Virus record (IMG/VR): IMGVR_UViG_3300030419_002087
Location: 1 to 64,000 of that record
DNA: 64,000 nucleotides
Strand: one strand, 5' to 3'
Origin: a virus
Shown here one piece after another: positions 1 through 64,000 of the stretch. The notes below the pieces were generated by a model, which worked only from the letters and a program-made list of their open reading frames with translations, ran no database searches and was not told where the DNA came from. The translations under genes were made by a program, and so were the position numbers. Positions within the stretch are counted from its first letter, which is position 1. Every line of letters starts with the position of its first letter.

Positions 1-1905
1 TATCTTGAAGGTGGTGAGAGTGTTTTTGGTTTTTGGATGGATGGTGATGATGAACAAAAACCTGTTGTTTTAGGTGTCTTTTATAGACATAAAATGGCGG
101 ATGATCAAAGAACACCAGTTAAAGGATCGCCAAGTGTTTCATCTTCTCAAGGTAAAGGTTGCACAACGAAGAAAGAAACACAAGAGGGTGTTGACAGTGG
201 AGCAAAAAAGGTATCCACTGGTAAGTATGTTCCAAAGGAAACATATAAATCTGGAAAGAGAGTATATGATCGATCAACAGGAACAATAAAAGGAACTTGC
301 CCAGAGAGATATCCTGTAAGTGATGAAGGTGGTTCTAAAGGTGTATCTGGTGCCGTTCTTGAACATCATTTCAATCTTAAAAGAAATACTAGTAGACCTA
401 GTTGTAAGAGAGATAATACTATTGCACAAATAACTGGATATCTTGGTGATTTTGCTGAACTCCTAATTGGTATAGAACAATATGCTGATTTTTATGTTGA
501 TGAGATTACTGGTGTTGTAAGAGATATTCAAGGTGATTTGAAAGCTATATCTAAAAAGATAGCTAAAGTTATAACGGGTAATATTAATCAGGTTCGAGAT
601 ACGATTTTCGCCTTTATTGGTGATAAGATATCTGGTTTCTTAAATTCATTACTACCAGAGGAATTGAAACCAATTCTTGGCCAAGGTATTAAGGGTGCAA
701 TGGATGTTATATATTGTCTCTTTGAAAATGTTATCGCATCTATATTCAATGTTGTATTTGATTTGCTTGGTGGGTTAGTAGGTCAGTTTATTAATGCACC
801 TCTTTGTGCTGCAGAAGAATTTGTTGGTGCTCTTCTTGGAACTGTTAATGGTTTTATTGATGATACAATCAGTCCTATCTTAGATACTCTTAGTGGAACT
901 CTTGGTGGTATTCTTGGTAGTATTTCAAATTTCGTTAGTAAGGCTTTAAACGTTGTTGGTTTGATTTATAGTTTCATCGGATGTGACGAATTCAAATGTC
1001 CTCTTCCTTCAAGATATGATACAGCATATGGCCCACAACAAGGATTAAGGAATAAAGTAGATAATATTACCAGTAAATTTGATATTGTACCTGATATGAA
1101 ATATGATAAGGATGGTAATGCTATTGGTACTGGTAACAAATTCTATGACAATATCGATAAGAATTTTGGAAATATTTTCAACCTAAAAGAATTAACACCA
1201 GAACAACAGCAAAATGCTGAAGATATTGCAGCTGTTGTTGGTGGATGTCAAACTGGCCTACTTAGATGTGGGCCTCCACAGATAGAAATTTTTGGTGGAG
1301 ATGGTATTGGAGGAGCTGCCAATGCTGTTGTTAGTGAATTTGGCCAAATCATTGGTGCTGATTTAGTAGATAAAGGAAGTGGATATACTGTTCCTCCATA
1401 TGTTAGATTTAAAGATGCTTGTGGTAATGGTAAAGGTGGTCGTGGTAGAGTTGTTATAAATGATGATGGTCAAATTGATAGAATTATAATAGATTATCAG
1501 GGATATGGGTATTATAATGATTTCAGAGAAATTAAAACCATCTATGGTGACATACTTCAAGATGTGACTATTCCACCACCTACTAGTGATGGTGAAACTG
1601 TTATCGGTGAAATTGAGGATATTTCAGTTGATCATAGTGGTAGTTCTTATGATGAAGACACAACTGTAGTTGCTGTACCTGATAATGGTTCTATATTGGA
1701 ACCTATCATTGTTAATGGTCATATCATGGGTGTTAATATAGTAGATCCTGGCAAAGGATTTACTACCATTCCTGATATAGAAATAAATAGCAGTACGGGA
1801 AATGACGCTGATTTAACGGCATCTCTCAAATTTAGGTCTGTCACTGAGGCAGATGCTATTGATCCTGACAAGGTTCTATTCGTTGTAAATTGTGTTGGTA
1901 GATAA
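1..1905 (+). CDS. gp5: Baseplate hub subunit gp5-like (5' truncated at window edge)
   Basis: Frame is open from base 1 (YLEGGESVFGFWMDGDDEQKPVVLG), matching the end of the gp5 OB fold. C-terminal GSGY/GxGF repeats are typical of cyanomyovirus gp5. Confidence 0.75.
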   Translation, partial: YLEGGESVFGFWMDGDDEQKPVVLGVFYRHKMADDQRTPVKGSPSVSSSQGKGCTTKKETQEGVDSGAKKVSTGKYVPKETYKSGKRVYDRSTGTIKGTCPERYPVSDEGGSKGVSGAVLEHHFNLKRNTSRPSCKRDNTIAQITGYLGDFAELLIGIEQYADFYVDEITGVVRDIQGDLKAISKKIAKVITGNINQVRDTIFAFIGDKISGFLNSLLPEELKPILGQGIKGAMDVIYCLFENVIASIFNVVFDLLGGLVGQFINAPLCAAEEFVGALLGTVNGFIDDTISPILDTLSGTLGGILGSISNFVSKALNVVGLIYSFIGCDEFKCPLPSRYDTAYGPQQGLRNKVDNITSKFDIVPDMKYDKDGNAIGTGNKFYDNIDKNFGNIFNLKELTPEQQQNAEDIAAVVGGCQTGLLRCGPPQIEIFGGDGIGGAANAVVSEFGQIIGADLVDKGSGYTVPPYVRFKDACGNGKGGRGRVVINDDGQIDRIIIDYQGYGYYNDFREIKTIYGDILQDVTIPPPTSDGETVIGEIEDISVDHSGSSYDEDTTVVAVPDNGSILEPIIVNGHIMGVNIVDPGKGFTTIPDIEINSSTGNDADLTASLKFRSVTEADAIDPDKVLFVVNCVGR

Positions 1906-2492
1906 TGGCAACAACTAAAGCTGATTTTGATCTTTCAATAAAACGTCATTACCGTGAGGAGGGTGGTCAAAATTCTCCTTATGGTAAGGTGATGTATCGT
2001 GTCCTTAGTAATCGTGGTAATGGCCATGGTTGGTATTGGAACAAGAAATCTGAAGATCATTACTTATCTGCAACTGGTGGTTCTTATGAATGCTTAGGTG
2101 GTAATATCCCAAAGGAAAGAACTAAGGGTGCTGATCCTCTTTATTGTGCAAAACTAATTCATTGTAAAAATGGAGATATTGTACTTGATGCTGATAATGG
2201 TGATATCATCTTAAAAGGTGATAATGTACTTATAGAAGCCAATGGAATAAAGAATACTGGTGATGGTAACTGCTTGATTGACTGCAATAATGAATTAAGA
2301 TTAGATGCTCCTCAAGTCAAATGTGAATCAACAGATCTTCGACTTTGTGCTTCTAAGGATCTGACTCTTGTTGGTAAGGTTTATGCCGAACTTATTGGTG
2401 GTACTGCTGCTGTGACACAGGCTGCTGACTTCGGTGCTTCAACTATAATAGGTAAAATCACAGCAATCGCAAAATCATTCGGATTTATGTAA
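1905..2492 (+). CDS. Baseplate hub/spike-associated structural protein
   Basis: Coupled to gp5 (TAATG overlap). Short beta-strand repeats (NGDIVLDADNGDIILKGDNVLIEA) resemble a gp5 C-terminal beta-helix. Confidence 0.5.
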   Translation: MATTKADFDLSIKRHYREEGGQNSPYGKVMYRVLSNRGNGHGWYWNKKSEDHYLSATGGSYECLGGNIPKERTKGADPLYCAKLIHCKNGDIVLDADNGDIILKGDNVLIEANGIKNTGDGNCLIDCNNELRLDAPQVKCESTDLRLCASKDLTLVGKVYAELIGGTAAVTQAADFGASTIIGKITAIAKSFGFM

Positions 2493-3421
2493 TGGCTAAT
2501 TTTGGTGTAGCATTTGCAACTAAACTTGTAGTAGGAAGTGAGATAGGCGCTGGAGTCTTTGCTCAAAAAATTCCCTACGAAAATTCCATAAGTGGTGGTC
2601 TAACTGTTATAAACGGCCCTGCTATATTTGGTATTCAACCAGCTTTCCCTGGCATGGGAGTAGTCAATATTGGCCCATCAGTACCTACATCAGGCGTACC
2701 TGCTACGATGGGGTTGATGCTTATTCACCCTGCGATTGGAATGAATGTAACTGCTCCAATTGCTGCTAATTTTACGGGAATTGTTAATACATTTGGCCCT
2801 AAAAATAATTTTGGCCCAAATTTAACATTTGGTCTAAAACAAACTCTTGGAATTTTTAGTAAAATTGGAAAGGGTGTTGAGGTTGGAGGAACAGTAAAAG
2901 CAGAACCAAAGATGTGTGAGGTAGCACCTATAAGGAAAACTGCTGGTGTGTGGAACCATAGTGGAATCTTTAATTTAACTGGTGTAGGTAATGTTGCTGT
3001 TGCGATTAATAGTAAGAAAGGATTTGATATAGAACATCCAACCAAGAAAGGATGGAGACTTTCTCATATTTGTCCAGAGGCACCAACTGCTGATGTTTAT
3101 TTTAGAGGTAAACATGAAGGGTCTGATCCATTATATCTTCCTGAATATTGGAATGGATTAGTTGATCCTGAATCTATTACAGTACAATTAACTCCAGTTG
3201 GAAGTTATCAAGAATTATTTGTAGAGAAGGTAGTATGGGGTAAACAAGTTATTATTAAAAATAATGTTGCTGGCCCTATTAAGTGTCACTATATTGTTCA
3301 CGGAGAAAGAATTGATACTGAGAAAAATATTCATGAATATGAAGGAACTTGGGATGATTATCCAGGCGATAATGCCACCCGATCCGTTGTTGGTAAAGAT
3401 TATGATAGGAGAGCTGCCTAA
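2492..3421 (+). CDS. Conserved cyanomyovirus structural protein
   Basis: Gly-rich N-terminus and C-terminal KGFDIEHP...L.H.CPE.P...VYFRG...LPEYW..LV...ITVQLTP domain seen in phage virion proteins; TAATG coupling. Confidence 0.55.
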   Translation: MANFGVAFATKLVVGSEIGAGVFAQKIPYENSISGGLTVINGPAIFGIQPAFPGMGVVNIGPSVPTSGVPATMGLMLIHPAIGMNVTAPIAANFTGIVNTFGPKNNFGPNLTFGLKQTLGIFSKIGKGVEVGGTVKAEPKMCEVAPIRKTAGVWNHSGIFNLTGVGNVAVAINSKKGFDIEHPTKKGWRLSHICPEAPTADVYFRGKHEGSDPLYLPEYWNGLVDPESITVQLTPVGSYQELFVEKVVWGKQVIIKNNVAGPIKCHYIVHGERIDTEKNIHEYEGTWDDYPGDNATRSVVGKDYDRRAA

Positions 3422-4233
3422 TGGATAACAATGCAAAAACCCAATACATTATTACTGACGTACAAGAACGTATAGTACGTGAGGAGGATCTTATTGGAGT
3501 TGGTACTCCATCTGCGATTCAAAATAGATTGGATCATGTAGATACATGTATGGAAGCTTATAATCCATCTATTAAAGGTATCGATGCTAAAGTTATTGGT
3601 ATTGGTCAATCCATTAATAAGATAAAAGATGAGATAATAACTTTATATACTAATGCTGTAATGACAGGTAATTCCGCTACTAGTTGTGGAACATATAATG
3701 CTGGAGCTGGTTGTTCTTTTGTGGATGCATCTGCGTTTCAAGCTGCTGGTGGATTTAGTGGTTGGGGATTAAGTACCTGTTTTACTGGTTATGGTCAGAA
3801 AAATTATGATGTAGTAACTGCACATATTTGGCCTTTCGATCCAACTACAGATGATCCTTTTACTCCAGCTACTACTGAAGTTATTAATACTGCAAGTACA
3901 ACATATACTGCTGGAGTAGGTACATTTATTAGTCATACTCCAGATGGAGGAGGTGTTGTAGGTAATACTGTAACTCTTAATTCTAATAGTGGATGTTCTG
4001 CAACAGCTACTGAAATTACTAGAAAAGAAGCTGAGATAACTGCACTTAGATCAGAACTTGCTGATTATAGAGGTATTGTAAATGATATACGTACAGATAG
4101 ATTAGATTATCAATTGGAAGAATGGGGTTCAAAAAATGCTATAGAAGAAGCAAAGGCTAAAAAAGATAGATTGTCTGGTATTTTAACAGCTTTTAGTGAT
4201 TCAAGATATAATAGTCTGTTTCTAAAAACCTAG
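3421..4233 (+). CDS. Hypothetical, probably structural, coiled-coil protein
   Basis: 270-aa ORF continuing the gp5 operon; GVGT motifs like neighbouring virion proteins. Confidence 0.55.
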   Translation: MDNNAKTQYIITDVQERIVREEDLIGVGTPSAIQNRLDHVDTCMEAYNPSIKGIDAKVIGIGQSINKIKDEIITLYTNAVMTGNSATSCGTYNAGAGCSFVDASAFQAAGGFSGWGLSTCFTGYGQKNYDVVTAHIWPFDPTTDDPFTPATTEVINTASTTYTAGVGTFISHTPDGGGVVGNTVTLNSNSGCSATATEITRKEAEITALRSELADYRGIVNDIRTDRLDYQLEEWGSKNAIEEAKAKKDRLSGILTAFSDSRYNSLFLKT

Positions 4234-4236
4234 CCC

Positions 4237-4265
4237 TTGCCAAGGTGGGTATGTAGTGGTATTAT
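4237..4265 (+). promoter_or_regulatory. sigma70-like promoter
   Basis: TTGCCA-17nt-TATTAT with extended TG, upstream of a small ORF and the tRNA. Confidence 0.55.
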
Positions 4266-4292
4266 AGTTCAGTAACAAAGGTCAGGTGCCTA

Positions 4293-4499
4293 ATGGAAAG
4301 AGAAGACGAGTATCTAACAACCGTTGTTATTAATGTTCAAGAAAAGTCGTTTCGTCTTCTTTCTGATGAAGGAGTTGAACAAAGTATCACATGTGATACA
4401 ATGTCGCAATTCATGGATTTACTTGAGATGGTTAAGTGTTCAGAGGAATTTGGTGTAGAAATTCGGTACGTTGAACCGAAAACTGCGGGAGTAGTTTAA
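4293..4499 (+). CDS. Small acidic hypothetical protein
   Basis: 68-aa ORF with AGGT upstream; its 3' end overlaps the tRNA. Confidence 0.6.
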   Translation: MEREDEYLTTVVINVQEKSFRLLSDEGVEQSITCDTMSQFMDLLEMVKCSEEFGVEIRYVEPKTAGVV

Positions 4500-4555
4500 T
4501 GGTAGAATCTGAGTGTTCCACACTCCAGCTGTAGGTTCGATTCCTACCTCCCGCT
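4485..4555 (+). tRNA. tRNA-Gly (anticodon TCC), CCA not encoded
   Basis: Cloverleaf: acceptor GCGGGAG/CTCCCGC, D arm GTTT-AATGGTA-GAAT, anticodon arm TGAGT-GTTCCAC-ACTCC, T arm GTAGG-TTCGATT-CCTAC, discriminator T (Gly identity). Confidence 0.88.
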
Positions 4556-4556
4556 T

Positions 4557-4706
4557 ATGACTTTAAGAGACTATATAGAAAGACCAAAAAAAGAATGGAC
4601 TGATAAAGATTGGCTGAAAGAAGCTTACATCATGGTTCATTCGCCATGGATTGATGATGAAGAACGAGAATACTGGAGAGATAAAATAAAAGAATTACAA
4701 AAATGA
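4557..4706 (+). CDS. Small hypothetical protein (49 aa, not in ORF track)
   Basis: MTLRDYIERPKKEWTDKDW...KIKELQK*, ATGA-coupled to the next gene. Confidence 0.55.
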   Translation: MTLRDYIERPKKEWTDKDWLKEAYIMVHSPWIDDEEREYWRDKIKELQK

Positions 4707-5317
4707 CTTATAAAGTTCCTTTTATTATAGAAGATAATTTTCTTCCACAAAATGAATTGGAAGATGTATGGACAGAAACTAAAAGTCTTTATAAAAATCT
4801 TAGGCCTGGATGGACTAGTAATCCAGCTACTAAAGATGGAGAGGTTTTAAAACAAAATTCTCATTTATTTTATCATGAATTTTATGGAGATGCATATAAT
4901 GAGTCAATTACATCAGAGATACTTATAAAGAGGATTATACACGATAAATTCTTAGATAAATTTGAAGATAGACTTGTAAGAGATTTAGCACAGAACATTA
5001 ACTGGCAAGGATTAATGTTGTCATATTATGATGATGGTGATAGTTATAAACCACATCATGATCAGGCTATGTTTACCGTTCTTTATTGGTTACATAAACA
5101 ACCTAAGAAGTTTAGTGGTGGTAAATTACACCTATATAATGATACGACTAGTTCAAATCCTGAAGCCTTTATTCCGTTTGAACCTAGACATAATAGAATA
5201 TTAATATTTCCCTCACCTTATATGCACGAAGTAACCCCAGTTACTTTGAATGAGGAAGATAGAAAAAAAGGATTAGGTAGATACTGCATTACTATGTTCT
5301 GCGGAATTCAACCATAG
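4703..5317 (+). CDS. 2OG-Fe(II) oxygenase
   Basis: YKPHHD (HxD), GGKL, FPSPYMHEVTPV (distal His), RYCIT (2OG-binding Arg). Confidence 0.88.
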   Translation: MTYKVPFIIEDNFLPQNELEDVWTETKSLYKNLRPGWTSNPATKDGEVLKQNSHLFYHEFYGDAYNESITSEILIKRIIHDKFLDKFEDRLVRDLAQNINWQGLMLSYYDDGDSYKPHHDQAMFTVLYWLHKQPKKFSGGKLHLYNDTTSSNPEAFIPFEPRHNRILIFPSPYMHEVTPVTLNEEDRKKGLGRYCITMFCGIQP

Positions 5318-5336
5318 TCTTTCATATCTTCCTTGT

Positions 5337-5343
5337 CTAAATA
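5337..5343 (+). promoter_or_regulatory. T4-like late promoter
   Basis: CTAAATA about 40 nt upstream of the fibre gene. Confidence 0.55.
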
Positions 5344-5381
5344 TAAGGAGAAGAAATCTTGTTAATCTCAGGATAAGCGAA

Positions 5382-8300
5382 ATGCCTTTAAGTAGACTAG
5401 AGAATTTCCTAAAGAATGTTGAAGGTAACATTTTATATGTAAACCCGACAGATCTGGACGCAACTGACAGTATTGAAAACCAAGGTAATTCACTTACCCG
5501 ACCATTCAAATCGATTCAAAGGGCGTTATTAGAAGCTGCTAGGTTTTCATATCAGATAGGACAAAATAACGATAAGTTTAATAGAACAACGATATTATTA
5601 TATCCAGGCACACATGAAGTTGATAACAGGCCTGGTTATAACGTAATCAACTCCTCTGGTGCAGCTCTTTATAGAGATAGGAATGGTGTAATTAAAGCAC
5701 TTGAACAATTAACTGATGAGAGTAATTATAATATAAATGATCCCACTAACGAACTTTATAAGTATAACTCAACTGAGGGTGGTGTTATTATCCCTCGTGG
5801 TACTTCTATTGTTGGTTTAGATTTACGTAAAACAAATATAAGACCTAAGTTTGTTCCCGATCCTACAAACGACGGTATTCTTAGATCAGCTATATTCCGT
5901 GTAACTGGTGGATGTTATTTCTGGCAATTCACTATATTTGATGGAGATCCTAATAGTTCTGTTTATAGAGATTATACAACAAATAGATATACTCCTAGAT
6001 TTTCACACCATAAACTAACTGTATTTGAATATGCAGATGGTGTAAACGGTGTTGGTATTGGTACTTCTACCAGTTCAACTGACCTTCAGATGTATTATCA
6101 TAAGGTTCAGAAGGCCTATGGTGATAGTTCTGGTCGTGCGATTGGTGACTTCCCATCTACTGCTGACATGCAACCTAAGTTGCCTGAATATGAGATGGTT
6201 GGCCCTGTTGCGGCAAGTAATATTGGTATTACCAGTATGAGAGCTGGTGCTGGATCTCTATCTAATACTTCAACCACAGTTACAGTAGATTGTAAGACAG
6301 CTCATAGCCTTGTTGTAGATAGTTCTGTTCGTATATCAGGTGTTAATACATATCCAAACATTTATAATGGTAATTTCGTTGTAACAGGTGTATCTTCTGA
6401 TCGGATATTTACATATCGAACCAGTTCCCCACCTCTTGATGGTCTACCAGCAATGGATGGTGATGAACAAGTCATTGCTGATACTGATACTATTACAGGT
6501 ACTTCTCCATATATCTTTAACTGTTCTCTACGTTCAGTTTATGGTATGTGTGGTATGCACGCTGATGGTAGCAAATCGACTGGATTTAAGTCGATGGTTG
6601 TTGCCCAGTACACTGGTGTAGGTCTACAAAAAGATAATGATGCTTTCTTATTATACAATAGTAGTACGTCCCAATATGATACTAATGCCACAGTTGCCGA
6701 TAGTGAAAAACCATTATATCTGAATAGTGATGCCATTTATAGGCCTTCTTATGAGAACTATCATGTTAAATGTTCTAATAAGGCGGTTATTCAGATTGTA
6801 TCTGTGTTTGCTATTGGTTACGCCCAACAATTCTTGGCTGAATCTGGTGGAGACCAATCAATAACAAACTCTAACTCTAACTTTGGTTCAAAGGCATTAA
6901 AAGCTTCTGGTTTCCAAGATCAGGCATTTGTTAGAGATGATAAAGGATATGTTACTCATATTATTCCACCACAGAGACTTGAGAAGGCTAATAAATCTGT
7001 AGAATGGGGTGCTATTAATGTTGGATTAACTACAGCTCCTGTTGGTGTTGGTACTACAGCTAAGATATTCTTAGATGGATTTACTGATCCAGATATTCCA
7101 CCCCCAGTTATTATTGAAGGATTTAGAATTGGTGCAAAGAGAACCTTTGATCCTCAAAACTTATGCACTAATCCAGACCTTCTAAAAGTTAATGTTGCTG
7201 GTGTTGGTACATATTCTGCACCCATTACGATGATTAATTCGGATGGTAGTGAAGGCCCGACAGCTTTAAAAGAATATGTTGTAGGATTTGTTGGTGCTGC
7301 TAACAGTATTACAAGTAGTACATTAACTCTTAGACAAGATCATCAACTATTTGCAGGTGAAAGTATTAGAGTTATAGCTGATGATGGTGCTTTACCAGAT
7401 GGAGTTGATTCAGGAAAGATATATTATGCTGTAACTAATGATTCTCAGAATGAAACTCTAAATGCAAATCAGATTAAACTTGCTAAGACTGAGAATGAGG
7501 CTATACTAGGTGGTTCTGGTAACTTTATTGTCATTAGTAATGATAAAGGTGGTAGAATACGAATTAATTCTAGGGTAACTGATAAATTACCAGGCGATTT
7601 TGCTCATCCAGTTCAATATGATACTACCAATAAGAACTGGTATGTACGTTGTTCCATTGATCCAGCTATTAATACAGTTTGGAGTGGTATTACAACTAAC
7701 CAAGATGCTCTTGGGCCTAGAACTAATAAGACATTCTTTGAAAGAAGAGAGGATACAAGATCTTTAGGTAATAGGATCTATAAGTTACGTTATGTTATTC
7801 CTAAAGAGGAACAGGATGCTAGACCACCTATTCCTGGCTATGTTGTCCAAGAATCTAGTACTACTGGTGTAACTACTGCAACTGATTTCACTGATAATAT
7901 TCCTAACGCTACTGTTCTAAGGAATGTACGTATTATAAACACCGTTAATAGGGATTCAAATACTGGTATTACTACAATTTGTACTGAGAAACCTCATGAC
8001 TTGATGGTTGGTGATAGAGTACTGTTCAAAAATATAAGAAGTACTGCAAATACAGTTGGTGCTGCTAATACTGGATATAATACTATTAGAAATGTTGTTG
8101 GTGTTACTAGTTCTAAGGGATTTGAAGTTTCTTATGGATATGCGCCAGGAAACTTTATTACTAACGTTTCTACTAGAAATTCAAGTCTACCTACATTCTC
8201 TAAACAACAAGCAAAAGGAACCTTTGTTGTTTATCGTGTAGAGACTCTTAAAGAACAACAGTATAACAAACAAGATGGTGTTTATCATCTAATATGTGTT

Positions 8301-11300
8301 GATAGTAGTATTAGTCCAACTGTTAACGAATTCAGTAATAGAAAGTATACTCAAGCTATTGAGAATTTATATCCACAATTTGATGGTGATAACTTTGTAA
8401 TGGATGCCTCTGCTGCATCCAGTTATGCTATTAATGATCCAGTTGGTAAGGTTGTAACTAACAGTTTACAGTACAGTATCACTAGAGAATTTGCTAACAG
8501 ATATATTAGATCATTTGGCCCAGGCATTGCGGTCACATATGCTGCAGGTTCTACTGCTGGTGTTAGTACCATCTATACAGACCGTGAACATAATCTGAAT
8601 CAGATAACTGCCGTAAGTATTGGTAATAGTGGTGTTAATTATGGTGCTGGTATTTCAACCACTCTTTATAACGCAACTCTATCATACGTTGGAGTAAGTA
8701 CTGGTGAAGGTGCTACTGCAAATATAACCATTGATGCTCTTGGTGGTATTACTGCTATCTCAATTGTTGATGGTGGATCTGCATACGGTGTTGGACATAC
8801 TCTTGAAGTTGTTGGTGTTCAGACTGCTGGAAGTCATACTCGTGGATGGGTTAATGTTACTAAGATTGCTAATAATATAGGTGATGCAATTGAAATAGTT
8901 GGTGTTGGTACTTCACTTGGTCGTTATACCAGTGGATATTGTGGAATCCATACTATTGTATCTCTAAAACCAAAAGAGGTTACTTATAATAACGGGTTCA
9001 ATCCAGGCGTTTATGATGTAAACACTGTTGGAATGGCTTCAGGCTTCATGTTATATGCAGGCCCTGTACCTCCAGTATCTACTATTTCATACTCTAGTGC
9101 TGCAACTGGAATTGCAACAGTTACTACTTCTGGGCCTCATGGATTAAATGTTAACAACCCATTTAAGATAGTTGGTGTTGCTCAGACAATTTATAATACA
9201 GAATCTATAGTTAATGAGAGAATAAGTACAACTCAGTTTAACTTCAAGTTTACTGATAAGGCTATTCCAGCAACTTATACTGCTGGTGGTAGTGTTATAC
9301 CAATTAACTATGGCCCTCGTGGTGGTAAGACTGAATCTGGTAATGAAAGGATTGCTCAGAGACTTGTTCCTTTCAGAACTGGTATTCAAACTTCAATGAG
9401 TGCCGCCTCAATTAACTCAACAACTACTACTCTTACTTTGGGTGATAGTTCTGGTTTCTATAAGGGTGACTACGTTCAGATTGATGGTGAGGTTATTCGT
9501 ATCTCCTCAGATTTCTCTTCTAATCAGGCAACAGTAATAAGAGGTCAACTTGGTTCTCGTTCTTCTGCACATGATGCTAGTTCTTTAGTTAAGAAGATTC
9601 GTATTATTGCTTCTGAGAAGAGAAGACACTCAATTCTACGTGCTTCTGGTCATACATTTGAATATGTTGGATATGGGCCAGGTAACTACTCAACTGGTTT
9701 ACCACAGAAACAAGATAGGATTCTATCAAAAGAAGAACAGTTCCTTTCTCAGTCACAGAACCCTGATGGTGGTGCTGTAGTTTATACTGGTGTTAATGAT
9801 GCTGGTGACTTCTACATTGGTAACAAAGTTATTAACTCTAAGGATGGTACTGAATCTACATTCAATATTCCAATTCCAACTGTAACTGGTGCTGATGAGG
9901 ATGCTGCAGGAGCTGCTACAAGATTAGATGCTATCTTTGATAGTGTAACTGTCAGGGAAGGATTATCAGTTGATGGAGATAATAATACAACAGTTAAGTT
10001 AAATGCTCCTACCACAATTACTGAGAAATTAACAACAACATCTGCTGATGGTGCTGAATTTGTTAAGATAACCATTAATGGTGGTTTACCAGAGAATAGA
10101 ACATTTACTTACTCTCCAACCAAACCAACAGGTACAGGAACTCTTGGAGATTTAACCTTTAATTCTAGTCCAAACTTTGGCGAATATCTTGGGTGGACAT
10201 ATACCAACCAAGGATGGAAGAGATTTGGTCTTATTTCTGCTGAGGCTGATTCAACAAAACTAAGTCTTGGTACTGTTGGTGTTGGTTCTACCAGTGCTAA
10301 TCGTATTGGTCAACAAAATGGTATTGATGTAAGAGGTACGATTGTTGCTGATGCTTTTGTTTGTGCTGGAATTTGTACTTTCTCTGGTTCAACAACATTC
10401 GCTTCTATTACCTTTAGTGAATTAACTGTTGGTGTTGCTACTGTTACTGGTAGATTGGATATTAATGGTGACTTTGATTGTGGAATTGCAACAGTTACTA
10501 CACTGAAATTAGCCAATAGTGATAAGATTTTGATGGGAGATAGTGATTTCCTTGAGATATATCATGACGGCAGTGATGCTTACTTCAAGAATACTGGTGG
10601 TACTGGTGGTCGTACTTATATTCAAGGCCCATCCAGCGGTGGTCAAGAGATGCGTCTACAGGCCAAGGCTGGAGAAGATGGTATCGTCATAAATGACGGT
10701 GGTGCTATTACAATCGGTCATGCTGGTAGTACCAAGATTGAGACAACTTCATCAGGTATTACTGTAACTGGTACAATTAATGGTTCTATTGAGTACTCCA
10801 ATGGTGTACTTACAGATACAGTTGGTTCTAATACTGATTATCAGGTAGGTTTTGTTACTGCTGCTTCTGGTACTTACAATAGACTCTTTATTGATTCTCA
10901 ATCTTCGGCATTCACCTATAATCCAAACTCAAATACATTGAGTGCTGGAACATTTAATGGATCTGGTGCAAGTTTAACTAATATTCCAAATAGTGCAACG
11001 ACAGCTACAGATAGTAACTCTCCTAACACTATTGTTGGTAGAGATGCTTCTGGTAACTTCTCTGCTGGTACTATTACCGCAACCTTGAGTGGTAATGCAT
11101 CTTCGGCTAGTTTGGTTGATGTTAATGCTAATAATACTACCAATGAAACTGTTTATCCAGTATTTGTAGATTCAACTGGTAGTGCTGTTCAGTTAGAAAG
11201 AGATACAGGATTGACTTATAATCCAAGTACTCAGATTCTAACTTGTACTACGGTTAGTGCTGGCTTGAATGGTATTGCATCAGAAGCTACTACTGTTAGA

Positions 11301-11726
11301 GTAAGAAATTCAGGCAACTCTCCTAATAGTGATTGTCATATTACTTTCAGACAGAATGATAATACTGATTCATATGATAGTCTGTACACGGATGATTATC
11401 TGGTTTATAATCCAAATGGAAACGTTTTTGCTCTTAACTCAGATGAAAAACTGAAAGAGAATATTGAGGTCATTCCTAATGCTCTTGATAAGGTAAAACA
11501 GATCCGAGGAGTTACATTTAATTGGAAGAGAGACGGAGTTAAATCTACTGGTGTTATTGCTCAGGATGTCGAGAAGGTATTCCCTGTTCTAGTTAATGAA
11601 AGAGAAAAATCTGGAGACAAAGCAGTTTCATATCAGAACATGGTTGGTCTTTTAGTCGAGGCTATTAAAGAACAACAAATTCAAATTGAAGATCTTAAGG
11701 CCAAGGTGGAAGACTTGTCTAAATAG
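5382..11726 (+). CDS. Large tail fibre/virion protein with C-terminal peptidase S74 intramolecular chaperone
   Basis: MPLSRLENFLKN...PFKSIQRALLEAARF beta-helix-type N-terminus typical of cyanomyovirus fibres; C-terminal SDEKLKENI...IRGVTFNW...GVIAQDVE...V.YQNMVGLLVEAIKE. Confidence 0.8.
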   Translation: MPLSRLENFLKNVEGNILYVNPTDLDATDSIENQGNSLTRPFKSIQRALLEAARFSYQIGQNNDKFNRTTILLYPGTHEVDNRPGYNVINSSGAALYRDRNGVIKALEQLTDESNYNINDPTNELYKYNSTEGGVIIPRGTSIVGLDLRKTNIRPKFVPDPTNDGILRSAIFRVTGGCYFWQFTIFDGDPNSSVYRDYTTNRYTPRFSHHKLTVFEYADGVNGVGIGTSTSSTDLQMYYHKVQKAYGDSSGRAIGDFPSTADMQPKLPEYEMVGPVAASNIGITSMRAGAGSLSNTSTTVTVDCKTAHSLVVDSSVRISGVNTYPNIYNGNFVVTGVSSDRIFTYRTSSPPLDGLPAMDGDEQVIADTDTITGTSPYIFNCSLRSVYGMCGMHADGSKSTGFKSMVVAQYTGVGLQKDNDAFLLYNSSTSQYDTNATVADSEKPLYLNSDAIYRPSYENYHVKCSNKAVIQIVSVFAIGYAQQFLAESGGDQSITNSNSNFGSKALKASGFQDQAFVRDDKGYVTHIIPPQRLEKANKSVEWGAINVGLTTAPVGVGTTAKIFLDGFTDPDIPPPVIIEGFRIGAKRTFDPQNLCTNPDLLKVNVAGVGTYSAPITMINSDGSEGPTALKEYVVGFVGAANSITSSTLTLRQDHQLFAGESIRVIADDGALPDGVDSGKIYYAVTNDSQNETLNANQIKLAKTENEAILGGSGNFIVISNDKGGRIRINSRVTDKLPGDFAHPVQYDTTNKNWYVRCSIDPAINTVWSGITTNQDALGPRTNKTFFERREDTRSLGNRIYKLRYVIPKEEQDARPPIPGYVVQESSTTGVTTATDFTDNIPNATVLRNVRIINTVNRDSNTGITTICTEKPHDLMVGDRVLFKNIRSTANTVGAANTGYNTIRNVVGVTSSKGFEVSYGYAPGNFITNVSTRNSSLPTFSKQQAKGTFVVYRVETLKEQQYNKQDGVYHLICVDSSISPTVNEFSNRKYTQAIENLYPQFDGDNFVMDASAASSYAINDPVGKVVTNSLQYSITREFANRYIRSFGPGIAVTYAAGSTAGVSTIYTDREHNLNQITAVSIGNSGVNYGAGISTTLYNATLSYVGVSTGEGATANITIDALGGITAISIVDGGSAYGVGHTLEVVGVQTAGSHTRGWVNVTKIANNIGDAIEIVGVGTSLGRYTSGYCGIHTIVSLKPKEVTYNNGFNPGVYDVNTVGMASGFMLYAGPVPPVSTISYSSAATGIATVTTSGPHGLNVNNPFKIVGVAQTIYNTESIVNERISTTQFNFKFTDKAIPATYTAGGSVIPINYGPRGGKTESGNERIAQRLVPFRTGIQTSMSAASINSTTTTLTLGDSSGFYKGDYVQIDGEVIRISSDFSSNQATVIRGQLGSRSSAHDASSLVKKIRIIASEKRRHSILRASGHTFEYVGYGPGNYSTGLPQKQDRILSKEEQFLSQSQNPDGGAVVYTGVNDAGDFYIGNKVINSKDGTESTFNIPIPTVTGADEDAAGAATRLDAIFDSVTVREGLSVDGDNNTTVKLNAPTTITEKLTTTSADGAEFVKITINGGLPENRTFTYSPTKPTGTGTLGDLTFNSSPNFGEYLGWTYTNQGWKRFGLISAEADSTKLSLGTVGVGSTSANRIGQQNGIDVRGTIVADAFVCAGICTFSGSTTFASITFSELTVGVATVTGRLDINGDFDCGIATVTTLKLANSDKILMGDSDFLEIYHDGSDAYFKNTGGTGGRTYIQGPSSGGQEMRLQAKAGEDGIVINDGGAITIGHAGSTKIETTSSGITVTGTINGSIEYSNGVLTDTVGSNTDYQVGFVTAASGTYNRLFIDSQSSAFTYNPNSNTLSAGTFNGSGASLTNIPNSATTATDSNSPNTIVGRDASGNFSAGTITATLSGNASSASLVDVNANNTTNETVYPVFVDSTGSAVQLERDTGLTYNPSTQILTCTTVSAGLNGIASEATTVRVRNSGNSPNSDCHITFRQNDNTDSYDSLYTDDYLVYNPNGNVFALNSDEKLKENIEVIPNALDKVKQIRGVTFNWKRDGVKSTGVIAQDVEKVFPVLVNEREKSGDKAVSYQNMVGLLVEAIKEQQIQIEDLKAKVEDLSK

Positions 11727-11778
11727 ATCAGACCGATCTTTATCGGTGACTAGGTAGATACCGTTATTAGAGCGCCAA

Positions 11779-14700
11779 ATGGCATCAAATATTCGTTTTA
11801 AAAGATCCTCTGTTACTGGAAAATCTCCATCAGCAGTACAATTACCAATAGGTGAAATTGCAATGAACACCAAGGATGGTGTTCTGTGGATGCAAGAAGA
11901 AGGTGCTAGGATTTTAAATATTCGGGCTGGTTCCGCTCTAACGGCTGGTAGATTTATATACGTGTCTCCGCACGGTGACGATACTAATAACGACGGTAGT
12001 GATAGATTAAAGGCGAAGAAAACAGTTTCAGGTGCTGTAGCAATCAGTACCGCTGGTGATACAATTGAAGTAGCATCAGGTACATATGTAGAAGCAAACC
12101 CAATAGTTGTTCCTCCTGGCGTTGCATTGCAAGGAGAGGATTTACGATCAACCGTTCTTGTTCCGCAAACGCAGAATAAGGACTTTTTTCATGTCAACAA
12201 TGGGGTTCACTTTACAAACTTTAGTTTTGTAGGATCTGCAAGTACTGGTGCAGTTATTTCATTTGATCCAAATAGAGTAGGTGTTGTAACTCAGTCACCA
12301 TATGTTCGTAACTGTACTAATTTCATTCCTAATAGTATAGGATTGAGAATTGATGGTAACTTGAGAAGTGGTAATAATGGTGTTAACGGCTCTATGGTTG
12401 TTGACTCATTTACACAATACAACTTGAATGGTATAGGTGTTTCGATTACGAATAAGGCCTATGCTCAGTTAGTTTCTATATTCACAATTAACTCTGGAAC
12501 CAGTATTTTCTGTGAATCTGGTGGACAGTGTGATATTACTAACTCTAACTCATCCTTTGGTGAATATGGTCTTGTTGCTGACAATGTTAGCTTACTTCAA
12601 TACACAGGTATTACCTCAACTGCCTCTGGTATTGCTAGTGACCGTCTTCAGATTCAATTCCCAGTTAAGAATGTTCAGATTACTAACTTTGAATATGATA
12701 ATGTAACTGGTTACTCTACTGTAACTACAGAAGAGGATCATAATCTTAAAGTTGGTTATGGTGCTAGTCTACAAGGTATTGGATTTACATGTGCTGCTGG
12801 TTATGGCCAGACACATGCAGTTAGTGGTTTCATTTATAATGAAGCGACTGGTATTTCAACTATAACAACAGCTACCAATCACGGAGTAATTGGTGGTGAT
12901 CATGTTAAATTATCTGGAATTGCATTTACTTGTACTGGTTATGCTGGTGTAAGTACACATATATTCCCAGATGGTAGAAACGGATATCAATTTAAAGTTG
13001 ACTCTATATTGAGTAATACTCAATTTACAGTTAATGTTGGAACTTCTACGATTGCTCATACTTATTTGGAGAATGGTATTGTTAGAACTGGTATAACCAC
13101 TGACATTTACCCAAATCCAATTGGTGAGCCTGGAAAATCAGGTAATGTATATGATGTTATAGACATCCCTGGCGGTAATTACACTCACAAGTTTGTTTCC
13201 GCTGATGCAGGTGCAGTAACAATTAAAACTGGATCTGCTGCTGGTGCTGCTGTAACTGTTACTAATGCAACATATATTCCTGCTACTGGAGTATTGACAT
13301 TAGACTTTGTAGCTGCTCATGGAATGTCAACTAATGATCAGATTACTATATCTGAGGAATCATTATCATTTACATGTGCCAAAGATAATTACAAACATCC
13401 ACAAGCTTATCCACGGCCAGGATATGCACATACATTTGTAAGTGGCGTTACTAATGCCATTACGAAGAGTATTGGTGGAACAATTACTGCGGAAGCTGGT
13501 ACTGTTTATGACGGTGCAGCTGGTATTATGACAGTGACTTCTGCTAGTCATGGTTTATCAAATGGTAACACTGTTACCCTTGCAAATGATGCTGTTAAAT
13601 TCACTTGTTCCAAGGATTTACATGCAACTGAACATGATTATCCAAGAAACGGGATTGATCCTATTGCTGGAGTAGCAACAGTTGTTTCTAATTCACAGAC
13701 TAATACATTTGAGATTTTTGTTGGTAAGTCTGGAATAGCTGATCCTATTTGTGGGATCGGAACTACTGTTAATGTAACAAGTACAACTCAGTTAACCGTT
13801 AATTGTGGTGCAACACTACTTGATGCTAGAAAGTTTAACATCTATTCTGGTATTAGTACTGTTCCACATACATTTGTTCAAGCTGGAATAAGAACGGTTT
13901 CGGGATTTGTTCACGATCATCTTACTGGTTTAACTACTATTACAACCAGTCAACCACATCATTTGGCCGCTAAAAATTATGTAAGACTTGCTGGTATTGC
14001 TTTAACATGTACCGCTGGTATTAAAACATATCCAGATGGTAATTCTAGATTTGGTAGTGTCTTTGAAGTAACTGGTATTACTACTAATACCTTTACTGTT
14101 GATGTAGGCGTTTCGACTCTGGCCCACACATATGTGAGTGGTGGTACAGTAAGAAGAGCCGCAGCTTCAAAACTTTATGCTAACCGTCCTTATGATGGTC
14201 AAGTAGTTTATCTTGATACATTATATAAACAGTTAGATAAAATCGATGTAACATCGCCTGGTAGTGGATATGCTTCCCAGCCAACTGTTACTATTAGTGC
14301 CCCAGAAGGGGATAATGGTACGACTGCTACTGCTGAGGCCGTTCTTGAGAATGGAGCTATTAAGGAGATTAATGTAACCAATAATGGTTCACAATACGTT
14401 AATAATCCTTCTGTAACACTTACTGGTGGAAGTCCTTCGGTTTCTGCTGGTACAACTACTGGTATGCGTCCTCTGTATTATACAGTACAAGAGGCAACAC
14501 AACCTGACAAATACACTGGTATATCAACCGTTGTATTTGACCAAGTTCTTAATAATGCTATTGGTATAGGATCTACAGCATTCTTCTACCAAACAAGTCT
14601 CATCTTGGCCTCATCACACTCATTTGAGTGGATTGGTTCAGGTGGAGATATGGCTGGTTCAAGACCTAGACTTGGTGGTGTTGGTATTCAGTCCGCTGAA

Positions 14701-14874
14701 ATTGTTAATCGAGATGGTGGAATAGTAGTTTACACCTCTACAGACCAATCTGGTAACTTCAGAATTGGTAATGATGTTGCGATTAACCAAGTAACAGGCA
14801 CTATCTCAGGTAGAGCCTTCAATCAAAGTCTGTTAAATACAGTAACACCTCTAATCATAGCACTAGAAGATTAA
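11779..14874 (+). CDS. Virion structural protein (pectin-lyase-like N-terminus plus FTC/YPR repeat modules)
   Basis: IRFKRSSVTGKSP...GEIAMNTKDG fibre N-terminus, IYVSPHGDD...AKKTV...GTYVE beta-helix, nested His/Cys repeats; CTAAATA at 11719-11725. Confidence 0.7.
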   Translation: MASNIRFKRSSVTGKSPSAVQLPIGEIAMNTKDGVLWMQEEGARILNIRAGSALTAGRFIYVSPHGDDTNNDGSDRLKAKKTVSGAVAISTAGDTIEVASGTYVEANPIVVPPGVALQGEDLRSTVLVPQTQNKDFFHVNNGVHFTNFSFVGSASTGAVISFDPNRVGVVTQSPYVRNCTNFIPNSIGLRIDGNLRSGNNGVNGSMVVDSFTQYNLNGIGVSITNKAYAQLVSIFTINSGTSIFCESGGQCDITNSNSSFGEYGLVADNVSLLQYTGITSTASGIASDRLQIQFPVKNVQITNFEYDNVTGYSTVTTEEDHNLKVGYGASLQGIGFTCAAGYGQTHAVSGFIYNEATGISTITTATNHGVIGGDHVKLSGIAFTCTGYAGVSTHIFPDGRNGYQFKVDSILSNTQFTVNVGTSTIAHTYLENGIVRTGITTDIYPNPIGEPGKSGNVYDVIDIPGGNYTHKFVSADAGAVTIKTGSAAGAAVTVTNATYIPATGVLTLDFVAAHGMSTNDQITISEESLSFTCAKDNYKHPQAYPRPGYAHTFVSGVTNAITKSIGGTITAEAGTVYDGAAGIMTVTSASHGLSNGNTVTLANDAVKFTCSKDLHATEHDYPRNGIDPIAGVATVVSNSQTNTFEIFVGKSGIADPICGIGTTVNVTSTTQLTVNCGATLLDARKFNIYSGISTVPHTFVQAGIRTVSGFVHDHLTGLTTITTSQPHHLAAKNYVRLAGIALTCTAGIKTYPDGNSRFGSVFEVTGITTNTFTVDVGVSTLAHTYVSGGTVRRAAASKLYANRPYDGQVVYLDTLYKQLDKIDVTSPGSGYASQPTVTISAPEGDNGTTATAEAVLENGAIKEINVTNNGSQYVNNPSVTLTGGSPSVSAGTTTGMRPLYYTVQEATQPDKYTGISTVVFDQVLNNAIGIGSTAFFYQTSLILASSHSFEWIGSGGDMAGSRPRLGGVGIQSAEIVNRDGGIVVYTSTDQSGNFRIGNDVAINQVTGTISGRAFNQSLLNTVTPLIIALED

Positions 14875-14880
14875 AGAAAA

Positions 14881-15228
14881 ATGGCGATTACCCCGTTAAA
14901 TGTTTTTAAGGCGGTTAGACATGATGTAACCACCGCCTCAGTCGGCATCTATACTGCCCCTGCTAACGTAGCATCTATTATATTGGGTGCATACGCTGCT
15001 AATGTATCATCTGGTATTGCTACTATAACTGCCGTTCATAATAGAACTGGTGGAGATGGTTATGGTGATGTTGCCATTGTCAATGGGATTAAAATTCCTA
15101 AGAATGATACTCTCTCTATGATTGATGGTAAATTAATTCTGGAAACAGGTGACATTTTCAAAATAAGTGCTACAGAAAATAGTACTGTAGAACTTACTCT
15201 TAATATCTTGGAAACTGCTAAACAGTAA
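14881..15228 (+). CDS. Small virion structural protein
   Basis: IYTAPANVASII...GKLILETGD motif common in cyanomyovirus small structural proteins; sits between fibre genes. Confidence 0.6.
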   Translation: MAITPLNVFKAVRHDVTTASVGIYTAPANVASIILGAYAANVSSGIATITAVHNRTGGDGYGDVAIVNGIKIPKNDTLSMIDGKLILETGDIFKISATENSTVELTLNILETAKQ

Positions 15229-15235
15229 ATAAACG

Positions 15236-18200
15236 ATGCCTAAGTACATTTCAGGTAGAGTACCAGTTAATGCTCCTGGCGACGCCGGACTCTCTACAGA
15301 CAGACATACTTTTCTAGGATTAGAGGATGCAGAACCTAATCTAGGATTGGCTAGTGCAAATCAATCTGTTATCATAAGTGATACTACAGGCACAAGAGGA
15401 TTTTCAGATACACCTACTGTAACTGGTGTAAATGCAACGGGAATAATTACTGCAACTACAGGAATAATTACTACAGTCAATGCGGAAACGCTTGATGCTG
15501 GAGCGAATCTATATGCCCTTGCTGGTGTTGTAACCACCCTAACTGTTACAGATACAGTAGCTACGGCCTCTACTACCACTAATCTTACTGTATCAGGAAT
15601 CACATCTGTTAAGGATATTGTAGGTACATCTGGTACTATCACTAACTTAACATCCACTGACACTAATGTTAGTGGTGCTTTAACATCTGTTGATGCCACA
15701 TTTACTCGACTAACTCCTGAAGATACAGTCGGTACTGCTGCAACATTTACAGATCTTAACGCTACAAGATTTACTCCCACGGATACCGTAGGTACTGCTG
15801 CAACCTTTACTAATCTTTCACTTACCAATCTTGATGGTGGAGATGGTACTCTTAATATTCGTGCGAATATACTTGATACTCAGACTTTATATGGTGTAAC
15901 TGGTGTTGTTACTACCTTAACTGTTGCTAACCGTGTTGTTGTTAGTGGTGGTGCAACAGTTTCAGGGGCAATGACCGTCACTGGAAATACTCAATTCTGG
16001 GGTGGTATAAGAGATAAAGATGGACAAATAGGTGATGCAGGCCAAGTTCTTCAATCAACAGGAAGTCAGGTTAACTGGGTAAACACTCCTGCTGGTGGTA
16101 TTACAATTAAGGATGAAGGTGCTACTGTAGGTACTGCTGGTAGTGTTGTTATTGTCAACTTTGTTGGAACTGGAGTTACTGCCTCTGCTAGTGGTTTAGG
16201 TGCTACTATTACAGTAGATCAACTTGACAAGGCTAATGGTTTAGATAGTCAGGTTCAATATAATAATAGTGGTACATTAGGTGGTGCGACTGGATTTGTC
16301 TTTACAGATTCCAATAACTATGTTGGTATCGGAAGTACAAACCCACAAAGACAGGTAACTATCGGTGGAGATGGTACTGTTCATGGTAAGTGGTACACAC
16401 AAAGAACATATACAACTACCAATATTCCACTTGATGCCTTAGAATATGTTCCTAAGTCATATGTTGATGCTGTTCAGGCTGGTATCGTTGTTAAGGCTGC
16501 CGTATCTATGGCAACCACAGAGGCCATCAGTGCTTACACATATAATAATGGATTATCTGGTGTTGGTGCAAAGATTTGGAAGAATACTAATGGTTTAGGT
16601 GTTATTGATGGTGTTGACTTTACAGTTCAGGCTCGTGTTCTAGTTAAAGATCAAGGTGCTTCTGGTGTAGGTAATACATTTGAGAATGGATTCTATGAGG
16701 TTACTAGGGTTGGATCTGGATCAACTTCATGGGAGTTGCAAAGAACCAATGATATGGACGAACCAGACGAAATGGTTTCTGGTGCGTTCGCTTTCGTTCT
16801 TGAAGGTGCTAGAAACAGTGGTAATGGTTTCGTTCAGTTAACGAAAGAACCAGTTGCGATTGGTACTACTGCATTAGAATATACCCAGTTTACGGCGCCT
16901 GGACAGGTAGAGGCTGGTGATGGTTTACAGAAGACTGCCAATACTATTGATGTTGTTAGTGCTGATACTAATGCAATCTATATTACTCCTGATAATATTA
17001 ACTTAAAGGCTATTAACCCGTCGCAAAGTTATGTTTCAACGGGATCGACGCAATTTGTACAGGCTATTAGTGTCGATTCATATGGTCGGGTTACGGGTGT
17101 TGTAACGACGAATGAATATACTAAGGCCACCCAAGTAACTCATGGTGTCGTTAGGATACCAGCAGAGGCAAGTAGTGGATTAACGATTAATAGTGGTGAA
17201 ATAGGTCTAACGAATTGGCCAACATTCACGAACTTAAAAGTAACGGGTATTACAACTAACTTAGTTACCTCAGCTACTTCTAATACTACATCATCTCTTA
17301 CTGTTACTGGTGTTACTACTCATACTGGGGCTTCTAGATGGAGTGATAGTACTAAACTTCTTATCGGTTCAGATAACGACCTTCAAGTATATCATACAGG
17401 ATCAATAGCATATATTGATAATAATACAGGTAATTTATTTGTAAGAAATAATGTTGATAATGATGATGGTGGTAATATAGTAATTCAGGCTAAGTCTGGA
17501 GAAAATTCTATTGTTGCTAATGATGATGGTTCAGTTGATTTACATTATGATGGTGGTGATGCCAAACTCCAGACAATTGGATATGGTATTACTGTAAATG
17601 GAACTGCCTGGCTTGATGCAACTCAAGTTGGTGGTGCAGCCACGATTGGTGCTACTTTAGAACTACAGTCATTCCTGAAAGACTACTATAATCAAGTTGG
17701 TGCTGCAACATCAGTTCTTATTGGTGATGCTAATGGTACTAAGTGGGAGTCTATTGCGACTGCTGCATTACAAGGCCCTAAAGGACAGAAAGGGGAAGTA
17801 GGTGATAAAGGACAGAAGGGAGAAAAAGGAGAGAAGGGACAGAAAGGTGAGAAAGGTGAAAAAGGTCAGAAGGGTCAAAAGGGTGAAAAAGGTCAGAAGG
17901 GTGTTGATGGTGTAGATGGCCCAACAGGGCCCACCGGCCCAACTGGGCCCACAGGCCCAACCGGCCCAACTGGCCCTAAAGGTCAAAAGGGTGAACAAGG
18001 TGCAACTGGCCCAACTGGGCCAACTGGCCCCACTGGCCCTAAAGGACAGAAAGGTGCTCAGGGTGCAACTGGCCCAACTGGGCCAACTGGCCCAACCGGC
18101 CCTCAAGGTTCTAAAGGACAGAAGGGTGCTCAAGGATCTACTGGCCCAACAGGGCCAACCGGCCCTACCGGCCCAACTGGCCCAACAGGTCAGAAAGGAC

Positions 18201-19078
18201 AGAAGGGTGCAACAGGTAGTACTGGCCCAACCGGCCCAACTGGCCCTGCCGGCCCTAACAATCCATCATCTGTTCAGATAACAGGTAGTGGTAATGATGT
18301 TCTTAACTTTACTGCAAACTCATCTAATGACAACAGAGGTGTGTCGTTCAACTCTAGAACGGCTCTTACTGCTGACTATAATGATGGTTGGTTGAGAATT
18401 AATAATGAGAATGAGTTTGGTAATGGTTGTTATTCACCAGAGAAATTCCGTGGTGAGGCAGGTATGTATGTATCTGGTAACAGATATATTGATGATAACT
18501 TAGGTAACTACGGAACAATTCGTTGTGGTGGTAATGGTGCTGGTAACTGGGAAGGATTCTCTATTGATGGTCGTTCTGTATGGATGCACGATGGTGGTAA
18601 TGCTAGTGGTTTATACAATGATGTGAACAATGAGTGGATGGTCTATATGATCTACAACTCATATGTTCAGTTGAGACATAATAACACTACTAGACTACAG
18701 ACATCTAACAACGGTGTTAGTATTAATAACATCATGACTTGTAACTCTGACAAACGATTGAAGGAGAACGTCACTAATCTTGACGGATCTTTGGATAAAG
18801 TTTTGAAGATGAGAGGTGTTTCCTTCAACTGGATAGATGAGAAGGATGATAGAGATGATGGAGAGAAGACTATAGGTTTCATTGCACAAGAGATGCAAGA
18901 AGTTGAACCTAGTTTGGTTTATGACTCTAATACAGGTGCAGATGGAACTCAATATCTAGGAGTTGCATATCAAAACTTATCTGCACACTTGGTTGAGGCC
19001 ATTAAGGAACAGAATGAAGTCATAAATAACTTGAGAGCACGAATCGAAGTCTTGGAGAAACACAATGGCATTGAGTAA
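15236..19078 (+). CDS. Tail fibre with collagen triple-helix domain and C-terminal S74 chaperone
   Basis: Thr-rich shaft, KSYVD...RVLVKDQ...ENGFY module, 54 Gly-X-Y triplets, SDKRLKENV...GFIAQEM...LVEAIKE. Confidence 0.85.
17774..18259 (+). repeat. Collagen-like (Gly-X-Y)54 repeat with GQK/GEK and GPT blocks
   Basis: Uninterrupted [18 protein letters not shown] ... GPT GPA GPN. Confidence 0.95.
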
Positions 19079-19439
19079 GGATTATGAAATTCCAAATACA
19101 GGTGTAACTGTACCTAATGCCTACTTCGTTATTAGGGAAGTTAGGTTGGAAAAGAGATTAACTGATTACCCGTACCCAGGCGAAACATATACAGATTCAG
19201 AAAGGGTTTCTCTGGGGGAACCACTTGTTAACTTTAAAGCTGGACGTATTGCCTGGATCACACTTTCGGTGTATGCTAGCCAAACAGCCAGAAATAATGG
19301 ATCTAACCCTGTTGGAGTAGTTGGTAGAGACAACTCTAAAGAGTATAGATGTTTTATAGATGGTAATAGTGATATTTCTGCACAGATTTATACCTATTTA
19401 AAAACTACAACATATTTTAGTGACGCTGTAGACGTTTAA
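19065..19439 (+). CDS. Tail-fibre-associated small protein
   Basis: Overlaps the fibre stop; TGVTVPNAY...[18 protein letters not shown] pattern is typical of genes following fibres. Confidence 0.5.
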
Positions 19440-19443
19440 TTAA

Positions 19444-20133
19444 TTGGACAATTTTATTCGTGAATACTTCATCAGGGATCCTGAGATCTGTGATGGAGTA
19501 GTTGATGCACTTGAAAAGTTGAAGGCTGCTGGTCATGGTAGGCCTGGCGTGTCTTATATGCCTGATGCTCCAGACGATTTTGATTTCAAGTCAGTTAAAG
19601 ATAGTTGGGATTTAGTACCTCCTGACTTTGCTAAGATGTATCCTAATGGCCCTAAGGAATTAAGGCTTGATGAGATTGCAGATGAGATGAATAATGAGTT
19701 ATTTCCAAGATATTATAAGGATATAGAGTTACATTTTAGAGGAGAATTATTCTCTATAAGACCACCTCAGTTTCAGATGTATGAACCTGGCGGTGGTTAT
19801 AAAGTATGGCATTGTGATGCCCAAGGTGTTATGATACATAGAGTGTTTGTTTATATTCTATATCTTAATGATCTATCTGATGGTGGAACAGAATTCAAAC
19901 ATCAAAATGTAAGAGTTAAAGCTGAGAAAGGGAAGGTACTTATGTTCCCTGCTAACTTTTGTTATATTCATAGGAGTGAAGTATCCCATACCAGTAAGAA
20001 GTATATTATGACTGGATGGATGGATACAGATCTTGTTGAGATGTTGACAGAAGAAAGTAGAAAAAAACCCGAACAAAAGTATGATCCTTACACACAACTA
20101 GCAAAACAACAATATAATGAGAATAAAAAATGA
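19444..20133 (+). CDS. 2OG-Fe(II) oxygenase
   Basis: QMYEPGGGYKVWHCD, YLND..DGGTEF, FPANFCYIHR, KYIMTGW; TTG start. Confidence 0.85.
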   Translation: MDNFIREYFIRDPEICDGVVDALEKLKAAGHGRPGVSYMPDAPDDFDFKSVKDSWDLVPPDFAKMYPNGPKELRLDEIADEMNNELFPRYYKDIELHFRGELFSIRPPQFQMYEPGGGYKVWHCDAQGVMIHRVFVYILYLNDLSDGGTEFKHQNVRVKAEKGKVLMFPANFCYIHRSEVSHTSKKYIMTGWMDTDLVEMLTEESRKKPEQKYDPYTQLAKQQYNENKK

Positions 20134-20861
20134 TTTCATTGGTAACTGGTGGGTTTGATCCCGTACATTCTGGACATATAGCTCTCTTTAAAGGTGCTAG
20201 GTCTGTATCTGATAGATTAATAGTTGGTGTTAATTCTGATCAATGGCTTATTAGAAAGAAAGGTAAATATTTTATGCCTATTGAGGAGAGAATCAATATC
20301 CTCAAAAATCTTTCAATGGTAGATGAAGTAATAACATTTAATGATGAAGATGATACAGCATGTGATGCAATAGAAAGATTGTTACCATGTAATGATGATA
20401 TTGTATTCTGTAATGGTGGTGATAGAGGTAATAATAATACTCCTGAATTATTCAAGTATGTGGATAAGGTTACTTTTGCATGGGGTGTTGGTGGTACTGA
20501 TAAAAAGAATAGTAGTAGTTGGTTATTAGCCGATTGGAGTGCTCCTAAGACAAAAAGAGCTTGGGGTCATTATAAGGTATTGTATGAAGGAAAAGGATTT
20601 AAAGTCAAAGAATTAGTAATTAATCCTAAGAGTTCATTGTCAATGCAAAGACATAAGAATCGTAGTGAAACATGGAATATTGTTACTGGTAATGCACATG
20701 TTATAGTAGGTGATGATATGTATAAATTATCTACTGAGAAGGGTGTTTATATACCACCTAACACATGGCATAAAGGTATTAATGAATCAGATGAAGAGGC
20801 ACATATAATAGAAGTATGGAGAGGAGATATTTTAACTGAGGAGGATATTGAAAGACGATGA
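20130..20861 (+). CDS. Cytidylyl/adenylyltransferase (TagD/RfaE-like) fused to mannose-6-phosphate-isomerase-type cupin
   Basis: GGFDPVHSGH (HxGH), VGVNSD, NGGDR, K.NSSS; then R.WG.Y, VKELVINP..SLSMQRH..RSETW, WH. Confidence 0.85.
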   Translation: MISLVTGGFDPVHSGHIALFKGARSVSDRLIVGVNSDQWLIRKKGKYFMPIEERINILKNLSMVDEVITFNDEDDTACDAIERLLPCNDDIVFCNGGDRGNNNTPELFKYVDKVTFAWGVGGTDKKNSSSWLLADWSAPKTKRAWGHYKVLYEGKGFKVKELVINPKSSLSMQRHKNRSETWNIVTGNAHVIVGDDMYKLSTEKGVYIPPNTWHKGINESDEEAHIIEVWRGDILTEEDIERR

Positions 20862-21409
20862 ATGGTGAATGGGCTATATGGAAAAAGGCATTTACAAAAG
20901 AGGAATGTCATGATATAATAGAACGAGGCCAAAAACTTGAAGTTGAAGAGGCCGATTTGGGAGCTCATGGTGATAATAAGAATAAAGAATATCGTAGGAG
21001 TCAAGTCAGATGGATGAATGAGGATCTATTTGAAGATATTTTTGATAAGATGTGGAAGATGACTATTAAGGCTAATACCCAATGGTTTGGTTTTCATATT
21101 GATGATTTAAGATATATGCAATTCACTGAGTACCATGAAAGTTATAAAGGAGAATATAAGAAACACCATGACGTTTTTTGGACTGAACCAAAACATAGAA
21201 AGTTATCTGTGGTATTACAACTAACTGACCCAGATACATATGAAGGAGGAGATCTCCATCTTACAGTTCAAGGAGAAAGACCTGCCTTTTATAAAGATCA
21301 AGGAACTGTGATCTGGTTTCCTTCATGGACTCCACACTGGGTAACTCCAGTTACAAAAGGTATTCGTAATAGTGTTGTTTGTTGGTTTGAGGGGCCACAT
21401 TGGAAATGA
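20858..21409 (+). CDS. 2OG-Fe(II) oxygenase (P4H/PKHD-like)
   Basis: QFTEY, YKKHHD, RKLSVVLQL, YEGGDL, FPSWTPHWVTPVTKGIRNSVV.W..GP.WK. Confidence 0.88.
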   Translation: MNGEWAIWKKAFTKEECHDIIERGQKLEVEEADLGAHGDNKNKEYRRSQVRWMNEDLFEDIFDKMWKMTIKANTQWFGFHIDDLRYMQFTEYHESYKGEYKKHHDVFWTEPKHRKLSVVLQLTDPDTYEGGDLHLTVQGERPAFYKDQGTVIWFPSWTPHWVTPVTKGIRNSVVCWFEGPHWK

Positions 21410-23286
21410 AAAAATTCTGTATTTCACTACCAGAAAGAGAAGATCGTAAGAGATGGTTCTATGACCAGAACTCTGATAAGATAGACTATGAAATATTTAA
21501 GGCCATTGATGGTCGTAAGTTTGATTATAGTTTTCTATATGCTTCGGGTTTTGATACCTATAAAAATTGGCGTGACCCAATTAATCATACACATATCACA
21601 GGTGGAGAGATAGGATGTTTTCTTTCTCACTATTCTTTATGGATGAAATGTGTTGAACTCGATGAACCCATAATGATATTTGAGGATGATGCTAATATTA
21701 CAGATGAATGGGATGAATCAGAAATTAATAAACTCATAGAAGAATATAATTTTATCTATCTTGGTTGGCTTGAGATGGGTAAATCTAAATCAGTTAAAAA
21801 GAAAAAGAAATTAGTTGTTCCTGAATATCCATACTGGACACTTTCATACGTTATAACTCCTGAAGCTGCAAAAATTTTAACTGAAGGCAATCCACAGAAA
21901 CAAATTATACCTGTAGATGAATATCTGCCTTCACAATTACATAGACTCAATGTAGTTGGATATAAAGAGAATGTTGTTATCCCTGCTGGTAGAGAGATAT
22001 TTGGTACAGATGTAGATCCTCATGATAGATATGATTATTTCATAGACTTTAGAACACATGCTGTAACTATTGGTGATGATGATTCAAAATGTTGGAGGTT
22101 ACATGAATCTGCACATGGTAAGAACTTTAGAGTAAAGAATTTATGTATTGGCCAAGATATTGAATGGACAGGATCAGATATGAGTGGGCCTGGAGGAGGT
22201 CAAAAGGTTAATATTTTACGTGATTACATTTATTGTCTACCAGACCATGATGTAGTATTATTTGCTGATGGATTTGATACGTTTGCAATATCAGATTTGG
22301 AGGAGATAACACGTAGATATCTTGAGTTTAAATGTAAGGTATTATTTGCAGCTGAAGAACATCTATGGCCTGATAAAGACTTAGAGTTTCCTGAATGTGA
22401 AACTAAGTATAGGTATTTGAATAGTGGATTGTTTATTGGTAGAGTTGATGAACTCAAAAGAATAATGAATGCTGGGATAAAGAATGAGGAAGACGATCAA
22501 CTTTATTATCAGAAGGCATATTTGAATGGGGATTCAACTGCTCCTGAGTCTGAAAGATTGGATATAAAATTAGATCATGAATGTTATGTCTTTCAGTGTC
22601 ACGAAGAGAATTTAAAGATAGAAAGAGGATCATTATTTAATAATGAGACTAGATGTTATCCTTGTTTCTATCATGGTAATGGGGATGGATATGCAAAGAA
22701 ACATTTCCAGAGTGTATTTGATAGATTCTTTGGTGGTGGAATAGTATATACCCAAACAGATCAATATGAATTACTTGGGCCTGACATGATCCTTGTTGAT
22801 TATATGTCACCAAATATGTGTCACGAAATGATTCGTAGAGCTGATGAATATGGTCAATGGGGTAGTCTTTCATATGATAAATTCCCTGCTCAAGAGATTA
22901 GATTAAAACAAATAAGTCTATGGGAAGAGATGGCAGAACATTGGCAAGATATATTAAATCCAATCATTGAACGATTCTGGCATCCTATGGAAATGTATGG
23001 AATGAGAGATGCTTTTGTTATGAGGTATGCTATGAATACACAAACAAGTTTGGCCTTACATAATGATGCCTCTTTGGTGACTGGATCTGTTAAATTAAAT
23101 GATAACTATGAAGGTGCAGATTTAGAGTTCCCTAGACAGAAATTCAGTAATAAGGATATACCTGTTGGTAAGTGTATATTATTCCCAGGCCAAGTTTCAC
23201 ATGGACATACTTGTACTGAGTTAAAATCAGGTGTTAAATATAGCTTAACCATGTGGTCTAAACGATTCCATAAAGATGAGGTGTAA
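21406..23286 (+). CDS. Three-domain fusion: GT25 (ColGalT-like), PLOD-type glycosyltransferase and lysyl-hydroxylase-like 2OG-Fe(II) domain
   Basis: GT25 motifs AIDG, GEIGCFLSH, FEDD, YWTLSYVI, PVDEYLP. PLOD-GT motifs GGGQKV, LFADGFD, LFAAE..LWP, YLNSGLFIG, DDQLYY, LDH..FQ, HGNG. LH motifs FVMRY...SLALHNDAS, YEGA, FPG..SH.H. ATG at 21406 overlaps the upstream stop (ATGA). Confidence 0.85.
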   Translation: MKKFCISLPEREDRKRWFYDQNSDKIDYEIFKAIDGRKFDYSFLYASGFDTYKNWRDPINHTHITGGEIGCFLSHYSLWMKCVELDEPIMIFEDDANITDEWDESEINKLIEEYNFIYLGWLEMGKSKSVKKKKKLVVPEYPYWTLSYVITPEAAKILTEGNPQKQIIPVDEYLPSQLHRLNVVGYKENVVIPAGREIFGTDVDPHDRYDYFIDFRTHAVTIGDDDSKCWRLHESAHGKNFRVKNLCIGQDIEWTGSDMSGPGGGQKVNILRDYIYCLPDHDVVLFADGFDTFAISDLEEITRRYLEFKCKVLFAAEEHLWPDKDLEFPECETKYRYLNSGLFIGRVDELKRIMNAGIKNEEDDQLYYQKAYLNGDSTAPESERLDIKLDHECYVFQCHEENLKIERGSLFNNETRCYPCFYHGNGDGYAKKHFQSVFDRFFGGGIVYTQTDQYELLGPDMILVDYMSPNMCHEMIRRADEYGQWGSLSYDKFPAQEIRLKQISLWEEMAEHWQDILNPIIERFWHPMEMYGMRDAFVMRYAMNTQTSLALHNDASLVTGSVKLNDNYEGADLEFPRQKFSNKDIPVGKCILFPGQVSHGHTCTELKSGVKYSLTMWSKRFHKDEV

Positions 23287-23288
23287 TC

Positions 23289-23489
23289 ATGAACGGTAAA
23301 CTACAGACACTAAAGGCATACTTATTGGATAGATATGAAACAGATGATATGATTTCGATTAAGGAATTAATTGAAGCGATTGATGATTTAGATTATGACC
23401 ATGACGATTTAAACGAGGAAATCTCTAATGTTTTTATGAATTTAGTGACCGAACACATTGCTGAGAGGGGGCTTGACAAGGAAAAGTAA
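23289..23489 (+). CDS. Small acidic hypothetical protein
   Basis: 66-aa ORF with GAGG RBS directly after the fusion gene. Confidence 0.55.
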   Translation: MNGKLQTLKAYLLDRYETDDMISIKELIEAIDDLDYDHDDLNEEISNVFMNLVTEHIAERGLDKEK

Positions 23490-23501
23490 TATACATATAC
23501 T
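23473..23501 (+). promoter_or_regulatory. sigma70-like promoter
   Basis: TTGACA-17nt-TATACT. Confidence 0.7.
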
Positions 23502-23529
23502 AGGCTAGTACCCAATCCTCCTCAGGCCA

Positions 23530-23730
23530 ATGACTTATCTCGCCATGCAGAAACGTCGTTACCGTGTTGTTTTAGATTTAGAATTAATGGATGATGGTAG
23601 TCATCCTGATAATTTTGAATGGAATAAGATGTTAGAGATTGGGGATGGAGAGGATGTGGAAGTCATCAGTGTTGCTGAAGAGGAATATGATGATGGAATT
23701 CCAGAGAGTTACTGGTGGGAAGCCCAATAG
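23530..23730 (+). CDS. Small hypothetical protein
   Basis: RYRVVLDLEL...P.NFEW..ML ORF downstream of the promoter. Confidence 0.55.
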   Translation: MTYLAMQKRRYRVVLDLELMDDGSHPDNFEWNKMLEIGDGEDVEVISVAEEEYDDGIPESYWWEAQ

Positions 23731-23738
23731 GTTTCCTA

Positions 23739-23746
23739 TATAAATA
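23739..23746 (+). promoter_or_regulatory. T4 late promoter TATAAATA
   Basis: Exact T4 late consensus 30 nt upstream of the ATG at 23776. Confidence 0.7.
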
Positions 23747-23775
23747 TATTAGGTCAACATTTATATTGGTAAAAA

Positions 23776-24114
23776 ATGAGTACCGTCAGAGCTGACAATT
23801 ATCGTAAGGCTAATGGTCAAAACACCAGTGCGGCCCAGCTATCACGTTATGATACCAACTTCCGTGTAAGTTATGGAACCAATAACGGAGATAACAGTAA
23901 TGTTAACCCTCCTAGTGGATATAACATTGGTCACTTAAGAGGATTTATTCCAAGTAGGAGACAAGGTTTCTTTTCTGGTGGTGTGGATGGAAACGATAAC
24001 CTGTATTGCCGTTACAGCGTACAGAATGGTAACAACAGGGTAAACGTATTCTGTCGTCTCCAAGAACAGAGACAAACACCAAGTAACAACTGGATCGCAA
24101 TCTGGAGGAAGTAA
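23776..24114 (+). CDS. Stand-alone tail-fibre tip-like protein
   Basis: V.PP.GY....L..FIPS...F.G.VD.ND.LYC...EQR.TP..NW.AIWRK resembles fibre C-terminal domains; late promoter upstream; chaperone gene downstream. Confidence 0.5.
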   Translation: MSTVRADNYRKANGQNTSAAQLSRYDTNFRVSYGTNNGDNSNVNPPSGYNIGHLRGFIPSRRQGFFSGGVDGNDNLYCRYSVQNGNNRVNVFCRLQEQRQTPSNNWIAIWRK

Positions 24115-24116
24115 TC

Positions 24117-24581
24117 ATGCCAACTTATGACGCCGACGGTTTTGAAGTAGAAGAGTATTGGATATTAACTAAACTTGATACAGGTCTAGTTTTTAGCCAA
24201 ATGAGTTATGAACCTGATTTAACAGGTGATCCTGATGCAGCTACCTATGGTAAGTATCAGATTAGTCAAACAGATTTTGAGAATCTTCAGCAAGATTGGT
24301 TATATAAATGGGATGATAGTGCAAAAGCTGTAAGGTTAAAGAATGATTCTGAATTAACAGAACAGAAGAGAGAAGCATTTAAGGCAAAGAGAAATAATTA
24401 TCTTGCTCAGTCAGATTTTTATCTTCTTGATGATGCACCTGTTACGGCTGATAAGAAAGCAGAATGGCAAACATATAGGCAGGCATTGAGAGATTTACCA
24501 TCTAATACTACAGATGCTCAGATCTTAGGAGATACTATTAACTGGCCTACACTGCCTGGATCAATTAATGCTGCAACTTAA
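24117..24581 (+). CDS. Tail fibre assembly chaperone
   Basis: KRNNYLAQSDF.LL.DAP...EWQTYRQALRDLP...INWPT.P signature. Confidence 0.8.
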   Translation: MPTYDADGFEVEEYWILTKLDTGLVFSQMSYEPDLTGDPDAATYGKYQISQTDFENLQQDWLYKWDDSAKAVRLKNDSELTEQKREAFKAKRNNYLAQSDFYLLDDAPVTADKKAEWQTYRQALRDLPSNTTDAQILGDTINWPTLPGSINAAT

Positions 24582-24645
24582 CAGCATATCTACTGCGCTC
24601 GCAGTATTTTCACTGCGATTTTTTTAATTTACTGCGAATTTAATT

Positions 24646-25356
24646 ATGGAAATACCAGCAAAGTTTTTAGGTGGAATTAGCGGAGAACTCTCTGCGGAAG
24701 AAGTAGACCCATATATTAATAAACTCTTAGGTAGTGATGGGGAAGAATTACATTTAGATCATGAGGAAGATTGGGTAGTAGATAGACTACTACACCATAG
24801 TATTACTGATGTATGGCAGACGAGAATTAATAAGATTGTTAGGGATAACAATCTGAGAGATGTGGCGGGAGAGACATCTTGCCGAGGAAATATTAAACAA
24901 TTTTGCTTATATGAAAATGAAGAACATCAACCAAATGTTAGCGAAACTCTGAAGCTTTTGGATGATGATATTATTAATTTCGTAAAATTACAGATAAAAG
25001 ATATAACAATTAAGAACAAAATCATAGACTATGACTATGATTTAGAGATGACATATGCTTGGACTTGTATAGGTCAGAAGGGAAGCTTTCATGTTCCTCA
25101 TACACATTCAAGAGATTATCCTACGGATGTTTTAAGCACAACGATATATTTACAGACCAAGCCATTACCTAAAGATGAGATAGATTCTGGCCTATTTTAT
25201 TATATTTGGCGAGATGATCGTAGTAAGATAGAATATATTGAACCTGAAGATGGCATGATGTTGCTGTTTCCAAATTGGTTAGCTCATGGTACAATACCAC
25301 AACATGCTGGTAAACGTCAGACGTTTAATTTATCATTTAAGGTAGTTAAAAAATGA
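24646..25356 (+). CDS. 2OG-Fe(II) oxygenase (HxH type)
   Basis: AW...GSFHVPHTH, LSTTIYL, P..GMMLLFPNWLAHGT.P, RQTFNLSF. Confidence 0.8.
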   Translation: MEIPAKFLGGISGELSAEEVDPYINKLLGSDGEELHLDHEEDWVVDRLLHHSITDVWQTRINKIVRDNNLRDVAGETSCRGNIKQFCLYENEEHQPNVSETLKLLDDDIINFVKLQIKDITIKNKIIDYDYDLEMTYAWTCIGQKGSFHVPHTHSRDYPTDVLSTTIYLQTKPLPKDEIDSGLFYYIWRDDRSKIEYIEPEDGMMLLFPNWLAHGTIPQHAGKRQTFNLSFKVVKK

Positions 25357-25430
25357 ATATGTGGTATATTATAGTCTGGACTGCAATTACTATGTTTGTA
25401 TTAGTTCAAATTGGAGTTTTTAAAAAATGA
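25353..25430 (+). CDS. 25-aa single-TM peptide
   Basis: MNMWYIIVWTAITMFVLVQIGVFKK*, with ATGA overlaps at both ends. Confidence 0.5.
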   Translation: MNMWYIIVWTAITMFVLVQIGVFKK

Positions 25431-25615
25431 AATTAGGTAAAAAGGTATTAGAGACAATATTCAATGATGAATTAACGATAGATGAGATAGATGCTATAAT
25501 TACAGCATTACATTTACTATCTCAGGAAGATCAAATTAGACAAGAAGCCTTTTATAGTGTTAGTTACAAAGAAGTATTAGGTAAACTAAATGACTATAGG
25601 AAGAGGATTGACTGA
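25427..25615 (+). CDS. Small hypothetical protein
   Basis: 62-aa ORF, ATGA-coupled. Confidence 0.5.
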   Translation: MKLGKKVLETIFNDELTIDEIDAIITALHLLSQEDQIRQEAFYSVSYKEVLGKLNDYRKRID

Positions 25616-25643
25616 TAAATATCCATACTTACCTTAGAGGATT

Positions 25644-26105
25644 ATGGGAGCAATGGTTCCACCTAGCAGAAAGAGCTGCTACAATTTTAGAGTAACGGAG
25701 ATTAATCGTGTTCTTGACGGGGATACTATTGATGTCACCATTGATCTTGGGTTTGATTTATTCAAGAAAGAAAGAGTTAGAATTGCTGGAGTTGATACGC
25801 CAGAAAAAAGAACAAGAAATTTAGAGGAAAAGGCTCTTGGTATTGATGCAACGAACTGGCTTAAAGAAAAACTGGAAGGTGCTATTAGTGGTGATGATGA
25901 TCTTGTTATCCGTACTGAGCTCGAAGGCGGAGTCGGGAAATATGGGCGTCTTCTTGGCTGGTGTTACATTGGGGATGCTACTACCAGTCTCAATGAACAA
26001 ATGATAGCTGAAGGTTTTGCATGGCCTTATGATGGTGGTACTAAACAAAAAGATTTTGAAGAGCTACGAGTAATTCGTAGATCATTTGGCACATTAGTGG
26101 AGTAA
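25644..26105 (+). CDS. Staphylococcal-nuclease-like (SNase) protein
   Basis: RVLDGDTIDV.IDLGF, RVRIAGVDTPE, GKYGRLLG, LNEQMI.EG.AW.Y.GG; ATAAATA at 25615-25621. Confidence 0.85.
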   Translation: MGAMVPPSRKSCYNFRVTEINRVLDGDTIDVTIDLGFDLFKKERVRIAGVDTPEKRTRNLEEKALGIDATNWLKEKLEGAISGDDDLVIRTELEGGVGKYGRLLGWCYIGDATTSLNEQMIAEGFAWPYDGGTKQKDFEELRVIRRSFGTLVE

Positions 26106-26109
26106 AACT

Positions 26110-26280
26110 ATGAAAACTTGGATTGATAAGGCTAAAGAACTGGATGGATTTGACGTAATTGTTATACCTTTAGTCCTCTTTGAGGCTTTAGTAGTAAATT
26201 TTCTGATGAACGCAGGTCTTAAAGTCCCAGATCGTGTGTCACTCAACAAACTGGCACAAGCTAACGAGACAAACGGTTGA
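26110..26280 (+). CDS. Small hypothetical protein (56 aa, not in track)
   Basis: MKTWIDKAKELDGFDVIVIPLVLFEALVVNFL...; GGAG RBS. Confidence 0.45.
   Translation: MKTWIDKAKELDGFDVIVIPLVLFEALVVNFLMNAGLKVPDRVSLNKLAQANETNG
26238..26255. promoter_or_regulatory. Palindromic early-promoter motif (GNCAGT-N6-ACTGNC type)
   Basis: GTCACT-caacaa-ACTGGC upstream of TATTAT and the helicase; one of 12 copies. Confidence 0.5.
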
Positions 26281-26356
26281 AATAGACTATTATAGCCATG
26301 GGAAACAAACCTGACTTGTTCGGGTTTTGTTTCTCTCGTCCTATTTCTATTATTAA

Positions 26357-27598
26357 ATGAGGCCAAGACCCTATCAACAGTTGGTAATTGATTCAATGCT
26401 GTCTAGGGACAAAGGCCAATTAATAGTACCTACTGGAGGCGGTAAGACTTTTTGCATGATTCAAGATGCAAAGAGACTTATTGAAAATTCTAGTGAAGCT
26501 ACTATTATTATTGTTGCTCCTCGTATCCTATTAGCACAACAATTATCAGCAGAATTTCTTGAACATTTAGGTGAAAAACACATTCATCCTCAATTAAATG
26601 TTCTTCATGTTCATAGTGGAGATACATGCCACTATAGTACAACTAAGACGGATGAGATTAAAGAATGGATCAATAAAACACCAAGTAATAAGTTAATCTT
26701 TACCACATATCATTCTTTACATAGAGTATCCGATTCTGATATTGAAGTTGATACAATATATTTTGATGAAGCCCATAATAGTGTTCAGAAGAATTTTATA
26801 GAGTCAGTCGATTATTTTTCATTAGTAGCTAGACGTTCTTACTTCTTTACTGCTACACCTAAACATAGTTTAACACCTATGAAGGCAGGGATGAATGATG
26901 TTGATATATTCGGTGAGGTTTTAGTTTCAGTTAAGGCTAGAGATCTCATTGATTATGGTGCTATCTGTTCTCCTAAAGTAACAGCCCATGAATTACAAGT
27001 CTGTGGAGTTACTAACATACATGAAAGGGATTGTAAGTATCTCTTGAATGTTTTGGATAAACAAGCTCACATGGATAGAGTGCTAGTCACTGCTAAGAGA
27101 ACTAAGGATATTAACAATTTAATGAAACATTCTTCATTCTTTGTTAAGGCCATTAAACGTGACTATGCTGTAATGCACATTACTTCTAAGTATGGTGCAT
27201 ATATTAACAATGAAAAAGTAGATCGTCAAACATTCTTTGAAACTCTTAAAGAATGGGGATCTGATGTAAACAAGAAATTCATTTGTTTCCATCATTCTAT
27301 TCTATCTGAGGGCATTAATGTCAATGGATTAACTTCTTGTATCCTGATGAGAAATATGGATTATATTTCTATGGCTCAGACAATAGGTAGAGTCATTAGG
27401 ATTGACCCTCGTGACCGAGCCAGAATGTCCTCAGGCGAGTTAAAAGCGGGTGACATACCTTCTTATACTAAAGGCGTGGGATTACTCTGTGTTCCTATTC
27501 TAGGTAAGGTTGGCATCTCTACTCATCGTAGGCTACAGACTGTAGTGGATACTATCTTTGAGAAGGGAGAACCAGCAATTTCAGTGGTCAGCCGATAA
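26357..27598 (+). CDS. SF2 DEAD/DEAH helicase, type III restriction Res-like
   Basis: RPYQ Q-motif, PTGGGKT Walker A, FDEAH, FTATP, LSEGINV, QTIGRVIR. Confidence 0.88.
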   Translation: MRPRPYQQLVIDSMLSRDKGQLIVPTGGGKTFCMIQDAKRLIENSSEATIIIVAPRILLAQQLSAEFLEHLGEKHIHPQLNVLHVHSGDTCHYSTTKTDEIKEWINKTPSNKLIFTTYHSLHRVSDSDIEVDTIYFDEAHNSVQKNFIESVDYFSLVARRSYFFTATPKHSLTPMKAGMNDVDIFGEVLVSVKARDLIDYGAICSPKVTAHELQVCGVTNIHERDCKYLLNVLDKQAHMDRVLVTAKRTKDINNLMKHSSFFVKAIKRDYAVMHITSKYGAYINNEKVDRQTFFETLKEWGSDVNKKFICFHHSILSEGINVNGLTSCILMRNMDYISMAQTIGRVIRIDPRDRARMSSGELKAGDIPSYTKGVGLLCVPILGKVGISTHRRLQTVVDTIFEKGEPAISVVSR

Positions 27599-27641
27599 AC
27601 TGGCCACTTTTCATTGAAATCCACTTCTGTGGTACTATAAT
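27587..27641 (+). promoter_or_regulatory. Early promoter with palindromic motif
   Basis: GTCAGC-N6-ACTGGC, then TTGAAA...TATAAT. Confidence 0.6.
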
Positions 27642-27668
27642 GGCCATGTAACCAAGAGGAAAACCCTT

Positions 27669-28172
27669 ATGACAACTTCTTATCAAACAAGGGAAATTCC
27701 TACAATCGCAGTTTTCCCTGACGAAAAATTGACTCTCGATCAAAAGGTTGAGAAGTGGACATGGCAGTTATGCCGTGCTTTAGAACAGAATTATTTTGAT
27801 TATCATAAAACAATGATAATGAACAATTCTGAGAGATTCTCAGCAAATGGAGAATTATCAGCCTATGCTAACAAACAGTTAGCAGAAATTGAGAATGGCA
27901 CTGCTAAACTTATGAGATTCCGTATGGAATTTGGCAGAAAATACATTAAAATCATTCAACAAGATTACGATACATTTCAAGATCGTAATGAATATAGAGA
28001 TGGCAGTGTTCATGCTTTTGTTGACAAGAAAACTGGTGAGGTTTATAAACCAGCCTCATGGAAGTCACCAGCAAAGCACGTTAGATATGATATGAGAATC
28101 ATTAGAGAGCGTGAATTCATCCACAACCCAGCTAATTGCAGCTGGACTGGTGGTTATCTTTACATGAGGTGA
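27669..28172 (+). CDS. Conserved phage hypothetical protein
   Basis: GRKYIKI...SVHAFVDKKTGEVYKPASWKSPAKHVRY...WTGGYLY family common in marine T4-like phages. Confidence 0.75.
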   Translation: MTTSYQTREIPTIAVFPDEKLTLDQKVEKWTWQLCRALEQNYFDYHKTMIMNNSERFSANGELSAYANKQLAEIENGTAKLMRFRMEFGRKYIKIIQQDYDTFQDRNEYRDGSVHAFVDKKTGEVYKPASWKSPAKHVRYDMRIIREREFIHNPANCSWTGGYLYMR

Positions 28173-28177
28173 TTGAA

Positions 28178-28426
28178 ATGGCTATTGAACACAAAGAACT
28201 ATTAACTGAGGCTGTTTACGCCTACTTGGATGATAATGAAAGTCCTGTATCCTTTTATAAGGATCTCAGGGCTATTCTAGAGAGTCGTATTGATTATCAC
28301 AATCGCCAAAAAAGTCAGGTTAGTGATATACTAAAAATGGTTAATGGACATCGGCCATTAACAATGGAAACTGATCTGCCAGAGGATGTAATGGAGTATA
28401 GAAGTATAATACCAGCGAGGTATTAA
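28178..28426 (+). CDS. Hypothetical protein
   Basis: ATG at 28178 after GAGG; MAIEHKELL.EAVYAYLD. Confidence 0.55.
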   Translation: MAIEHKELLTEAVYAYLDDNESPVSFYKDLRAILESRIDYHNRQKSQVSDILKMVNGHRPLTMETDLPEDVMEYRSIIPARY

Positions 28427-28427
28427 A

Positions 28428-28649
28428 ATGAAGAAACTAACAAAGAAACAACGCCATCAAGTTAAATCAAGATGGTATTACATCTTCTGGGGAGCTGCAA
28501 CTGTTTCAGTATTTGCTGGACAAATGTATGTTGGCTCTGGTTATCGTAGGATGGCTGAATCTTTCGATAAAATACTAAATGGTATTATTGTTAATGTGAT
28601 TGAAGACGATTTATACCGTAGAGATCACAAGGGCATTTATTATCATTAA
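28428..28649 (+). CDS. Small membrane protein
   Basis: QVKSRWYYIFWGAATVSVFAGQMYVGSGYR TM segment, a cyanophage family. Confidence 0.6.
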   Translation: MKKLTKKQRHQVKSRWYYIFWGAATVSVFAGQMYVGSGYRRMAESFDKILNGIIVNVIEDDLYRRDHKGIYYH

Positions 28650-28888
28650 TGGATAAAAAAGAACTAAAATCTATAGCACGATTCTATAAGGATTGTGAAC
28701 ACGGTTTTGCTACTAATGATGGGTACTATGGTGTGCCTGTCATGGGCAGTAAAACAAAACTGGCCATTGTCCATGATGGCATAATACTACATTATGCTAG
28801 AAATGAACAGTCGGCCCGTAATTTTATTACCAAACACAAGGCCAGTCTACGAACTGGCCAAAAGAGGGTTGCAAGGGGTCAGAAATAG
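28649..28888 (+). CDS. Hypothetical protein
   Basis: TAATG-coupled; GF.T.DG.Y..P....L.I.H.G pattern. Confidence 0.6.
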   Translation: MDKKELKSIARFYKDCEHGFATNDGYYGVPVMGSKTKLAIVHDGIILHYARNEQSARNFITKHKASLRTGQKRVARGQK

Positions 28889-28896
28889 ACTATACT
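28841..28896 (+). promoter_or_regulatory. Early promoter with palindromic motif
   Basis: GCCAGT-ctacga-ACTGGC, then TTGCAA-16nt-TATACT. Confidence 0.6.
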
Positions 28897-28962
28897 GGCC
28901 ACATAGAGGAAAGGGTTCGCCTCAACCAAAGTTACCCGCCTCCGTACTTCGTTTTTTTTAAA

Positions 28963-29070
28963 ATGTCTGAAGCAATCGTTTCAACTCCTGACTATGTAAA
29001 CTGGCTATTTGAAGATTGCCTAACAGGCAATGATATTCTAGCTAGACTTGAGGAGATTGCTGGAGAGTAA
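28963..29070 (+). CDS. 35-aa acidic micro-protein (not in track)
   Basis: MSEAIVSTPDYVNWLFEDCLTGNDILARLEEIAGE*, first ORF after the promoter. Confidence 0.45.
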   Translation: MSEAIVSTPDYVNWLFEDCLTGNDILARLEEIAGE

Positions 29071-29161
29071 CAAAAACCGCCCCTCTATACCTTATGCTAA
29101 CTAGGGCGAGGTTAATGCGAAAATAGAGGGGCTCTCTATTCACACTAATTTCTTTTTTTAA

Positions 29162-29590
29162 ATGGCTACACGTTCTCGAATTGGGTTAAGATTAGCAGAT
29201 GATTCTATTCTATCTGTTTATCATCACTGGGATGGTTATCCTGAGTGGTTAGGTGTTACTTTAAAATCAAAATTTAACACTAGAGACAAAGTAGCTGAGT
29301 TAATCGATGGTGGCAATATGTCATCATGTGATTCAGATAATGTCTATGATTATGAAAAGCAAGAGTATGTAAAACGTACTCCACAGCCTGAGTATTATGG
29401 TGGAGATGATGAAGCTCCACGTTTAGACGTAAATGAGTACAATTATTTCAAAAATAATGAGGAATATGCCTACATTTTTGAAAAGGGTGATTGGACTTGT
29501 TATAAAATAGATGGTGGTTATGGTGATGTTGGCTTACAAATTAGAAAAGTTAATATTCCTGAGCCAGAACCTGAAGTAGTAGCAGCGTAA
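29162..29590 (+). CDS. Conserved phage hypothetical protein
   Basis: MATRSRIG...SVYHHWDGYPEWLG..L...LIDGG.MS...EEYAYIF family. Confidence 0.75.
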   Translation: MATRSRIGLRLADDSILSVYHHWDGYPEWLGVTLKSKFNTRDKVAELIDGGNMSSCDSDNVYDYEKQEYVKRTPQPEYYGGDDEAPRLDVNEYNYFKNNEEYAYIFEKGDWTCYKIDGGYGDVGLQIRKVNIPEPEPEVVAA

Positions 29591-30309
29591 TGATCGAACA
29601 GAGAGTTTTAATAACTGGACATAAGGGCTTTATAGGTCGGCATGTATATGCCGACTTTAAAGACTCTCATGGTGACGCCAATGTTATGGGTATTGATTTA
29701 CCTGATAACATTGGCGATTTTACTATGGGTAATTATGATCTTGTTATACATTTGGCAGCCTTTGCCGATATTAGAGAGAGTTTAGATAACCCAAGAAAAT
29801 ACTACGAAAATAATGTACTTAAGGCCAAACCATTATTTGACTGGTGTGCTAAGACTGATACAAGATTGGTATATGCCTCATCTAGTGCAGTTTTATGTAA
29901 GTATTGGGAGAATCCGTATGCTATGAGCAAGTGGATTAATGAACAAATGGCTCCGCCTAATAGTGTAGGATTAAGGCTAACTACGGTTTATAGTGAAATG
30001 AATAGTCGCCCAGATATGTTATACCGTAGACTAGAGAATAAGACAGCCACATATCTAACAAATCATAAAAGAGACTGGATACATGTAGAGGATGTATGTA
30101 GAGCAATACGTTATCTTGCTGATAGTAATATAAGGGGGCCTATATCGGTTGGCACAGGCGAAAGTGTCAAGGTAATAGATTTAGCGCATAAGATGGGTAT
30201 GGGACACTTGCCGCTGAAGGAACATACGCCTGGCGAGGCACAAGACAATAAGGCAGATATATCATTGTTACTCACAACTGGCTGGTATCCTACTCATTCA
30301 GTATTATGA
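29590..30309 (+). CDS. NAD-dependent nucleotide-sugar epimerase/dehydratase (extended SDR)
   Basis: ITGHKGFIG, IHLAA, YASSS, YAMSK (YxxxK), RDWIHVEDV. Confidence 0.88.
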   Translation: MIEQRVLITGHKGFIGRHVYADFKDSHGDANVMGIDLPDNIGDFTMGNYDLVIHLAAFADIRESLDNPRKYYENNVLKAKPLFDWCAKTDTRLVYASSSAVLCKYWENPYAMSKWINEQMAPPNSVGLRLTTVYSEMNSRPDMLYRRLENKTATYLTNHKRDWIHVEDVCRAIRYLADSNIRGPISVGTGESVKVIDLAHKMGMGHLPLKEHTPGEAQDNKADISLLLTTGWYPTHSVL

Positions 30310-30683
30310 CAATACTTAAAGAAGGCACTTATGTTATTGGTGATCCTAAGTACTTGTTAAGGGAAGGCGTGGAACCAGATTTGGCCTTAAAGGTTGAAAA
30401 TGGACGTTACTTAGATCAATATAAGAGCTCTTATGTTATAGAGAGTGGAATAATGGCCATTGCAAGTAAGAAAATAGTAAAACATCCGCACTTGTTTACT
30501 AATGTGATTAGTCTTAATAGTGGATGTTGCAATAAGGGAGTACAGGGCGATAATTGGGTATTAGGATGGACTAGACAGTTCACAGTCTTGGTATCGTATA
30601 AAGATTTTGAAGTTAGCCAAGATAACATAATAGAGATCGGGCCACTCAGGATCAAGGCCAGAGAAAATAGTGTCACAAGGTAG
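30306..30683 (+). CDS. Hypothetical protein
   Basis: G.YVIGDP.Y motif; ATGA-coupled. Confidence 0.55.
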   Translation: MTILKEGTYVIGDPKYLLREGVEPDLALKVENGRYLDQYKSSYVIESGIMAIASKKIVKHPHLFTNVISLNSGCCNKGVQGDNWVLGWTRQFTVLVSYKDFEVSQDNIIEIGPLRIKARENSVTR

Positions 30684-30712
30684 GATGATTTTTACCTGAG
30701 AGACCCTATAAT
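30657..30712 (+). promoter_or_regulatory. Early promoter with palindromic motif
   Basis: GCCAGA-N6-AGTGTCAC...TATAAT, followed by GGAG RBS. Confidence 0.5.
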
Positions 30713-30742
30713 GGCTATGTAAACACCAAAGGAGTTTATTCC

Positions 30743-31003
30743 ATGCAACTTAAATCAGGTGGGAAGGGCTCCATGAAAATCGATTTCTATCCAACAAAGT
30801 ATTGGAGTGGAGAGCCTTCTGATAAATTCCTTAAGGTTTTGACCTTAGAGGGATTTGGAACACAATCCAAGCGGGTTGTGGATATTGTTGAAATGAATCA
30901 GATTGTCAAAGACCGTCTTGATTTTGGTTATGAGGTTACAGGCTTCAATACCAGTCCTCAATTCATACAAAGAAACCGTATGACTAAGGAGGGCTACAAA
31001 TAA
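30743..31003 (+). CDS. Hypothetical early protein
   Basis: ORF with AGGAG RBS after the promoter. Confidence 0.6.
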   Translation: MQLKSGGKGSMKIDFYPTKYWSGEPSDKFLKVLTLEGFGTQSKRVVDIVEMNQIVKDRLDFGYEVTGFNTSPQFIQRNRMTKEGYK

Positions 31004-31215
31004 TGGCATTACAAGAAATCACATTCACAGCCCGTATAATGGTTGATGAAAATGATGGCATAAATGGTGAACATTTATGTGAAGAAATTCAGGCCTATTT
31101 GAATAGTGCTTATCACTATAATGAGCCTGATGGAGTTGAAAGAGCAGAAGTTACTGGATGGAATATATGTAATCCTTTTAAATTTAATTCATTTATCTCT
31201 AGTTTACTCTACTAA
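31003..31215 (+). CDS. Hypothetical protein
   Basis: TAATG-coupled. Confidence 0.5.
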   Translation: MALQEITFTARIMVDENDGINGEHLCEEIQAYLNSAYHYNEPDGVERAEVTGWNICNPFKFNSFISSLLY

Positions 31216-31532
31216 TGTCAAAACTCAATCCAGCTCAATTTGATTCTATTGCCGAACAATTCACAGAAATGATTGTTGACGGTATGGACTATAAAACAAT
31301 GGAAAGATATGTTTATGATAATTTGATCGATTATTATTATAATCTATCTGAACCAGAACTTAAAGAAATGGTTGATAACCATGATGAGGAATTATGGGAA
31401 GAGTTAGTTGATAATGTAAAGGATGTAAAAACACATAATGTTGCTGATGATGTAGCCAAGTGTATTGTTGACACTAATGGTGCTTATGCTGAATGTATCG
31501 ATCAACTTGTTAATTCAATGGAGGAGGGCTAA
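31215..31532 (+). CDS. Acidic hypothetical protein
   Basis: IVDGMDYKTME.YVYD motif; TAATG-coupled. Confidence 0.6.
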   Translation: MSKLNPAQFDSIAEQFTEMIVDGMDYKTMERYVYDNLIDYYYNLSEPELKEMVDNHDEELWEELVDNVKDVKTHNVADDVAKCIVDTNGAYAECIDQLVNSMEEG

Positions 31533-31720
31533 TGAACAATCAGTTACAACAAAGAAGAGATCTATGTTCTGATCTCATGTATGCTATTAAACAAGAAGAT
31601 GATAAGTTTTTGGAATCAATTATAGATGACTTTGTTTATCATTTAAGTGATAAAGAAGTAGCTGAATATGAGGTATTAGTTGGTACTGTATTTGGCGAGG
31701 TTGATCCCTATGAAAGTTAA
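31532..31720 (+). CDS. Hypothetical protein
   Basis: GGAGG RBS; TAATG-coupled. Confidence 0.55.
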   Translation: MNNQLQQRRDLCSDLMYAIKQEDDKFLESIIDDFVYHLSDKEVAEYEVLVGTVFGEVDPYES

Positions 31721-31862
31721 ACTGATATTAACACTTCTCATTGCCTGGCTTACATTTTTAGTATATAATGCAACTAAAGTCGGCAATAAAGCAATCGAAC
31801 TTAAACAAGATCGATATGCTGAATTATGTAAAATTGACCCATCCATTTGCTCTAACAACTAA
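31710..31862 (+). CDS. Small membrane protein
   Basis: MKVKLILTLLIAWLTFLVY... TM, ending LCKIDPSIC. Confidence 0.5.
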   Translation: MKVKLILTLLIAWLTFLVYNATKVGNKAIELKQDRYAELCKIDPSICSNN

Positions 31863-32038
31863 TGCACGATTCTACTCTTGATCTATTCTGTAATCACGAA
31901 CAAAGTGAGCCTAATGTTGATCCTTATACAAAGGCACAAATTGATGCTGCAATCGAAAAATTTTGGTTAGAATGTGAAACCGAGGCCGCTGAATTAGAAA
32001 TAACAGTTGATTATTATGTTTCGGAGTTTATGATATGA
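31862..32038 (+). CDS. Small acidic protein (58 aa, not in track)
   Basis: MHDSTLDLF...CETEAAELEITVDYYVSEFMI*, a cyanophage family. Confidence 0.55.
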   Translation: MHDSTLDLFCNHEQSEPNVDPYTKAQIDAAIEKFWLECETEAAELEITVDYYVSEFMI

Positions 32039-32087
32039 TGACTACATACAACAGCTCACATTATCAAGAAATTGTGGAGTATTTTAA

Positions 32088-32276
32088 ATGGCATCAGAAA
32101 CACTCATACGGCTCAGATCAGCACTTGATAGAATCATCGAAGTTGAGGAACTCGTCTTTGAAAATAGACAACAATCAATGCTTCATAGACACTTAAGCCA
32201 TATAAAAACTGAATTACGCCGACAAATAAGAATAGAATCTGAGGAGGATTTAGCACCATTGCTTGATGCTTTATGA
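32088..32276 (+). CDS. Hypothetical protein
   Basis: 62-aa helical ORF with GGAG RBS. Confidence 0.55.
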   Translation: MASETLIRLRSALDRIIEVEELVFENRQQSMLHRHLSHIKTELRRQIRIESEEDLAPLLDAL

Positions 32277-32530
32277 AGGCCAAAGATTTTAAACAAGGCC
32301 TAATCATCAGTTATAAGAGTGATATTGATGTATGGGAAGGTTATGTTAATTTTATTAGTAAAGACTACATAACCGTTTGTTTACATGAATGGGAAACTCC
32401 TCACACATTACACGGCTATTCACAATGTAACTTGTTAGTCTATCCTGATTATTATCAACATTGCAGTTCAAATGAAGCATACCACAATAGGACTATTTCC
32501 ACAGCCATTAACAAAGATCGAATTGAATAA
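32273..32530 (+). CDS. Hypothetical protein
   Basis: EG.V.FI...YIT.C pattern; ATGA-coupled. Confidence 0.5.
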   Translation: MKAKDFKQGLIISYKSDIDVWEGYVNFISKDYITVCLHEWETPHTLHGYSQCNLLVYPDYYQHCSSNEAYHNRTISTAINKDRIE

Positions 32531-33125
32531 AGATCTTTGTACTTTGGCTGCGGAGATATTTGATAAGAAGATAAGGGAAGAAGTAGAAGCATTAAAGGAT
32601 GATCGTTATCATGGTGAACAATTAAAACATTTTCACAATCACGAAAATGTATTTGATTTATATTCAGAATTACAGCCACTCCATGACAGTTTATTGGAGA
32701 TGGCTGATTTTGTTTATTGTGATGTAATGAACCATGAATATGGTATGCGATTCACTCAAGCTTGGTATAATGAATGTCAAGTAGGAGGATGGCAGAAAGC
32801 TCATTCACATTGTAATTGCACATTATCAGGAACGTTATATTTGAGAACTGATGAAAATAGTATTCTTGATTTCTTTAATGCTGGTAATACAAATGAAAAT
32901 AGTCCAGCCATATTAGATGAACCAAGTAAGAAGAATAACAAGTTTGGATATATGTTCCATGCAAATAGTGTTACAGCTCCAGTAAATACAGGAGATGTTT
33001 TATTTTGGCCGTCACATATTAATCATGGTTATCCTGATAATAAAACACCAAATCGATTATCGTTAAGTTTTAATTTAATGCCGATAGCTTTAAATTCATT
33101 ATATGGGAACATAGGAGTACAATGA
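32472..33125 (+). CDS. 2OG-Fe(II) oxygenase (TIGR02466-like)
   Basis: LFP.P, AWYN...GGWQKAHSH.NC.LSG..Y, GDVLFWPSHINHG, RLSLSFN. Confidence 0.85.
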   Translation: MKHTTIGLFPQPLTKIELNKDLCTLAAEIFDKKIREEVEALKDDRYHGEQLKHFHNHENVFDLYSELQPLHDSLLEMADFVYCDVMNHEYGMRFTQAWYNECQVGGWQKAHSHCNCTLSGTLYLRTDENSILDFFNAGNTNENSPAILDEPSKKNNKFGYMFHANSVTAPVNTGDVLFWPSHINHGYPDNKTPNRLSLSFNLMPIALNSLYGNIGVQ

Positions 33126-33694
33126 GCAACATACCTACATTTATTGGTCAATATGATGATGTATTATCACAAGAAGATTGTGATATATTAATTGATGAAT
33201 TTGAAAAACATCCTAATAAGATAGAAGGATATGTATGGACTGAAGAAGGCACAAGTTATCATCCTGAGAGAAAGAAAGCCAAAGAATTACATCGTCAATC
33301 ATTAACGGATGATAATACCATTAATAAGATTGTATTAAAAGGATTAAATCCATGTATGAAATTATATGATGAAGAATTTGAACAATTACAATACAATGGT
33401 AATTGGGGAATAGATCGATGGTTTAATTTTCAAAAGTATGAGGATGAAACTGATGGATTTAAAATATGGCATTGTGAACATGGTCTAGGCAATTCCTCAT
33501 ATAGAATACTTGCATGGATGATTTATTTGAATGATGCAATATCAGGAACAGAATTTAAGATGTATCCAACAGTAGAAGCCAAACGAGGAAGATGTTTAAT
33601 ATGGCCAGCACAATTCACTCATACTCATCGATCAGAAATACCTAATCAAGGAATAAAGTATCTTGTAACAGGCTGGGTAAGTTTAATGCCCTAG
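33122..33694 (+). CDS. 2OG-Fe(II) oxygenase
   Basis: FQKY, WHCE, RILAWMIYLND, GTEF, WPAQFTHTHR, KYLVTGW. Confidence 0.85.
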   Translation: MSNIPTFIGQYDDVLSQEDCDILIDEFEKHPNKIEGYVWTEEGTSYHPERKKAKELHRQSLTDDNTINKIVLKGLNPCMKLYDEEFEQLQYNGNWGIDRWFNFQKYEDETDGFKIWHCEHGLGNSSYRILAWMIYLNDAISGTEFKMYPTVEAKRGRCLIWPAQFTHTHRSEIPNQGIKYLVTGWVSLMP

Positions 33695-34437
33695 ATTTGC
33701 CGACTAAATCTTTGATTATCATCATCTACAACAGTCTCCATAAACTGAACATTACCAGAAATAGAAATACGAGGTTTATCAGATGTATAGAATGGATAAA
33801 CCTGATGACTTAATTCACTAGGAAAGAAACATCCCCAACCATTCATATTAGGCGTCATAGGTATAACTTCATTACTAATACCTCTACCATCAGCATAAGT
33901 AAAAACAAAATTGCCGATATAATCATTAATACTGCCACGTGCTATATCTAACTTACGCTCATCATAATGTGAATAAGGTATATCAATCCATATAACAAAA
34001 GAATAAATTCCATGATGATTATGTAATGGATTAAATTCATGTTTATATTGCCAATTAACCCATAATGCAGAAAGATAAGGTTCTAAGTTATGACCAGTAT
34101 CTACATGGCCAGGAAATATCTTTTTATATGCCTCAGTAATCTCCTTATCCATTAACTCTACAGTAAAAGGATCATTCTCAGGTGAATGTAATAAATCAAT
34201 GAACATGCCATGTATAAGCATATTCTCAGGATCTTCTAATTTAAGTGAACGTGATATATTACCAGCAAGGTTATCTTTCCAATCAATATCATTATCTTCT
34301 GCTATCTTTATTCTATTAAGTAAGTAAGTATAGATGTTATCAGGTAGTTTAAACAGATGAGCTACAGTTTGTTTAGTTAATAGAATAGGTTTAATTTCAG
34401 GCCTTTTATATGTTGAATAAGGGGTGGGATTAGACAT
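33691..34437 (-). CDS. 2OG-Fe(II) oxygenase
   Basis: LAGNI, WVNWQYKHEFNPLHNH, SFVIW, FPSELSHQVYPF, RISISGN. This is the only convincing minus-strand gene. Confidence 0.85.
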   Translation of the reverse strand: MSNPTPYSTYKRPEIKPILLTKQTVAHLFKLPDNIYTYLLNRIKIAEDNDIDWKDNLAGNISRSLKLEDPENMLIHGMFIDLLHSPENDPFTVELMDKEITEAYKKIFPGHVDTGHNLEPYLSALWVNWQYKHEFNPLHNHHGIYSFVIWIDIPYSHYDERKLDIARGSINDYIGNFVFTYADGRGISNEVIPMTPNMNGWGCFFPSELSHQVYPFYTSDKPRISISGNVQFMETVVDDDNQRFSRQI

Positions 34438-34439
34438 AA

Positions 34440-35280
34440 TAAATAATTGGTTTTAAAATAAAAGCCTTTTTTTAATTAAGCTGTGTTTTTTATGTAGTTT
34501 ATAATCTGTACGGAATATGTGTAGATTGAGTATAGATTATGCTTGGTAATTTATGTTAGAAACTTATGGCCTTATTGTCATCTTGGCGCTCAGCTTATCA
34601 TAAAATCTCTAAGAAGTCAACATAAAACTCTGAAATTCTCACAAAACTTTATGGGAGGGGTCTTATGTTGCGAAGTATTGCGATGTTTATGACAGCTCTC
34701 AAAGTGTCACACAGCATATTGACTTCGCAGGGGCCTGCGTGGTAGCCTGAAGGGGTGCAGGGGAGGGCGCAGTAGATATACTTCGCACGAAGCATAAGGC
34801 CTGCGGGCGCAGCATAAGGCCTGCGTCCATCCGCAGCACATATAATGCGTAACGCAGGCAATATACTGCACGGGCCCACCAACCCGCCTGCCCACGTAAC
34901 GCAGGGGCCAGCCTAACATGTGTCTGCGCCTTATGTCAAGCGCTTGCCTTTTGGGCGCGGAGGCCTTATAATAGGTACAACTGGGAGCCCGAGAGCAGAC
35001 GCGGCCCCAGCCAACCACTGTGACACCTCGCCGACTGGGCTGGGGCTTGTGACAGTCAGGGAACTGGCCTCTCTTTTGGTGTGGGGCGGGCCGGTTCCAG
35101 AAGTGGCACAGTGGTTCGTGTTGGGGTCATATCGGACGTTGATAGACCAGTTATATAATTGTCACAAGGGCCTTCGCAGTTCGGCCGAAGTCCAGTTGCG
35201 AAACTGTCCTTTTATGTTAAGTTTTTGTTGTAAATATTCCTATAGGGTCGGGTGAGATTTTATAATGAGGGAGTACCAAA
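34440..35280. other. Non-coding control region: AT-rich tract followed by a GC-rich island with multiple promoters and repeats (origin candidate)
   Basis: No credible ORF; promoter-like elements at 34592-34620(-), 34719-34748(+), 34910-34939(-), 34944-34972(+); CGCAG/CTGCG repeats; five palindromic motifs. Confidence 0.55.
34944..34972 (+). promoter_or_regulatory. sigma70-like promoter
   Basis: TTGCCT-17nt-TATAAT. Confidence 0.6.
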
Positions 35281-35290
35281 CGAATTCGTG

Positions 35291-35458
35291 ATGAATCAAC
35301 TTGAAACTGTGCGTTCATTTTTCACGGACACACAATGGGATTTGATCGACTCCGCACTATCGGAATATCAAGACCACGATGCGGAGTATCTCAAAGAAGT
35401 TTTTGACGATGAGGAGATCGTATGGTCAACTCAAAAACGTCTTAACGAACTTTTCTAA
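35291..35458 (+). CDS. Early micro-protein (paralog of 35736-35903)
   Basis: VRSFFTDTQWDLIDSALSEYQD; TATAAT upstream. Confidence 0.6.
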   Translation: MNQLETVRSFFTDTQWDLIDSALSEYQDHDAEYLKEVFDDEEIVWSTQKRLNELF

Positions 35459-35607
35459 TGAATGAAATTTCAATTCCTATGGATAACGACCAATGGAGGA
35501 CTGTCCTTGATGCACTTCTTGACAAGTACCCCGATTGTGACGTTGTAGACCTAATCATTGAAACTATTCCAGATTGCAAGGATTATTATTATAAGAGAGG
35601 GTTTTAA
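35458..35607 (+). CDS. Early micro-protein (49 aa, not in track)
   Basis: TAATG-coupled; MNEISIPMDNDQWRTVLDALL... Confidence 0.5.
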   Translation: MNEISIPMDNDQWRTVLDALLDKYPDCDVVDLIIETIPDCKDYYYKRGF

Positions 35608-35618
35608 CCCTCTTTTTT
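35596..35618 (+). terminator. Intrinsic terminator
   Basis: AGAGGGTT/AACCCTCT stem plus T-run. Confidence 0.7.
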
Positions 35619-35735
35619 CTTGACAGGTCGGCCGAAGCCGGTTTTGAAATTGTCACAAGGAGATTTAATATTCTTTTAACAAGTTTTGTATCAAGGTGTA
35701 CTACGTGTTCCCTGAGATTCCTATACAATAAAAAT

Positions 35736-35903
35736 ATGAATAACACACCTTCAAAAATCGTGCGTGACTTCTTTACTTCTGAAGAGTGGGACGCAATCGA
35801 TTCCGCATTATGCGATTTCCAAGACTACGGTGAAAAGGAATCAGACCTTGCGAATTCCGTAGGTAACAAAATTTACAATCTTTTTAAGGAGGATCTAAAA
35901 TGA
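35736..35903 (+). CDS. Early micro-protein (55 aa, not in track)
   Basis: VRDFFTSEEWDAIDSALCDFQD; ATGA-coupled to the next ORF. Confidence 0.6.
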   Translation: MNNTPSKIVRDFFTSEEWDAIDSALCDFQDYGEKESDLANSVGNKIYNLFKEDLK

Positions 35904-36082
35904 GTTTAATCAAAGAATTTTATTCTGGACTCCTTGACAAGGGATACACTGAACGGGAAATTCGGGAATCATGTAAAAAACACCAGACCCGAACCGCACC
36001 CGATTGGTGGGTTGGTAAGAATCCAAACGGAACTTACGAAGACTACCTTGAAGATCTAGGAGATTTTCTCAACGGACTCTAA
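35900..36082 (+). CDS. Early micro-protein
   Basis: AAGGAGG RBS; followed by a terminator. Confidence 0.65.
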   Translation: MSLIKEFYSGLLDKGYTEREIRESCKKHQTRTAPDWWVGKNPNGTYEDYLEDLGDFLNGL

Positions 36083-36097
36083 GGAGTCCGTTTTTTT
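36071..36097 (+). terminator. Intrinsic terminator
   Basis: AACGGACTC-TAAG-GAGTCCGTT plus T-run. Confidence 0.8.
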
Positions 36098-36235
36098 ATG
36101 TGACGGTGAGCGAAGCGGCCTTGGCCGCTAGCCGGTTGGGAAACTGGACTTTTTTACAACAAACCCGTTACAATCGATTTACGAGGCAACCCCTTACCGT
36201 TTATAATTTGGGAGTAAACAACGCACCACGTTTTT

Positions 36236-36607
36236 ATGCCACGTAAATCAACCGCATCCAAGTCAACCGCAACTGCTCCAAGAGCACCACGTAAGACAAG
36301 GACACGGAAGGTTACACCCGCTCCAGTTAAGACCGTAACAAGTCCAACACCTGAAGCGAAACCAGTTGAAATGCCCAAGGCAACAACTGTTACCACTTTC
36401 CAAGGCGGTAAGGTGATTGCAAAAGAGTTGATGCGTCCAACAGCACCATTAATCCAATTCAAGGATTATCGCCGTGACGCAATCAACCGCTGGAACATTC
36501 ATCGTTATGAGATCCAGCAACTAGGTAAAGACTTTCAAAAGTTCTTTAACTTCGTTCAACCCTTACACTCTGAGATGGTCAACCGTATTAAAACAGTTGA
36601 ACTCTAA
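36236..36607 (+). CDS. Early protein with basic, disordered N-terminal tail
   Basis: MPRKSTASKSTATAPRAPRKTRTRK..., C-terminal DY..D...RW.IH.YE; has its own promoter and terminator. Confidence 0.7.
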   Translation: MPRKSTASKSTATAPRAPRKTRTRKVTPAPVKTVTSPTPEAKPVEMPKATTVTTFQGGKVIAKELMRPTAPLIQFKDYRRDAINRWNIHRYEIQQLGKDFQKFFNFVQPLHSEMVNRIKTVEL

Positions 36608-36614
36608 ACCCCAT

Positions 36615-36643
36615 CACCCCGCCGCAAGGTGGGGTGTTTTTTT
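36615..36643 (+). terminator. Intrinsic terminator
   Basis: CACCCCGCC-GCAA-GGTGGGGTG plus T7. Confidence 0.85.
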
Positions 36644-36850
36644 ATGCTCAGTTGAGAAGGCCAGCTGGCCAGTCAAAAAACTGTCACAAGACCCCGTTTA
36701 CAGATTCCAAAAAATCGACTATACTTACTAATGTAAGGGACATGAGAGACACGGACATGGGATTCGTTTCTAGACCGTTTCCAGACATGTATACCCTCTG
36801 AACTCTGGAGTTCCTTACAACCAAAATTTCACACCAAAGGAGTTTTAAAA

Positions 36851-36979
36851 ATGTCAGTTCTACATCATGCGGAGATTCAAGAAACCTTATTAGATGAGGT
36901 TTGCGAAGAATTCCCAAATATGTCCTACGACACCCAAATCGAAATCGCAATGCAAAGATTTGAGGATTTATGTCAGTAA
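36851..36979 (+). CDS. Early micro-protein (42 aa, not in track)
   Basis: AAGGAG RBS; MSVLHHAEIQETLLDEV...AMQRFEDLCQ*. Confidence 0.6.
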   Translation: MSVLHHAEIQETLLDEVCEEFPNMSYDTQIEIAMQRFEDLCQ

Positions 36980-37158
36980 TGAGTTTTTTCAACCACGTTC
37001 AACTTCATAAGTACGACCTGACAAACGCAGGTATCGACCAAGCATGCTACGATGAATTGGTCGCCTCTGGAAACAATTCTACAGAGGATCAACTTTGGAT
37101 TCTTGCTGCTGACATGCGTGAGAGATTCAAAGACTATATGCGACCCTTATTCGCATAG
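36979..37158 (+). CDS. Early micro-protein
   Basis: TAATG-coupled; ends ERFKDYMRPLFA. Confidence 0.6.
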   Translation: MSFFNHVQLHKYDLTNAGIDQACYDELVASGNNSTEDQLWILAADMRERFKDYMRPLFA

Positions 37159-37173
37159 GTAACGAATTATTAC

Positions 37174-37200
37174 AGAACCCTTAACAAGGGTTCTTTTTTT
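37174..37200 (+). terminator. Intrinsic terminator
   Basis: AGAACCCTT-AAC-AAGGGTTCT plus T-run. Confidence 0.75.
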
Positions 37201-37258
37201 GATATTATTAAGGAGTGGGAGAGAAACCCACCAATTCACACCCCGATTTTTTTCCAAC

Positions 37259-37600
37259 ATGCGTAAAATTGAAAAACAAATGAACTTCGCAATTTCCAAC
37301 AAAGGTGATTGGTCTAAGGACAATACCAGAGTTGAATTCAACGATTCTACAAACTGTTCAGACGTTTTTCTACATGGTCACAACATCGCAACTTTTGACC
37401 ACGGAACACAGTCTGTAAGATTGAGTTCATGCGGATGGGAAACCGTCACAACCAAATCAAGATTAAATGCAATCTTGGATGAGGTCGCAACAGGTGCAGG
37501 GATTTTCCAAAAACAGTTTGAGTGGTTTTTGAATTCTGGAGGTCGTACAGTTGATTTCTTTGACGGGATGATCTTAACTGATTCAGGTGAGGTCATCTGA
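37259..37600 (+). CDS. Conserved phage early protein
   Basis: MRKIEKQMNFAI...W..DNT.V...VFLHGHNIA...GW.T.TTKSRLNA..FQKQFEWF family; start reassigned to 37259. Confidence 0.75.
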   Translation: MRKIEKQMNFAISNKGDWSKDNTRVEFNDSTNCSDVFLHGHNIATFDHGTQSVRLSSCGWETVTTKSRLNAILDEVATGAGIFQKQFEWFLNSGGRTVDFFDGMILTDSGEVI

Positions 37601-37602
37601 AA

Positions 37603-37749
37603 ATGTACGAAGGAATCACACCTTGGCAAATACCCGTCTATTCTGACGGGTATCGCCCCGCCGACGATGACGAATTAATGAACGTTTTTTATGACGACAT
37701 TAAGGAGGACATCGACCCCGAAACCCAAAAACTTTTAAACAACTTTTAA
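37603..37749 (+). CDS. Acidic micro-protein (48 aa, not in track)
   Basis: GAGG RBS; ...DDIKEDIDPETQKLLNNF*. Confidence 0.45.
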   Translation: MYEGITPWQIPVYSDGYRPADDDELMNVFYDDIKEDIDPETQKLLNNF

Positions 37750-37899
37750 ATGCCTTCATTTGCTAACACCACGATCCGCTACTGGATGCCCCACGATCAA
37801 AAATGCCGCTACATCTCATTTTCAACTTATCGCAAGGCATTGGAAATGCAAAAATGGTATAGCGAGATCGCCGGGTTTAAAACAGAAATCGTCGTATGA
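37750..37899 (+). CDS. Micro-protein (49 aa, not in track)
   Basis: MPSFANTTIRYW...SFSTYRKALEMQKWY...; followed by a terminator. Confidence 0.55.
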   Translation: MPSFANTTIRYWMPHDQKCRYISFSTYRKALEMQKWYSEIAGFKTEIVV

Positions 37900-37904
37900 C
37901 ACTC

Positions 37905-37935
37905 AAGGAACCGGCCAGCAGTCGGTTCCTTTTTT
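37905..37935 (+). terminator. Intrinsic terminator
   Basis: AAGGAACCGGC/GTCGGTTCCTT stem plus T-run. Confidence 0.75.
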
Positions 37936-37987
37936 CTTGCCATCGCCTATAATGACTATAGGACACACACCCCGCTTCGTCTTCATT

Positions 37988-38233
37988 ATGACTCTTTCAG
38001 AATTAGGATCTTGCTCAAAGTTAGATCTTCTCATCGCCGAAACGCAGGGCAAATGCTGCGTCACCAGATTGAAAACCAGAAAACCCCGTAAGGGTGAACT
38101 GGTTATGAGCATGACCAAAGGGAGCAGGACTAACACGAATCGCAGGGGGCAGGCATACTCCGCCCACGCACTGCGACCCGAAACCAACGTGATCTCCGCC
38201 CCTGCCTCATCGTATTTCAAGACCAGCGGATAA
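37988..38233 (+). CDS. Basic early protein
   Basis: ATG at 37988 downstream of TATAAT; K/R-rich; followed by a hairpin. Confidence 0.55.
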   Translation: MTLSELGSCSKLDLLIAETQGKCCVTRLKTRKPRKGELVMSMTKGSRTNTNRRGQAYSAHALRPETNVISAPASSYFKTSG

Positions 38234-38241
38234 TCACACCT

Positions 38242-38278
38242 TGCCCCTGAGCGCTTCGTGTTCAGGGGCAGTTATTTT
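38242..38278 (+). terminator. Terminator-like hairpin closing the early region
   Basis: TGCCCCTGAGCGC/GTGTTCAGGGGCA stem plus GTTATTTT. Confidence 0.65.
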
Positions 38279-38420
38279 GGGGGTTTATTAAAAATTGTAA
38301 CTTCCCTAACCTACAAAAGTCTGCTTTCGCCATAAAATACAAAACGCATAAGTGTTTTCCGTGGCATACAAAAAATTTTGGTGGCCTAGAAATTTGCCAC
38401 AGGATGTGTTATAATTAGAA

Positions 38421-38609
38421 GTGAAGCCACTCAAAGAATCTATGAGCGACTTAAGGTTCCATGTTTATGGGAGGAAGAACAAGGTTAAAGCAATCAATAT
38501 ATCGCATGAAGAACTGGAAGATCTCATAAAAACACGGAAATTTGATCCGTGTATAGATGAAGTAGTTCCAGTACTTGATGAATACCATAATGAAGATGCG
38601 TCTTATTGA
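38421..38609 (+). CDS. Small hypothetical protein
   Basis: FHVY...EELE...DASY cyanophage-type ORF after TGTTATAAT; start uncertain. Confidence 0.5.
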   Translation: MKPLKESMSDLRFHVYGRKNKVKAINISHEELEDLIKTRKFDPCIDEVVPVLDEYHNEDASY

Positions 38610-38634
38610 CAAAGCCTAAATAAAATGGTATGAT
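38606..38634 (+). promoter_or_regulatory. Composite promoter: sigma70-like with a late CTAAATA in the spacer
   Basis: TTGACA-aagcCTAAATAaaatgg-TATGAT. Confidence 0.65.
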
Positions 38635-38672
38635 TTGATCAACATTACAAACTCACTGAATATTTTTCACTA

Positions 38673-39425
38673 ATGGCAAAAGGATTTAAAGTCCAAGCGG
38701 CGGCTCCCTCCGTACCGAAGGACGACTTCGATTTGGATAGATGTCGAAGCGAAATAAAAGGGAAGAAGATAGTTTTCTGTTTGCCTGGGAGAGGATGCAG
38801 TTATACATTTTTAAAAAACTTTGTACAACTGTGTTTTGATATCGTACAGGCCGGTGGAAGCATACAGATATCACAAGATTATTCATCTATGGTAAACTTT
38901 GCAAGATGCAAAGTACTAGGTGCAAATGTACTCAGAGGAAAGAATCAAATACCTTGGGACGGGAAATTAGAATATGATTATCAGTTATGGATAGACAATG
39001 ATATAGTTTTCAATAGTGAAAGTTTCTATCGTTTATTCCAGTTAGCTTTAGAGAAAGAAATCGCAGCAGGGTGGTATGCCACTGAAGATGGACAGACCAC
39101 TTCCATTGCACACTGGCTCGAAGAAGAAGACTTCAAGAAGAATAAAGGGGTCATGAACCACGAGACTGTGGAGACAATGAGTAAGAGACGTAAACCATTC
39201 ACATGTGATTACACAGGTTTCGGATGGGTTCTTATCAAGAAGGGAGTATTCGAGAATCTTCCATATCCTTGGTTTGCACCACAAATGCAAGTCTTCGAGA
39301 GTGGTGATGTACAGGACATGTGTGGTGAGGATGTCAGCTTCTGCTTAGATGCAAAGAAGGAAGGTTATGAGATATGGTGTGATCCGAGAATCCGTGTAGG
39401 CCATGAAAAGATGCGAATCCTTTGA
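38673..39425 (+). CDS. GT-A fold (GT2-like) glycosyltransferase, conserved in cyanomyoviruses
   Basis: LWIDND (DxD), YTGFGWVLIKKGVFE, GEDVSFC, DPRIRVGHEK. Confidence 0.75.
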   Translation: MAKGFKVQAAAPSVPKDDFDLDRCRSEIKGKKIVFCLPGRGCSYTFLKNFVQLCFDIVQAGGSIQISQDYSSMVNFARCKVLGANVLRGKNQIPWDGKLEYDYQLWIDNDIVFNSESFYRLFQLALEKEIAAGWYATEDGQTTSIAHWLEEEDFKKNKGVMNHETVETMSKRRKPFTCDYTGFGWVLIKKGVFENLPYPWFAPQMQVFESGDVQDMCGEDVSFCLDAKKEGYEIWCDPRIRVGHEKMRIL

Positions 39426-39564
39426 CATTTATGTTGATGATCAGCTCGTTTTCTCGACTGAAGACGAGCTTGAAGCACTTGATAAAATACAAGACCTTTC
39501 CGAAGAATACTTTGAGAAAGGTCATCCAGACCCCTCTACAGTTCAATTAGTACGTTATGGCTAA
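39403..39564 (+). CDS. Small acidic protein (53 aa, not in track)
   Basis: ...EALDKIQDLSEEYFEKGHPDP...; overlaps both neighbours. Confidence 0.5.
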   Translation: MKRCESFDIYVDDQLVFSTEDELEALDKIQDLSEEYFEKGHPDPSTVQLVRYG

Positions 39565-39703
39565 AATTAAATCGTCCCTTACCGGCGGCAACTCGATTGA
39601 GACGATCCCCAAAAAATCTCGGCAAGGAACGGGAAAACACTCGAAGTTCTCGGCAACCTCTCGAAATGCAAGGAAAAAAAGATATCGCGGCCAGGGAAAA
39701 TAA
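39557..39703 (+). CDS. Small basic protein (48 aa, not in track)
   Basis: PKKSRQGTGKHSK..ATSRN..KKRYRGQGK*, a conserved marine phage family. Confidence 0.7.
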   Translation: MAKIKSSLTGGNSIETIPKKSRQGTGKHSKFSATSRNARKKRYRGQGK

Positions 39704-39744
39704 TAAAAACGTAAATAAGCTGTTTAGTTTGAAAGTACACTAAG

Positions 39745-40035
39745 ATGAGCTACAACGTTACCCTTATTACCGAAGAAGGTGAAGTTCAAATAACTTGTGA
39801 TGATGACACTCCAATTTTGGATGCTGCTGAAGATCAAGGTGTTGATGCTCCCTATTCATGTCGTGCAGGTGCATGTTCCACATGTGCAGGTAAACTACTA
39901 GAAGGTACAGTCGATCAAGAAGATCAAAGTTTCCTTGATGATGATCAGATTGAAGAAGGTTATATCCTTACATGTGTTGCAAAACCCACTTCCGACTGTA
40001 TTGTTGAGTTGAATCAAGAAGAAAAACTATATTAA
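39745..40035 (+). CDS. petF: Plant-type [2Fe-2S] ferredoxin (auxiliary metabolic gene)
   Basis: [14 protein letters not shown]...DQSFLDDDQ...LTCVA.P.SD. Confidence 0.96.
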
Positions 40036-40049
40036 TAGTTGAGTTTGTG

Positions 40050-40071
40050 AGGGAGTCCTAGACTCCCTTTT
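40050..40071 (+). terminator. Intrinsic terminator
   Basis: AGGGAGTC-CTA-GACTCCCT plus TTT. Confidence 0.7.
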
Positions 40072-40084
40072 ATAATTTTTAACC

Positions 40085-40381
40085 ATGTATCAAGCATTAC
40101 CAACTGGACTCCATATAAAAGATAGTCCTATCGCAGGCCAAGGTATTTTCGCCAAAGAAGATATGCCTGCTGACCTAGAATTAGGTGTATCTCATGTAGT
40201 TGTGGATGATGATATAATGAGAACTCCTATAGGTGGTTTTGTTAACCATAGTGATGACCCTAATTGTGTTAAGTATCCTATCGAACAGGATTGGGGTGTA
40301 ATTTATCACATGAAAACGATTAAACCTATAAAAAAAGGTGAAGAATTGTTCCTAAAATATACTTTTTACTCAGTAGTATAA
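40085..40381 (+). CDS. Minimal SET-domain lysine methyltransferase
   Basis: S.I.G.GIFA, GFVNHS..PN, IKKGEELFLKY. Confidence 0.85.
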   Translation: MYQALPTGLHIKDSPIAGQGIFAKEDMPADLELGVSHVVVDDDIMRTPIGGFVNHSDDPNCVKYPIEQDWGVIYHMKTIKPIKKGEELFLKYTFYSVV

Positions 40382-40384
40382 ATA
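40377..40384 (+). promoter_or_regulatory. T4 late promoter TATAAATA
   Basis: Exact consensus upstream of gp25. Confidence 0.75.
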
Positions 40385-40409
40385 TATAAGACCAAATTAT
40401 GTCATTTAG

Positions 40410-40814
40410 ATGCCAACCATTGGACAATCACGCTATTTTAAGGATATTTCCTTAAGTTTTAAGCGGCATCCAGTTACTAATGACCTACTTTCGTTAACAA
40501 ACGAAGCAGCAATTAAGAAATCAGTTAGAAATTTAGTTGAAACCATCAATGGTGAACGCTTTTTTAACTCTTTGATTGGTTCGGCGGTTCGTGAAAGTCT
40601 GTTTGAACAGGCTGATACTGAAGTTTTATTCAGATTAGAGCAAGAAATACGAACTTCCATTGAAAATTTTGAACAACGAGTGAATTTGACATCGGTTAAT
40701 GCTAAGCATCCTCCCGATACCAATGAAATTCAGATAGATATTAATTATACAATTATTGGCGAAGTCTTTCCGCCTCAAGAAATATCGTTCATTCTTCAAC
40801 CAACTAGACAATAA
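40410..40814 (+). CDS. gp25: Baseplate wedge subunit gp25
   Basis: FKDISLSF..HP.T.D...NE.AIK.SVRNLV.T..GERFF...G...LFE...I.NFE.RV; precedes gp6. Confidence 0.92.
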   Translation: MPTIGQSRYFKDISLSFKRHPVTNDLLSLTNEAAIKKSVRNLVETINGERFFNSLIGSAVRESLFEQADTEVLFRLEQEIRTSIENFEQRVNLTSVNAKHPPDTNEIQIDINYTIIGEVFPPQEISFILQPTRQ

Positions 40815-42697
40815 TGGCGTTAACTCAATATACTACTCTAGATTTTGAAGAAATTAAGGGTTCTATACGTGATTATTTGAGATCTAACTCAAATTTTACG
40901 GATTTTGACTTTGAAGGGTCAAATATGTCGATATTAATCGACACTTTAGCGTATAACACCTATGTTAATTCATATAATACTAACATGGTCGCTAACGAGG
41001 CCTTCCTCGATAGTGCTACTTTAAGGGAAAATATCGTTGCTTTAGCGAGAAATATTGGTTATGTACCCAAATCTCGTACATCGGCTACTGCTCAAATCAA
41101 TTTTAACGTAGATTTAGGTGCAGGAGCTACTAAATCAGCTCTTACTTTAAAGGCCGGACTAGTTGCAATAGGTGATTTTCAGAATTCTAACTATACTTTT
41201 TGTCTGCCAGAGGATGTTACTAACCCAGTTGTTAATGGAATATGTCAATTTACAGTAAATGTTAAGGAAGGTAACTTTTTATCGAAACAATTTGTTGTAG
41301 ATACCTCTCAACCTAACCAAAGATTCATTATTCCTAACTCATATGTTGATACATCTACTATTGTAGTCAAAGTTAGGAAGTCAACGACTGCCACAACGAA
41401 GAGAGTATGGAATTTAGTTGATAATATTGTTGGAGTTTCTACAATTACAGAGAATTATTTGATTCAAGAGGTTCAAGACGAACGTTATGAGTTACTTTTC
41501 GGTGATGGTAAGTTTGGTAAGAAATTAGATAACGGAAATGTCGTTGAAGTATCATATATTACATCAAATGGTGCAGATGGTAACGGTGTAAGTAATTTTG
41601 CTTTCGCTGGAACCATAAAAAATAATGATGGAGGGGATGTTGTAACAGGTATTTCCAATATTATTACGAATCAGAACTCTGCTAATGGTGCCGCAATAGA
41701 ATCTGTATCGACTATCAAGAATTTAGCACCAAGATACTATGCCGCACAGTATCGTGCTGTTACGGCCTCTGATTATGAAGCATTAATACCAACAATTTAC
41801 CCAAATATTGAAAGTGTAACTGCTTATGGAGGTGAATCTTCAAATCCACCTCAATTTGGTAAGGTTTTTATATCAGTAAAACCAAATAATGCACAATTTA
41901 TCTCTGATTTTGATAAAAGAACCATATTAGACAAGTTAAAAGGGTATTCTGTTGCTGGTATTAAACCAGAATTCATCGATCTTAAGTACCTTTACGTTGA
42001 ACTTGATAGTACTGTCTACTATAACGCTAATGCTATTGACAGTCCATCAACAATTAAGACCGAAGTTACAAGTACTTTATCCGAATATGCTAAATCTGAT
42101 GATTTAAACAAGTTTGGAGGTAGATTTAAGTACTCTAAGGTACTAAAAATCATTGATGACACCAGTATTGCTATTACTTCTAATATTACAAAGGTAAAAT
42201 TAAGGAGAGATCTTGAGGTAGAGACTAAAAATCCTGCTCAATATGAACTTTGTTATGGAAATGCTTTCCATAATAAGAGATCTGGTTATAACATTAAATC
42301 TAGTGGATTTAATATCGATGGAGTTGATGGTCTTGTCTACATGGCCGATGCTTATGTTTCTGAAACTAGAGGAAGATTATTCTTCTTTACAATTGGTCTA
42401 GATCAGGAACCATCTATCGTTAAAACCAACGCTGGCACAGTTAAATATGACGAGGGTGAAGTGCTTATAGATACAGTACGGATTTTATCAACTCAGAAAA
42501 CATTGAATGTTATTCAGATTGAAGCAATCCCAGATTCTAATGACGTTTTAGGGTTAAAAGACCTTTATGTACAGTTATCATTAGATTCATCCAAGATTAC
42601 ACCACTAGTTGATGTTGTATCATCTGGTGCAGATACTTCTGGTACTACATTCACTTCAACTTCTAGCTTCGTTAACGGCAAATACATTAGAGAATAA
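40814..42697 (+). CDS. gp6: Baseplate wedge subunit gp6
   Basis: LDFEEIK...FTDFDFEGS.MS.LID.LAYNT, NEAFLDSATLRE, FGDG..GK, Q.RAVTA.DY. Confidence 0.95.
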   Translation: MALTQYTTLDFEEIKGSIRDYLRSNSNFTDFDFEGSNMSILIDTLAYNTYVNSYNTNMVANEAFLDSATLRENIVALARNIGYVPKSRTSATAQINFNVDLGAGATKSALTLKAGLVAIGDFQNSNYTFCLPEDVTNPVVNGICQFTVNVKEGNFLSKQFVVDTSQPNQRFIIPNSYVDTSTIVVKVRKSTTATTKRVWNLVDNIVGVSTITENYLIQEVQDERYELLFGDGKFGKKLDNGNVVEVSYITSNGADGNGVSNFAFAGTIKNNDGGDVVTGISNIITNQNSANGAAIESVSTIKNLAPRYYAAQYRAVTASDYEALIPTIYPNIESVTAYGGESSNPPQFGKVFISVKPNNAQFISDFDKRTILDKLKGYSVAGIKPEFIDLKYLYVELDSTVYYNANAIDSPSTIKTEVTSTLSEYAKSDDLNKFGGRFKYSKVLKIIDDTSIAITSNITKVKLRRDLEVETKNPAQYELCYGNAFHNKRSGYNIKSSGFNIDGVDGLVYMADAYVSETRGRLFFFTIGLDQEPSIVKTNAGTVKYDEGEVLIDTVRILSTQKTLNVIQIEAIPDSNDVLGLKDLYVQLSLDSSKITPLVDVVSSGADTSGTTFTSTSSFVNGKYIRE

Positions 42698-45600
42698 TGA
42701 TCGATACCACTTCTCAGAAGGTTAAAGTCAATCAGGTAATCTTTAGCCAGATACCTTCTTTCGTTCAAGAAGAAAATCCTCTTTTTGTTGAATTTCTGAA
42801 GTCTTACTATCAAGGCCAAGAATATCAAGGTGGATCGATTGACATTATTCAGAACTTAAATGAGTATCAAAAGGTAGAAACGTATAGTAATAATGATAGT
42901 CTTATAGGGTTTACTACATGTAGTGGAGCCGTTACTTTTTATGATTCAACCATAAATGTAGTGTCAACAGATGGTTGGCCCGACACATATGGATTGTTGA
43001 GAATTAATGATGAGGTAATTTCATATACTGGTAAGACAAAGACCTCCTTTACGGGGTGCCTAAGGGGTTTCAGTGGGGTCGAAAACCTTCATACCCCCTC
43101 TAATCCAGAACAACTGGTATTTAAGGATACTAACGCTGCTCAACACAAAGATGAGACGCAAGTAATAAACCTTAGTAACCTATTTTTACAAGAATTTTGG
43201 AAAAAGACTAAAACTCTTTTCCTTCCAGGCTTTGAAGATAGAAAATTAGTTAATGAAGTTGATAAAGCTAATTTCTTACGTCAGGCCAAAGATTTTTATG
43301 CGTCTAAAGGTACAAACGAAGCGGTTTCGATACTTTTCAAGGTCTTATATGGTAAAGATGTTGAAGTTATCAAACCAATTGATTATTTGCTCGCTCCTTC
43401 TGACGCTGATTATGTAATAACTGAAGATATTGTTGCAGAATTGATAAGTGGTGATGCACTTAAGACGATTGGACAAGTAATAAAACAGACTGGTGATGAT
43501 TATTCAGAGGCATCAATCTTTAATATAAGATATTTGCCTAAAAATGGAAAAGACTACTATGTAATCAGTCTCAGTAAGAGTACTGCTAAAGGTGAGTTCT
43601 CAATTACTGGAGGAACTGCTCTTACTAACAACATTGGGGTTGGTGCAACAGTTTTAACAGTTGATTCTACTCTTGGATTTCCAAATATAGGAGATTTCTA
43701 TGTTGGTGCAGGTATTACTGTAGGTATTGCAACATATACTAGTAGATCATCTACACAGTTCTTCGGTGTTAGTGGTATATCGTCGGCCTACCAACAAGGA
43801 TCCACTGTACGGTCTTCTAACACGCTTGTTTCCTATGAAGAGGGTGATCTTAAGAAACCCGTCATTTTCAGGATGACGGCGGTTGCCAATAACGCTGATT
43901 TGGGTAATGTTGGGTTCTTATATCCTGGCGATATTCTTAGGGCCAAGAATCTTGGTAATTTTACAAAATCAACCAACCAAAGATTGAATAGTTGGATTCA
44001 TAATGTTAAAACTACATCAAATGTATCAAAGGATATCTATACAAATACATCAAATATTAATGTAGGAACAAATGAAATTAATACAACTGATCCACATCTG
44101 TTAAGACTTGGAGATCCTATTACTGTAATGGATCTCACCTCTAATACACCACAAAATGTAGAGGGAACCGTATCTCAGATTGTTGATAACAATACATTTC
44201 AGATTAACATCACATCTGGTACATTAAGTGTCAATAGAACCTATAAAGTAAGAAATAACACCATATTTGCGAATAGTAATGATCCTAAGTTAGGAGTTAG
44301 TGAATTTGTTGCTAACGTCCAGAATACCTATAGTGACGATGGAGAGAAAAATAGTTATGTGGCTAGTGGATCACTACCAGCGTACACAATCTACGCAACA
44401 GAGAGGATAAAGGCGTTCACTGGCGCTAATGTAGGCGATAATGAGATAACCATCAATAATCATGGATTCTTTACAGGAGATCTTATAAAGTATAGACCAA
44501 CTGGGGTTGGAAGAACTACATTAGTTGGATTGGCTACAGATGCTAACTATGCAGTAACTAAAATTGATAATAATACGGTAAAACTATCACAAAGTATTGG
44601 TGATGCGGCTGTAAAGAGATTTTTAGATATTAACAGTGGTAGTTTACCAGCATTAACACATGAACTCGTTCCATATGAATTATCTGGAAAGAGTGTTGAA
44701 CATCAAAGATTCCTTAGAAAGATTCCAACAGAAGTATCTCTTAATGAGTTTAATAAGGAGTTAAAAAATGAACCCGTCGGTATGTTCCGTAACGGTGTTG
44801 AGGTAATGTCCAATAGATCTGGTGATTATATCAGATATGGAACAGTAAGGACTATTGAAGTCCAAAATGGTGGTAAGGAGTATGATGTAGCTTATCCACC
44901 TAATATCAACATTACAGATACCGTTGGTACTGGTGCAACTGCATATGCTATTGTAGAAAATGGTAAAGTTGAAAGAATTGATATTCTTTCTGGTGGATAT
45001 GACTTAAGAGATGTTCCAAAAATAACAATTGAAGGTGCAAATGGTGTTGGTGCGGCCGCTGTTGGTAGACTTAGAAGAGTTCAGACTGTTAGGGGATTTA
45101 GCCCAGACTTGAATGTTAATTTAACTACTGATACAATTACTTTAGATGATAGACACTTATTTGACAATGGAGAATCGGTTTATTATAGAAAGGGTGTAGG
45201 ATATGCAGCTATTGGAGGTTTGGTTGATAACTCCTTATATTATCTCCATACTCCAAGTGAAACCCAAGTTCAGTTTATGGCAACTTATGATGATGCCGTT
45301 TCTGGAATCAATACTATCAATCTTACCAGTAAATCTGCTGGTAGTAATACATTAACATCTACAAAATTCAGAAATATTCTGGATAGTGTTGTTATTACCA
45401 ATCAAGGATCTGGTTATTCTAATAGAAGAAACGTAGTTAATAATACATTATATCCACCTATTAGTTACCTATCGGAAGGAGAAGTTAATTCTGGTATTAA
45501 TACAGCTAATCATTACATATATTTCAAAGATCATGGATTTAATCATGGTGATTTAATTGAATATGATTCAACTGGCCCAATATCAGGTCTATCTACTGAT

Positions 45601-48600
45601 CAGAACTATTATGTTATAAAATTAGATGAAAGTAAATTCAGACTCAGTTCAGCTGGTATTGGTACTACTTTAACTGATGTAAATTATGTTAAGGATGATT
45701 ATGTTGAATTTGGTAATATTGGTAGTGCAAATCATACTTTCAAATACCCTGATCTTCATATTGGAGTTGAGGCCATTTCTGGTGTTGCAAATACAACATA
45801 TTCAACACCAAAATTAAGACCAGTTTGTTTAGGTGAACTTATTCAATGTCCTATAACTTCTAGTGGTACTGGATATGGCGTTACTGATTGTATTAATGTC
45901 CATAGAAGACCAGATGTAACCATATCTAATGGATCTAGGGGTCTTATTGATGTTGTTATTGCTGATGGAGAAATTGTACAGGCCTTTATTAAATCAGGTG
46001 GTGGTGGTTATGCGACTCCACCTAAACTTGAGGTTAGGGGTGATGGTCAATTCGCAAAATTAGTTGCTAATACAACTGATGGTGTTATTACTTCTGTTAC
46101 TATTGTAAGTACAGGTAAAGGTTATACTTCAAAGAATACAACTGTTGCAGTAATTCCTTCTGGTTCTGGTGCAAAATTAGTTGGAAATGTTCAAAAATGG
46201 GATATATCATTCCTTGCTAAGTATAGAGGAAATATATCCGAGAATGATGATGGAGTTATTATTCCAAGTCAGGGTGATTATGGTTTAAAATATGTTCATG
46301 CTTATGCATCAAGAAAATTAAGACAAGTATTAGATGATAATATCGAAAATGATTTCTCAGAGAAGTCTAGTGTATCTCATTCACCCATTTTAGGATGGGC
46401 CTATGATGGTTCTCCAATATACGGGCCATATGGTTTTGGAACACCTACTGGTGGTCTAGTAAGACGTATGATTTCTGGATATACCAAGGTAACTAGGAGT
46501 AATAGACCTCCTGTATTAGAGTTCCCAACAGGTACGTTCATTAATGACTATGTTTATACTGCAACTGGTGATTTAGATCAATATAATGGTAGATTTTGTA
46601 AAACACCAGAATTCCCTAATGGAATCTATGCATATTTTGCTACTATTGAGGCAACAAATAGTTCAGATGCACCATTTGTTAATACTAGAGAGCCTGAATT
46701 CCCTTACATAATCGGTGGTTACAAGTATAAGAGAGAAGATTTCAACGTTGATCCAAGTTCTATTCAGACTTTAGATCTTCTTAATAGTGGTGACTTAGTT
46801 AGAAACACATATTATTATAAGTTTGGTTCTTCTAGTTCTGAATACGATTATTTGACCAGAAATCAATTAGAAGATACAGAATTAATTGTTAGATCAACCC
46901 AAAAAGCCGGAATTAGTACTGTTAATGTTATTATTCCAGGCCAAAGTTATAAAGTAGGTGATAGAATCACATTTAACAATTTGAATTCTGGTGGTTCTGG
47001 TGCTAGTGCTAAAGTTAAAACTTTGGTTGGTAAAGGATTATCTACTTTAACTTATGAGAGATTAGTTGTACCTAATGTAAAATTCAGATATGAAAATGAT
47101 GTTGTTGTGGGTGTTGCAACAACAGCACATAATTTGAATGATAAAGATTTAGTTGTTGTAGGTGGAATTGGTACAGGTGAACTAAATTTCATACAGGGAG
47201 CTTATAAGATTGGTGTTTCTTCTGTTGTTGTTAAGACTGATGAGTTCTTAGGATATGCTTCTACTACTGGAATAACAACATTTGTTACTCTTAATACTTC
47301 TGGTGCTGATGAGACTATAGAAGTTGATGATATTCTTGGTATTGGTACAGAAAGGGTAACTGTTCTTGATGTAAATGAGACTACTAATAAGTACAGAATA
47401 CTTAGAGATTTTGGTATATGGCCAAATTCAAGTCATCCAGCTGGAACAAAGGTTCATGTTGATCAAAGAAGATTTACTTATGATGTTGGGATTAAAACTG
47501 ATTTAACAACTAGGAAGAATAGAAAGATTGTTTTTGATCCTTTTGGATCTATAGGTATAGGAACTACTGTTCAGGTTGTAAGTGTAACTGGTATTGGAAC
47601 TACTACTAGAGTTGTTGTTAAGGCATCTGATGAATCTGTTCTTTTTGATCATGCAATTCCACCAGAAGGATCTAGTGCTGATAATTCAATAACTTTATTA
47701 GAACATGGATTTGTTACAGGTCAGAAATTAAAATACAATAAGGGAAGTGTTGGTAATGGATTAACATGTTCCAATAGTGTAGCCTTAACAGGTTTATTAA
47801 CACTTCAGGATGGCCAGACTGTTTATGCTGTTAGAAAATCACCAAATCTTCTTGGTATAACCACTACTATTGCAGGTATTGGTACTACAACAGGATCGTT
47901 ATATTTTGCATTTGGTGGTAGTATTGGTAAGGATCATTCATTCACTACTACAGAAAAAGAATATATTGGTCATATTGAAAGATTTGATGTAAATGCAAAA
48001 ACATCATCTGATCACACTCTACAGACTGGTAATGAAGTCAAGATTAGTATTCTTCCATCACAAACCACAACTACTCTTATTGAGTATGATACTCTAGCTA
48101 GAAAGACTATTGTAGATCCATATTATGTTGGTTCTGCGACTACATTTGTTGGTGTTGGTGCTTCTGATTCACTTATAACGATTACGGATCATGGATGGGA
48201 TGCTGGTGATAAAGTTCTTTATAAATCTGGTTCAAATGTTATTGCCCCATTAGTAGATCGTGGAGAATATTTTGTTCAAAAGATAAATGATAATCAATTT
48301 AGATTAACAACTAACTATACGGATGCAACTAACTATGGTGGTGAATTTATTGGAATTACTACCTTTGGATCTGGAATTCATAAATTCTCTAGAATTAATC
48401 CACATCTTCTAGGAACTAGAGGATCAACAATAGGATTTGCTGTTTCTGATCCCACCTTAACTGATTTAAGATTAGAGTTTTATGAAGATGAGAACTTTGT
48501 AACTAGATTTGAAGGTGTTGGTATATCAACTGAACTGGTTAGAAGTGGTACTCCAGGCCAAGCTGGTTCATTGGTTAATTTAAAACTTACCGATAATGTT

Positions 48601-51600
48601 CCAACTCCATTATATTACAAATTAGTTCCAACTGATCTTAATAGTATTGATGTTAATAAGAGAGATGCTGTTCCTGATCAAACCGTTGCAGCGGGATCTA
48701 AAATTATAATCAATAACAGTACTTTTGCTGGAAACTTTGGTATAAGAACTACCAGTAATACTGATTTTATATACCAAGTTACTAAAGCACCAGAGAGTAG
48801 TAGTTACAATACTCTAGGTGTTACCACTTTTAGTTATAGTACTGGTTCAAAGGATGCATTAGGTGGTGTTAATGAAATTGATGTTACCTTTGCTGGACTT
48901 GGGTATGAAAGGAATCCTGGCGTATCTACTATTACCACAACTACTGGTTTAAATGCATTATTACGTCTTTATGATGATAATATTGGTAGGGCAGGTCTTA
49001 CAGAGATGATAAAGATTGGATATGAGTATCCATCTGACAAATCTATTCAACCTAGTGTTGATATTCCTACCATACTAACAGTTAGTAATAACTTCACTCT
49101 TTCTAATGTTGGTGTAATTACTGCTGGTAGAAACTATGTTTCTGCTCCAGATTTAATCGTTCCTGATAGTTCAGAGGTAAAATTAAAGGCGTATCTTAAT
49201 GGTACATCAATTGGAGAAGTTGAAGTACAAAGAAAGGGTAGGGGATTTAATGAAGTTCCAAACCCACCAAGAATTATTCCAGTTAATAATACCAATGGTG
49301 CTGGTATTGTATCTACAAGTTCTAATGGAGTTACTAATTTCTTAACAATTGCACAACCTACTAATGGTTGGAAACCAGATGGATCTGATTTCCCATTCAA
49401 AGTTGGTGATAATGTCTACGTTGAGGGAGTTGGTACAGCACAAACCCAGTTTAGTGCTTCTAAAGGTGGATATAACTCAGATCTTTATGATTATAAGTTA
49501 TTTGAAGTTGTAACAACTAATCCTGGCAATTCACAATTAACTTACTCAATTGCTGGTCTTGGTACTACTGGTGGTACATTTGATCCAGATAATTCTGCTG
49601 GCCGAGTCATCAGACAACAAGATTTACCAACATTTACCGCTTTATTGACTCCAGAACCATTCTTTAGTGGAGAAAGAGTAACATATGGTGCAAATGGTAA
49701 GGCTTTTGTTTTGGAAAACGCTGGATATAACCCAGTTACTAATACTCTTAGACTAAGAACACCAACTGCTGACTTTGCTTTAGGTCAAGTTATTAAAGGA
49801 CAACTTTCTGGTGCAGAAGGTACTATAAGAAATATTGAGAAATTTAGTTCGTTCTATAAGACAAGTTACTTTGCAGATAGACCAAAAGGATGGCAAAGAG
49901 AGACAGGTAAACCAAATAATGACTTCCAAAAGATAGAAGACAATGATTATTATCAGAATTTCTCATATTCTGTTAAGAGTGAGGTTCCTATTGAAACATG
50001 GAAACCAGCTGTAGATAGTCTTATTCACCCAACTGGATATAAGAATTTCTCTGATTTAGTTGTACCTTCTGTTACTACTTCTGGTGTTGGTAGAAGTGTT
50101 GATCTTAGAATTAATGAATCTACTCCTCCTGGCATCGCAAACTTGAGTGTTTCAATTGATAATGAAGAATCATTCTTTACTAGAAAAGACTTTGATGAGG
50201 CCGGAGAAGAAACACTTACAAATGGACTTTCTAAGTTCATTACACTTAGAAATAGAAAGATTGCAGCGTTTATTAACGTAAAATCCAATAAAGTTGATGT
50301 TATTGATGATCTTTCTGATCAATTTACAGGTATTGGAACTACTACTTCTGCTTTAATAGTTGGATTGAGTAGTTTTAGATTAACTACTAATGAAGGACAA
50401 ATAACCCCATTTACTAAGACATTTAATCCCACAGGGACTATTAGTATTGGTTCTTCACTGATTAATTACAATAATCATAACTTCCAGACTGGAGAGAGAA
50501 TTAAGTACGATCCAGGCGGTGCTTATGGTAGTAATAGATTAGCTATTAATGCTACTAATGTAGTTCTTGGTGGTGTAACAACCAACTTCTTACCAGCAGA
50601 ACTTTATGCGATTAAATTCAATAATAATCAATTTGCTGTTGCTGGACTTGCAACTGCTGCGGAACAAAATTCACCATTAATCTTTAGTTCTGTTGGAAGT
50701 GGTACTTCTCATTCATTTGATGTTAATAGACCAGATGATAGAGTAGTTATTCAGGTTGATGGAATTCTTCAACCACCTCTCTTCAGAAGAAAGGTTGATG
50801 TTGCATTGGCCGAGGCTGTAGGTGTTGGATCAACTACTATTAAAGTTGTTGGTGTTACTTCTATTACAGGTAATGACCTATTAAACATTGGTAATGAAAT
50901 AGTAAGAATTACCAATGTTGGTTTTGGATCAACTAATGTATTGGCGGTTAATCGTGGTGTATTAGGAAGTGTAGCTGCTGCACATACTGTTGGTGCTGCT
51001 TGTACCATGAGAGGAGGAACATTCCATATTGTGAAAGATGTTCTTCACTTTGTTACACCTCCATATGGTACAGTTGGTGTTACAACATTTAGTGGGCCTG
51101 GTATTGGTACTAATTCTACTTTCCAAGGAAGAATATTCAATAGAGCTGATCCCACAACTAACTTCATCTTTGATGATCTATCTCAAGATTTTACTGGTGT
51201 TGGTAAGACATTTACATTATTACAGGATAATGAGGATGTAACTGGTATTGTTACTACTATCTTGGGCCCAGAAGTTATTAATCAAGGTATTATTTGTATT
51301 AATAACATATTCCAGAGACCAGCTTTCGACTATAACATGGCCGAAAGACAAGATCCTGGCATAGGTGCTTCAATATTCTTTACTGGAGATGATAGAGAAA
51401 GTCTACCTAGAGGTGGTAAGGTTAATGAGTATACCATTGGTTTTGGAACCAACTATCAACCATTAGTTGCCGCTGCTGCAACAGCTATTGTTAATAATGA
51501 TGGTTCTATACAAAGTGTAGTTGTAACGGGTGGTGGTGCAGGTTATAGAAATGGCCCAATTGATATTATGGTTTATAACCAGACACCAACTGGTGCTGGT

Positions 51601-54600
51601 ATTGGATCAACTGCTGTTTTAACTGCTACTGTTGGTAATGCAGGTATCCACACATACAATGGTGGAACCTCATCTAACGCAGTTACTATTGGTAGTACTG
51701 CTAAGAATGTAACTAATGCCACGTATGATGCTATAACGGGTGAGTTGGTGATGACCATTGGTTCTCACACCTTTACAACCAGTGATACCGCTACTATCGG
51801 TGCGAACAAGTTATCATTTACATGTTCTGTTGATGATCATCAAACAAGTCATACATATCCTCGTGCTACTGACCCTGTAAGTGGTGTAGCCATTGGAATT
51901 CAGGCAGTATCAAGTACCACAATTACTGTTAATGTTGGTGCTGTTAGGGGTACTGTTACTGGTATTACAACTGTAAGTGGTGGTACTGGTTATTCCTCAC
52001 CAGACCCAGTGTTTGCTAAGGATATTCCAGTTGTATCAACAGCAGGAACAACCATTACTGTTAACGTAAATCCATCATATCCTGGCTCAATATATGAGCA
52101 TCAATATGTAAGTGCTGCAACAAGTGCTGTATATAATGGTGGTAATTACGTTCATACCTTTAAACCAGCATCTAGTTCCTTATCTGATGCAGTATTTACG
52201 GGTGGTGATTATAATCATAAGTTCGTTCGTGTATTAGGTAACGCAGTTAATGTACAAAGTGGTGCTGAATCTGGTAATCAGAAGACACCTAATAATGTTT
52301 CTTATGTGGCCTCTACAGGTGTATTGACATTAGAATTTGGTTCTGCACATGGAATGTCAACTAGTGATACTATCACTCTTGATGCTAATTCCATATTCAT
52401 GAGTTGTGAAAGAGATAATTATCAATCAGAACATGGTTATCCAAGATCTACTGACCCCATATCTGGTGTTACAACTGCGGTTACAGTAACTTCTAGCACT
52501 GCATTTACTATTAATGTTGGTTCATCACCTCAAGTTAACCATGCAATAACAACCTCAACTTACACTCCAACAGACGGTAATTTAGTATTAAATGTTGGTG
52601 CTGGACATCCATTTACTGCTCCAACATCTCATACTATTAGTACATGTTCATATAATCCTCATAATGGATATATGGACTTTGAGATAACCAGTCATGGATT
52701 CTCTGCTGGTGAATATATTCAAATTCCTGGCAATGCATTGACATTCACATGTTCAATGGATGGACATGCTACTCAACATACTTATCCTAGAACAGGTTCA
52801 AGAGACACCGATAGAATTGGCCAAGGTTGGTTGCCTATTGATCAGGTTGGTGTAAATACATTCCGTGTTTATGTTGGTGCTGCTAATGAAACTTCTGTAG
52901 GTGTTCATACTTTCGTAAGTTCTAAGGCTAATTCAGTTAATATAACAAGTGGTTCTGAATCTGGTAATCAGAAGACTCCAAATGCTGCAGATTATAATCC
53001 AGAAACAGGTATTTTAGAATTATCGTTTGCATCTAATCATGGAGTTTCAACTGGTGATACTCTTACATTAGATAATAGTTCTTTGACATTCACATGTTCT
53101 AAGGATAATCATGCAACTGAACACACATATCCTCGTGCGGCCGTAGATCCAATAGCTGGTGTTGGAACCGTTGTTACTAAGACATCTGACAAATCATTTA
53201 ATATATTTGTTGGATTGGCTGAGCCAGGATCAGTTGGAGTTCATACTTTTGTTAGTGCATCTGCACAGATTAAGAGAGCTAAGACTGTTATTGGTATTAA
53301 GACTGATTCTTTAGGATTTACATGTTCTCAAAATAATCATGGTACGGTTCATACATATCCTCGACCAACTGGTGATCCTGTTCATAATAGACAAATCGGT
53401 GTAGGTGCGACAGCTACTGAAACGGTTACTGTATTTGTTGGTATAACAACTGCTGAGTCATATCAAGTTGATAATGCTGATTATGATCAATTTGATGGTG
53501 ATCTTATATTATCAATTGGTGCAAATAATTTAACAACACCAACGGCATTCTGCCCAACAAAATCAATATATGATCCTACATCAGGAATAGTAACATGTAC
53601 ACAAGTTGGACATGAATTACAAACTGGTGACAAGATCAAACCTGGCCAAGGTACATTACAATTTAAGTGTACTTATGACGTTAGTGATGCATCTTACAAT
53701 CCAATAACAGGTGATCTTACATTAACTGTTGGTGCTGGACATGGTTTAGTTGCTGAAGTTGATAGTATCAGAATCCCAGAAAATGCATTGACATTTACTT
53801 GTGATTATAATGGTGACGGTAACACTACTCAGAAGACATATCCTCGTTCTTCTGGTGCATCAACATCTGATGGTGCTGACTATGCATACAACACAGATCT
53901 ACTAATCAAATCTGTTGCTAATACAACAATTACAGTAAATGTAAATGGTGGTCAAGGCCCAATTACAGACCTTACTACACATAACTTTGTTTCTGGTAGT
54001 ACTGTTAATCCAGCTGTTGTCTTTGGAACTAAGAAATATCCAAGATCAAGTGATCCTATTAGAGATCCTTTGAACAGACATCAAGGATGGATGCCAGTTA
54101 CTAGAGAAAGTAAAGATGAGTTTAGTTTCTGGTGTGGTACTTCTCCTAATACAAGTACACATACATTTGTAGCCAATGATTTCTTAACACCTACTAATGC
54201 GAATTATAATGGAGCTAGTGGTTTACTAACAGTTGAAACTAATGTAGATCACAAATTAGCAGAAGGTGATTTTGTTAAATTTGAGAAAGGTGCTTTCACA
54301 TTGAGTTGTGAAATGAATAATAATGCAACTACTCATGATTATCCACGTAAGACAGATCCAACTTACTTCCAATGGCTACCAATTTCTAATGTTGGGCCTA
54401 AGAATTTTGATGTAAGTGTTGGTACTTCTCCAGTTGGAATCTTAACAGTTTCCGCTGCAACTTATAACCCAAGTTCAGGAGCACTTGTATTAACCATGAA
54501 CAATCATGGTTTGAAAGTGGGTCAAGCAATTAGACTCTGTGCAAACTCCTTAATATTCACATGTAATTACAATGGCGATGGTAACACTACTGAAAAAACT

Positions 54601-57600
54601 TATCCTCGTGCAACTGGTGCTGCAACAACAACAGGAGCTGATTATCTTTACGACACCTCTATTAGTATTGGTTCAACGACAACTAACACCGTTACTATAA
54701 ATGCAAACGGTGGAATGGGTGCTATTACAGACACCACTGGTCATGTCTTTGTTGTTAACTCTAAACTAACTCCAACTGATGCAGATTACAATCCCAACAC
54801 TGGTGTTGTAACGATTACAGTTAATGGTCATGGTATGGCCAATGGTGATTATGTCAAACTTGATGATAGTTGCTTGAAGTTTAGTTGTACTTATGGCGCT
54901 GGTGGTAATGGAGATTATCCTAGAGCATCTGATCCAATTAGTGGCCAATGGGTAAGAGTATTTGGTGTAACTGCTAATACATTCGATATTCAAGTTTTAA
55001 CCGCAGATCCATCTACAACTGGAAATGTACCTCCATCTTCTAATGTAGATCCACATACGTTTGTTTCTGCTGTTTCTAACAGTATTACAAGAGGTGTAGT
55101 TAGAACAGGTGGTGATTATCCACATACATTTGTAAATGCTGTTGGAACTCACATTTATGTTGGTGGAACCTCATCTAATGCTATTACAATAACTGCTGGT
55201 AGTGTTCAGAAGGATGTAACTGATGCAACTTATATCCCAAGTACAGGTCTATTGACCATGACCATTGGTACTCATTCCTTCACAACTTCGGATACTGTGA
55301 CAATTGGTGCTGATAAGTTGGCCTTTACTTGTGATGCTGATAATCATGCAACAACTCATTATTATCCTCGTGCAACTGATCCAGTATACAATATAGCAAG
55401 TCCAATTGAATCAGTTACTTCAACAACAATAACTGTTGATGTAGGTTCACCGAAACAACAAGACGGTATTACTAAAGGTATTATTACAAAACCAACTTCT
55501 GTAATTAGACTTGCTGATAAATCATTAACATTTAAGTGTTCTAGTGATAACTTCGTTACTCCACAGTCTTATCCACGTAACGGTACACAGAATCCACCAA
55601 TAGTAACTGTTGGATTGGGAAGTGGATATAGTGATTTACAATACAGTGGTGGTTCTGGTAGTGGATTTAAGGCCTCTATTCAGATTGGTAGTGGTGGAAG
55701 TGTTACTGACTTTACTGTAGTAGATTCTGGTATAGGATATAAGAATGATGAAGTATTGACTGTTGTGGGTGTTCCAACTGCAAATGGTGGATATAGCGCA
55801 CATACAATTACAGTTAATTCTATTACTAATGATTTGTTCTCTGGTTGGTCATTCGGTCAATTATTAGAACTTGACAGTTTTGCCGATCAATTTGATGGTA
55901 ATCAAACTACATTTACATTAACTAGAACAACTGTTACTAAGGATATTGTAAATATCGCAAGTAATGATACTAGTATTGATGTTGGTAATAACTTATTAGT
56001 ATTCTTAAATGATATATTGCAACAGCCAGGATCAAACTATACATTCAGTGGTGGTACTCAATTAACATTTAGTGAACCACCTAAAGCTGGTAGTAAGTTA
56101 CAAGTTCTATTCTTTAGAGGATCTAATAAGGATGTAGATGATGGTAGTCCATTCATAACCATTAAGAAAGGTGATTATTTACAACTTGAAGAGAATGGAG
56201 TATATGAACAACAAGATCCAAGAAGAGTTATTGAAATTACTGGTGTTCAGAAAGTTCAAACAAACATTTATAATGGAGTTGGTATTAATGCTGATAAGAC
56301 GTTTACTAGGCAAATGGCCTGGACTAAACAGAAACAGGATTTGATTCTTGATAATCTACCACTTGCTAAAGATAGGAGTAATTATATCCCAAGAATAAGT
56401 CCTACTGCTTATATTATTCAGCCTGTAGGAGTTGGTTCACAGGAGATATTTGTTGATAACGCCTATCCAACATTCAGTGCATATGATAACAGAGCAACAC
56501 CTAATGAAGTTCCTGGCGCTGGTATTGAGTTAGTTAAAGCTAATATTGTTGATCGTGCAGATGCCACAGTATCGGTTTCTGCTGGTGGAACAGTGTTTAA
56601 TGCAGTTGTTACTGATGGTGGTGCAGGTTATCAAACTGTTCCAACTGTTTCCTTTGCTGCAACTATTCCTAGAGTTCGTGAAATTGGTAAGAATTGGTCT
56701 TCCAGACTATCTGCTCTTGATCAGGATTGGAGAACTGTTACACGTAACGGTTATGGATTATTTGTTATTGCTGGTGATAGTAGTGGTATTAATACATCAT
56801 CTAATGGTAAACAGTGGTATGCTAGTGGTAACTCTACTACCTTTGGTGATATTAAAGGAATCGTTGGTATGGGTACTCATACTGTTTTGGTTGGTGCAAG
56901 TGGAACTTGTGGATTCTCAACAAATGGTAGAACGTTCAGTAAATCAACAGTTTACAGAAGGAGAAATGTATTCCCATTAGTATTCTGGGATGATATTACT
57001 CTTGCTGGTGATATGAATGCCCTCGCATATGGTGATGGAATTGGTGTTGCAGTTGGTGCTGCTGGATCAATTATGTTCACTAAGCCTGGTGCGGCTGGAT
57101 TTGGTACTGCTTTTGAATTGGCCCAGAAGTTTAGTTCTACTAATCTAAATGGTGTTGGTAATAACGGTAATGTATTTGTTGCCGTTGGTGTTAATGGAGA
57201 AATGTTGAGATCACCTAATGGTGAAAACTATGTTGGTGTAACTACTACAACTGTTTCTACTACTCTAAATGATGTTACTTATGCAGATGGTAAGTGGATT
57301 GCAGTTGGTGCTGCTGGAACTATTATCAAGTCTACCGATGATGGTCAGAATTGGGCTGTAGTTTCTGCTGGTGGTACATTTGACTTGAATAAAGTTGGAT
57401 ATGCAAACAGTGTCTTTGTTGCAGTTGGTCAAAGTGGAATGGTTATGAATTCCGTTGACGGAACAAATTGGTATAAGAAATTCATTGGAGTTGGAACTGA
57501 CTTTGCTGGTCTTGCATTTGGTGATAATAAATTTGTTGCTGCTGGTCTATCATCAGCAATATACACATCTGAGTTTGAATCTGTATCTGCTGCTGGTACT

Positions 57601-58263
57601 GCAACCGTTTCAGCTGCTGGAACAATAACTTCAATTAATATTGATGATGGTGGTTTTGGTTATGATATAAATGCTCCTGTTGAAGTACTTGTTTCTGTTG
57701 AACCAGTTATTAGAGAAGTTATTACTAGTGTAAATGCTGAAGGTGACTTTGGAGATGTTGTTAGTGTTGCAACTTCTGCTGCTGGAATAAACACCACAAG
57801 TCCAATGTTGATATTTGAACTTGATTCATCATCATTCTTGAATCAGGCTGGATTTGGTAATATCTCTAAATCTGGTATCGCTGCTGGTGATTACTTTGTT
57901 GTTACTAATTCAACAACTGGAGTCGCCTGTACTTCTATAAATCTTGGTAATGAGATCGTCGGATCTGGTACAACATTCTTAGATAATGTCTATGTTGTTG
58001 GCCAAAGAGATGAGTCAACTAGTGGTATTGTTACTGTATTCTGTAATGTAAGGAGTATCGCTGGAATAGGAACGACTACTTATAGTCCTAGAATTGGTAA
58101 ATATAGTTGGGGAAGATTCTATAGTTTCCAAAGAGATAGACTTTCTCCTCAAGCTTTCCCTGCTTACACCAACAACGGTTCGGCAGGTATTGACACCAAT
58201 CCAACAGTAGTCAGGATCAAACCACTCGCTGAAAATTACAGCGACTTTGATCAGACATCATAA
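42697..58263 (+). CDS. gp7: Baseplate wedge initiator gp7 (giant, 5188 aa)
   Basis: Q.P.FV..ENP.FVEFL..YY, KDFY.SKGT..A...LF..LYG, DNDYYQNFSY, HP.G.K.F.D; lies between gp6 and gp8. Confidence 0.88.
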   Translation: MIDTTSQKVKVNQVIFSQIPSFVQEENPLFVEFLKSYYQGQEYQGGSIDIIQNLNEYQKVETYSNNDSLIGFTTCSGAVTFYDSTINVVSTDGWPDTYGLLRINDEVISYTGKTKTSFTGCLRGFSGVENLHTPSNPEQLVFKDTNAAQHKDETQVINLSNLFLQEFWKKTKTLFLPGFEDRKLVNEVDKANFLRQAKDFYASKGTNEAVSILFKVLYGKDVEVIKPIDYLLAPSDADYVITEDIVAELISGDALKTIGQVIKQTGDDYSEASIFNIRYLPKNGKDYYVISLSKSTAKGEFSITGGTALTNNIGVGATVLTVDSTLGFPNIGDFYVGAGITVGIATYTSRSSTQFFGVSGISSAYQQGSTVRSSNTLVSYEEGDLKKPVIFRMTAVANNADLGNVGFLYPGDILRAKNLGNFTKSTNQRLNSWIHNVKTTSNVSKDIYTNTSNINVGTNEINTTDPHLLRLGDPITVMDLTSNTPQNVEGTVSQIVDNNTFQINITSGTLSVNRTYKVRNNTIFANSNDPKLGVSEFVANVQNTYSDDGEKNSYVASGSLPAYTIYATERIKAFTGANVGDNEITINNHGFFTGDLIKYRPTGVGRTTLVGLATDANYAVTKIDNNTVKLSQSIGDAAVKRFLDINSGSLPALTHELVPYELSGKSVEHQRFLRKIPTEVSLNEFNKELKNEPVGMFRNGVEVMSNRSGDYIRYGTVRTIEVQNGGKEYDVAYPPNINITDTVGTGATAYAIVENGKVERIDILSGGYDLRDVPKITIEGANGVGAAAVGRLRRVQTVRGFSPDLNVNLTTDTITLDDRHLFDNGESVYYRKGVGYAAIGGLVDNSLYYLHTPSETQVQFMATYDDAVSGINTINLTSKSAGSNTLTSTKFRNILDSVVITNQGSGYSNRRNVVNNTLYPPISYLSEGEVNSGINTANHYIYFKDHGFNHGDLIEYDSTGPISGLSTDQNYYVIKLDESKFRLSSAGIGTTLTDVNYVKDDYVEFGNIGSANHTFKYPDLHIGVEAISGVANTTYSTPKLRPVCLGELIQCPITSSGTGYGVTDCINVHRRPDVTISNGSRGLIDVVIADGEIVQAFIKSGGGGYATPPKLEVRGDGQFAKLVANTTDGVITSVTIVSTGKGYTSKNTTVAVIPSGSGAKLVGNVQKWDISFLAKYRGNISENDDGVIIPSQGDYGLKYVHAYASRKLRQVLDDNIENDFSEKSSVSHSPILGWAYDGSPIYGPYGFGTPTGGLVRRMISGYTKVTRSNRPPVLEFPTGTFINDYVYTATGDLDQYNGRFCKTPEFPNGIYAYFATIEATNSSDAPFVNTREPEFPYIIGGYKYKREDFNVDPSSIQTLDLLNSGDLVRNTYYYKFGSSSSEYDYLTRNQLEDTELIVRSTQKAGISTVNVIIPGQSYKVGDRITFNNLNSGGSGASAKVKTLVGKGLSTLTYERLVVPNVKFRYENDVVVGVATTAHNLNDKDLVVVGGIGTGELNFIQGAYKIGVSSVVVKTDEFLGYASTTGITTFVTLNTSGADETIEVDDILGIGTERVTVLDVNETTNKYRILRDFGIWPNSSHPAGTKVHVDQRRFTYDVGIKTDLTTRKNRKIVFDPFGSIGIGTTVQVVSVTGIGTTTRVVVKASDESVLFDHAIPPEGSSADNSITLLEHGFVTGQKLKYNKGSVGNGLTCSNSVALTGLLTLQDGQTVYAVRKSPNLLGITTTIAGIGTTTGSLYFAFGGSIGKDHSFTTTEKEYIGHIERFDVNAKTSSDHTLQTGNEVKISILPSQTTTTLIEYDTLARKTIVDPYYVGSATTFVGVGASDSLITITDHGWDAGDKVLYKSGSNVIAPLVDRGEYFVQKINDNQFRLTTNYTDATNYGGEFIGITTFGSGIHKFSRINPHLLGTRGSTIGFAVSDPTLTDLRLEFYEDENFVTRFEGVGISTELVRSGTPGQAGSLVNLKLTDNVPTPLYYKLVPTDLNSIDVNKRDAVPDQTVAAGSKIIINNSTFAGNFGIRTTSNTDFIYQVTKAPESSSYNTLGVTTFSYSTGSKDALGGVNEIDVTFAGLGYERNPGVSTITTTTGLNALLRLYDDNIGRAGLTEMIKIGYEYPSDKSIQPSVDIPTILTVSNNFTLSNVGVITAGRNYVSAPDLIVPDSSEVKLKAYLNGTSIGEVEVQRKGRGFNEVPNPPRIIPVNNTNGAGIVSTSSNGVTNFLTIAQPTNGWKPDGSDFPFKVGDNVYVEGVGTAQTQFSASKGGYNSDLYDYKLFEVVTTNPGNSQLTYSIAGLGTTGGTFDPDNSAGRVIRQQDLPTFTALLTPEPFFSGERVTYGANGKAFVLENAGYNPVTNTLRLRTPTADFALGQVIKGQLSGAEGTIRNIEKFSSFYKTSYFADRPKGWQRETGKPNNDFQKIEDNDYYQNFSYSVKSEVPIETWKPAVDSLIHPTGYKNFSDLVVPSVTTSGVGRSVDLRINESTPPGIANLSVSIDNEESFFTRKDFDEAGEETLTNGLSKFITLRNRKIAAFINVKSNKVDVIDDLSDQFTGIGTTTSALIVGLSSFRLTTNEGQITPFTKTFNPTGTISIGSSLINYNNHNFQTGERIKYDPGGAYGSNRLAINATNVVLGGVTTNFLPAELYAIKFNNNQFAVAGLATAAEQNSPLIFSSVGSGTSHSFDVNRPDDRVVIQVDGILQPPLFRRKVDVALAEAVGVGSTTIKVVGVTSITGNDLLNIGNEIVRITNVGFGSTNVLAVNRGVLGSVAAAHTVGAACTMRGGTFHIVKDVLHFVTPPYGTVGVTTFSGPGIGTNSTFQGRIFNRADPTTNFIFDDLSQDFTGVGKTFTLLQDNEDVTGIVTTILGPEVINQGIICINNIFQRPAFDYNMAERQDPGIGASIFFTGDDRESLPRGGKVNEYTIGFGTNYQPLVAAAATAIVNNDGSIQSVVVTGGGAGYRNGPIDIMVYNQTPTGAGIGSTAVLTATVGNAGIHTYNGGTSSNAVTIGSTAKNVTNATYDAITGELVMTIGSHTFTTSDTATIGANKLSFTCSVDDHQTSHTYPRATDPVSGVAIGIQAVSSTTITVNVGAVRGTVTGITTVSGGTGYSSPDPVFAKDIPVVSTAGTTITVNVNPSYPGSIYEHQYVSAATSAVYNGGNYVHTFKPASSSLSDAVFTGGDYNHKFVRVLGNAVNVQSGAESGNQKTPNNVSYVASTGVLTLEFGSAHGMSTSDTITLDANSIFMSCERDNYQSEHGYPRSTDPISGVTTAVTVTSSTAFTINVGSSPQVNHAITTSTYTPTDGNLVLNVGAGHPFTAPTSHTISTCSYNPHNGYMDFEITSHGFSAGEYIQIPGNALTFTCSMDGHATQHTYPRTGSRDTDRIGQGWLPIDQVGVNTFRVYVGAANETSVGVHTFVSSKANSVNITSGSESGNQKTPNAADYNPETGILELSFASNHGVSTGDTLTLDNSSLTFTCSKDNHATEHTYPRAAVDPIAGVGTVVTKTSDKSFNIFVGLAEPGSVGVHTFVSASAQIKRAKTVIGIKTDSLGFTCSQNNHGTVHTYPRPTGDPVHNRQIGVGATATETVTVFVGITTAESYQVDNADYDQFDGDLILSIGANNLTTPTAFCPTKSIYDPTSGIVTCTQVGHELQTGDKIKPGQGTLQFKCTYDVSDASYNPITGDLTLTVGAGHGLVAEVDSIRIPENALTFTCDYNGDGNTTQKTYPRSSGASTSDGADYAYNTDLLIKSVANTTITVNVNGGQGPITDLTTHNFVSGSTVNPAVVFGTKKYPRSSDPIRDPLNRHQGWMPVTRESKDEFSFWCGTSPNTSTHTFVANDFLTPTNANYNGASGLLTVETNVDHKLAEGDFVKFEKGAFTLSCEMNNNATTHDYPRKTDPTYFQWLPISNVGPKNFDVSVGTSPVGILTVSAATYNPSSGALVLTMNNHGLKVGQAIRLCANSLIFTCNYNGDGNTTEKTYPRATGAATTTGADYLYDTSISIGSTTTNTVTINANGGMGAITDTTGHVFVVNSKLTPTDADYNPNTGVVTITVNGHGMANGDYVKLDDSCLKFSCTYGAGGNGDYPRASDPISGQWVRVFGVTANTFDIQVLTADPSTTGNVPPSSNVDPHTFVSAVSNSITRGVVRTGGDYPHTFVNAVGTHIYVGGTSSNAITITAGSVQKDVTDATYIPSTGLLTMTIGTHSFTTSDTVTIGADKLAFTCDADNHATTHYYPRATDPVYNIASPIESVTSTTITVDVGSPKQQDGITKGIITKPTSVIRLADKSLTFKCSSDNFVTPQSYPRNGTQNPPIVTVGLGSGYSDLQYSGGSGSGFKASIQIGSGGSVTDFTVVDSGIGYKNDEVLTVVGVPTANGGYSAHTITVNSITNDLFSGWSFGQLLELDSFADQFDGNQTTFTLTRTTVTKDIVNIASNDTSIDVGNNLLVFLNDILQQPGSNYTFSGGTQLTFSEPPKAGSKLQVLFFRGSNKDVDDGSPFITIKKGDYLQLEENGVYEQQDPRRVIEITGVQKVQTNIYNGVGINADKTFTRQMAWTKQKQDLILDNLPLAKDRSNYIPRISPTAYIIQPVGVGSQEIFVDNAYPTFSAYDNRATPNEVPGAGIELVKANIVDRADATVSVSAGGTVFNAVVTDGGAGYQTVPTVSFAATIPRVREIGKNWSSRLSALDQDWRTVTRNGYGLFVIAGDSSGINTSSNGKQWYASGNSTTFGDIKGIVGMGTHTVLVGASGTCGFSTNGRTFSKSTVYRRRNVFPLVFWDDITLAGDMNALAYGDGIGVAVGAAGSIMFTKPGAAGFGTAFELAQKFSSTNLNGVGNNGNVFVAVGVNGEMLRSPNGENYVGVTTTTVSTTLNDVTYADGKWIAVGAAGTIIKSTDDGQNWAVVSAGGTFDLNKVGYANSVFVAVGQSGMVMNSVDGTNWYKKFIGVGTDFAGLAFGDNKFVAAGLSSAIYTSEFESVSAAGTATVSAAGTITSINIDDGGFGYDINAPVEVLVSVEPVIREVITSVNAEGDFGDVVSVATSAAGINTTSPMLIFELDSSSFLNQAGFGNISKSGIAAGDYFVVTNSTTGVACTSINLGNEIVGSGTTFLDNVYVVGQRDESTSGIVTVFCNVRSIAGIGTTTYSPRIGKYSWGRFYSFQRDRLSPQAFPAYTNNGSAGIDTNPTVVRIKPLAENYSDFDQTS
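51640..55590 (+). repeat. About 12 nested ~100-aa modules (AxYxPxTG...H...FTC..D.H...H.YPR..DP...HTFV) inside gp7
   Basis: 12 FxC...YPR cores read from the translation; related modules occur in the 11779-14874 gene. Confidence 0.8.
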
Positions 58264-58290
58264 ATAAATCTATAGGAAAACCGTAGTAAA

Positions 58291-59898
58291 ATGCCCGCAA
58301 TTATTAGTGATCAATTTAGGATCTTAAATGCTGCGAATTTTGTAGCTGGTGTGGCGGATACCACCCAATCATATTACACTTATCTTGGTTTGCCCAATTC
58401 AGGTGATTTTGGTGCTGGTTACGGTACTACGGATTGGAATACAAACACTCCCGCCCCCAAGGACGGATTTAGAGAATATAATGATGATTACGACACAATG
58501 ATCGCACTCAAGAAATTGAGTACAGGTGACGTAAAGAGAATGATTAGAAAATATTCGTGGTCTGGTGGTACAGTTTTTGAGATGTATAAGAATAATTATA
58601 CTCGAAGTAACTTATCTCCACAGACTTCTTCAACTAATCTGTATGATGCAAAATATTATATTGTAAACAGTCAATTTAAGGTTTATCTTTGTATTAACAA
58701 TGGCCAAGATCCTGCTAACCCATTAGGTAAGCAGTCACTTGACGAACCAACTTTTACTGATTTAGAACCAAAGGCTGCTGGTACTTCTGGTGATGGATAT
58801 CTCTGGAAGTATATGTACACCATTAATCCAAGTGATATTGTTAAATTTGATTCTATTGACTATATTCCTGTTCCTGATAATTGGGGTGATGGAGATACAA
58901 CAGATGTTAAAAATGCATCTGTTGATGGTAAAGTCGAAACAGCCTTAATTGTTAACTCTGGTGGTGGATATCAACCAATTTCTACTACATTTAATAATAT
59001 TCCAATTTTAGGTGATGGTACTGGAGGTAAAGCTTCTGTTACTGTTGATGCTCAAGGTAAAGTTTCGGATGTTACTGTAACTAATGGTGGTGTTAATTAT
59101 ACAAGAGGTGTTATTAATTTCTTCCCAGGCGCTCCTGGCTCTGAAACTGGTGGCCCTATTGTAGGACTTTCTGCTGTTGGTGTTGGTACAACATCTGTTG
59201 CTGAATTTGAAGTTGTAATGCCTCCTCCTGGCGGTCATGGTGCTGATGTTTATCGTGAATTAGGTGCATTTAGAGTCCTATTGTATAGTAGATTTGAAAA
59301 TGATGCATCAAACCCAGATTTTATTATCGGGAATGATTTTGCAAGAATTGGAGTAGTTAAAAATCCATTAACTCCATCTGGGTCAATCTTAAATTCATCT
59401 AGAGCTAGTGCTTTAGTTGGATTGAAATTACAGAGTTTGACTCCTGGCGGAAGTGTAGTTAATACTACTTTCAAGGTTGATAGTCCTGTATATCAAACAA
59501 TTGGTGTTGGTTCAACAGCAGTTGGATATGTTGCTAGTTGGGATAGTGCTACTGCTGTATTGAAAATCTATAATCCAGTTGGATTAGGTTCTACCGCCTA
59601 TGGATTTAGACTTAATGATTTCACATCACAAATAGGTGTTGGTGGAAGTTATGCTGTTAATGGTCAATCAGCTGGTGGAACTCTTGGTATTGATACAAGT
59701 TTTGGAAATGTTAGTACGCCAGGCACAGCTACCACTGTTGGTAATGCTTTAGTCCAATTAGGACAAAGTTTCGTGGAGGGTGTTGCATCACCCGAAATTA
59801 AAAAATATTCTGGGGATATGTTATACATAGATAACAGGGCCGCGATACAACGTAGCGCTAACCAGAAAGAAGACATTAAGATCGTATTAGAGTTCTAA
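58291..59898 (+). CDS. gp8: Baseplate wedge subunit gp8
   Basis: MPAIISDQFRILNA.NF, YYIVNS.FKVY.CI.N, DGYLWKYMYTI, P.GGHG, DIKIVLEF; ATAAATA at 58260-58266. Confidence 0.92.
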   Translation: MPAIISDQFRILNAANFVAGVADTTQSYYTYLGLPNSGDFGAGYGTTDWNTNTPAPKDGFREYNDDYDTMIALKKLSTGDVKRMIRKYSWSGGTVFEMYKNNYTRSNLSPQTSSTNLYDAKYYIVNSQFKVYLCINNGQDPANPLGKQSLDEPTFTDLEPKAAGTSGDGYLWKYMYTINPSDIVKFDSIDYIPVPDNWGDGDTTDVKNASVDGKVETALIVNSGGGYQPISTTFNNIPILGDGTGGKASVTVDAQGKVSDVTVTNGGVNYTRGVINFFPGAPGSETGGPIVGLSAVGVGTTSVAEFEVVMPPPGGHGADVYRELGAFRVLLYSRFENDASNPDFIIGNDFARIGVVKNPLTPSGSILNSSRASALVGLKLQSLTPGGSVVNTTFKVDSPVYQTIGVGSTAVGYVASWDSATAVLKIYNPVGLGSTAYGFRLNDFTSQIGVGGSYAVNGQSAGGTLGIDTSFGNVSTPGTATTVGNALVQLGQSFVEGVASPEIKKYSGDMLYIDNRAAIQRSANQKEDIKIVLEF

Positions 59899-59902
59899 GA
59901 AC

Positions 59903-62900
59903 ATGCCACAAGAGACAAACCTCAATGTAAGTCCTTATTTTGACGATTTTAATGAGGACAAGAATTTTAATAGGGTTCTGTTTAAGCCCGCTACGCCAAT
60001 TCAGGCTAGAGAATTAACACAATTACAATCGATTCTCCAAAATCAGATTGAAAGATTTGGACAACATTTCTTCAAAGAAGGATCTCAGGTTATCCCTGGC
60101 CAGATTGCTTATGACTCTCAATATAATGCTGTAGAACTTACTGAAAGTTTCTTAGGTATACAACTGACCAATTATATTGATCAATTAGTAGGTAAAACTA
60201 TTAAAGGTGAACAATCTGGTGTTGTAGCTAAAGTTGTTAATAATTTAACTGCAACTAAGTCCGACAGAGGAAATAATACTCTTTATGTAAAATATCAGAA
60301 GTCTGGTGATGATTTTGAGACCGTAACTTTTCAGGACGGTGAAAATTTAATCTGTACTAGTGATATTGAATATGGTAATACTAGAATTGTAGCTAATAAC
60401 CCTTTTGCTGCTTGTATTCCATCCAATGCATGTTCTATTGGATCTGCTGCTTCTATTGCGGATGGTGTTTATTTTGTTAGAGGATTCTTTGTAAAAGTAA
60501 CTGCAAATACTGTAATTCTTGATCAGTATACTAATGATCCAACATGTAGAGTTGGTCTGTTTATTAGTGAAAATTTAGTTACTGCTTATTCAGATGATAC
60601 ATTATTTGATAATGCATCTGGTTTCTCTAACTATGCTGCGCCTGGAGCTGATAGACTTCAACTTCAAACTACTCTTATAAAGAAAGATATTGATGAATTT
60701 AACGATGAGAATTTCGTTGAATTGATGAGATTGAAGAGTGGTAATATTGAAAAATTTGTAGAAAAGACAGATTATAATATTTTAAAGGATGAATTGGCCA
60801 GAAGAACATATGAAACTAGTGGTGATTATTATGTAAAACCTTTCCAAGTTAATATTAAGGAATCTCTTAATAATAGACAAGGAAATGGTGGTATCTATTA
60901 TAAAGATCAAAAAACTGCTGAAGGTAATGATCCATCAAAAGATTTGATGGTTTATCAAATGTCGCCTGGTAAGGCATATGTAAAAGGATATGATATAAAG
61001 AAAATTACTTCTACAAATATTGATGTAGAAAAACCAAGAACAATTAAGACTATAGAAAGTGATATAGTTCCTGTTGAAACAACATCTAGTGTTATTGTTA
61101 ATAATGTTTATGGATCTCCAAAAATAGGTTTTGGATCAACAGCTACAATAGATCTTTATACTGATAGAATTAATAGTGGTGGTAGTGCAAATGGTACATA
61201 TATCGGTAATGCAAAGGTATATGACTTTAAATTAGAGAATACTCCATATGCAAATGCTGCAACCAACTATGAAGTTTCATTATACGATGTACAGACATTT
61301 ACAGTATTAACAGTTAATACCGCACAAACATTATCAACTCCAATTTATGTGGAGGGTGCAAGAAGTGGGGCCTCTGGTTATCTTAAGAGTAATGTTAGTA
61401 GTAGTGTTTCTTTAACACTTACTGGTACTAAAGGAGCCTTTATTGTAGATGAACCACTTAAAATAAATGGAGTTCAAGAATCTGTTAGTGTAACTTCAGT
61501 TGTTGAATATGATTTTGGAGATGTTAAATCATTCCATCAAAATAATTCACCTAATGTTTTTACAGCTGACTTAGATCTTACAGAAAAATTCTCTATTGCG
61601 CCTCCAGGCACACAGTTTACAATAACTAGTGGTGGTACTGTTACGGTTCCTGGCAAGAGATTTGCTGTAGGAATTAAAACTGGTGATATTGTTTCATATA
61701 ATTTACAGAGTAATAGTGATATAACCTATAACAAGGTATCAGCATTGTCAGCTGATGGATCTACCATGACAATTGTTGCTTGCCCTCAAGATATTGCTGG
61801 GGTTTGTGATAAAGATCTACCAGGCGGTACTGTATCTCCAAGTGATTTTGGTATTGTAAAACCAGCTTTACGTAATGCTCAGAATTCAAGACTAACATCA
61901 AATTTACCTCAAAGGTTTATTTCTTCTGTTGATCTTAAAAATGCTCAACTTTTAATTAGAAAACAGTATGTTCTTAATATATCCTCTAAGAGGGGTACTG
62001 TTACTGTAGATGATCCAGATTTATTCTTCCAACCTTTTGATGAGGAAGATTATAACTTAACATATTCAGATGGATCGATAGAAACTCTTTCATCTCAAAA
62101 TGTTCAGTTTAACGCTGATTTTAAAACAATTACTTTACGAAGTTTAACTAAGACTTCTGATACTAATGCAGTTCTTGTTACCACACTTAAAAAGATAAAT
62201 GTAACTTCAAAAGCTAAAACTCTTTCTAAATGTGCAAAAGTAACATTTAATAGATCAAAACATGATTATTCTGGAACTAATACTACATCATTTAATAATG
62301 GATTAACATATAATGCAATCTATGGAACTAGGGTAGAAGATGATCAGATATGTTTAAATGTTCCAGATGGTCTTAGGGTTCATGCTATATTTGAATCTTC
62401 AGGAACATCAGATCCATCTTTGCCTGGAGCTACTTTAATTAATAGAAGTGATGCTTTAACAAATACAATTCAAGGTGAACAAGTTCTTGGTGTAGAGAGT
62501 GGTGCTTTGGGCCAAGTTGTATCTACAACTACTAGTACATTTGAAGTAGTTTATAAGAATGAATTTATCTTCCAAGTTGGAGAAACACTTATTTTCCAAT
62601 CTTCTGGTATAACTGGAGAAGTTTCTCAAGTTGTAGCTGGTGATAAGAATATTGGTGAAGATTTCCAGTTTGATAATGGAGATAGGAAGGAATATTTAGA
62701 TTATTGTAGAATTGTCAGAGAACCAACTGCTGATGAACCCAAGAAACGAATAACTGTTGTGTTTGACCACTATGTTGTTGATGCTGGATCTGGTGGAGAT
62801 GTAGTTACTGTAAACAGTTATCCTTCAGATGCCTTTGAATATGATTTACCAAAAATTCGTGGTAGAGCTGCTACTGATTTTGTTGATATTAGGCCTAGAG

Positions 62901-64000
62901 TAAAGGATTATAGTACAGGTGATAGTGACTCTCCATTTGAATATGATTATCGTGATTTTTCAAGTACTGGAGCAAGTGCTGCGAATATATTAGTACCTAA
63001 TGAGGCTTTAATTTTAGGTTATTCTTATTATCTGGGTAGAATTGATAAGATTCTTTTAAGTAGAGATGGATTCTTTGAAATTAAAAAAGGAGCTCCTTCT
63101 GAAAATCCTATAGCTCCAGATACTCCTACTGGAGGATTCTTAGTATCAACTGTATTCAATGCTCCTTACATTAGAAACGCTACATACGAATCTAATAGTA
63201 TTCTTTCTTCTCATAAGAGATATACGATGTTTGACATCGGTAGACTTGAGAATAGGGTTAAGAATATAGAGTTCTATACACAATTATCTTTACTTGAAAC
63301 TGAAACATCAAATTTAAACATAAGGGATGCTGGTACTGGTCTTGATAGATTTAAGTCTGGATTCTTTGTAGATAATTTTAGAGGACATGGTTCTCATTCT
63401 ATCTCACATCCATTATTCAAGGCATCTGTTGATAAGGCCAAAGGTGAATGCCGTCCTTCTCATTACACTACATCATATGATCTTTTAATTGGATCAGAAC
63501 AAGTTGTTGGAATTGGTACAACTGCCGATCCTAATGCTGATTTAACTCAGGTTTCTGATTTACAGTCCAATTCACTACAGAGAACAGGTGATGTTGTTAC
63601 TTTAAAATATACTGAATCTAAATTTATTGAACAGAAGTTTGCTACTACTGTTGAGAATGTAAACCCATTTGCGGTTATTAACTGGGTTGGTGTTATTACT
63701 TTAAGTCCAGCATCAGATACTTGGTTAGATGAAAAACATTTAGATGTTAATAATATCATCATGGAAGGTGAATACCAATCCTTGATGGCTGAATTAAATA
63801 TTGATCCTAATACTGGATTCTCTCCAATTGATTGGAATGCTTGGGAAGAAGATTGGAGTTCTGTAGATGTTTCTGAGAGAGAATTAGGCCAAAAAATAAC
63901 TGAAACTGATAGAAAAGTAGGTAACTGGAGTAGAGGATTTACTGAAGGTGGAGAACTTTTACCACCTATACATGGCGGACATATATCCAGAACTAGAAAA
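59903..64000 (+). CDS. VrlC-like/DUF4815 virion structural protein (3' truncated; not in ORF track)
   Basis: MPQETNLNVSPYFDDF...RVLFKP..PIQARELTQLQSILQNQIERFG, APGADR, LARRTY.TSGDY, RYTM.DIG.LE.R, DRFKSGFFVDNF; appears open to the window end. Confidence 0.85.
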   Translation, partial: MPQETNLNVSPYFDDFNEDKNFNRVLFKPATPIQARELTQLQSILQNQIERFGQHFFKEGSQVIPGQIAYDSQYNAVELTESFLGIQLTNYIDQLVGKTIKGEQSGVVAKVVNNLTATKSDRGNNTLYVKYQKSGDDFETVTFQDGENLICTSDIEYGNTRIVANNPFAACIPSNACSIGSAASIADGVYFVRGFFVKVTANTVILDQYTNDPTCRVGLFISENLVTAYSDDTLFDNASGFSNYAAPGADRLQLQTTLIKKDIDEFNDENFVELMRLKSGNIEKFVEKTDYNILKDELARRTYETSGDYYVKPFQVNIKESLNNRQGNGGIYYKDQKTAEGNDPSKDLMVYQMSPGKAYVKGYDIKKITSTNIDVEKPRTIKTIESDIVPVETTSSVIVNNVYGSPKIGFGSTATIDLYTDRINSGGSANGTYIGNAKVYDFKLENTPYANAATNYEVSLYDVQTFTVLTVNTAQTLSTPIYVEGARSGASGYLKSNVSSSVSLTLTGTKGAFIVDEPLKINGVQESVSVTSVVEYDFGDVKSFHQNNSPNVFTADLDLTEKFSIAPPGTQFTITSGGTVTVPGKRFAVGIKTGDIVSYNLQSNSDITYNKVSALSADGSTMTIVACPQDIAGVCDKDLPGGTVSPSDFGIVKPALRNAQNSRLTSNLPQRFISSVDLKNAQLLIRKQYVLNISSKRGTVTVDDPDLFFQPFDEEDYNLTYSDGSIETLSSQNVQFNADFKTITLRSLTKTSDTNAVLVTTLKKINVTSKAKTLSKCAKVTFNRSKHDYSGTNTTSFNNGLTYNAIYGTRVEDDQICLNVPDGLRVHAIFESSGTSDPSLPGATLINRSDALTNTIQGEQVLGVESGALGQVVSTTTSTFEVVYKNEFIFQVGETLIFQSSGITGEVSQVVAGDKNIGEDFQFDNGDRKEYLDYCRIVREPTADEPKKRITVVFDHYVVDAGSGGDVVTVNSYPSDAFEYDLPKIRGRAATDFVDIRPRVKDYSTGDSDSPFEYDYRDFSSTGASAANILVPNEALILGYSYYLGRIDKILLSRDGFFEIKKGAPSENPIAPDTPTGGFLVSTVFNAPYIRNATYESNSILSSHKRYTMFDIGRLENRVKNIEFYTQLSLLETETSNLNIRDAGTGLDRFKSGFFVDNFRGHGSHSISHPLFKASVDKAKGECRPSHYTTSYDLLIGSEQVVGIGTTADPNADLTQVSDLQSNSLQRTGDVVTLKYTESKFIEQKFATTVENVNPFAVINWVGVITLSPASDTWLDEKHLDVNNIIMEGEYQSLMAELNIDPNTGFSPIDWNAWEEDWSSVDVSERELGQKITETDRKVGNWSRGFTEGGELLPPIHGGHISRTRK

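Follow-up and report, generated by a model that had tools for sequence, protein, structure and literature searches.

GpC[C/T] is the documented specificity of C5-methyltransferases from metavirome phages (Burke et al. 2021, PMC8256090), which belong to hypermodification systems composed of a C5-methyltransferase, TET (5mYOX) and a glycosyltransferase. A follow-up preprint doubts that such sparse marks protect from restriction (10.1101/2023.12.21.572611). On marine viral MAGs (V-MAGs) analysed by SMRT sequencing, RGCY, CCNGG and GGWCC are described as the commonest modified motifs, with RGCY as the top viral motif, found in nine V-MAGs, and an average of 2.2 methyltransferase genes per V-MAG (Hiraoka et al. 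2022, PMC8919816). The T4-like marine cyanomyovirus analysed here shares its target word with the phage C5-methyltransferase/TET/glycosyltransferase systems, as GCC and GCT rescue sites from avoidance, and those systems are likewise reported from marine metavirome contigs, including ones with T4-like genes (PMC8256090). However, neither the sequence studied here nor four complete relatives obeying the same rule yielded a C5-methyltransferase or TET gene. The 'm4C' marks of marine Myoviridae-like V-MAGs likewise lie on cytosine in a GCY-containing word, measured by SMRT there and deduced from counts here, whereas in our genome position -2 is unconstrained, hence GCY and not RGCY, and no methyltransferase gene was found in the lineage (PMC8919816). 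As in phage palindrome avoidance, short palindromes are lost by synonymous change (TTCGAA, GGTACC, GTGCAC, GGWCC), but C-initial sites are avoided conditionally on the neighbouring base, G-adjacent copies occurring at neutral frequency. A literature search yielded no paper describing such flank-conditional site avoidance.

The window, a stretch of 64,000 nucleotides, represents positions 1-64000 of a contig of 118,934 bp. Expected counts were obtained from codon-preserving shuffles (300 for the whole contig; 100 for the window, cut to the window), with genes taken from longest-ORF calls (128 genes, 93.7% coding) and not from a curated annotation. A site is termed flanked if a G stands 5′ of the first C of the core or a C stands 3′ of its end, and unflanked if it has the form H..D.

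All 62 CCWGG sites of the window are flanked (GCCWGG 27, CCWGGC 40, both 5), while 52.4±4.3 HCCWGGD sites, and never fewer than 42, were present in the shuffled sequences. Similarly, HCCGGD is absent among 18 CCGG sites (39.1±5.3 in shuffles, lowest 26), and GGWCC does not occur at all (57.0±3.9, lowest 45); GGSCC (75 vs. 23.7) and GGCC (179 vs. 79.6) are over-represented. The whole contig showed the same pattern, with no HCCWGGD among 109 CCWGG sites (88.7±5.7 in shuffles, lowest 74), no HCCGGD among 31 CCGG sites (63.9±7.5) and no GGWCC (86.9±5.4). Each of the nine H..D flank pairs is at zero for both cores, and in a scan of all palindromic cores with the four flank letters the G flank headed the ranking for both CCWGG and CCGG. 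The constraint is confined to position -1 (or +1); position -2 (T 29, C 42, G 27, A 19 at 117 oriented sites of the contig) and positions further out are free. In frames where the protein does not force the site, flanked CCWGG occurs at about the neutral rate (10 vs. 12.9 expected in the contig) and unflanked CCWGG is missing (0 vs. 20.1); the four non-coding CCWGG sites are all flanked. These counts bear out the sequence-only reading, according to which CCWGG and CCGG are used only as GCCWGG/CCWGGC and GCCGG/CCGGC, GGWCC is never used and the avoidance is conditional rather than simple.

The rule is also visible in codon choice. Among the ORF-called window genes glycine is encoded by GGT 1110 times, GGA 548 times, GGC 179 times and GGG 88 times. 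In the 59 Gly-Pro pairs, by contrast, only GGC (41) or GGG (18) is used, just as had been proposed from the letters, and in 64 of 64 Pro-Gly pairs the Gly codon is GGC and/or the preceding codon ends in G. Rare codons are thereby recruited to satisfy the flank rule, and the three examples quoted earlier were located (CCTGG entries in Table 1).

Table 1 Sites and genes discussed in the text (window coordinates unless stated otherwise)
Feature	Position	Strand	Remark
CTGCAG, GCT context	809..814	+	G-preceded
CCATGG	2024..2029	+	G-preceded
CCATGG, remaining window sites	4644 and 26296		both G-flanked
CTGCAG	8542..8547	+	G-preceded
CTGCAG	9904..9909	+	G-preceded
CCTGG in Pro-Gly pair, TCG CCT GGT	14257..14261	+	rescued by preceding G-ending codon
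CCTGG, GCG CCT GGA	16898..16902	+	rescued by preceding G
CCTNAGG, ggcCCTAAGGaat	19651..19657	+	single unflanked copy of the contig; exception to the rule
NAD epimerase	29590-30309		adjoins three 2OG-Fe(II) oxygenases
CTGCAG	52985..52990	+	G-preceded
CCTGG, GCG CCT GGA	60641..60645	+	rescued by preceding G
GNAT-fold DruA/Mom-like gene, clamp-loader operon	contig 108610-109761		outside the window; candidate writer

Further site types follow the same pattern. All CTGCAG sites (4 in the window, 9 in the contig) are G-flanked, the contig having 9 flanked (17.7 expected) and 0 unflanked copies (17.8 expected) and the window 0 HCTGCAGD (10.4 expected). In the contig CCATGG is present in 4 flanked (5.0 expected) and 0 unflanked copies (8.4 expected), CCTAGG in 2 (1.9) and 0 (5.4), CCTNAGG in 8 (6.6) and 1 (10.6), and CCANNNNNTGG in 9 (9.2) and 4 (30.8). 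A single 'G before first C' rule fits at least seven site types in the contig and eight in phage S-SSM7. The non-palindromic CCAAGG and CCTTGG retain unflanked copies (24 of 45 for CCWWGG), whereas CCATGG and CCTAGG have none.

Not every GpC has a rescuing effect. Palindromes with only GCA or GCG as GpC are purged (GTGCAC 0 vs. 8.7, TGCGCA 0 vs. 4.9), and a GCA flank gives no rescue in S-SSM7 (CAATTG 0 vs. 34.0, CACGTG 0 vs. 5.8 expected). GCT rescues CTGCAG in the contig (9 of 9) and in S-SSM7 (27 flanked vs. 0 unflanked). An observed/expected ratio below 0.25 was found for none of 11 6-mer palindromes with inner GCY, for 4 of 7 with GCR only and for 10 of 40 without GC (Mann-Whitney p 0.018). 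The rescuing word is GCY (GCC, GCT), and the earlier claim that GpC cytosines protect holds for GCC and GCT but fails for GCA. Other palindromes are plainly avoided in the contig (TTCGAA 0 vs. 32.9, GGTACC 0 vs. 19.0). AGCT (279 vs. 428), AAGCTT (16 vs. 39) and TAGCTA (11 vs. 24.6) are depleted although they contain GCT, which counts against the GCY reading; a general deficit of AAGC/GCTT may account for this.

The rule also holds in S-8S55, S-CAM9, S-PRM1 and S-SSM7, whose genomes are complete. Flanked and unflanked copies in S-SSM7 number 196 and 10 for CCWGG, 5 and 0 for CTCGAG, 18 and 0 for CCTNAGG, and 13 and 1 for CCANNNNNTGG. The unflanked CCWGG copies of S-SSM7 all (10 of 10) overlap a second site, GGWCC; rescue can therefore also come from an overlapping site in this phage, which fits protection by overlapping modification. 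Two further observations count against the GCY reading: S-SSM7 has no CCGG (0 vs. 52 expected), so that GCC gives no rescue in this phage, and flanked CCGG is 1.7- to 3.4-fold under expectation in S-8S55, S-CAM9 and S-PRM1. The flank rule is not general among cyanomyoviruses, as 80 IMG/VR gp41 loci (713 kb pooled) hold 102 CCGG (75 unflanked) and 568 CCWGG (459 unflanked). Podovirus Syn5, which shares its host strain with S-SSM7, shows neither purge nor rule, an observation that speaks neither for nor against a host-made mark. Purge and rule are likewise absent from a 400-kb portion of a marine Synechococcus genome. P-SSM4 has 5 flanked and 0 unflanked CCATGG (5.4 and 18.4 expected), and pelagiphage HTVC008M, from an unrelated SAR11 host, has 9 flanked and 1 unflanked CCGG in 41 kb.

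A putative GCY mark combined with selection by nucleases is in our view the best explanation of this footprint, with a probability of roughly 0.7. The flank rule is by a wide margin best read as rescue by an overlapping modification, because flanked sites are neutral, one flank rule spans many site types and the unflanked CCWGG of S-SSM7 overlap GGWCC. The virion DNA would most likely bear a post-replicative base modification at 5′-G-C-Y-3′, borne by the C or by its partner G. C-initial palindromic restriction sites would escape cutting if their outermost C:G pair bore such a mark, and modification of one strand would suffice. The selecting agents would be nucleases with Type II-like palindromic specificities, which may have removed all unprotected CCWGG, CCGG, CTGCAG, CCATGG, CCTAGG and GGWCC and nearly all unprotected CCTNAGG and CCANNNNNTGG. 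Pro-Gly forces CCNGG and is spelled CCW-GGC or G|CCW-GGN; Gly-Pro forces GGNCC and is spelled GGC/GGG-CCN, in each case the form that would be protected.

The mark could instead stem from a GpC[C/T]-specific C5-methyltransferase, alone or together with TET and a glycosyltransferase, that would write 5mC, 5hmC or glycosyl-5hmC at GCY and be encoded on the unassembled ~55 kb of the genome. This origin is unlikely, though not negligible, as the contig is only 60% complete (CheckV). Phage C5-methyltransferases of clade IIa and related ones are reported to act on GCY, their contigs are described as also bearing genes for T4 capsid, clamp loader and HSP, and the glycosyltransferase is in some cases accompanied by a nucleotide-sugar epimerase (PMC8256090); an NAD epimerase is present in the window (Table 1). 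The adjoining oxygenases, however, match PF13759/PF13640 and not Tet_JBP. Searches for a C5-methyltransferase, TET, N4/N6 methyltransferase or DpdA gave nothing in 144 kb of this lineage (the 118,934-bp contig plus 25,036 bp upstream from a 98%-identical contig) or in the complete, rule-obeying S-8S55, S-CAM9, S-PRM1 and S-SSM7; PF00145, PF12851, PF01555, PF02086 and a PCQ-type motif had no match in any of them. No contig reaching past gp41 at >78% identity was found in IMG/VR or the JGI metagenomes. The view that no methyltransferase is visible in the window thus extends to the whole contig (profile matches, PCQ motif), and the proposed C5-methyltransferase/TET/glycosyltransferase origin is not supported so far.

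Very improbable is a GCY mark that is set by an enzyme shared among the marine picocyanobacterial hosts and passed on to all progeny phage. It would account for S-8S55, S-CAM9 and S-PRM1, which have no phage methyltransferase, but a universal host methylase is unlikely because, of 121 genomes sampled from the host family, 10 contain PF00145 and 28 contain PF01555, the two families covered by the host survey, and the Synechococcus sequence shows neither purge nor G-flank rule. Furthermore, PF00145 was absent from 5 of 5 marine Synechococcus genomes, and HTVC008M follows the CCGG rule in a SAR11 host.

Less probable still is that modification plays no part and the nucleases themselves reject an outer G:C pair, recognizing HCCWGGD, HCCGGD, HCTGCAGD etc. 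One deviant half-site could stop a dimeric enzyme, explaining why a one-sided flank suffices, and the missing writer gene would also agree. Nevertheless, no fewer than seven to eight unrelated specificities would have to share the same unusual 'not G' rule, and neither the GGWCC overlaps of S-SSM7 nor the failure of GCA beside rescue by GCC and GCT would be explained. We know of no enzyme with a recognition site excluding an outer G, such as HCCWGGD. That codon usage, CpG depletion or mutation bias produced the pattern, unaided by nuclease selection, hardly merits consideration: CpG is depleted genome-wide (CG ~0.54 of composition expectation) and coding context alone flanks half of CTGCAG and 56% of GCGC in shuffles, but codon-preserving shuffles never came near zero, the effect is all-or-none, strand-symmetric and palindrome-specific, as CCWWGG illustrates, and rare codons are recruited to meet the rule.

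For the putative GCY mark, a DruA/Mom-like protein of 383 aa (PF14236 match, 38.1 bits) is the leading candidate writer; this assignment is tentative and the evidence suggestive only. Its AF2 model (pLDDT 88.7) has extra helical parts, and in a structure comparison (VIA) all 50 of 50 matches listed were GNAT enzymes. Phage Mu Mom (PDB 8bv8, chain 8bv8_B) tied for top among the matches listed (Z 9.5, rmsd 3.5, 165 aligned, 10% identity), but was only level with ordinary GNATs/acetyltransferases, which speaks against the candidate. Mu Mom modifies adenine N6, whereas the target of the candidate would be a G:C pair in GCY. The gene is present in the own contig, S-8S55, S-CAM9, S-PRM1, S-SSM7 and HTVC008M, absent from P-SSM4, Syn5 and P-SSP7, and found in only 31 of 50,697 phage records. 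Against the candidate stand S-SM2, with a 47% homologue yet 5 flanked and 9 unflanked CCGG, seven IMG/VR loci with 45-52% homologues and no rule, and P-SSM4, in which unflanked CCATGG is purged although the gene is missing. The S-SCSM2R homologue carries the annotation 'methylcarbamoylase mom' (PMC12801897).

As unprotected sites have been purged, this genome suggests that sparse marks, doubted as a protection from restriction, do protect, and the protected copies would drift neutrally.

Codon-preserving shuffles were used for comparing the site counts of the window and of its contig with expectation, synonymous codons being permuted within each gene (100 shuffles for the window, 300 for the whole contig) with the longest ORFs that do not overlap taken as genes (128 genes, 93.7% coding). 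Sites with a G directly 5′ of the first C or a C directly 3′ are termed flanked. All 62 CCWGG sites in the window are GCCWGG or CCWGGC and all 18 CCGG sites are GCCGG or CCGGC, as the sequence-only reading had noticed by eye. GGWCC is absent, beside 75 GGSCC and 179 GGCC. The window is expected to hold 52.4 ± 4.3 HCCWGGD, 39.1 ± 5.3 HCCGGD and 57.0 ± 3.9 GGWCC and holds none of them, which settles the count proposed together with that reading. The whole contig likewise has none, versus 88.7 ± 5.7 unflanked CCWGG, 63.9 ± 7.5 unflanked CCGG and 86.9 ± 5.4 GGWCC expected. All nine H..D flank pairs are at zero for both the CCWGG and the CCGG core. The pattern is thus real and far beyond chance.

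The constraint is confined to the base adjoining the site, and positions −2 to −5 are free. A flank on one side only is found in 101 of the 109 CCWGG sites of the contig, so that a single side is enough. Ninety-five of these sites lie in the Pro-Gly frame, where CCNGG is unavoidable. In the two other frames, from which the site is freely removable, 10 flanked copies were counted (12.9 expected) and 0 unflanked ones (20.1 expected), and all four non-coding copies are flanked. Flanked sites are tolerated, and are more than a lesser evil; the avoidance is conditional rather than simple, as had been proposed. The codon usage described earlier also holds: in each of the 64 Pro-Gly pairs Gly is encoded by GGC, the codon before the pair ends in G, or both, and all 59 Gly-Pro pairs use GGC or GGG, never giving GGWCC, with 86% of Gly codons overall being GGT or GGA. 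Every Pro-Gly and Gly-Pro pair has to be coded to suit the rule, which explains odd codon choices in the collagen-like and fibre genes of these phages. Restriction-site avoidance is present in general, with short palindromes below the null that keeps proteins and codon usage. TTCGAA (0 vs. 32.9), GGTACC (0 vs. 19.0) and GTGCAC (0 vs. 8.7) are purged unconditionally from the contig, and CGATCG, GACGTC, GTCGAC, CTCGAG, TGCGCA and CGTACG also number zero. Several of these plainly purged palindromes are known as specificities of cyanobacterial enzymes.

To define the rescuing word, all palindromic 4-, 5- and 6-mer cores were tested with each of the four letters as rescuing flank. G ranked first for CCWGG and CCGG, and CTGCAG surfaced too.

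Copies of further site types in the contig, with expectations from codon-preserving shuffles (for GCGC, flank p-values from a flank-free null are inflated by coding context and the shuffle figures are the valid ones)
Site	Flanked	Unflanked	Flanked, expected	Unflanked, expected
CTGCAG	9	0	17.7	17.8
CCATGG	4	0	5.0	8.4
CCTAGG	2	0	1.9	5.4
CCTNAGG	8	1	6.6	10.6
CCANNNNNTGG	9	4	9.2	30.8
GCGC	32	8	38.4	30.2

GCC rescues CCWGG, CCGG, CCATGG and CCTNAGG, and GCT rescues CTGCAG and, in relatives, CTCGAG. The rescued C in GCTGCAG precedes T; the rescuing word is therefore not GCC alone. The inner GpC of CTGCAG (GCA) gives no rescue, and GTGCAC and TGCGCA (0 vs. 4.9), where GpC occurs only as GCA or GCG, are purged. 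Among six-mer palindromes an observed/expected ratio below 0.25 is found for 0 of 11 with an inner GCC or GCT, for 4 of 7 with only GCA or GCG, and for 10 of 40 without GC. A GCA flank does not rescue in phage S-SSM7 either (flanked CAATTG 0 vs. 34.0, flanked CACGTG 0 vs. 5.8). No rescue by GCG was seen, CGCG being depleted both flanked (2 vs. 13.0) and unflanked (6 vs. 26.3). The footprint thus points to GpC followed by C or T (GCY) as the modified word. The idea of a protective GpC modification is supported in its core and narrowed to GCY. As a separate observation, some words are depleted in the contig despite GCT (AGCT 279 vs. 428, AAGCTT 16 vs. 39, TAGCTA 11 vs. 24.6), and AAGC/GCTT is its most depleted 4-mer in a Markov test.

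The window forms the start of a contig of 118,934 bp (60% complete according to CheckV), whose virus resembles T4-like marine cyanomyoviruses. S-8S55, S-8S56, S-8S53, S-CAM9 and S-PRM1 match it with ~75% nucleotide identity across the tail-fibre and baseplate region. The IMG/VR contig G001 (116,397 bp) shares 98% identity with it across most of the alignment (89.5–99.7% by block) and continues for 25,036 bp beyond the contig start on the upstream side, which makes ~144 kb of the lineage readable. For an extension past gp41, scans of IMG/VR and JGI metagenomes gave nothing above 78% identity. A 10-kb test stretch was present, whole or in part, in contigs of 20 of the 24 public runs listed (examined as Logan contigs; 11 studies), labelled as marine, seawater, plankton or sponge metagenomes except for three under a coded organism name.

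The rule also occurs in other cyanomyoviruses, at sites that vary between phages. S-8S55, S-CAM9 and S-PRM1 keep 22, 37 and 32 CCGG and no unflanked copy (137, 118 and 110 expected). Together they have six CTCGAG sites, every one flanked. In these phages flanked CCANNNNNTGG occurs at neutral frequency, the unflanked form is depleted 1.8- to 5-fold, and CCWGG and GGWCC are not avoided. S-SSM7 has 196 flanked and 10 unflanked CCWGG (199 unflanked expected), CTGCAG 27/0 (flanked/unflanked), CTCGAG 5/0, CCTNAGG 18/0, CCANNNNNTGG 13/1, a less strict CCATGG (18/3) and zero copies of CCGG. All 10 unflanked CCWGG of S-SSM7 overlap GGWCC, so an overlapping second site also rescues. A 234-aa ORF with an NPPH motif, found only in S-SSM7 among the genomes compared, could be the writer of the GGWCC mark which these overlaps imply. 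P-SSM4 follows the rule at CCATGG only (5/0; 5.4 and 18.4 expected). Not every genome shows the rule: unflanked copies predominate in 80 pooled IMG/VR gp41 loci (713 kb; 75 of 102 CCGG, 459 of 568 CCWGG). CCWGG was mostly not avoided in 44 helicase loci of at least 9 kb (of 79 returned; ~50% helicase identity), and neither purge nor rule was seen in the podoviruses Syn5 and P-SSP7 or in 400 kb of a marine Synechococcus chromosome.

An overlapping protective modification is the best-supported reading of this footprint. A mark set by a short motif on the outermost C:G pair of a site would explain flank rescue, GGWCC overlaps and the failure of GCA. GCY was derived from the counts ahead of our reading of two reports on phage DNA modification. 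In the passages used here, Burke et al. (PMC8256090) state that metavirome phage C5-methyltransferases paired with TET "mainly recognize a GpC[C/T] consensus", a specificity that REBASE had not contained, with one clade acting on GpC[C/T] only and another inactive on GpCA. The modified word read here from the footprint alone is likewise GpC[C/T]. The corresponding passages of Hiraoka et al. (PMC8919816) give RGCY as the commonest modified motif of marine viral MAGs, with CCNGG, GGWCC and GGHCC next, called as m4C by SMRT sequencing and concentrated in Myoviridae-like genomes. No description of flank-conditional avoidance was found in the literature; the supplements of PMC8256090 and PMC8919816 lay outside the scope of the search and may bear on the motif.

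Which gene would write the mark was addressed by searches for conventional enzymes. Pfam families PF00145, PF01555, PF02086, PF12851, PF01702 and PF06508 had no match in the contig, S-8S55, S-CAM9 or S-PRM1. With S-SSM7 as fifth record, TET/JBP PF12851 had no match at E ≤ 1, TGT-family PF01702 none (our own genome being incomplete), and the preQ0-synthesis family PF06508 none above the cut-off, with one sub-threshold match (16.2 bits) in S-SSM7. A PCQ-type motif or (D/N/S)PP(Y/F/W/H) in ORFs above 120 aa, and phmmer matches to 12 methyltransferase queries, were absent from the contig, G001, S-8S55, S-CAM9 and S-PRM1; of the six Pfam families, G001 was searched for PF00145. A SAM-motif regular expression was given no weight, because it was too narrow and missed known P-SSM4 methyltransferases. 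No C5-methyltransferase (PF00145, PCQ) was thus found in the contig plus G001, from a lineage genome ~60% complete, or in the complete genomes of S-8S55, S-CAM9, S-PRM1 and S-SSM7; DpdA was not recognisable in these four. For m4C/m6A amino-methyltransferases the incomplete contig, G001, S-8S55, S-CAM9 and S-PRM1 were negative and S-SSM7 had its one NPPH ORF, so that three of the four rule-obeying cultured phages yielded no DNA methyltransferase of any kind.

Pfam matches among 20 ORFs of the upstream 25 kb of G001 and 20 window ORFs comprised purine synthesis genes, ThyX, PhoH, gp59, gp32, an NAD epimerase, a GT25/PLOD glycosyltransferase and an SNase homologue, which may have a role in host-DNA breakdown, and no methyltransferase. 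The seven 2OG-Fe(II) oxygenases of the window, which have two further counterparts in the upstream part of G001, do not match Tet_JBP. The 250-aa protein listed below is highly conserved (88% identity to S-8S55; 75% between S-8S55 and S-SSM7) and weakly matches a glycosyltransferase PHROG.

Coordinates of genes named in the text
Feature	Position	Strand	Remarks
2OG-Fe(II) oxygenase	4703-5317		PF13640/PF13759
2OG-Fe(II) oxygenase	19444-20133		PF13640/PF13759
2OG-Fe(II) oxygenase	20858-21409		PF13640/PF13759
2OG-Fe(II) oxygenase	24646-25356		PF13640/PF13759
2OG-Fe(II) oxygenase	32472-33125		PF13640/PF13759
2OG-Fe(II) oxygenase	33122-33694		PF13640/PF13759
2OG-Fe(II) oxygenase	33691-34437	-	PF13640/PF13759
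Cytidylyltransferase/cupin	20130-20861		adjoins oxygenases
GT25+PLOD-type glycosyltransferase	21400-23286		adjoins oxygenases
SNase homologue, 153 aa	25644-26105	+	PF00565; directly upstream of helicase gene
NAD epimerase	29590-30309		near oxygenases
250-aa protein	38673-39425	+	no Pfam family; PHROG 1574 (unknown function)
192-aa ORF	contig 108045-108623		clamp-loader operon, directly upstream of DruA-like gene; weak phosphoribosyltransferase PF00156/PF14681, both below cut-off
DruA-like gene, 383 aa	contig 108610-109761		between clamp-loader genes; outside window
S-SSM7 234-aa ORF	NC_015287.1 110353-111057		SAM-fold-like motif I and GNPPH; amino-methyltransferase-like

The C5-methyltransferase/TET/glycosyltransferase system originally proposed was accordingly not found in the readable lineage or in the four complete relatives. 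Because ~55 kb are missing, such a cluster is possible for our own lineage; nevertheless, it could not explain the complete relatives which obey the rule. A universal methylase of the host is an unlikely writer. In sampled genomes of the host family, PF01555 matches numbered 10 to 20 each in three of 121 (G025, G085 and G114), on many small contigs, and these genomes may contain binned viral contigs or represent hosts unusually rich in methyltransferases.

A concrete candidate writer was picked among those hypothetical proteins of S-8S55 that are conserved in rule-obeying genomes. This DruA-like protein shares 87% identity with its counterparts in S-8S55, S-CAM9 and S-PRM1 and 61% with that in S-SSM7; the gene is absent from P-SSM4, Syn5 and P-SSP7. 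It matches PF14236 (DruA/DUF4338) with 38.1 bits (cut-off 27, E 1.3e-9) over residues 101–200 only. The S-8S55 homologue is encoded at 117917-119068, and the protein has an invariant loop (Q168/G171/G176-G177). Its metagenomic relatives number at least 6,767, PF14236 being carried by all 120 relatives among the matches listed, and PHROGs assigns it an unknown function. Among 50,697 phage records the gene occurs in 31, of which 25 are from Synechococcus phages, 3 from Pelagibacter phages and 3 from others. An AlphaFold2 model from a 42-sequence alignment reached a pLDDT of 88.7; an earlier one from 20 close sequences was unusable (48.5). Foldseek returned GNAT-type enzymes only, and all 50 rows of the VIA comparison were GNAT (Z 9.5–8.8). 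Mom of phage Mu (8bv8_B; Z 9.5, rmsd 3.5 Å, 165 aligned) came first, in a tie (less than 1 Z unit) with SpeG, NatF and many acetyltransferases. The protein is thus predicted to have a GNAT fold; a profile search of the PDB gave chance-level matches only. The homologue in S-SCSM2R is annotated as "methylcarbamoylase mom".

Where the gene is present, surviving CCGG sites (flanked/unflanked) number 31/0 in our contig, 22/0 in S-8S55, 37/0 in S-CAM9 and 32/0 in S-PRM1, and, over 41 kb each, 9/1 in HTVC008M, 4/0 in DSL-LC02, where the rule is seen weakly, and 1/0 in S-SCSM2R. S-SSM7 has 0/0, with the rule at other sites, and S-SM2 has 5/9 and no rule. Where it is absent, P-SSM4 has 0/0 (18.9 flanked expected), P-SSM3 0/0 in 41 kb and DSL-LC03 1/0 in 41 kb; P-SSM4 and P-SSM3 purge CCGG wholly, and the gene-free P-SSM4 still keeps its flanked CCATGG. 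Seven IMG/VR loci with homologues of 45–52% identity show no rule, but also no purge of sites. The association of gene and footprint is suggestive only, and the flank counts are not independent samples because the phages are related. The Pelagibacter phage HTVC008M (NC_020484.1, 79535-120656) is T4-like, has a SAR11 host and carries its homologue (50%) after the DNA polymerase gene.

At a probability of about one in four, we propose that a subset of marine T4-like phages without a conventional methyltransferase marks GCY by means of a replisome-linked DruA/DUF4338 GNAT enzyme, which would be a distantly Mom-like acyl-type transferase with a G:C pair as target. The subset would comprise cyanomyoviruses and HTVC008M. 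A mark written in this way could appear as "m4C" in SMRT data, and the genomes would have co-evolved with a sparse mark, each restriction-type site being purged or placed under it.

That the nucleases themselves reject an outer G, with no modification involved, is not credible: a single "not G" rule for the outer base, common to seven or eight unrelated recognition sequences, is implausible as a nuclease property, and it accounts neither for the GGWCC overlaps of S-SSM7 nor for the failing GCA flanks. A paired-nickase model, with a frequent HCC-type nicker making double-strand breaks at inverted pairs, was rejected because unflanked copies survive for the non-palindromic CCAAGG/CCTTGG (24 unflanked among 45 CCWWGG) and CCATGG and CCTAGG have none. 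Protection specific for GGCC or RGCY was rejected for our contig, as position −2 is free. Phage CAjan had prompted the idea of 7-deazaguanine at GGC, which was dropped since no TGT or QueC was found in the five records searched. That S-8S55-type phages preserve the "ghost" of a modification since lost was judged unlikely; the G-flanked CCGG contexts, inspected by eye per genome, include both shared and private sites and no unflanked one.

The sequence itself gives a probable DNA modification motif, GCY, that would work against restriction. A passage of the preprint 10.1101/2023.12.21.572611 holds genome-wide protection by GpC-limited marks to be unlikely. Contrary to this doubt, our data suggest that sparse marks can protect, since every unprotected site is removed here; with the genome reshaped, a sparse mark would be sufficient. 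Conditional flank rescue of purged palindromes is a test usable on any phage genome and predicts modification motifs without chemistry. The cultured phages S-8S55, S-CAM9, S-PRM1 and S-SSM7 follow the rule, but no C5-methyltransferase, TET or DpdA is recognisable in them, which makes them material for finding a new writer. If the GNAT enzyme is indeed the writer, its mark would represent a new class of DNA base modification and would hint at what DruA does biochemically in the bacterial Druantia type I defence.
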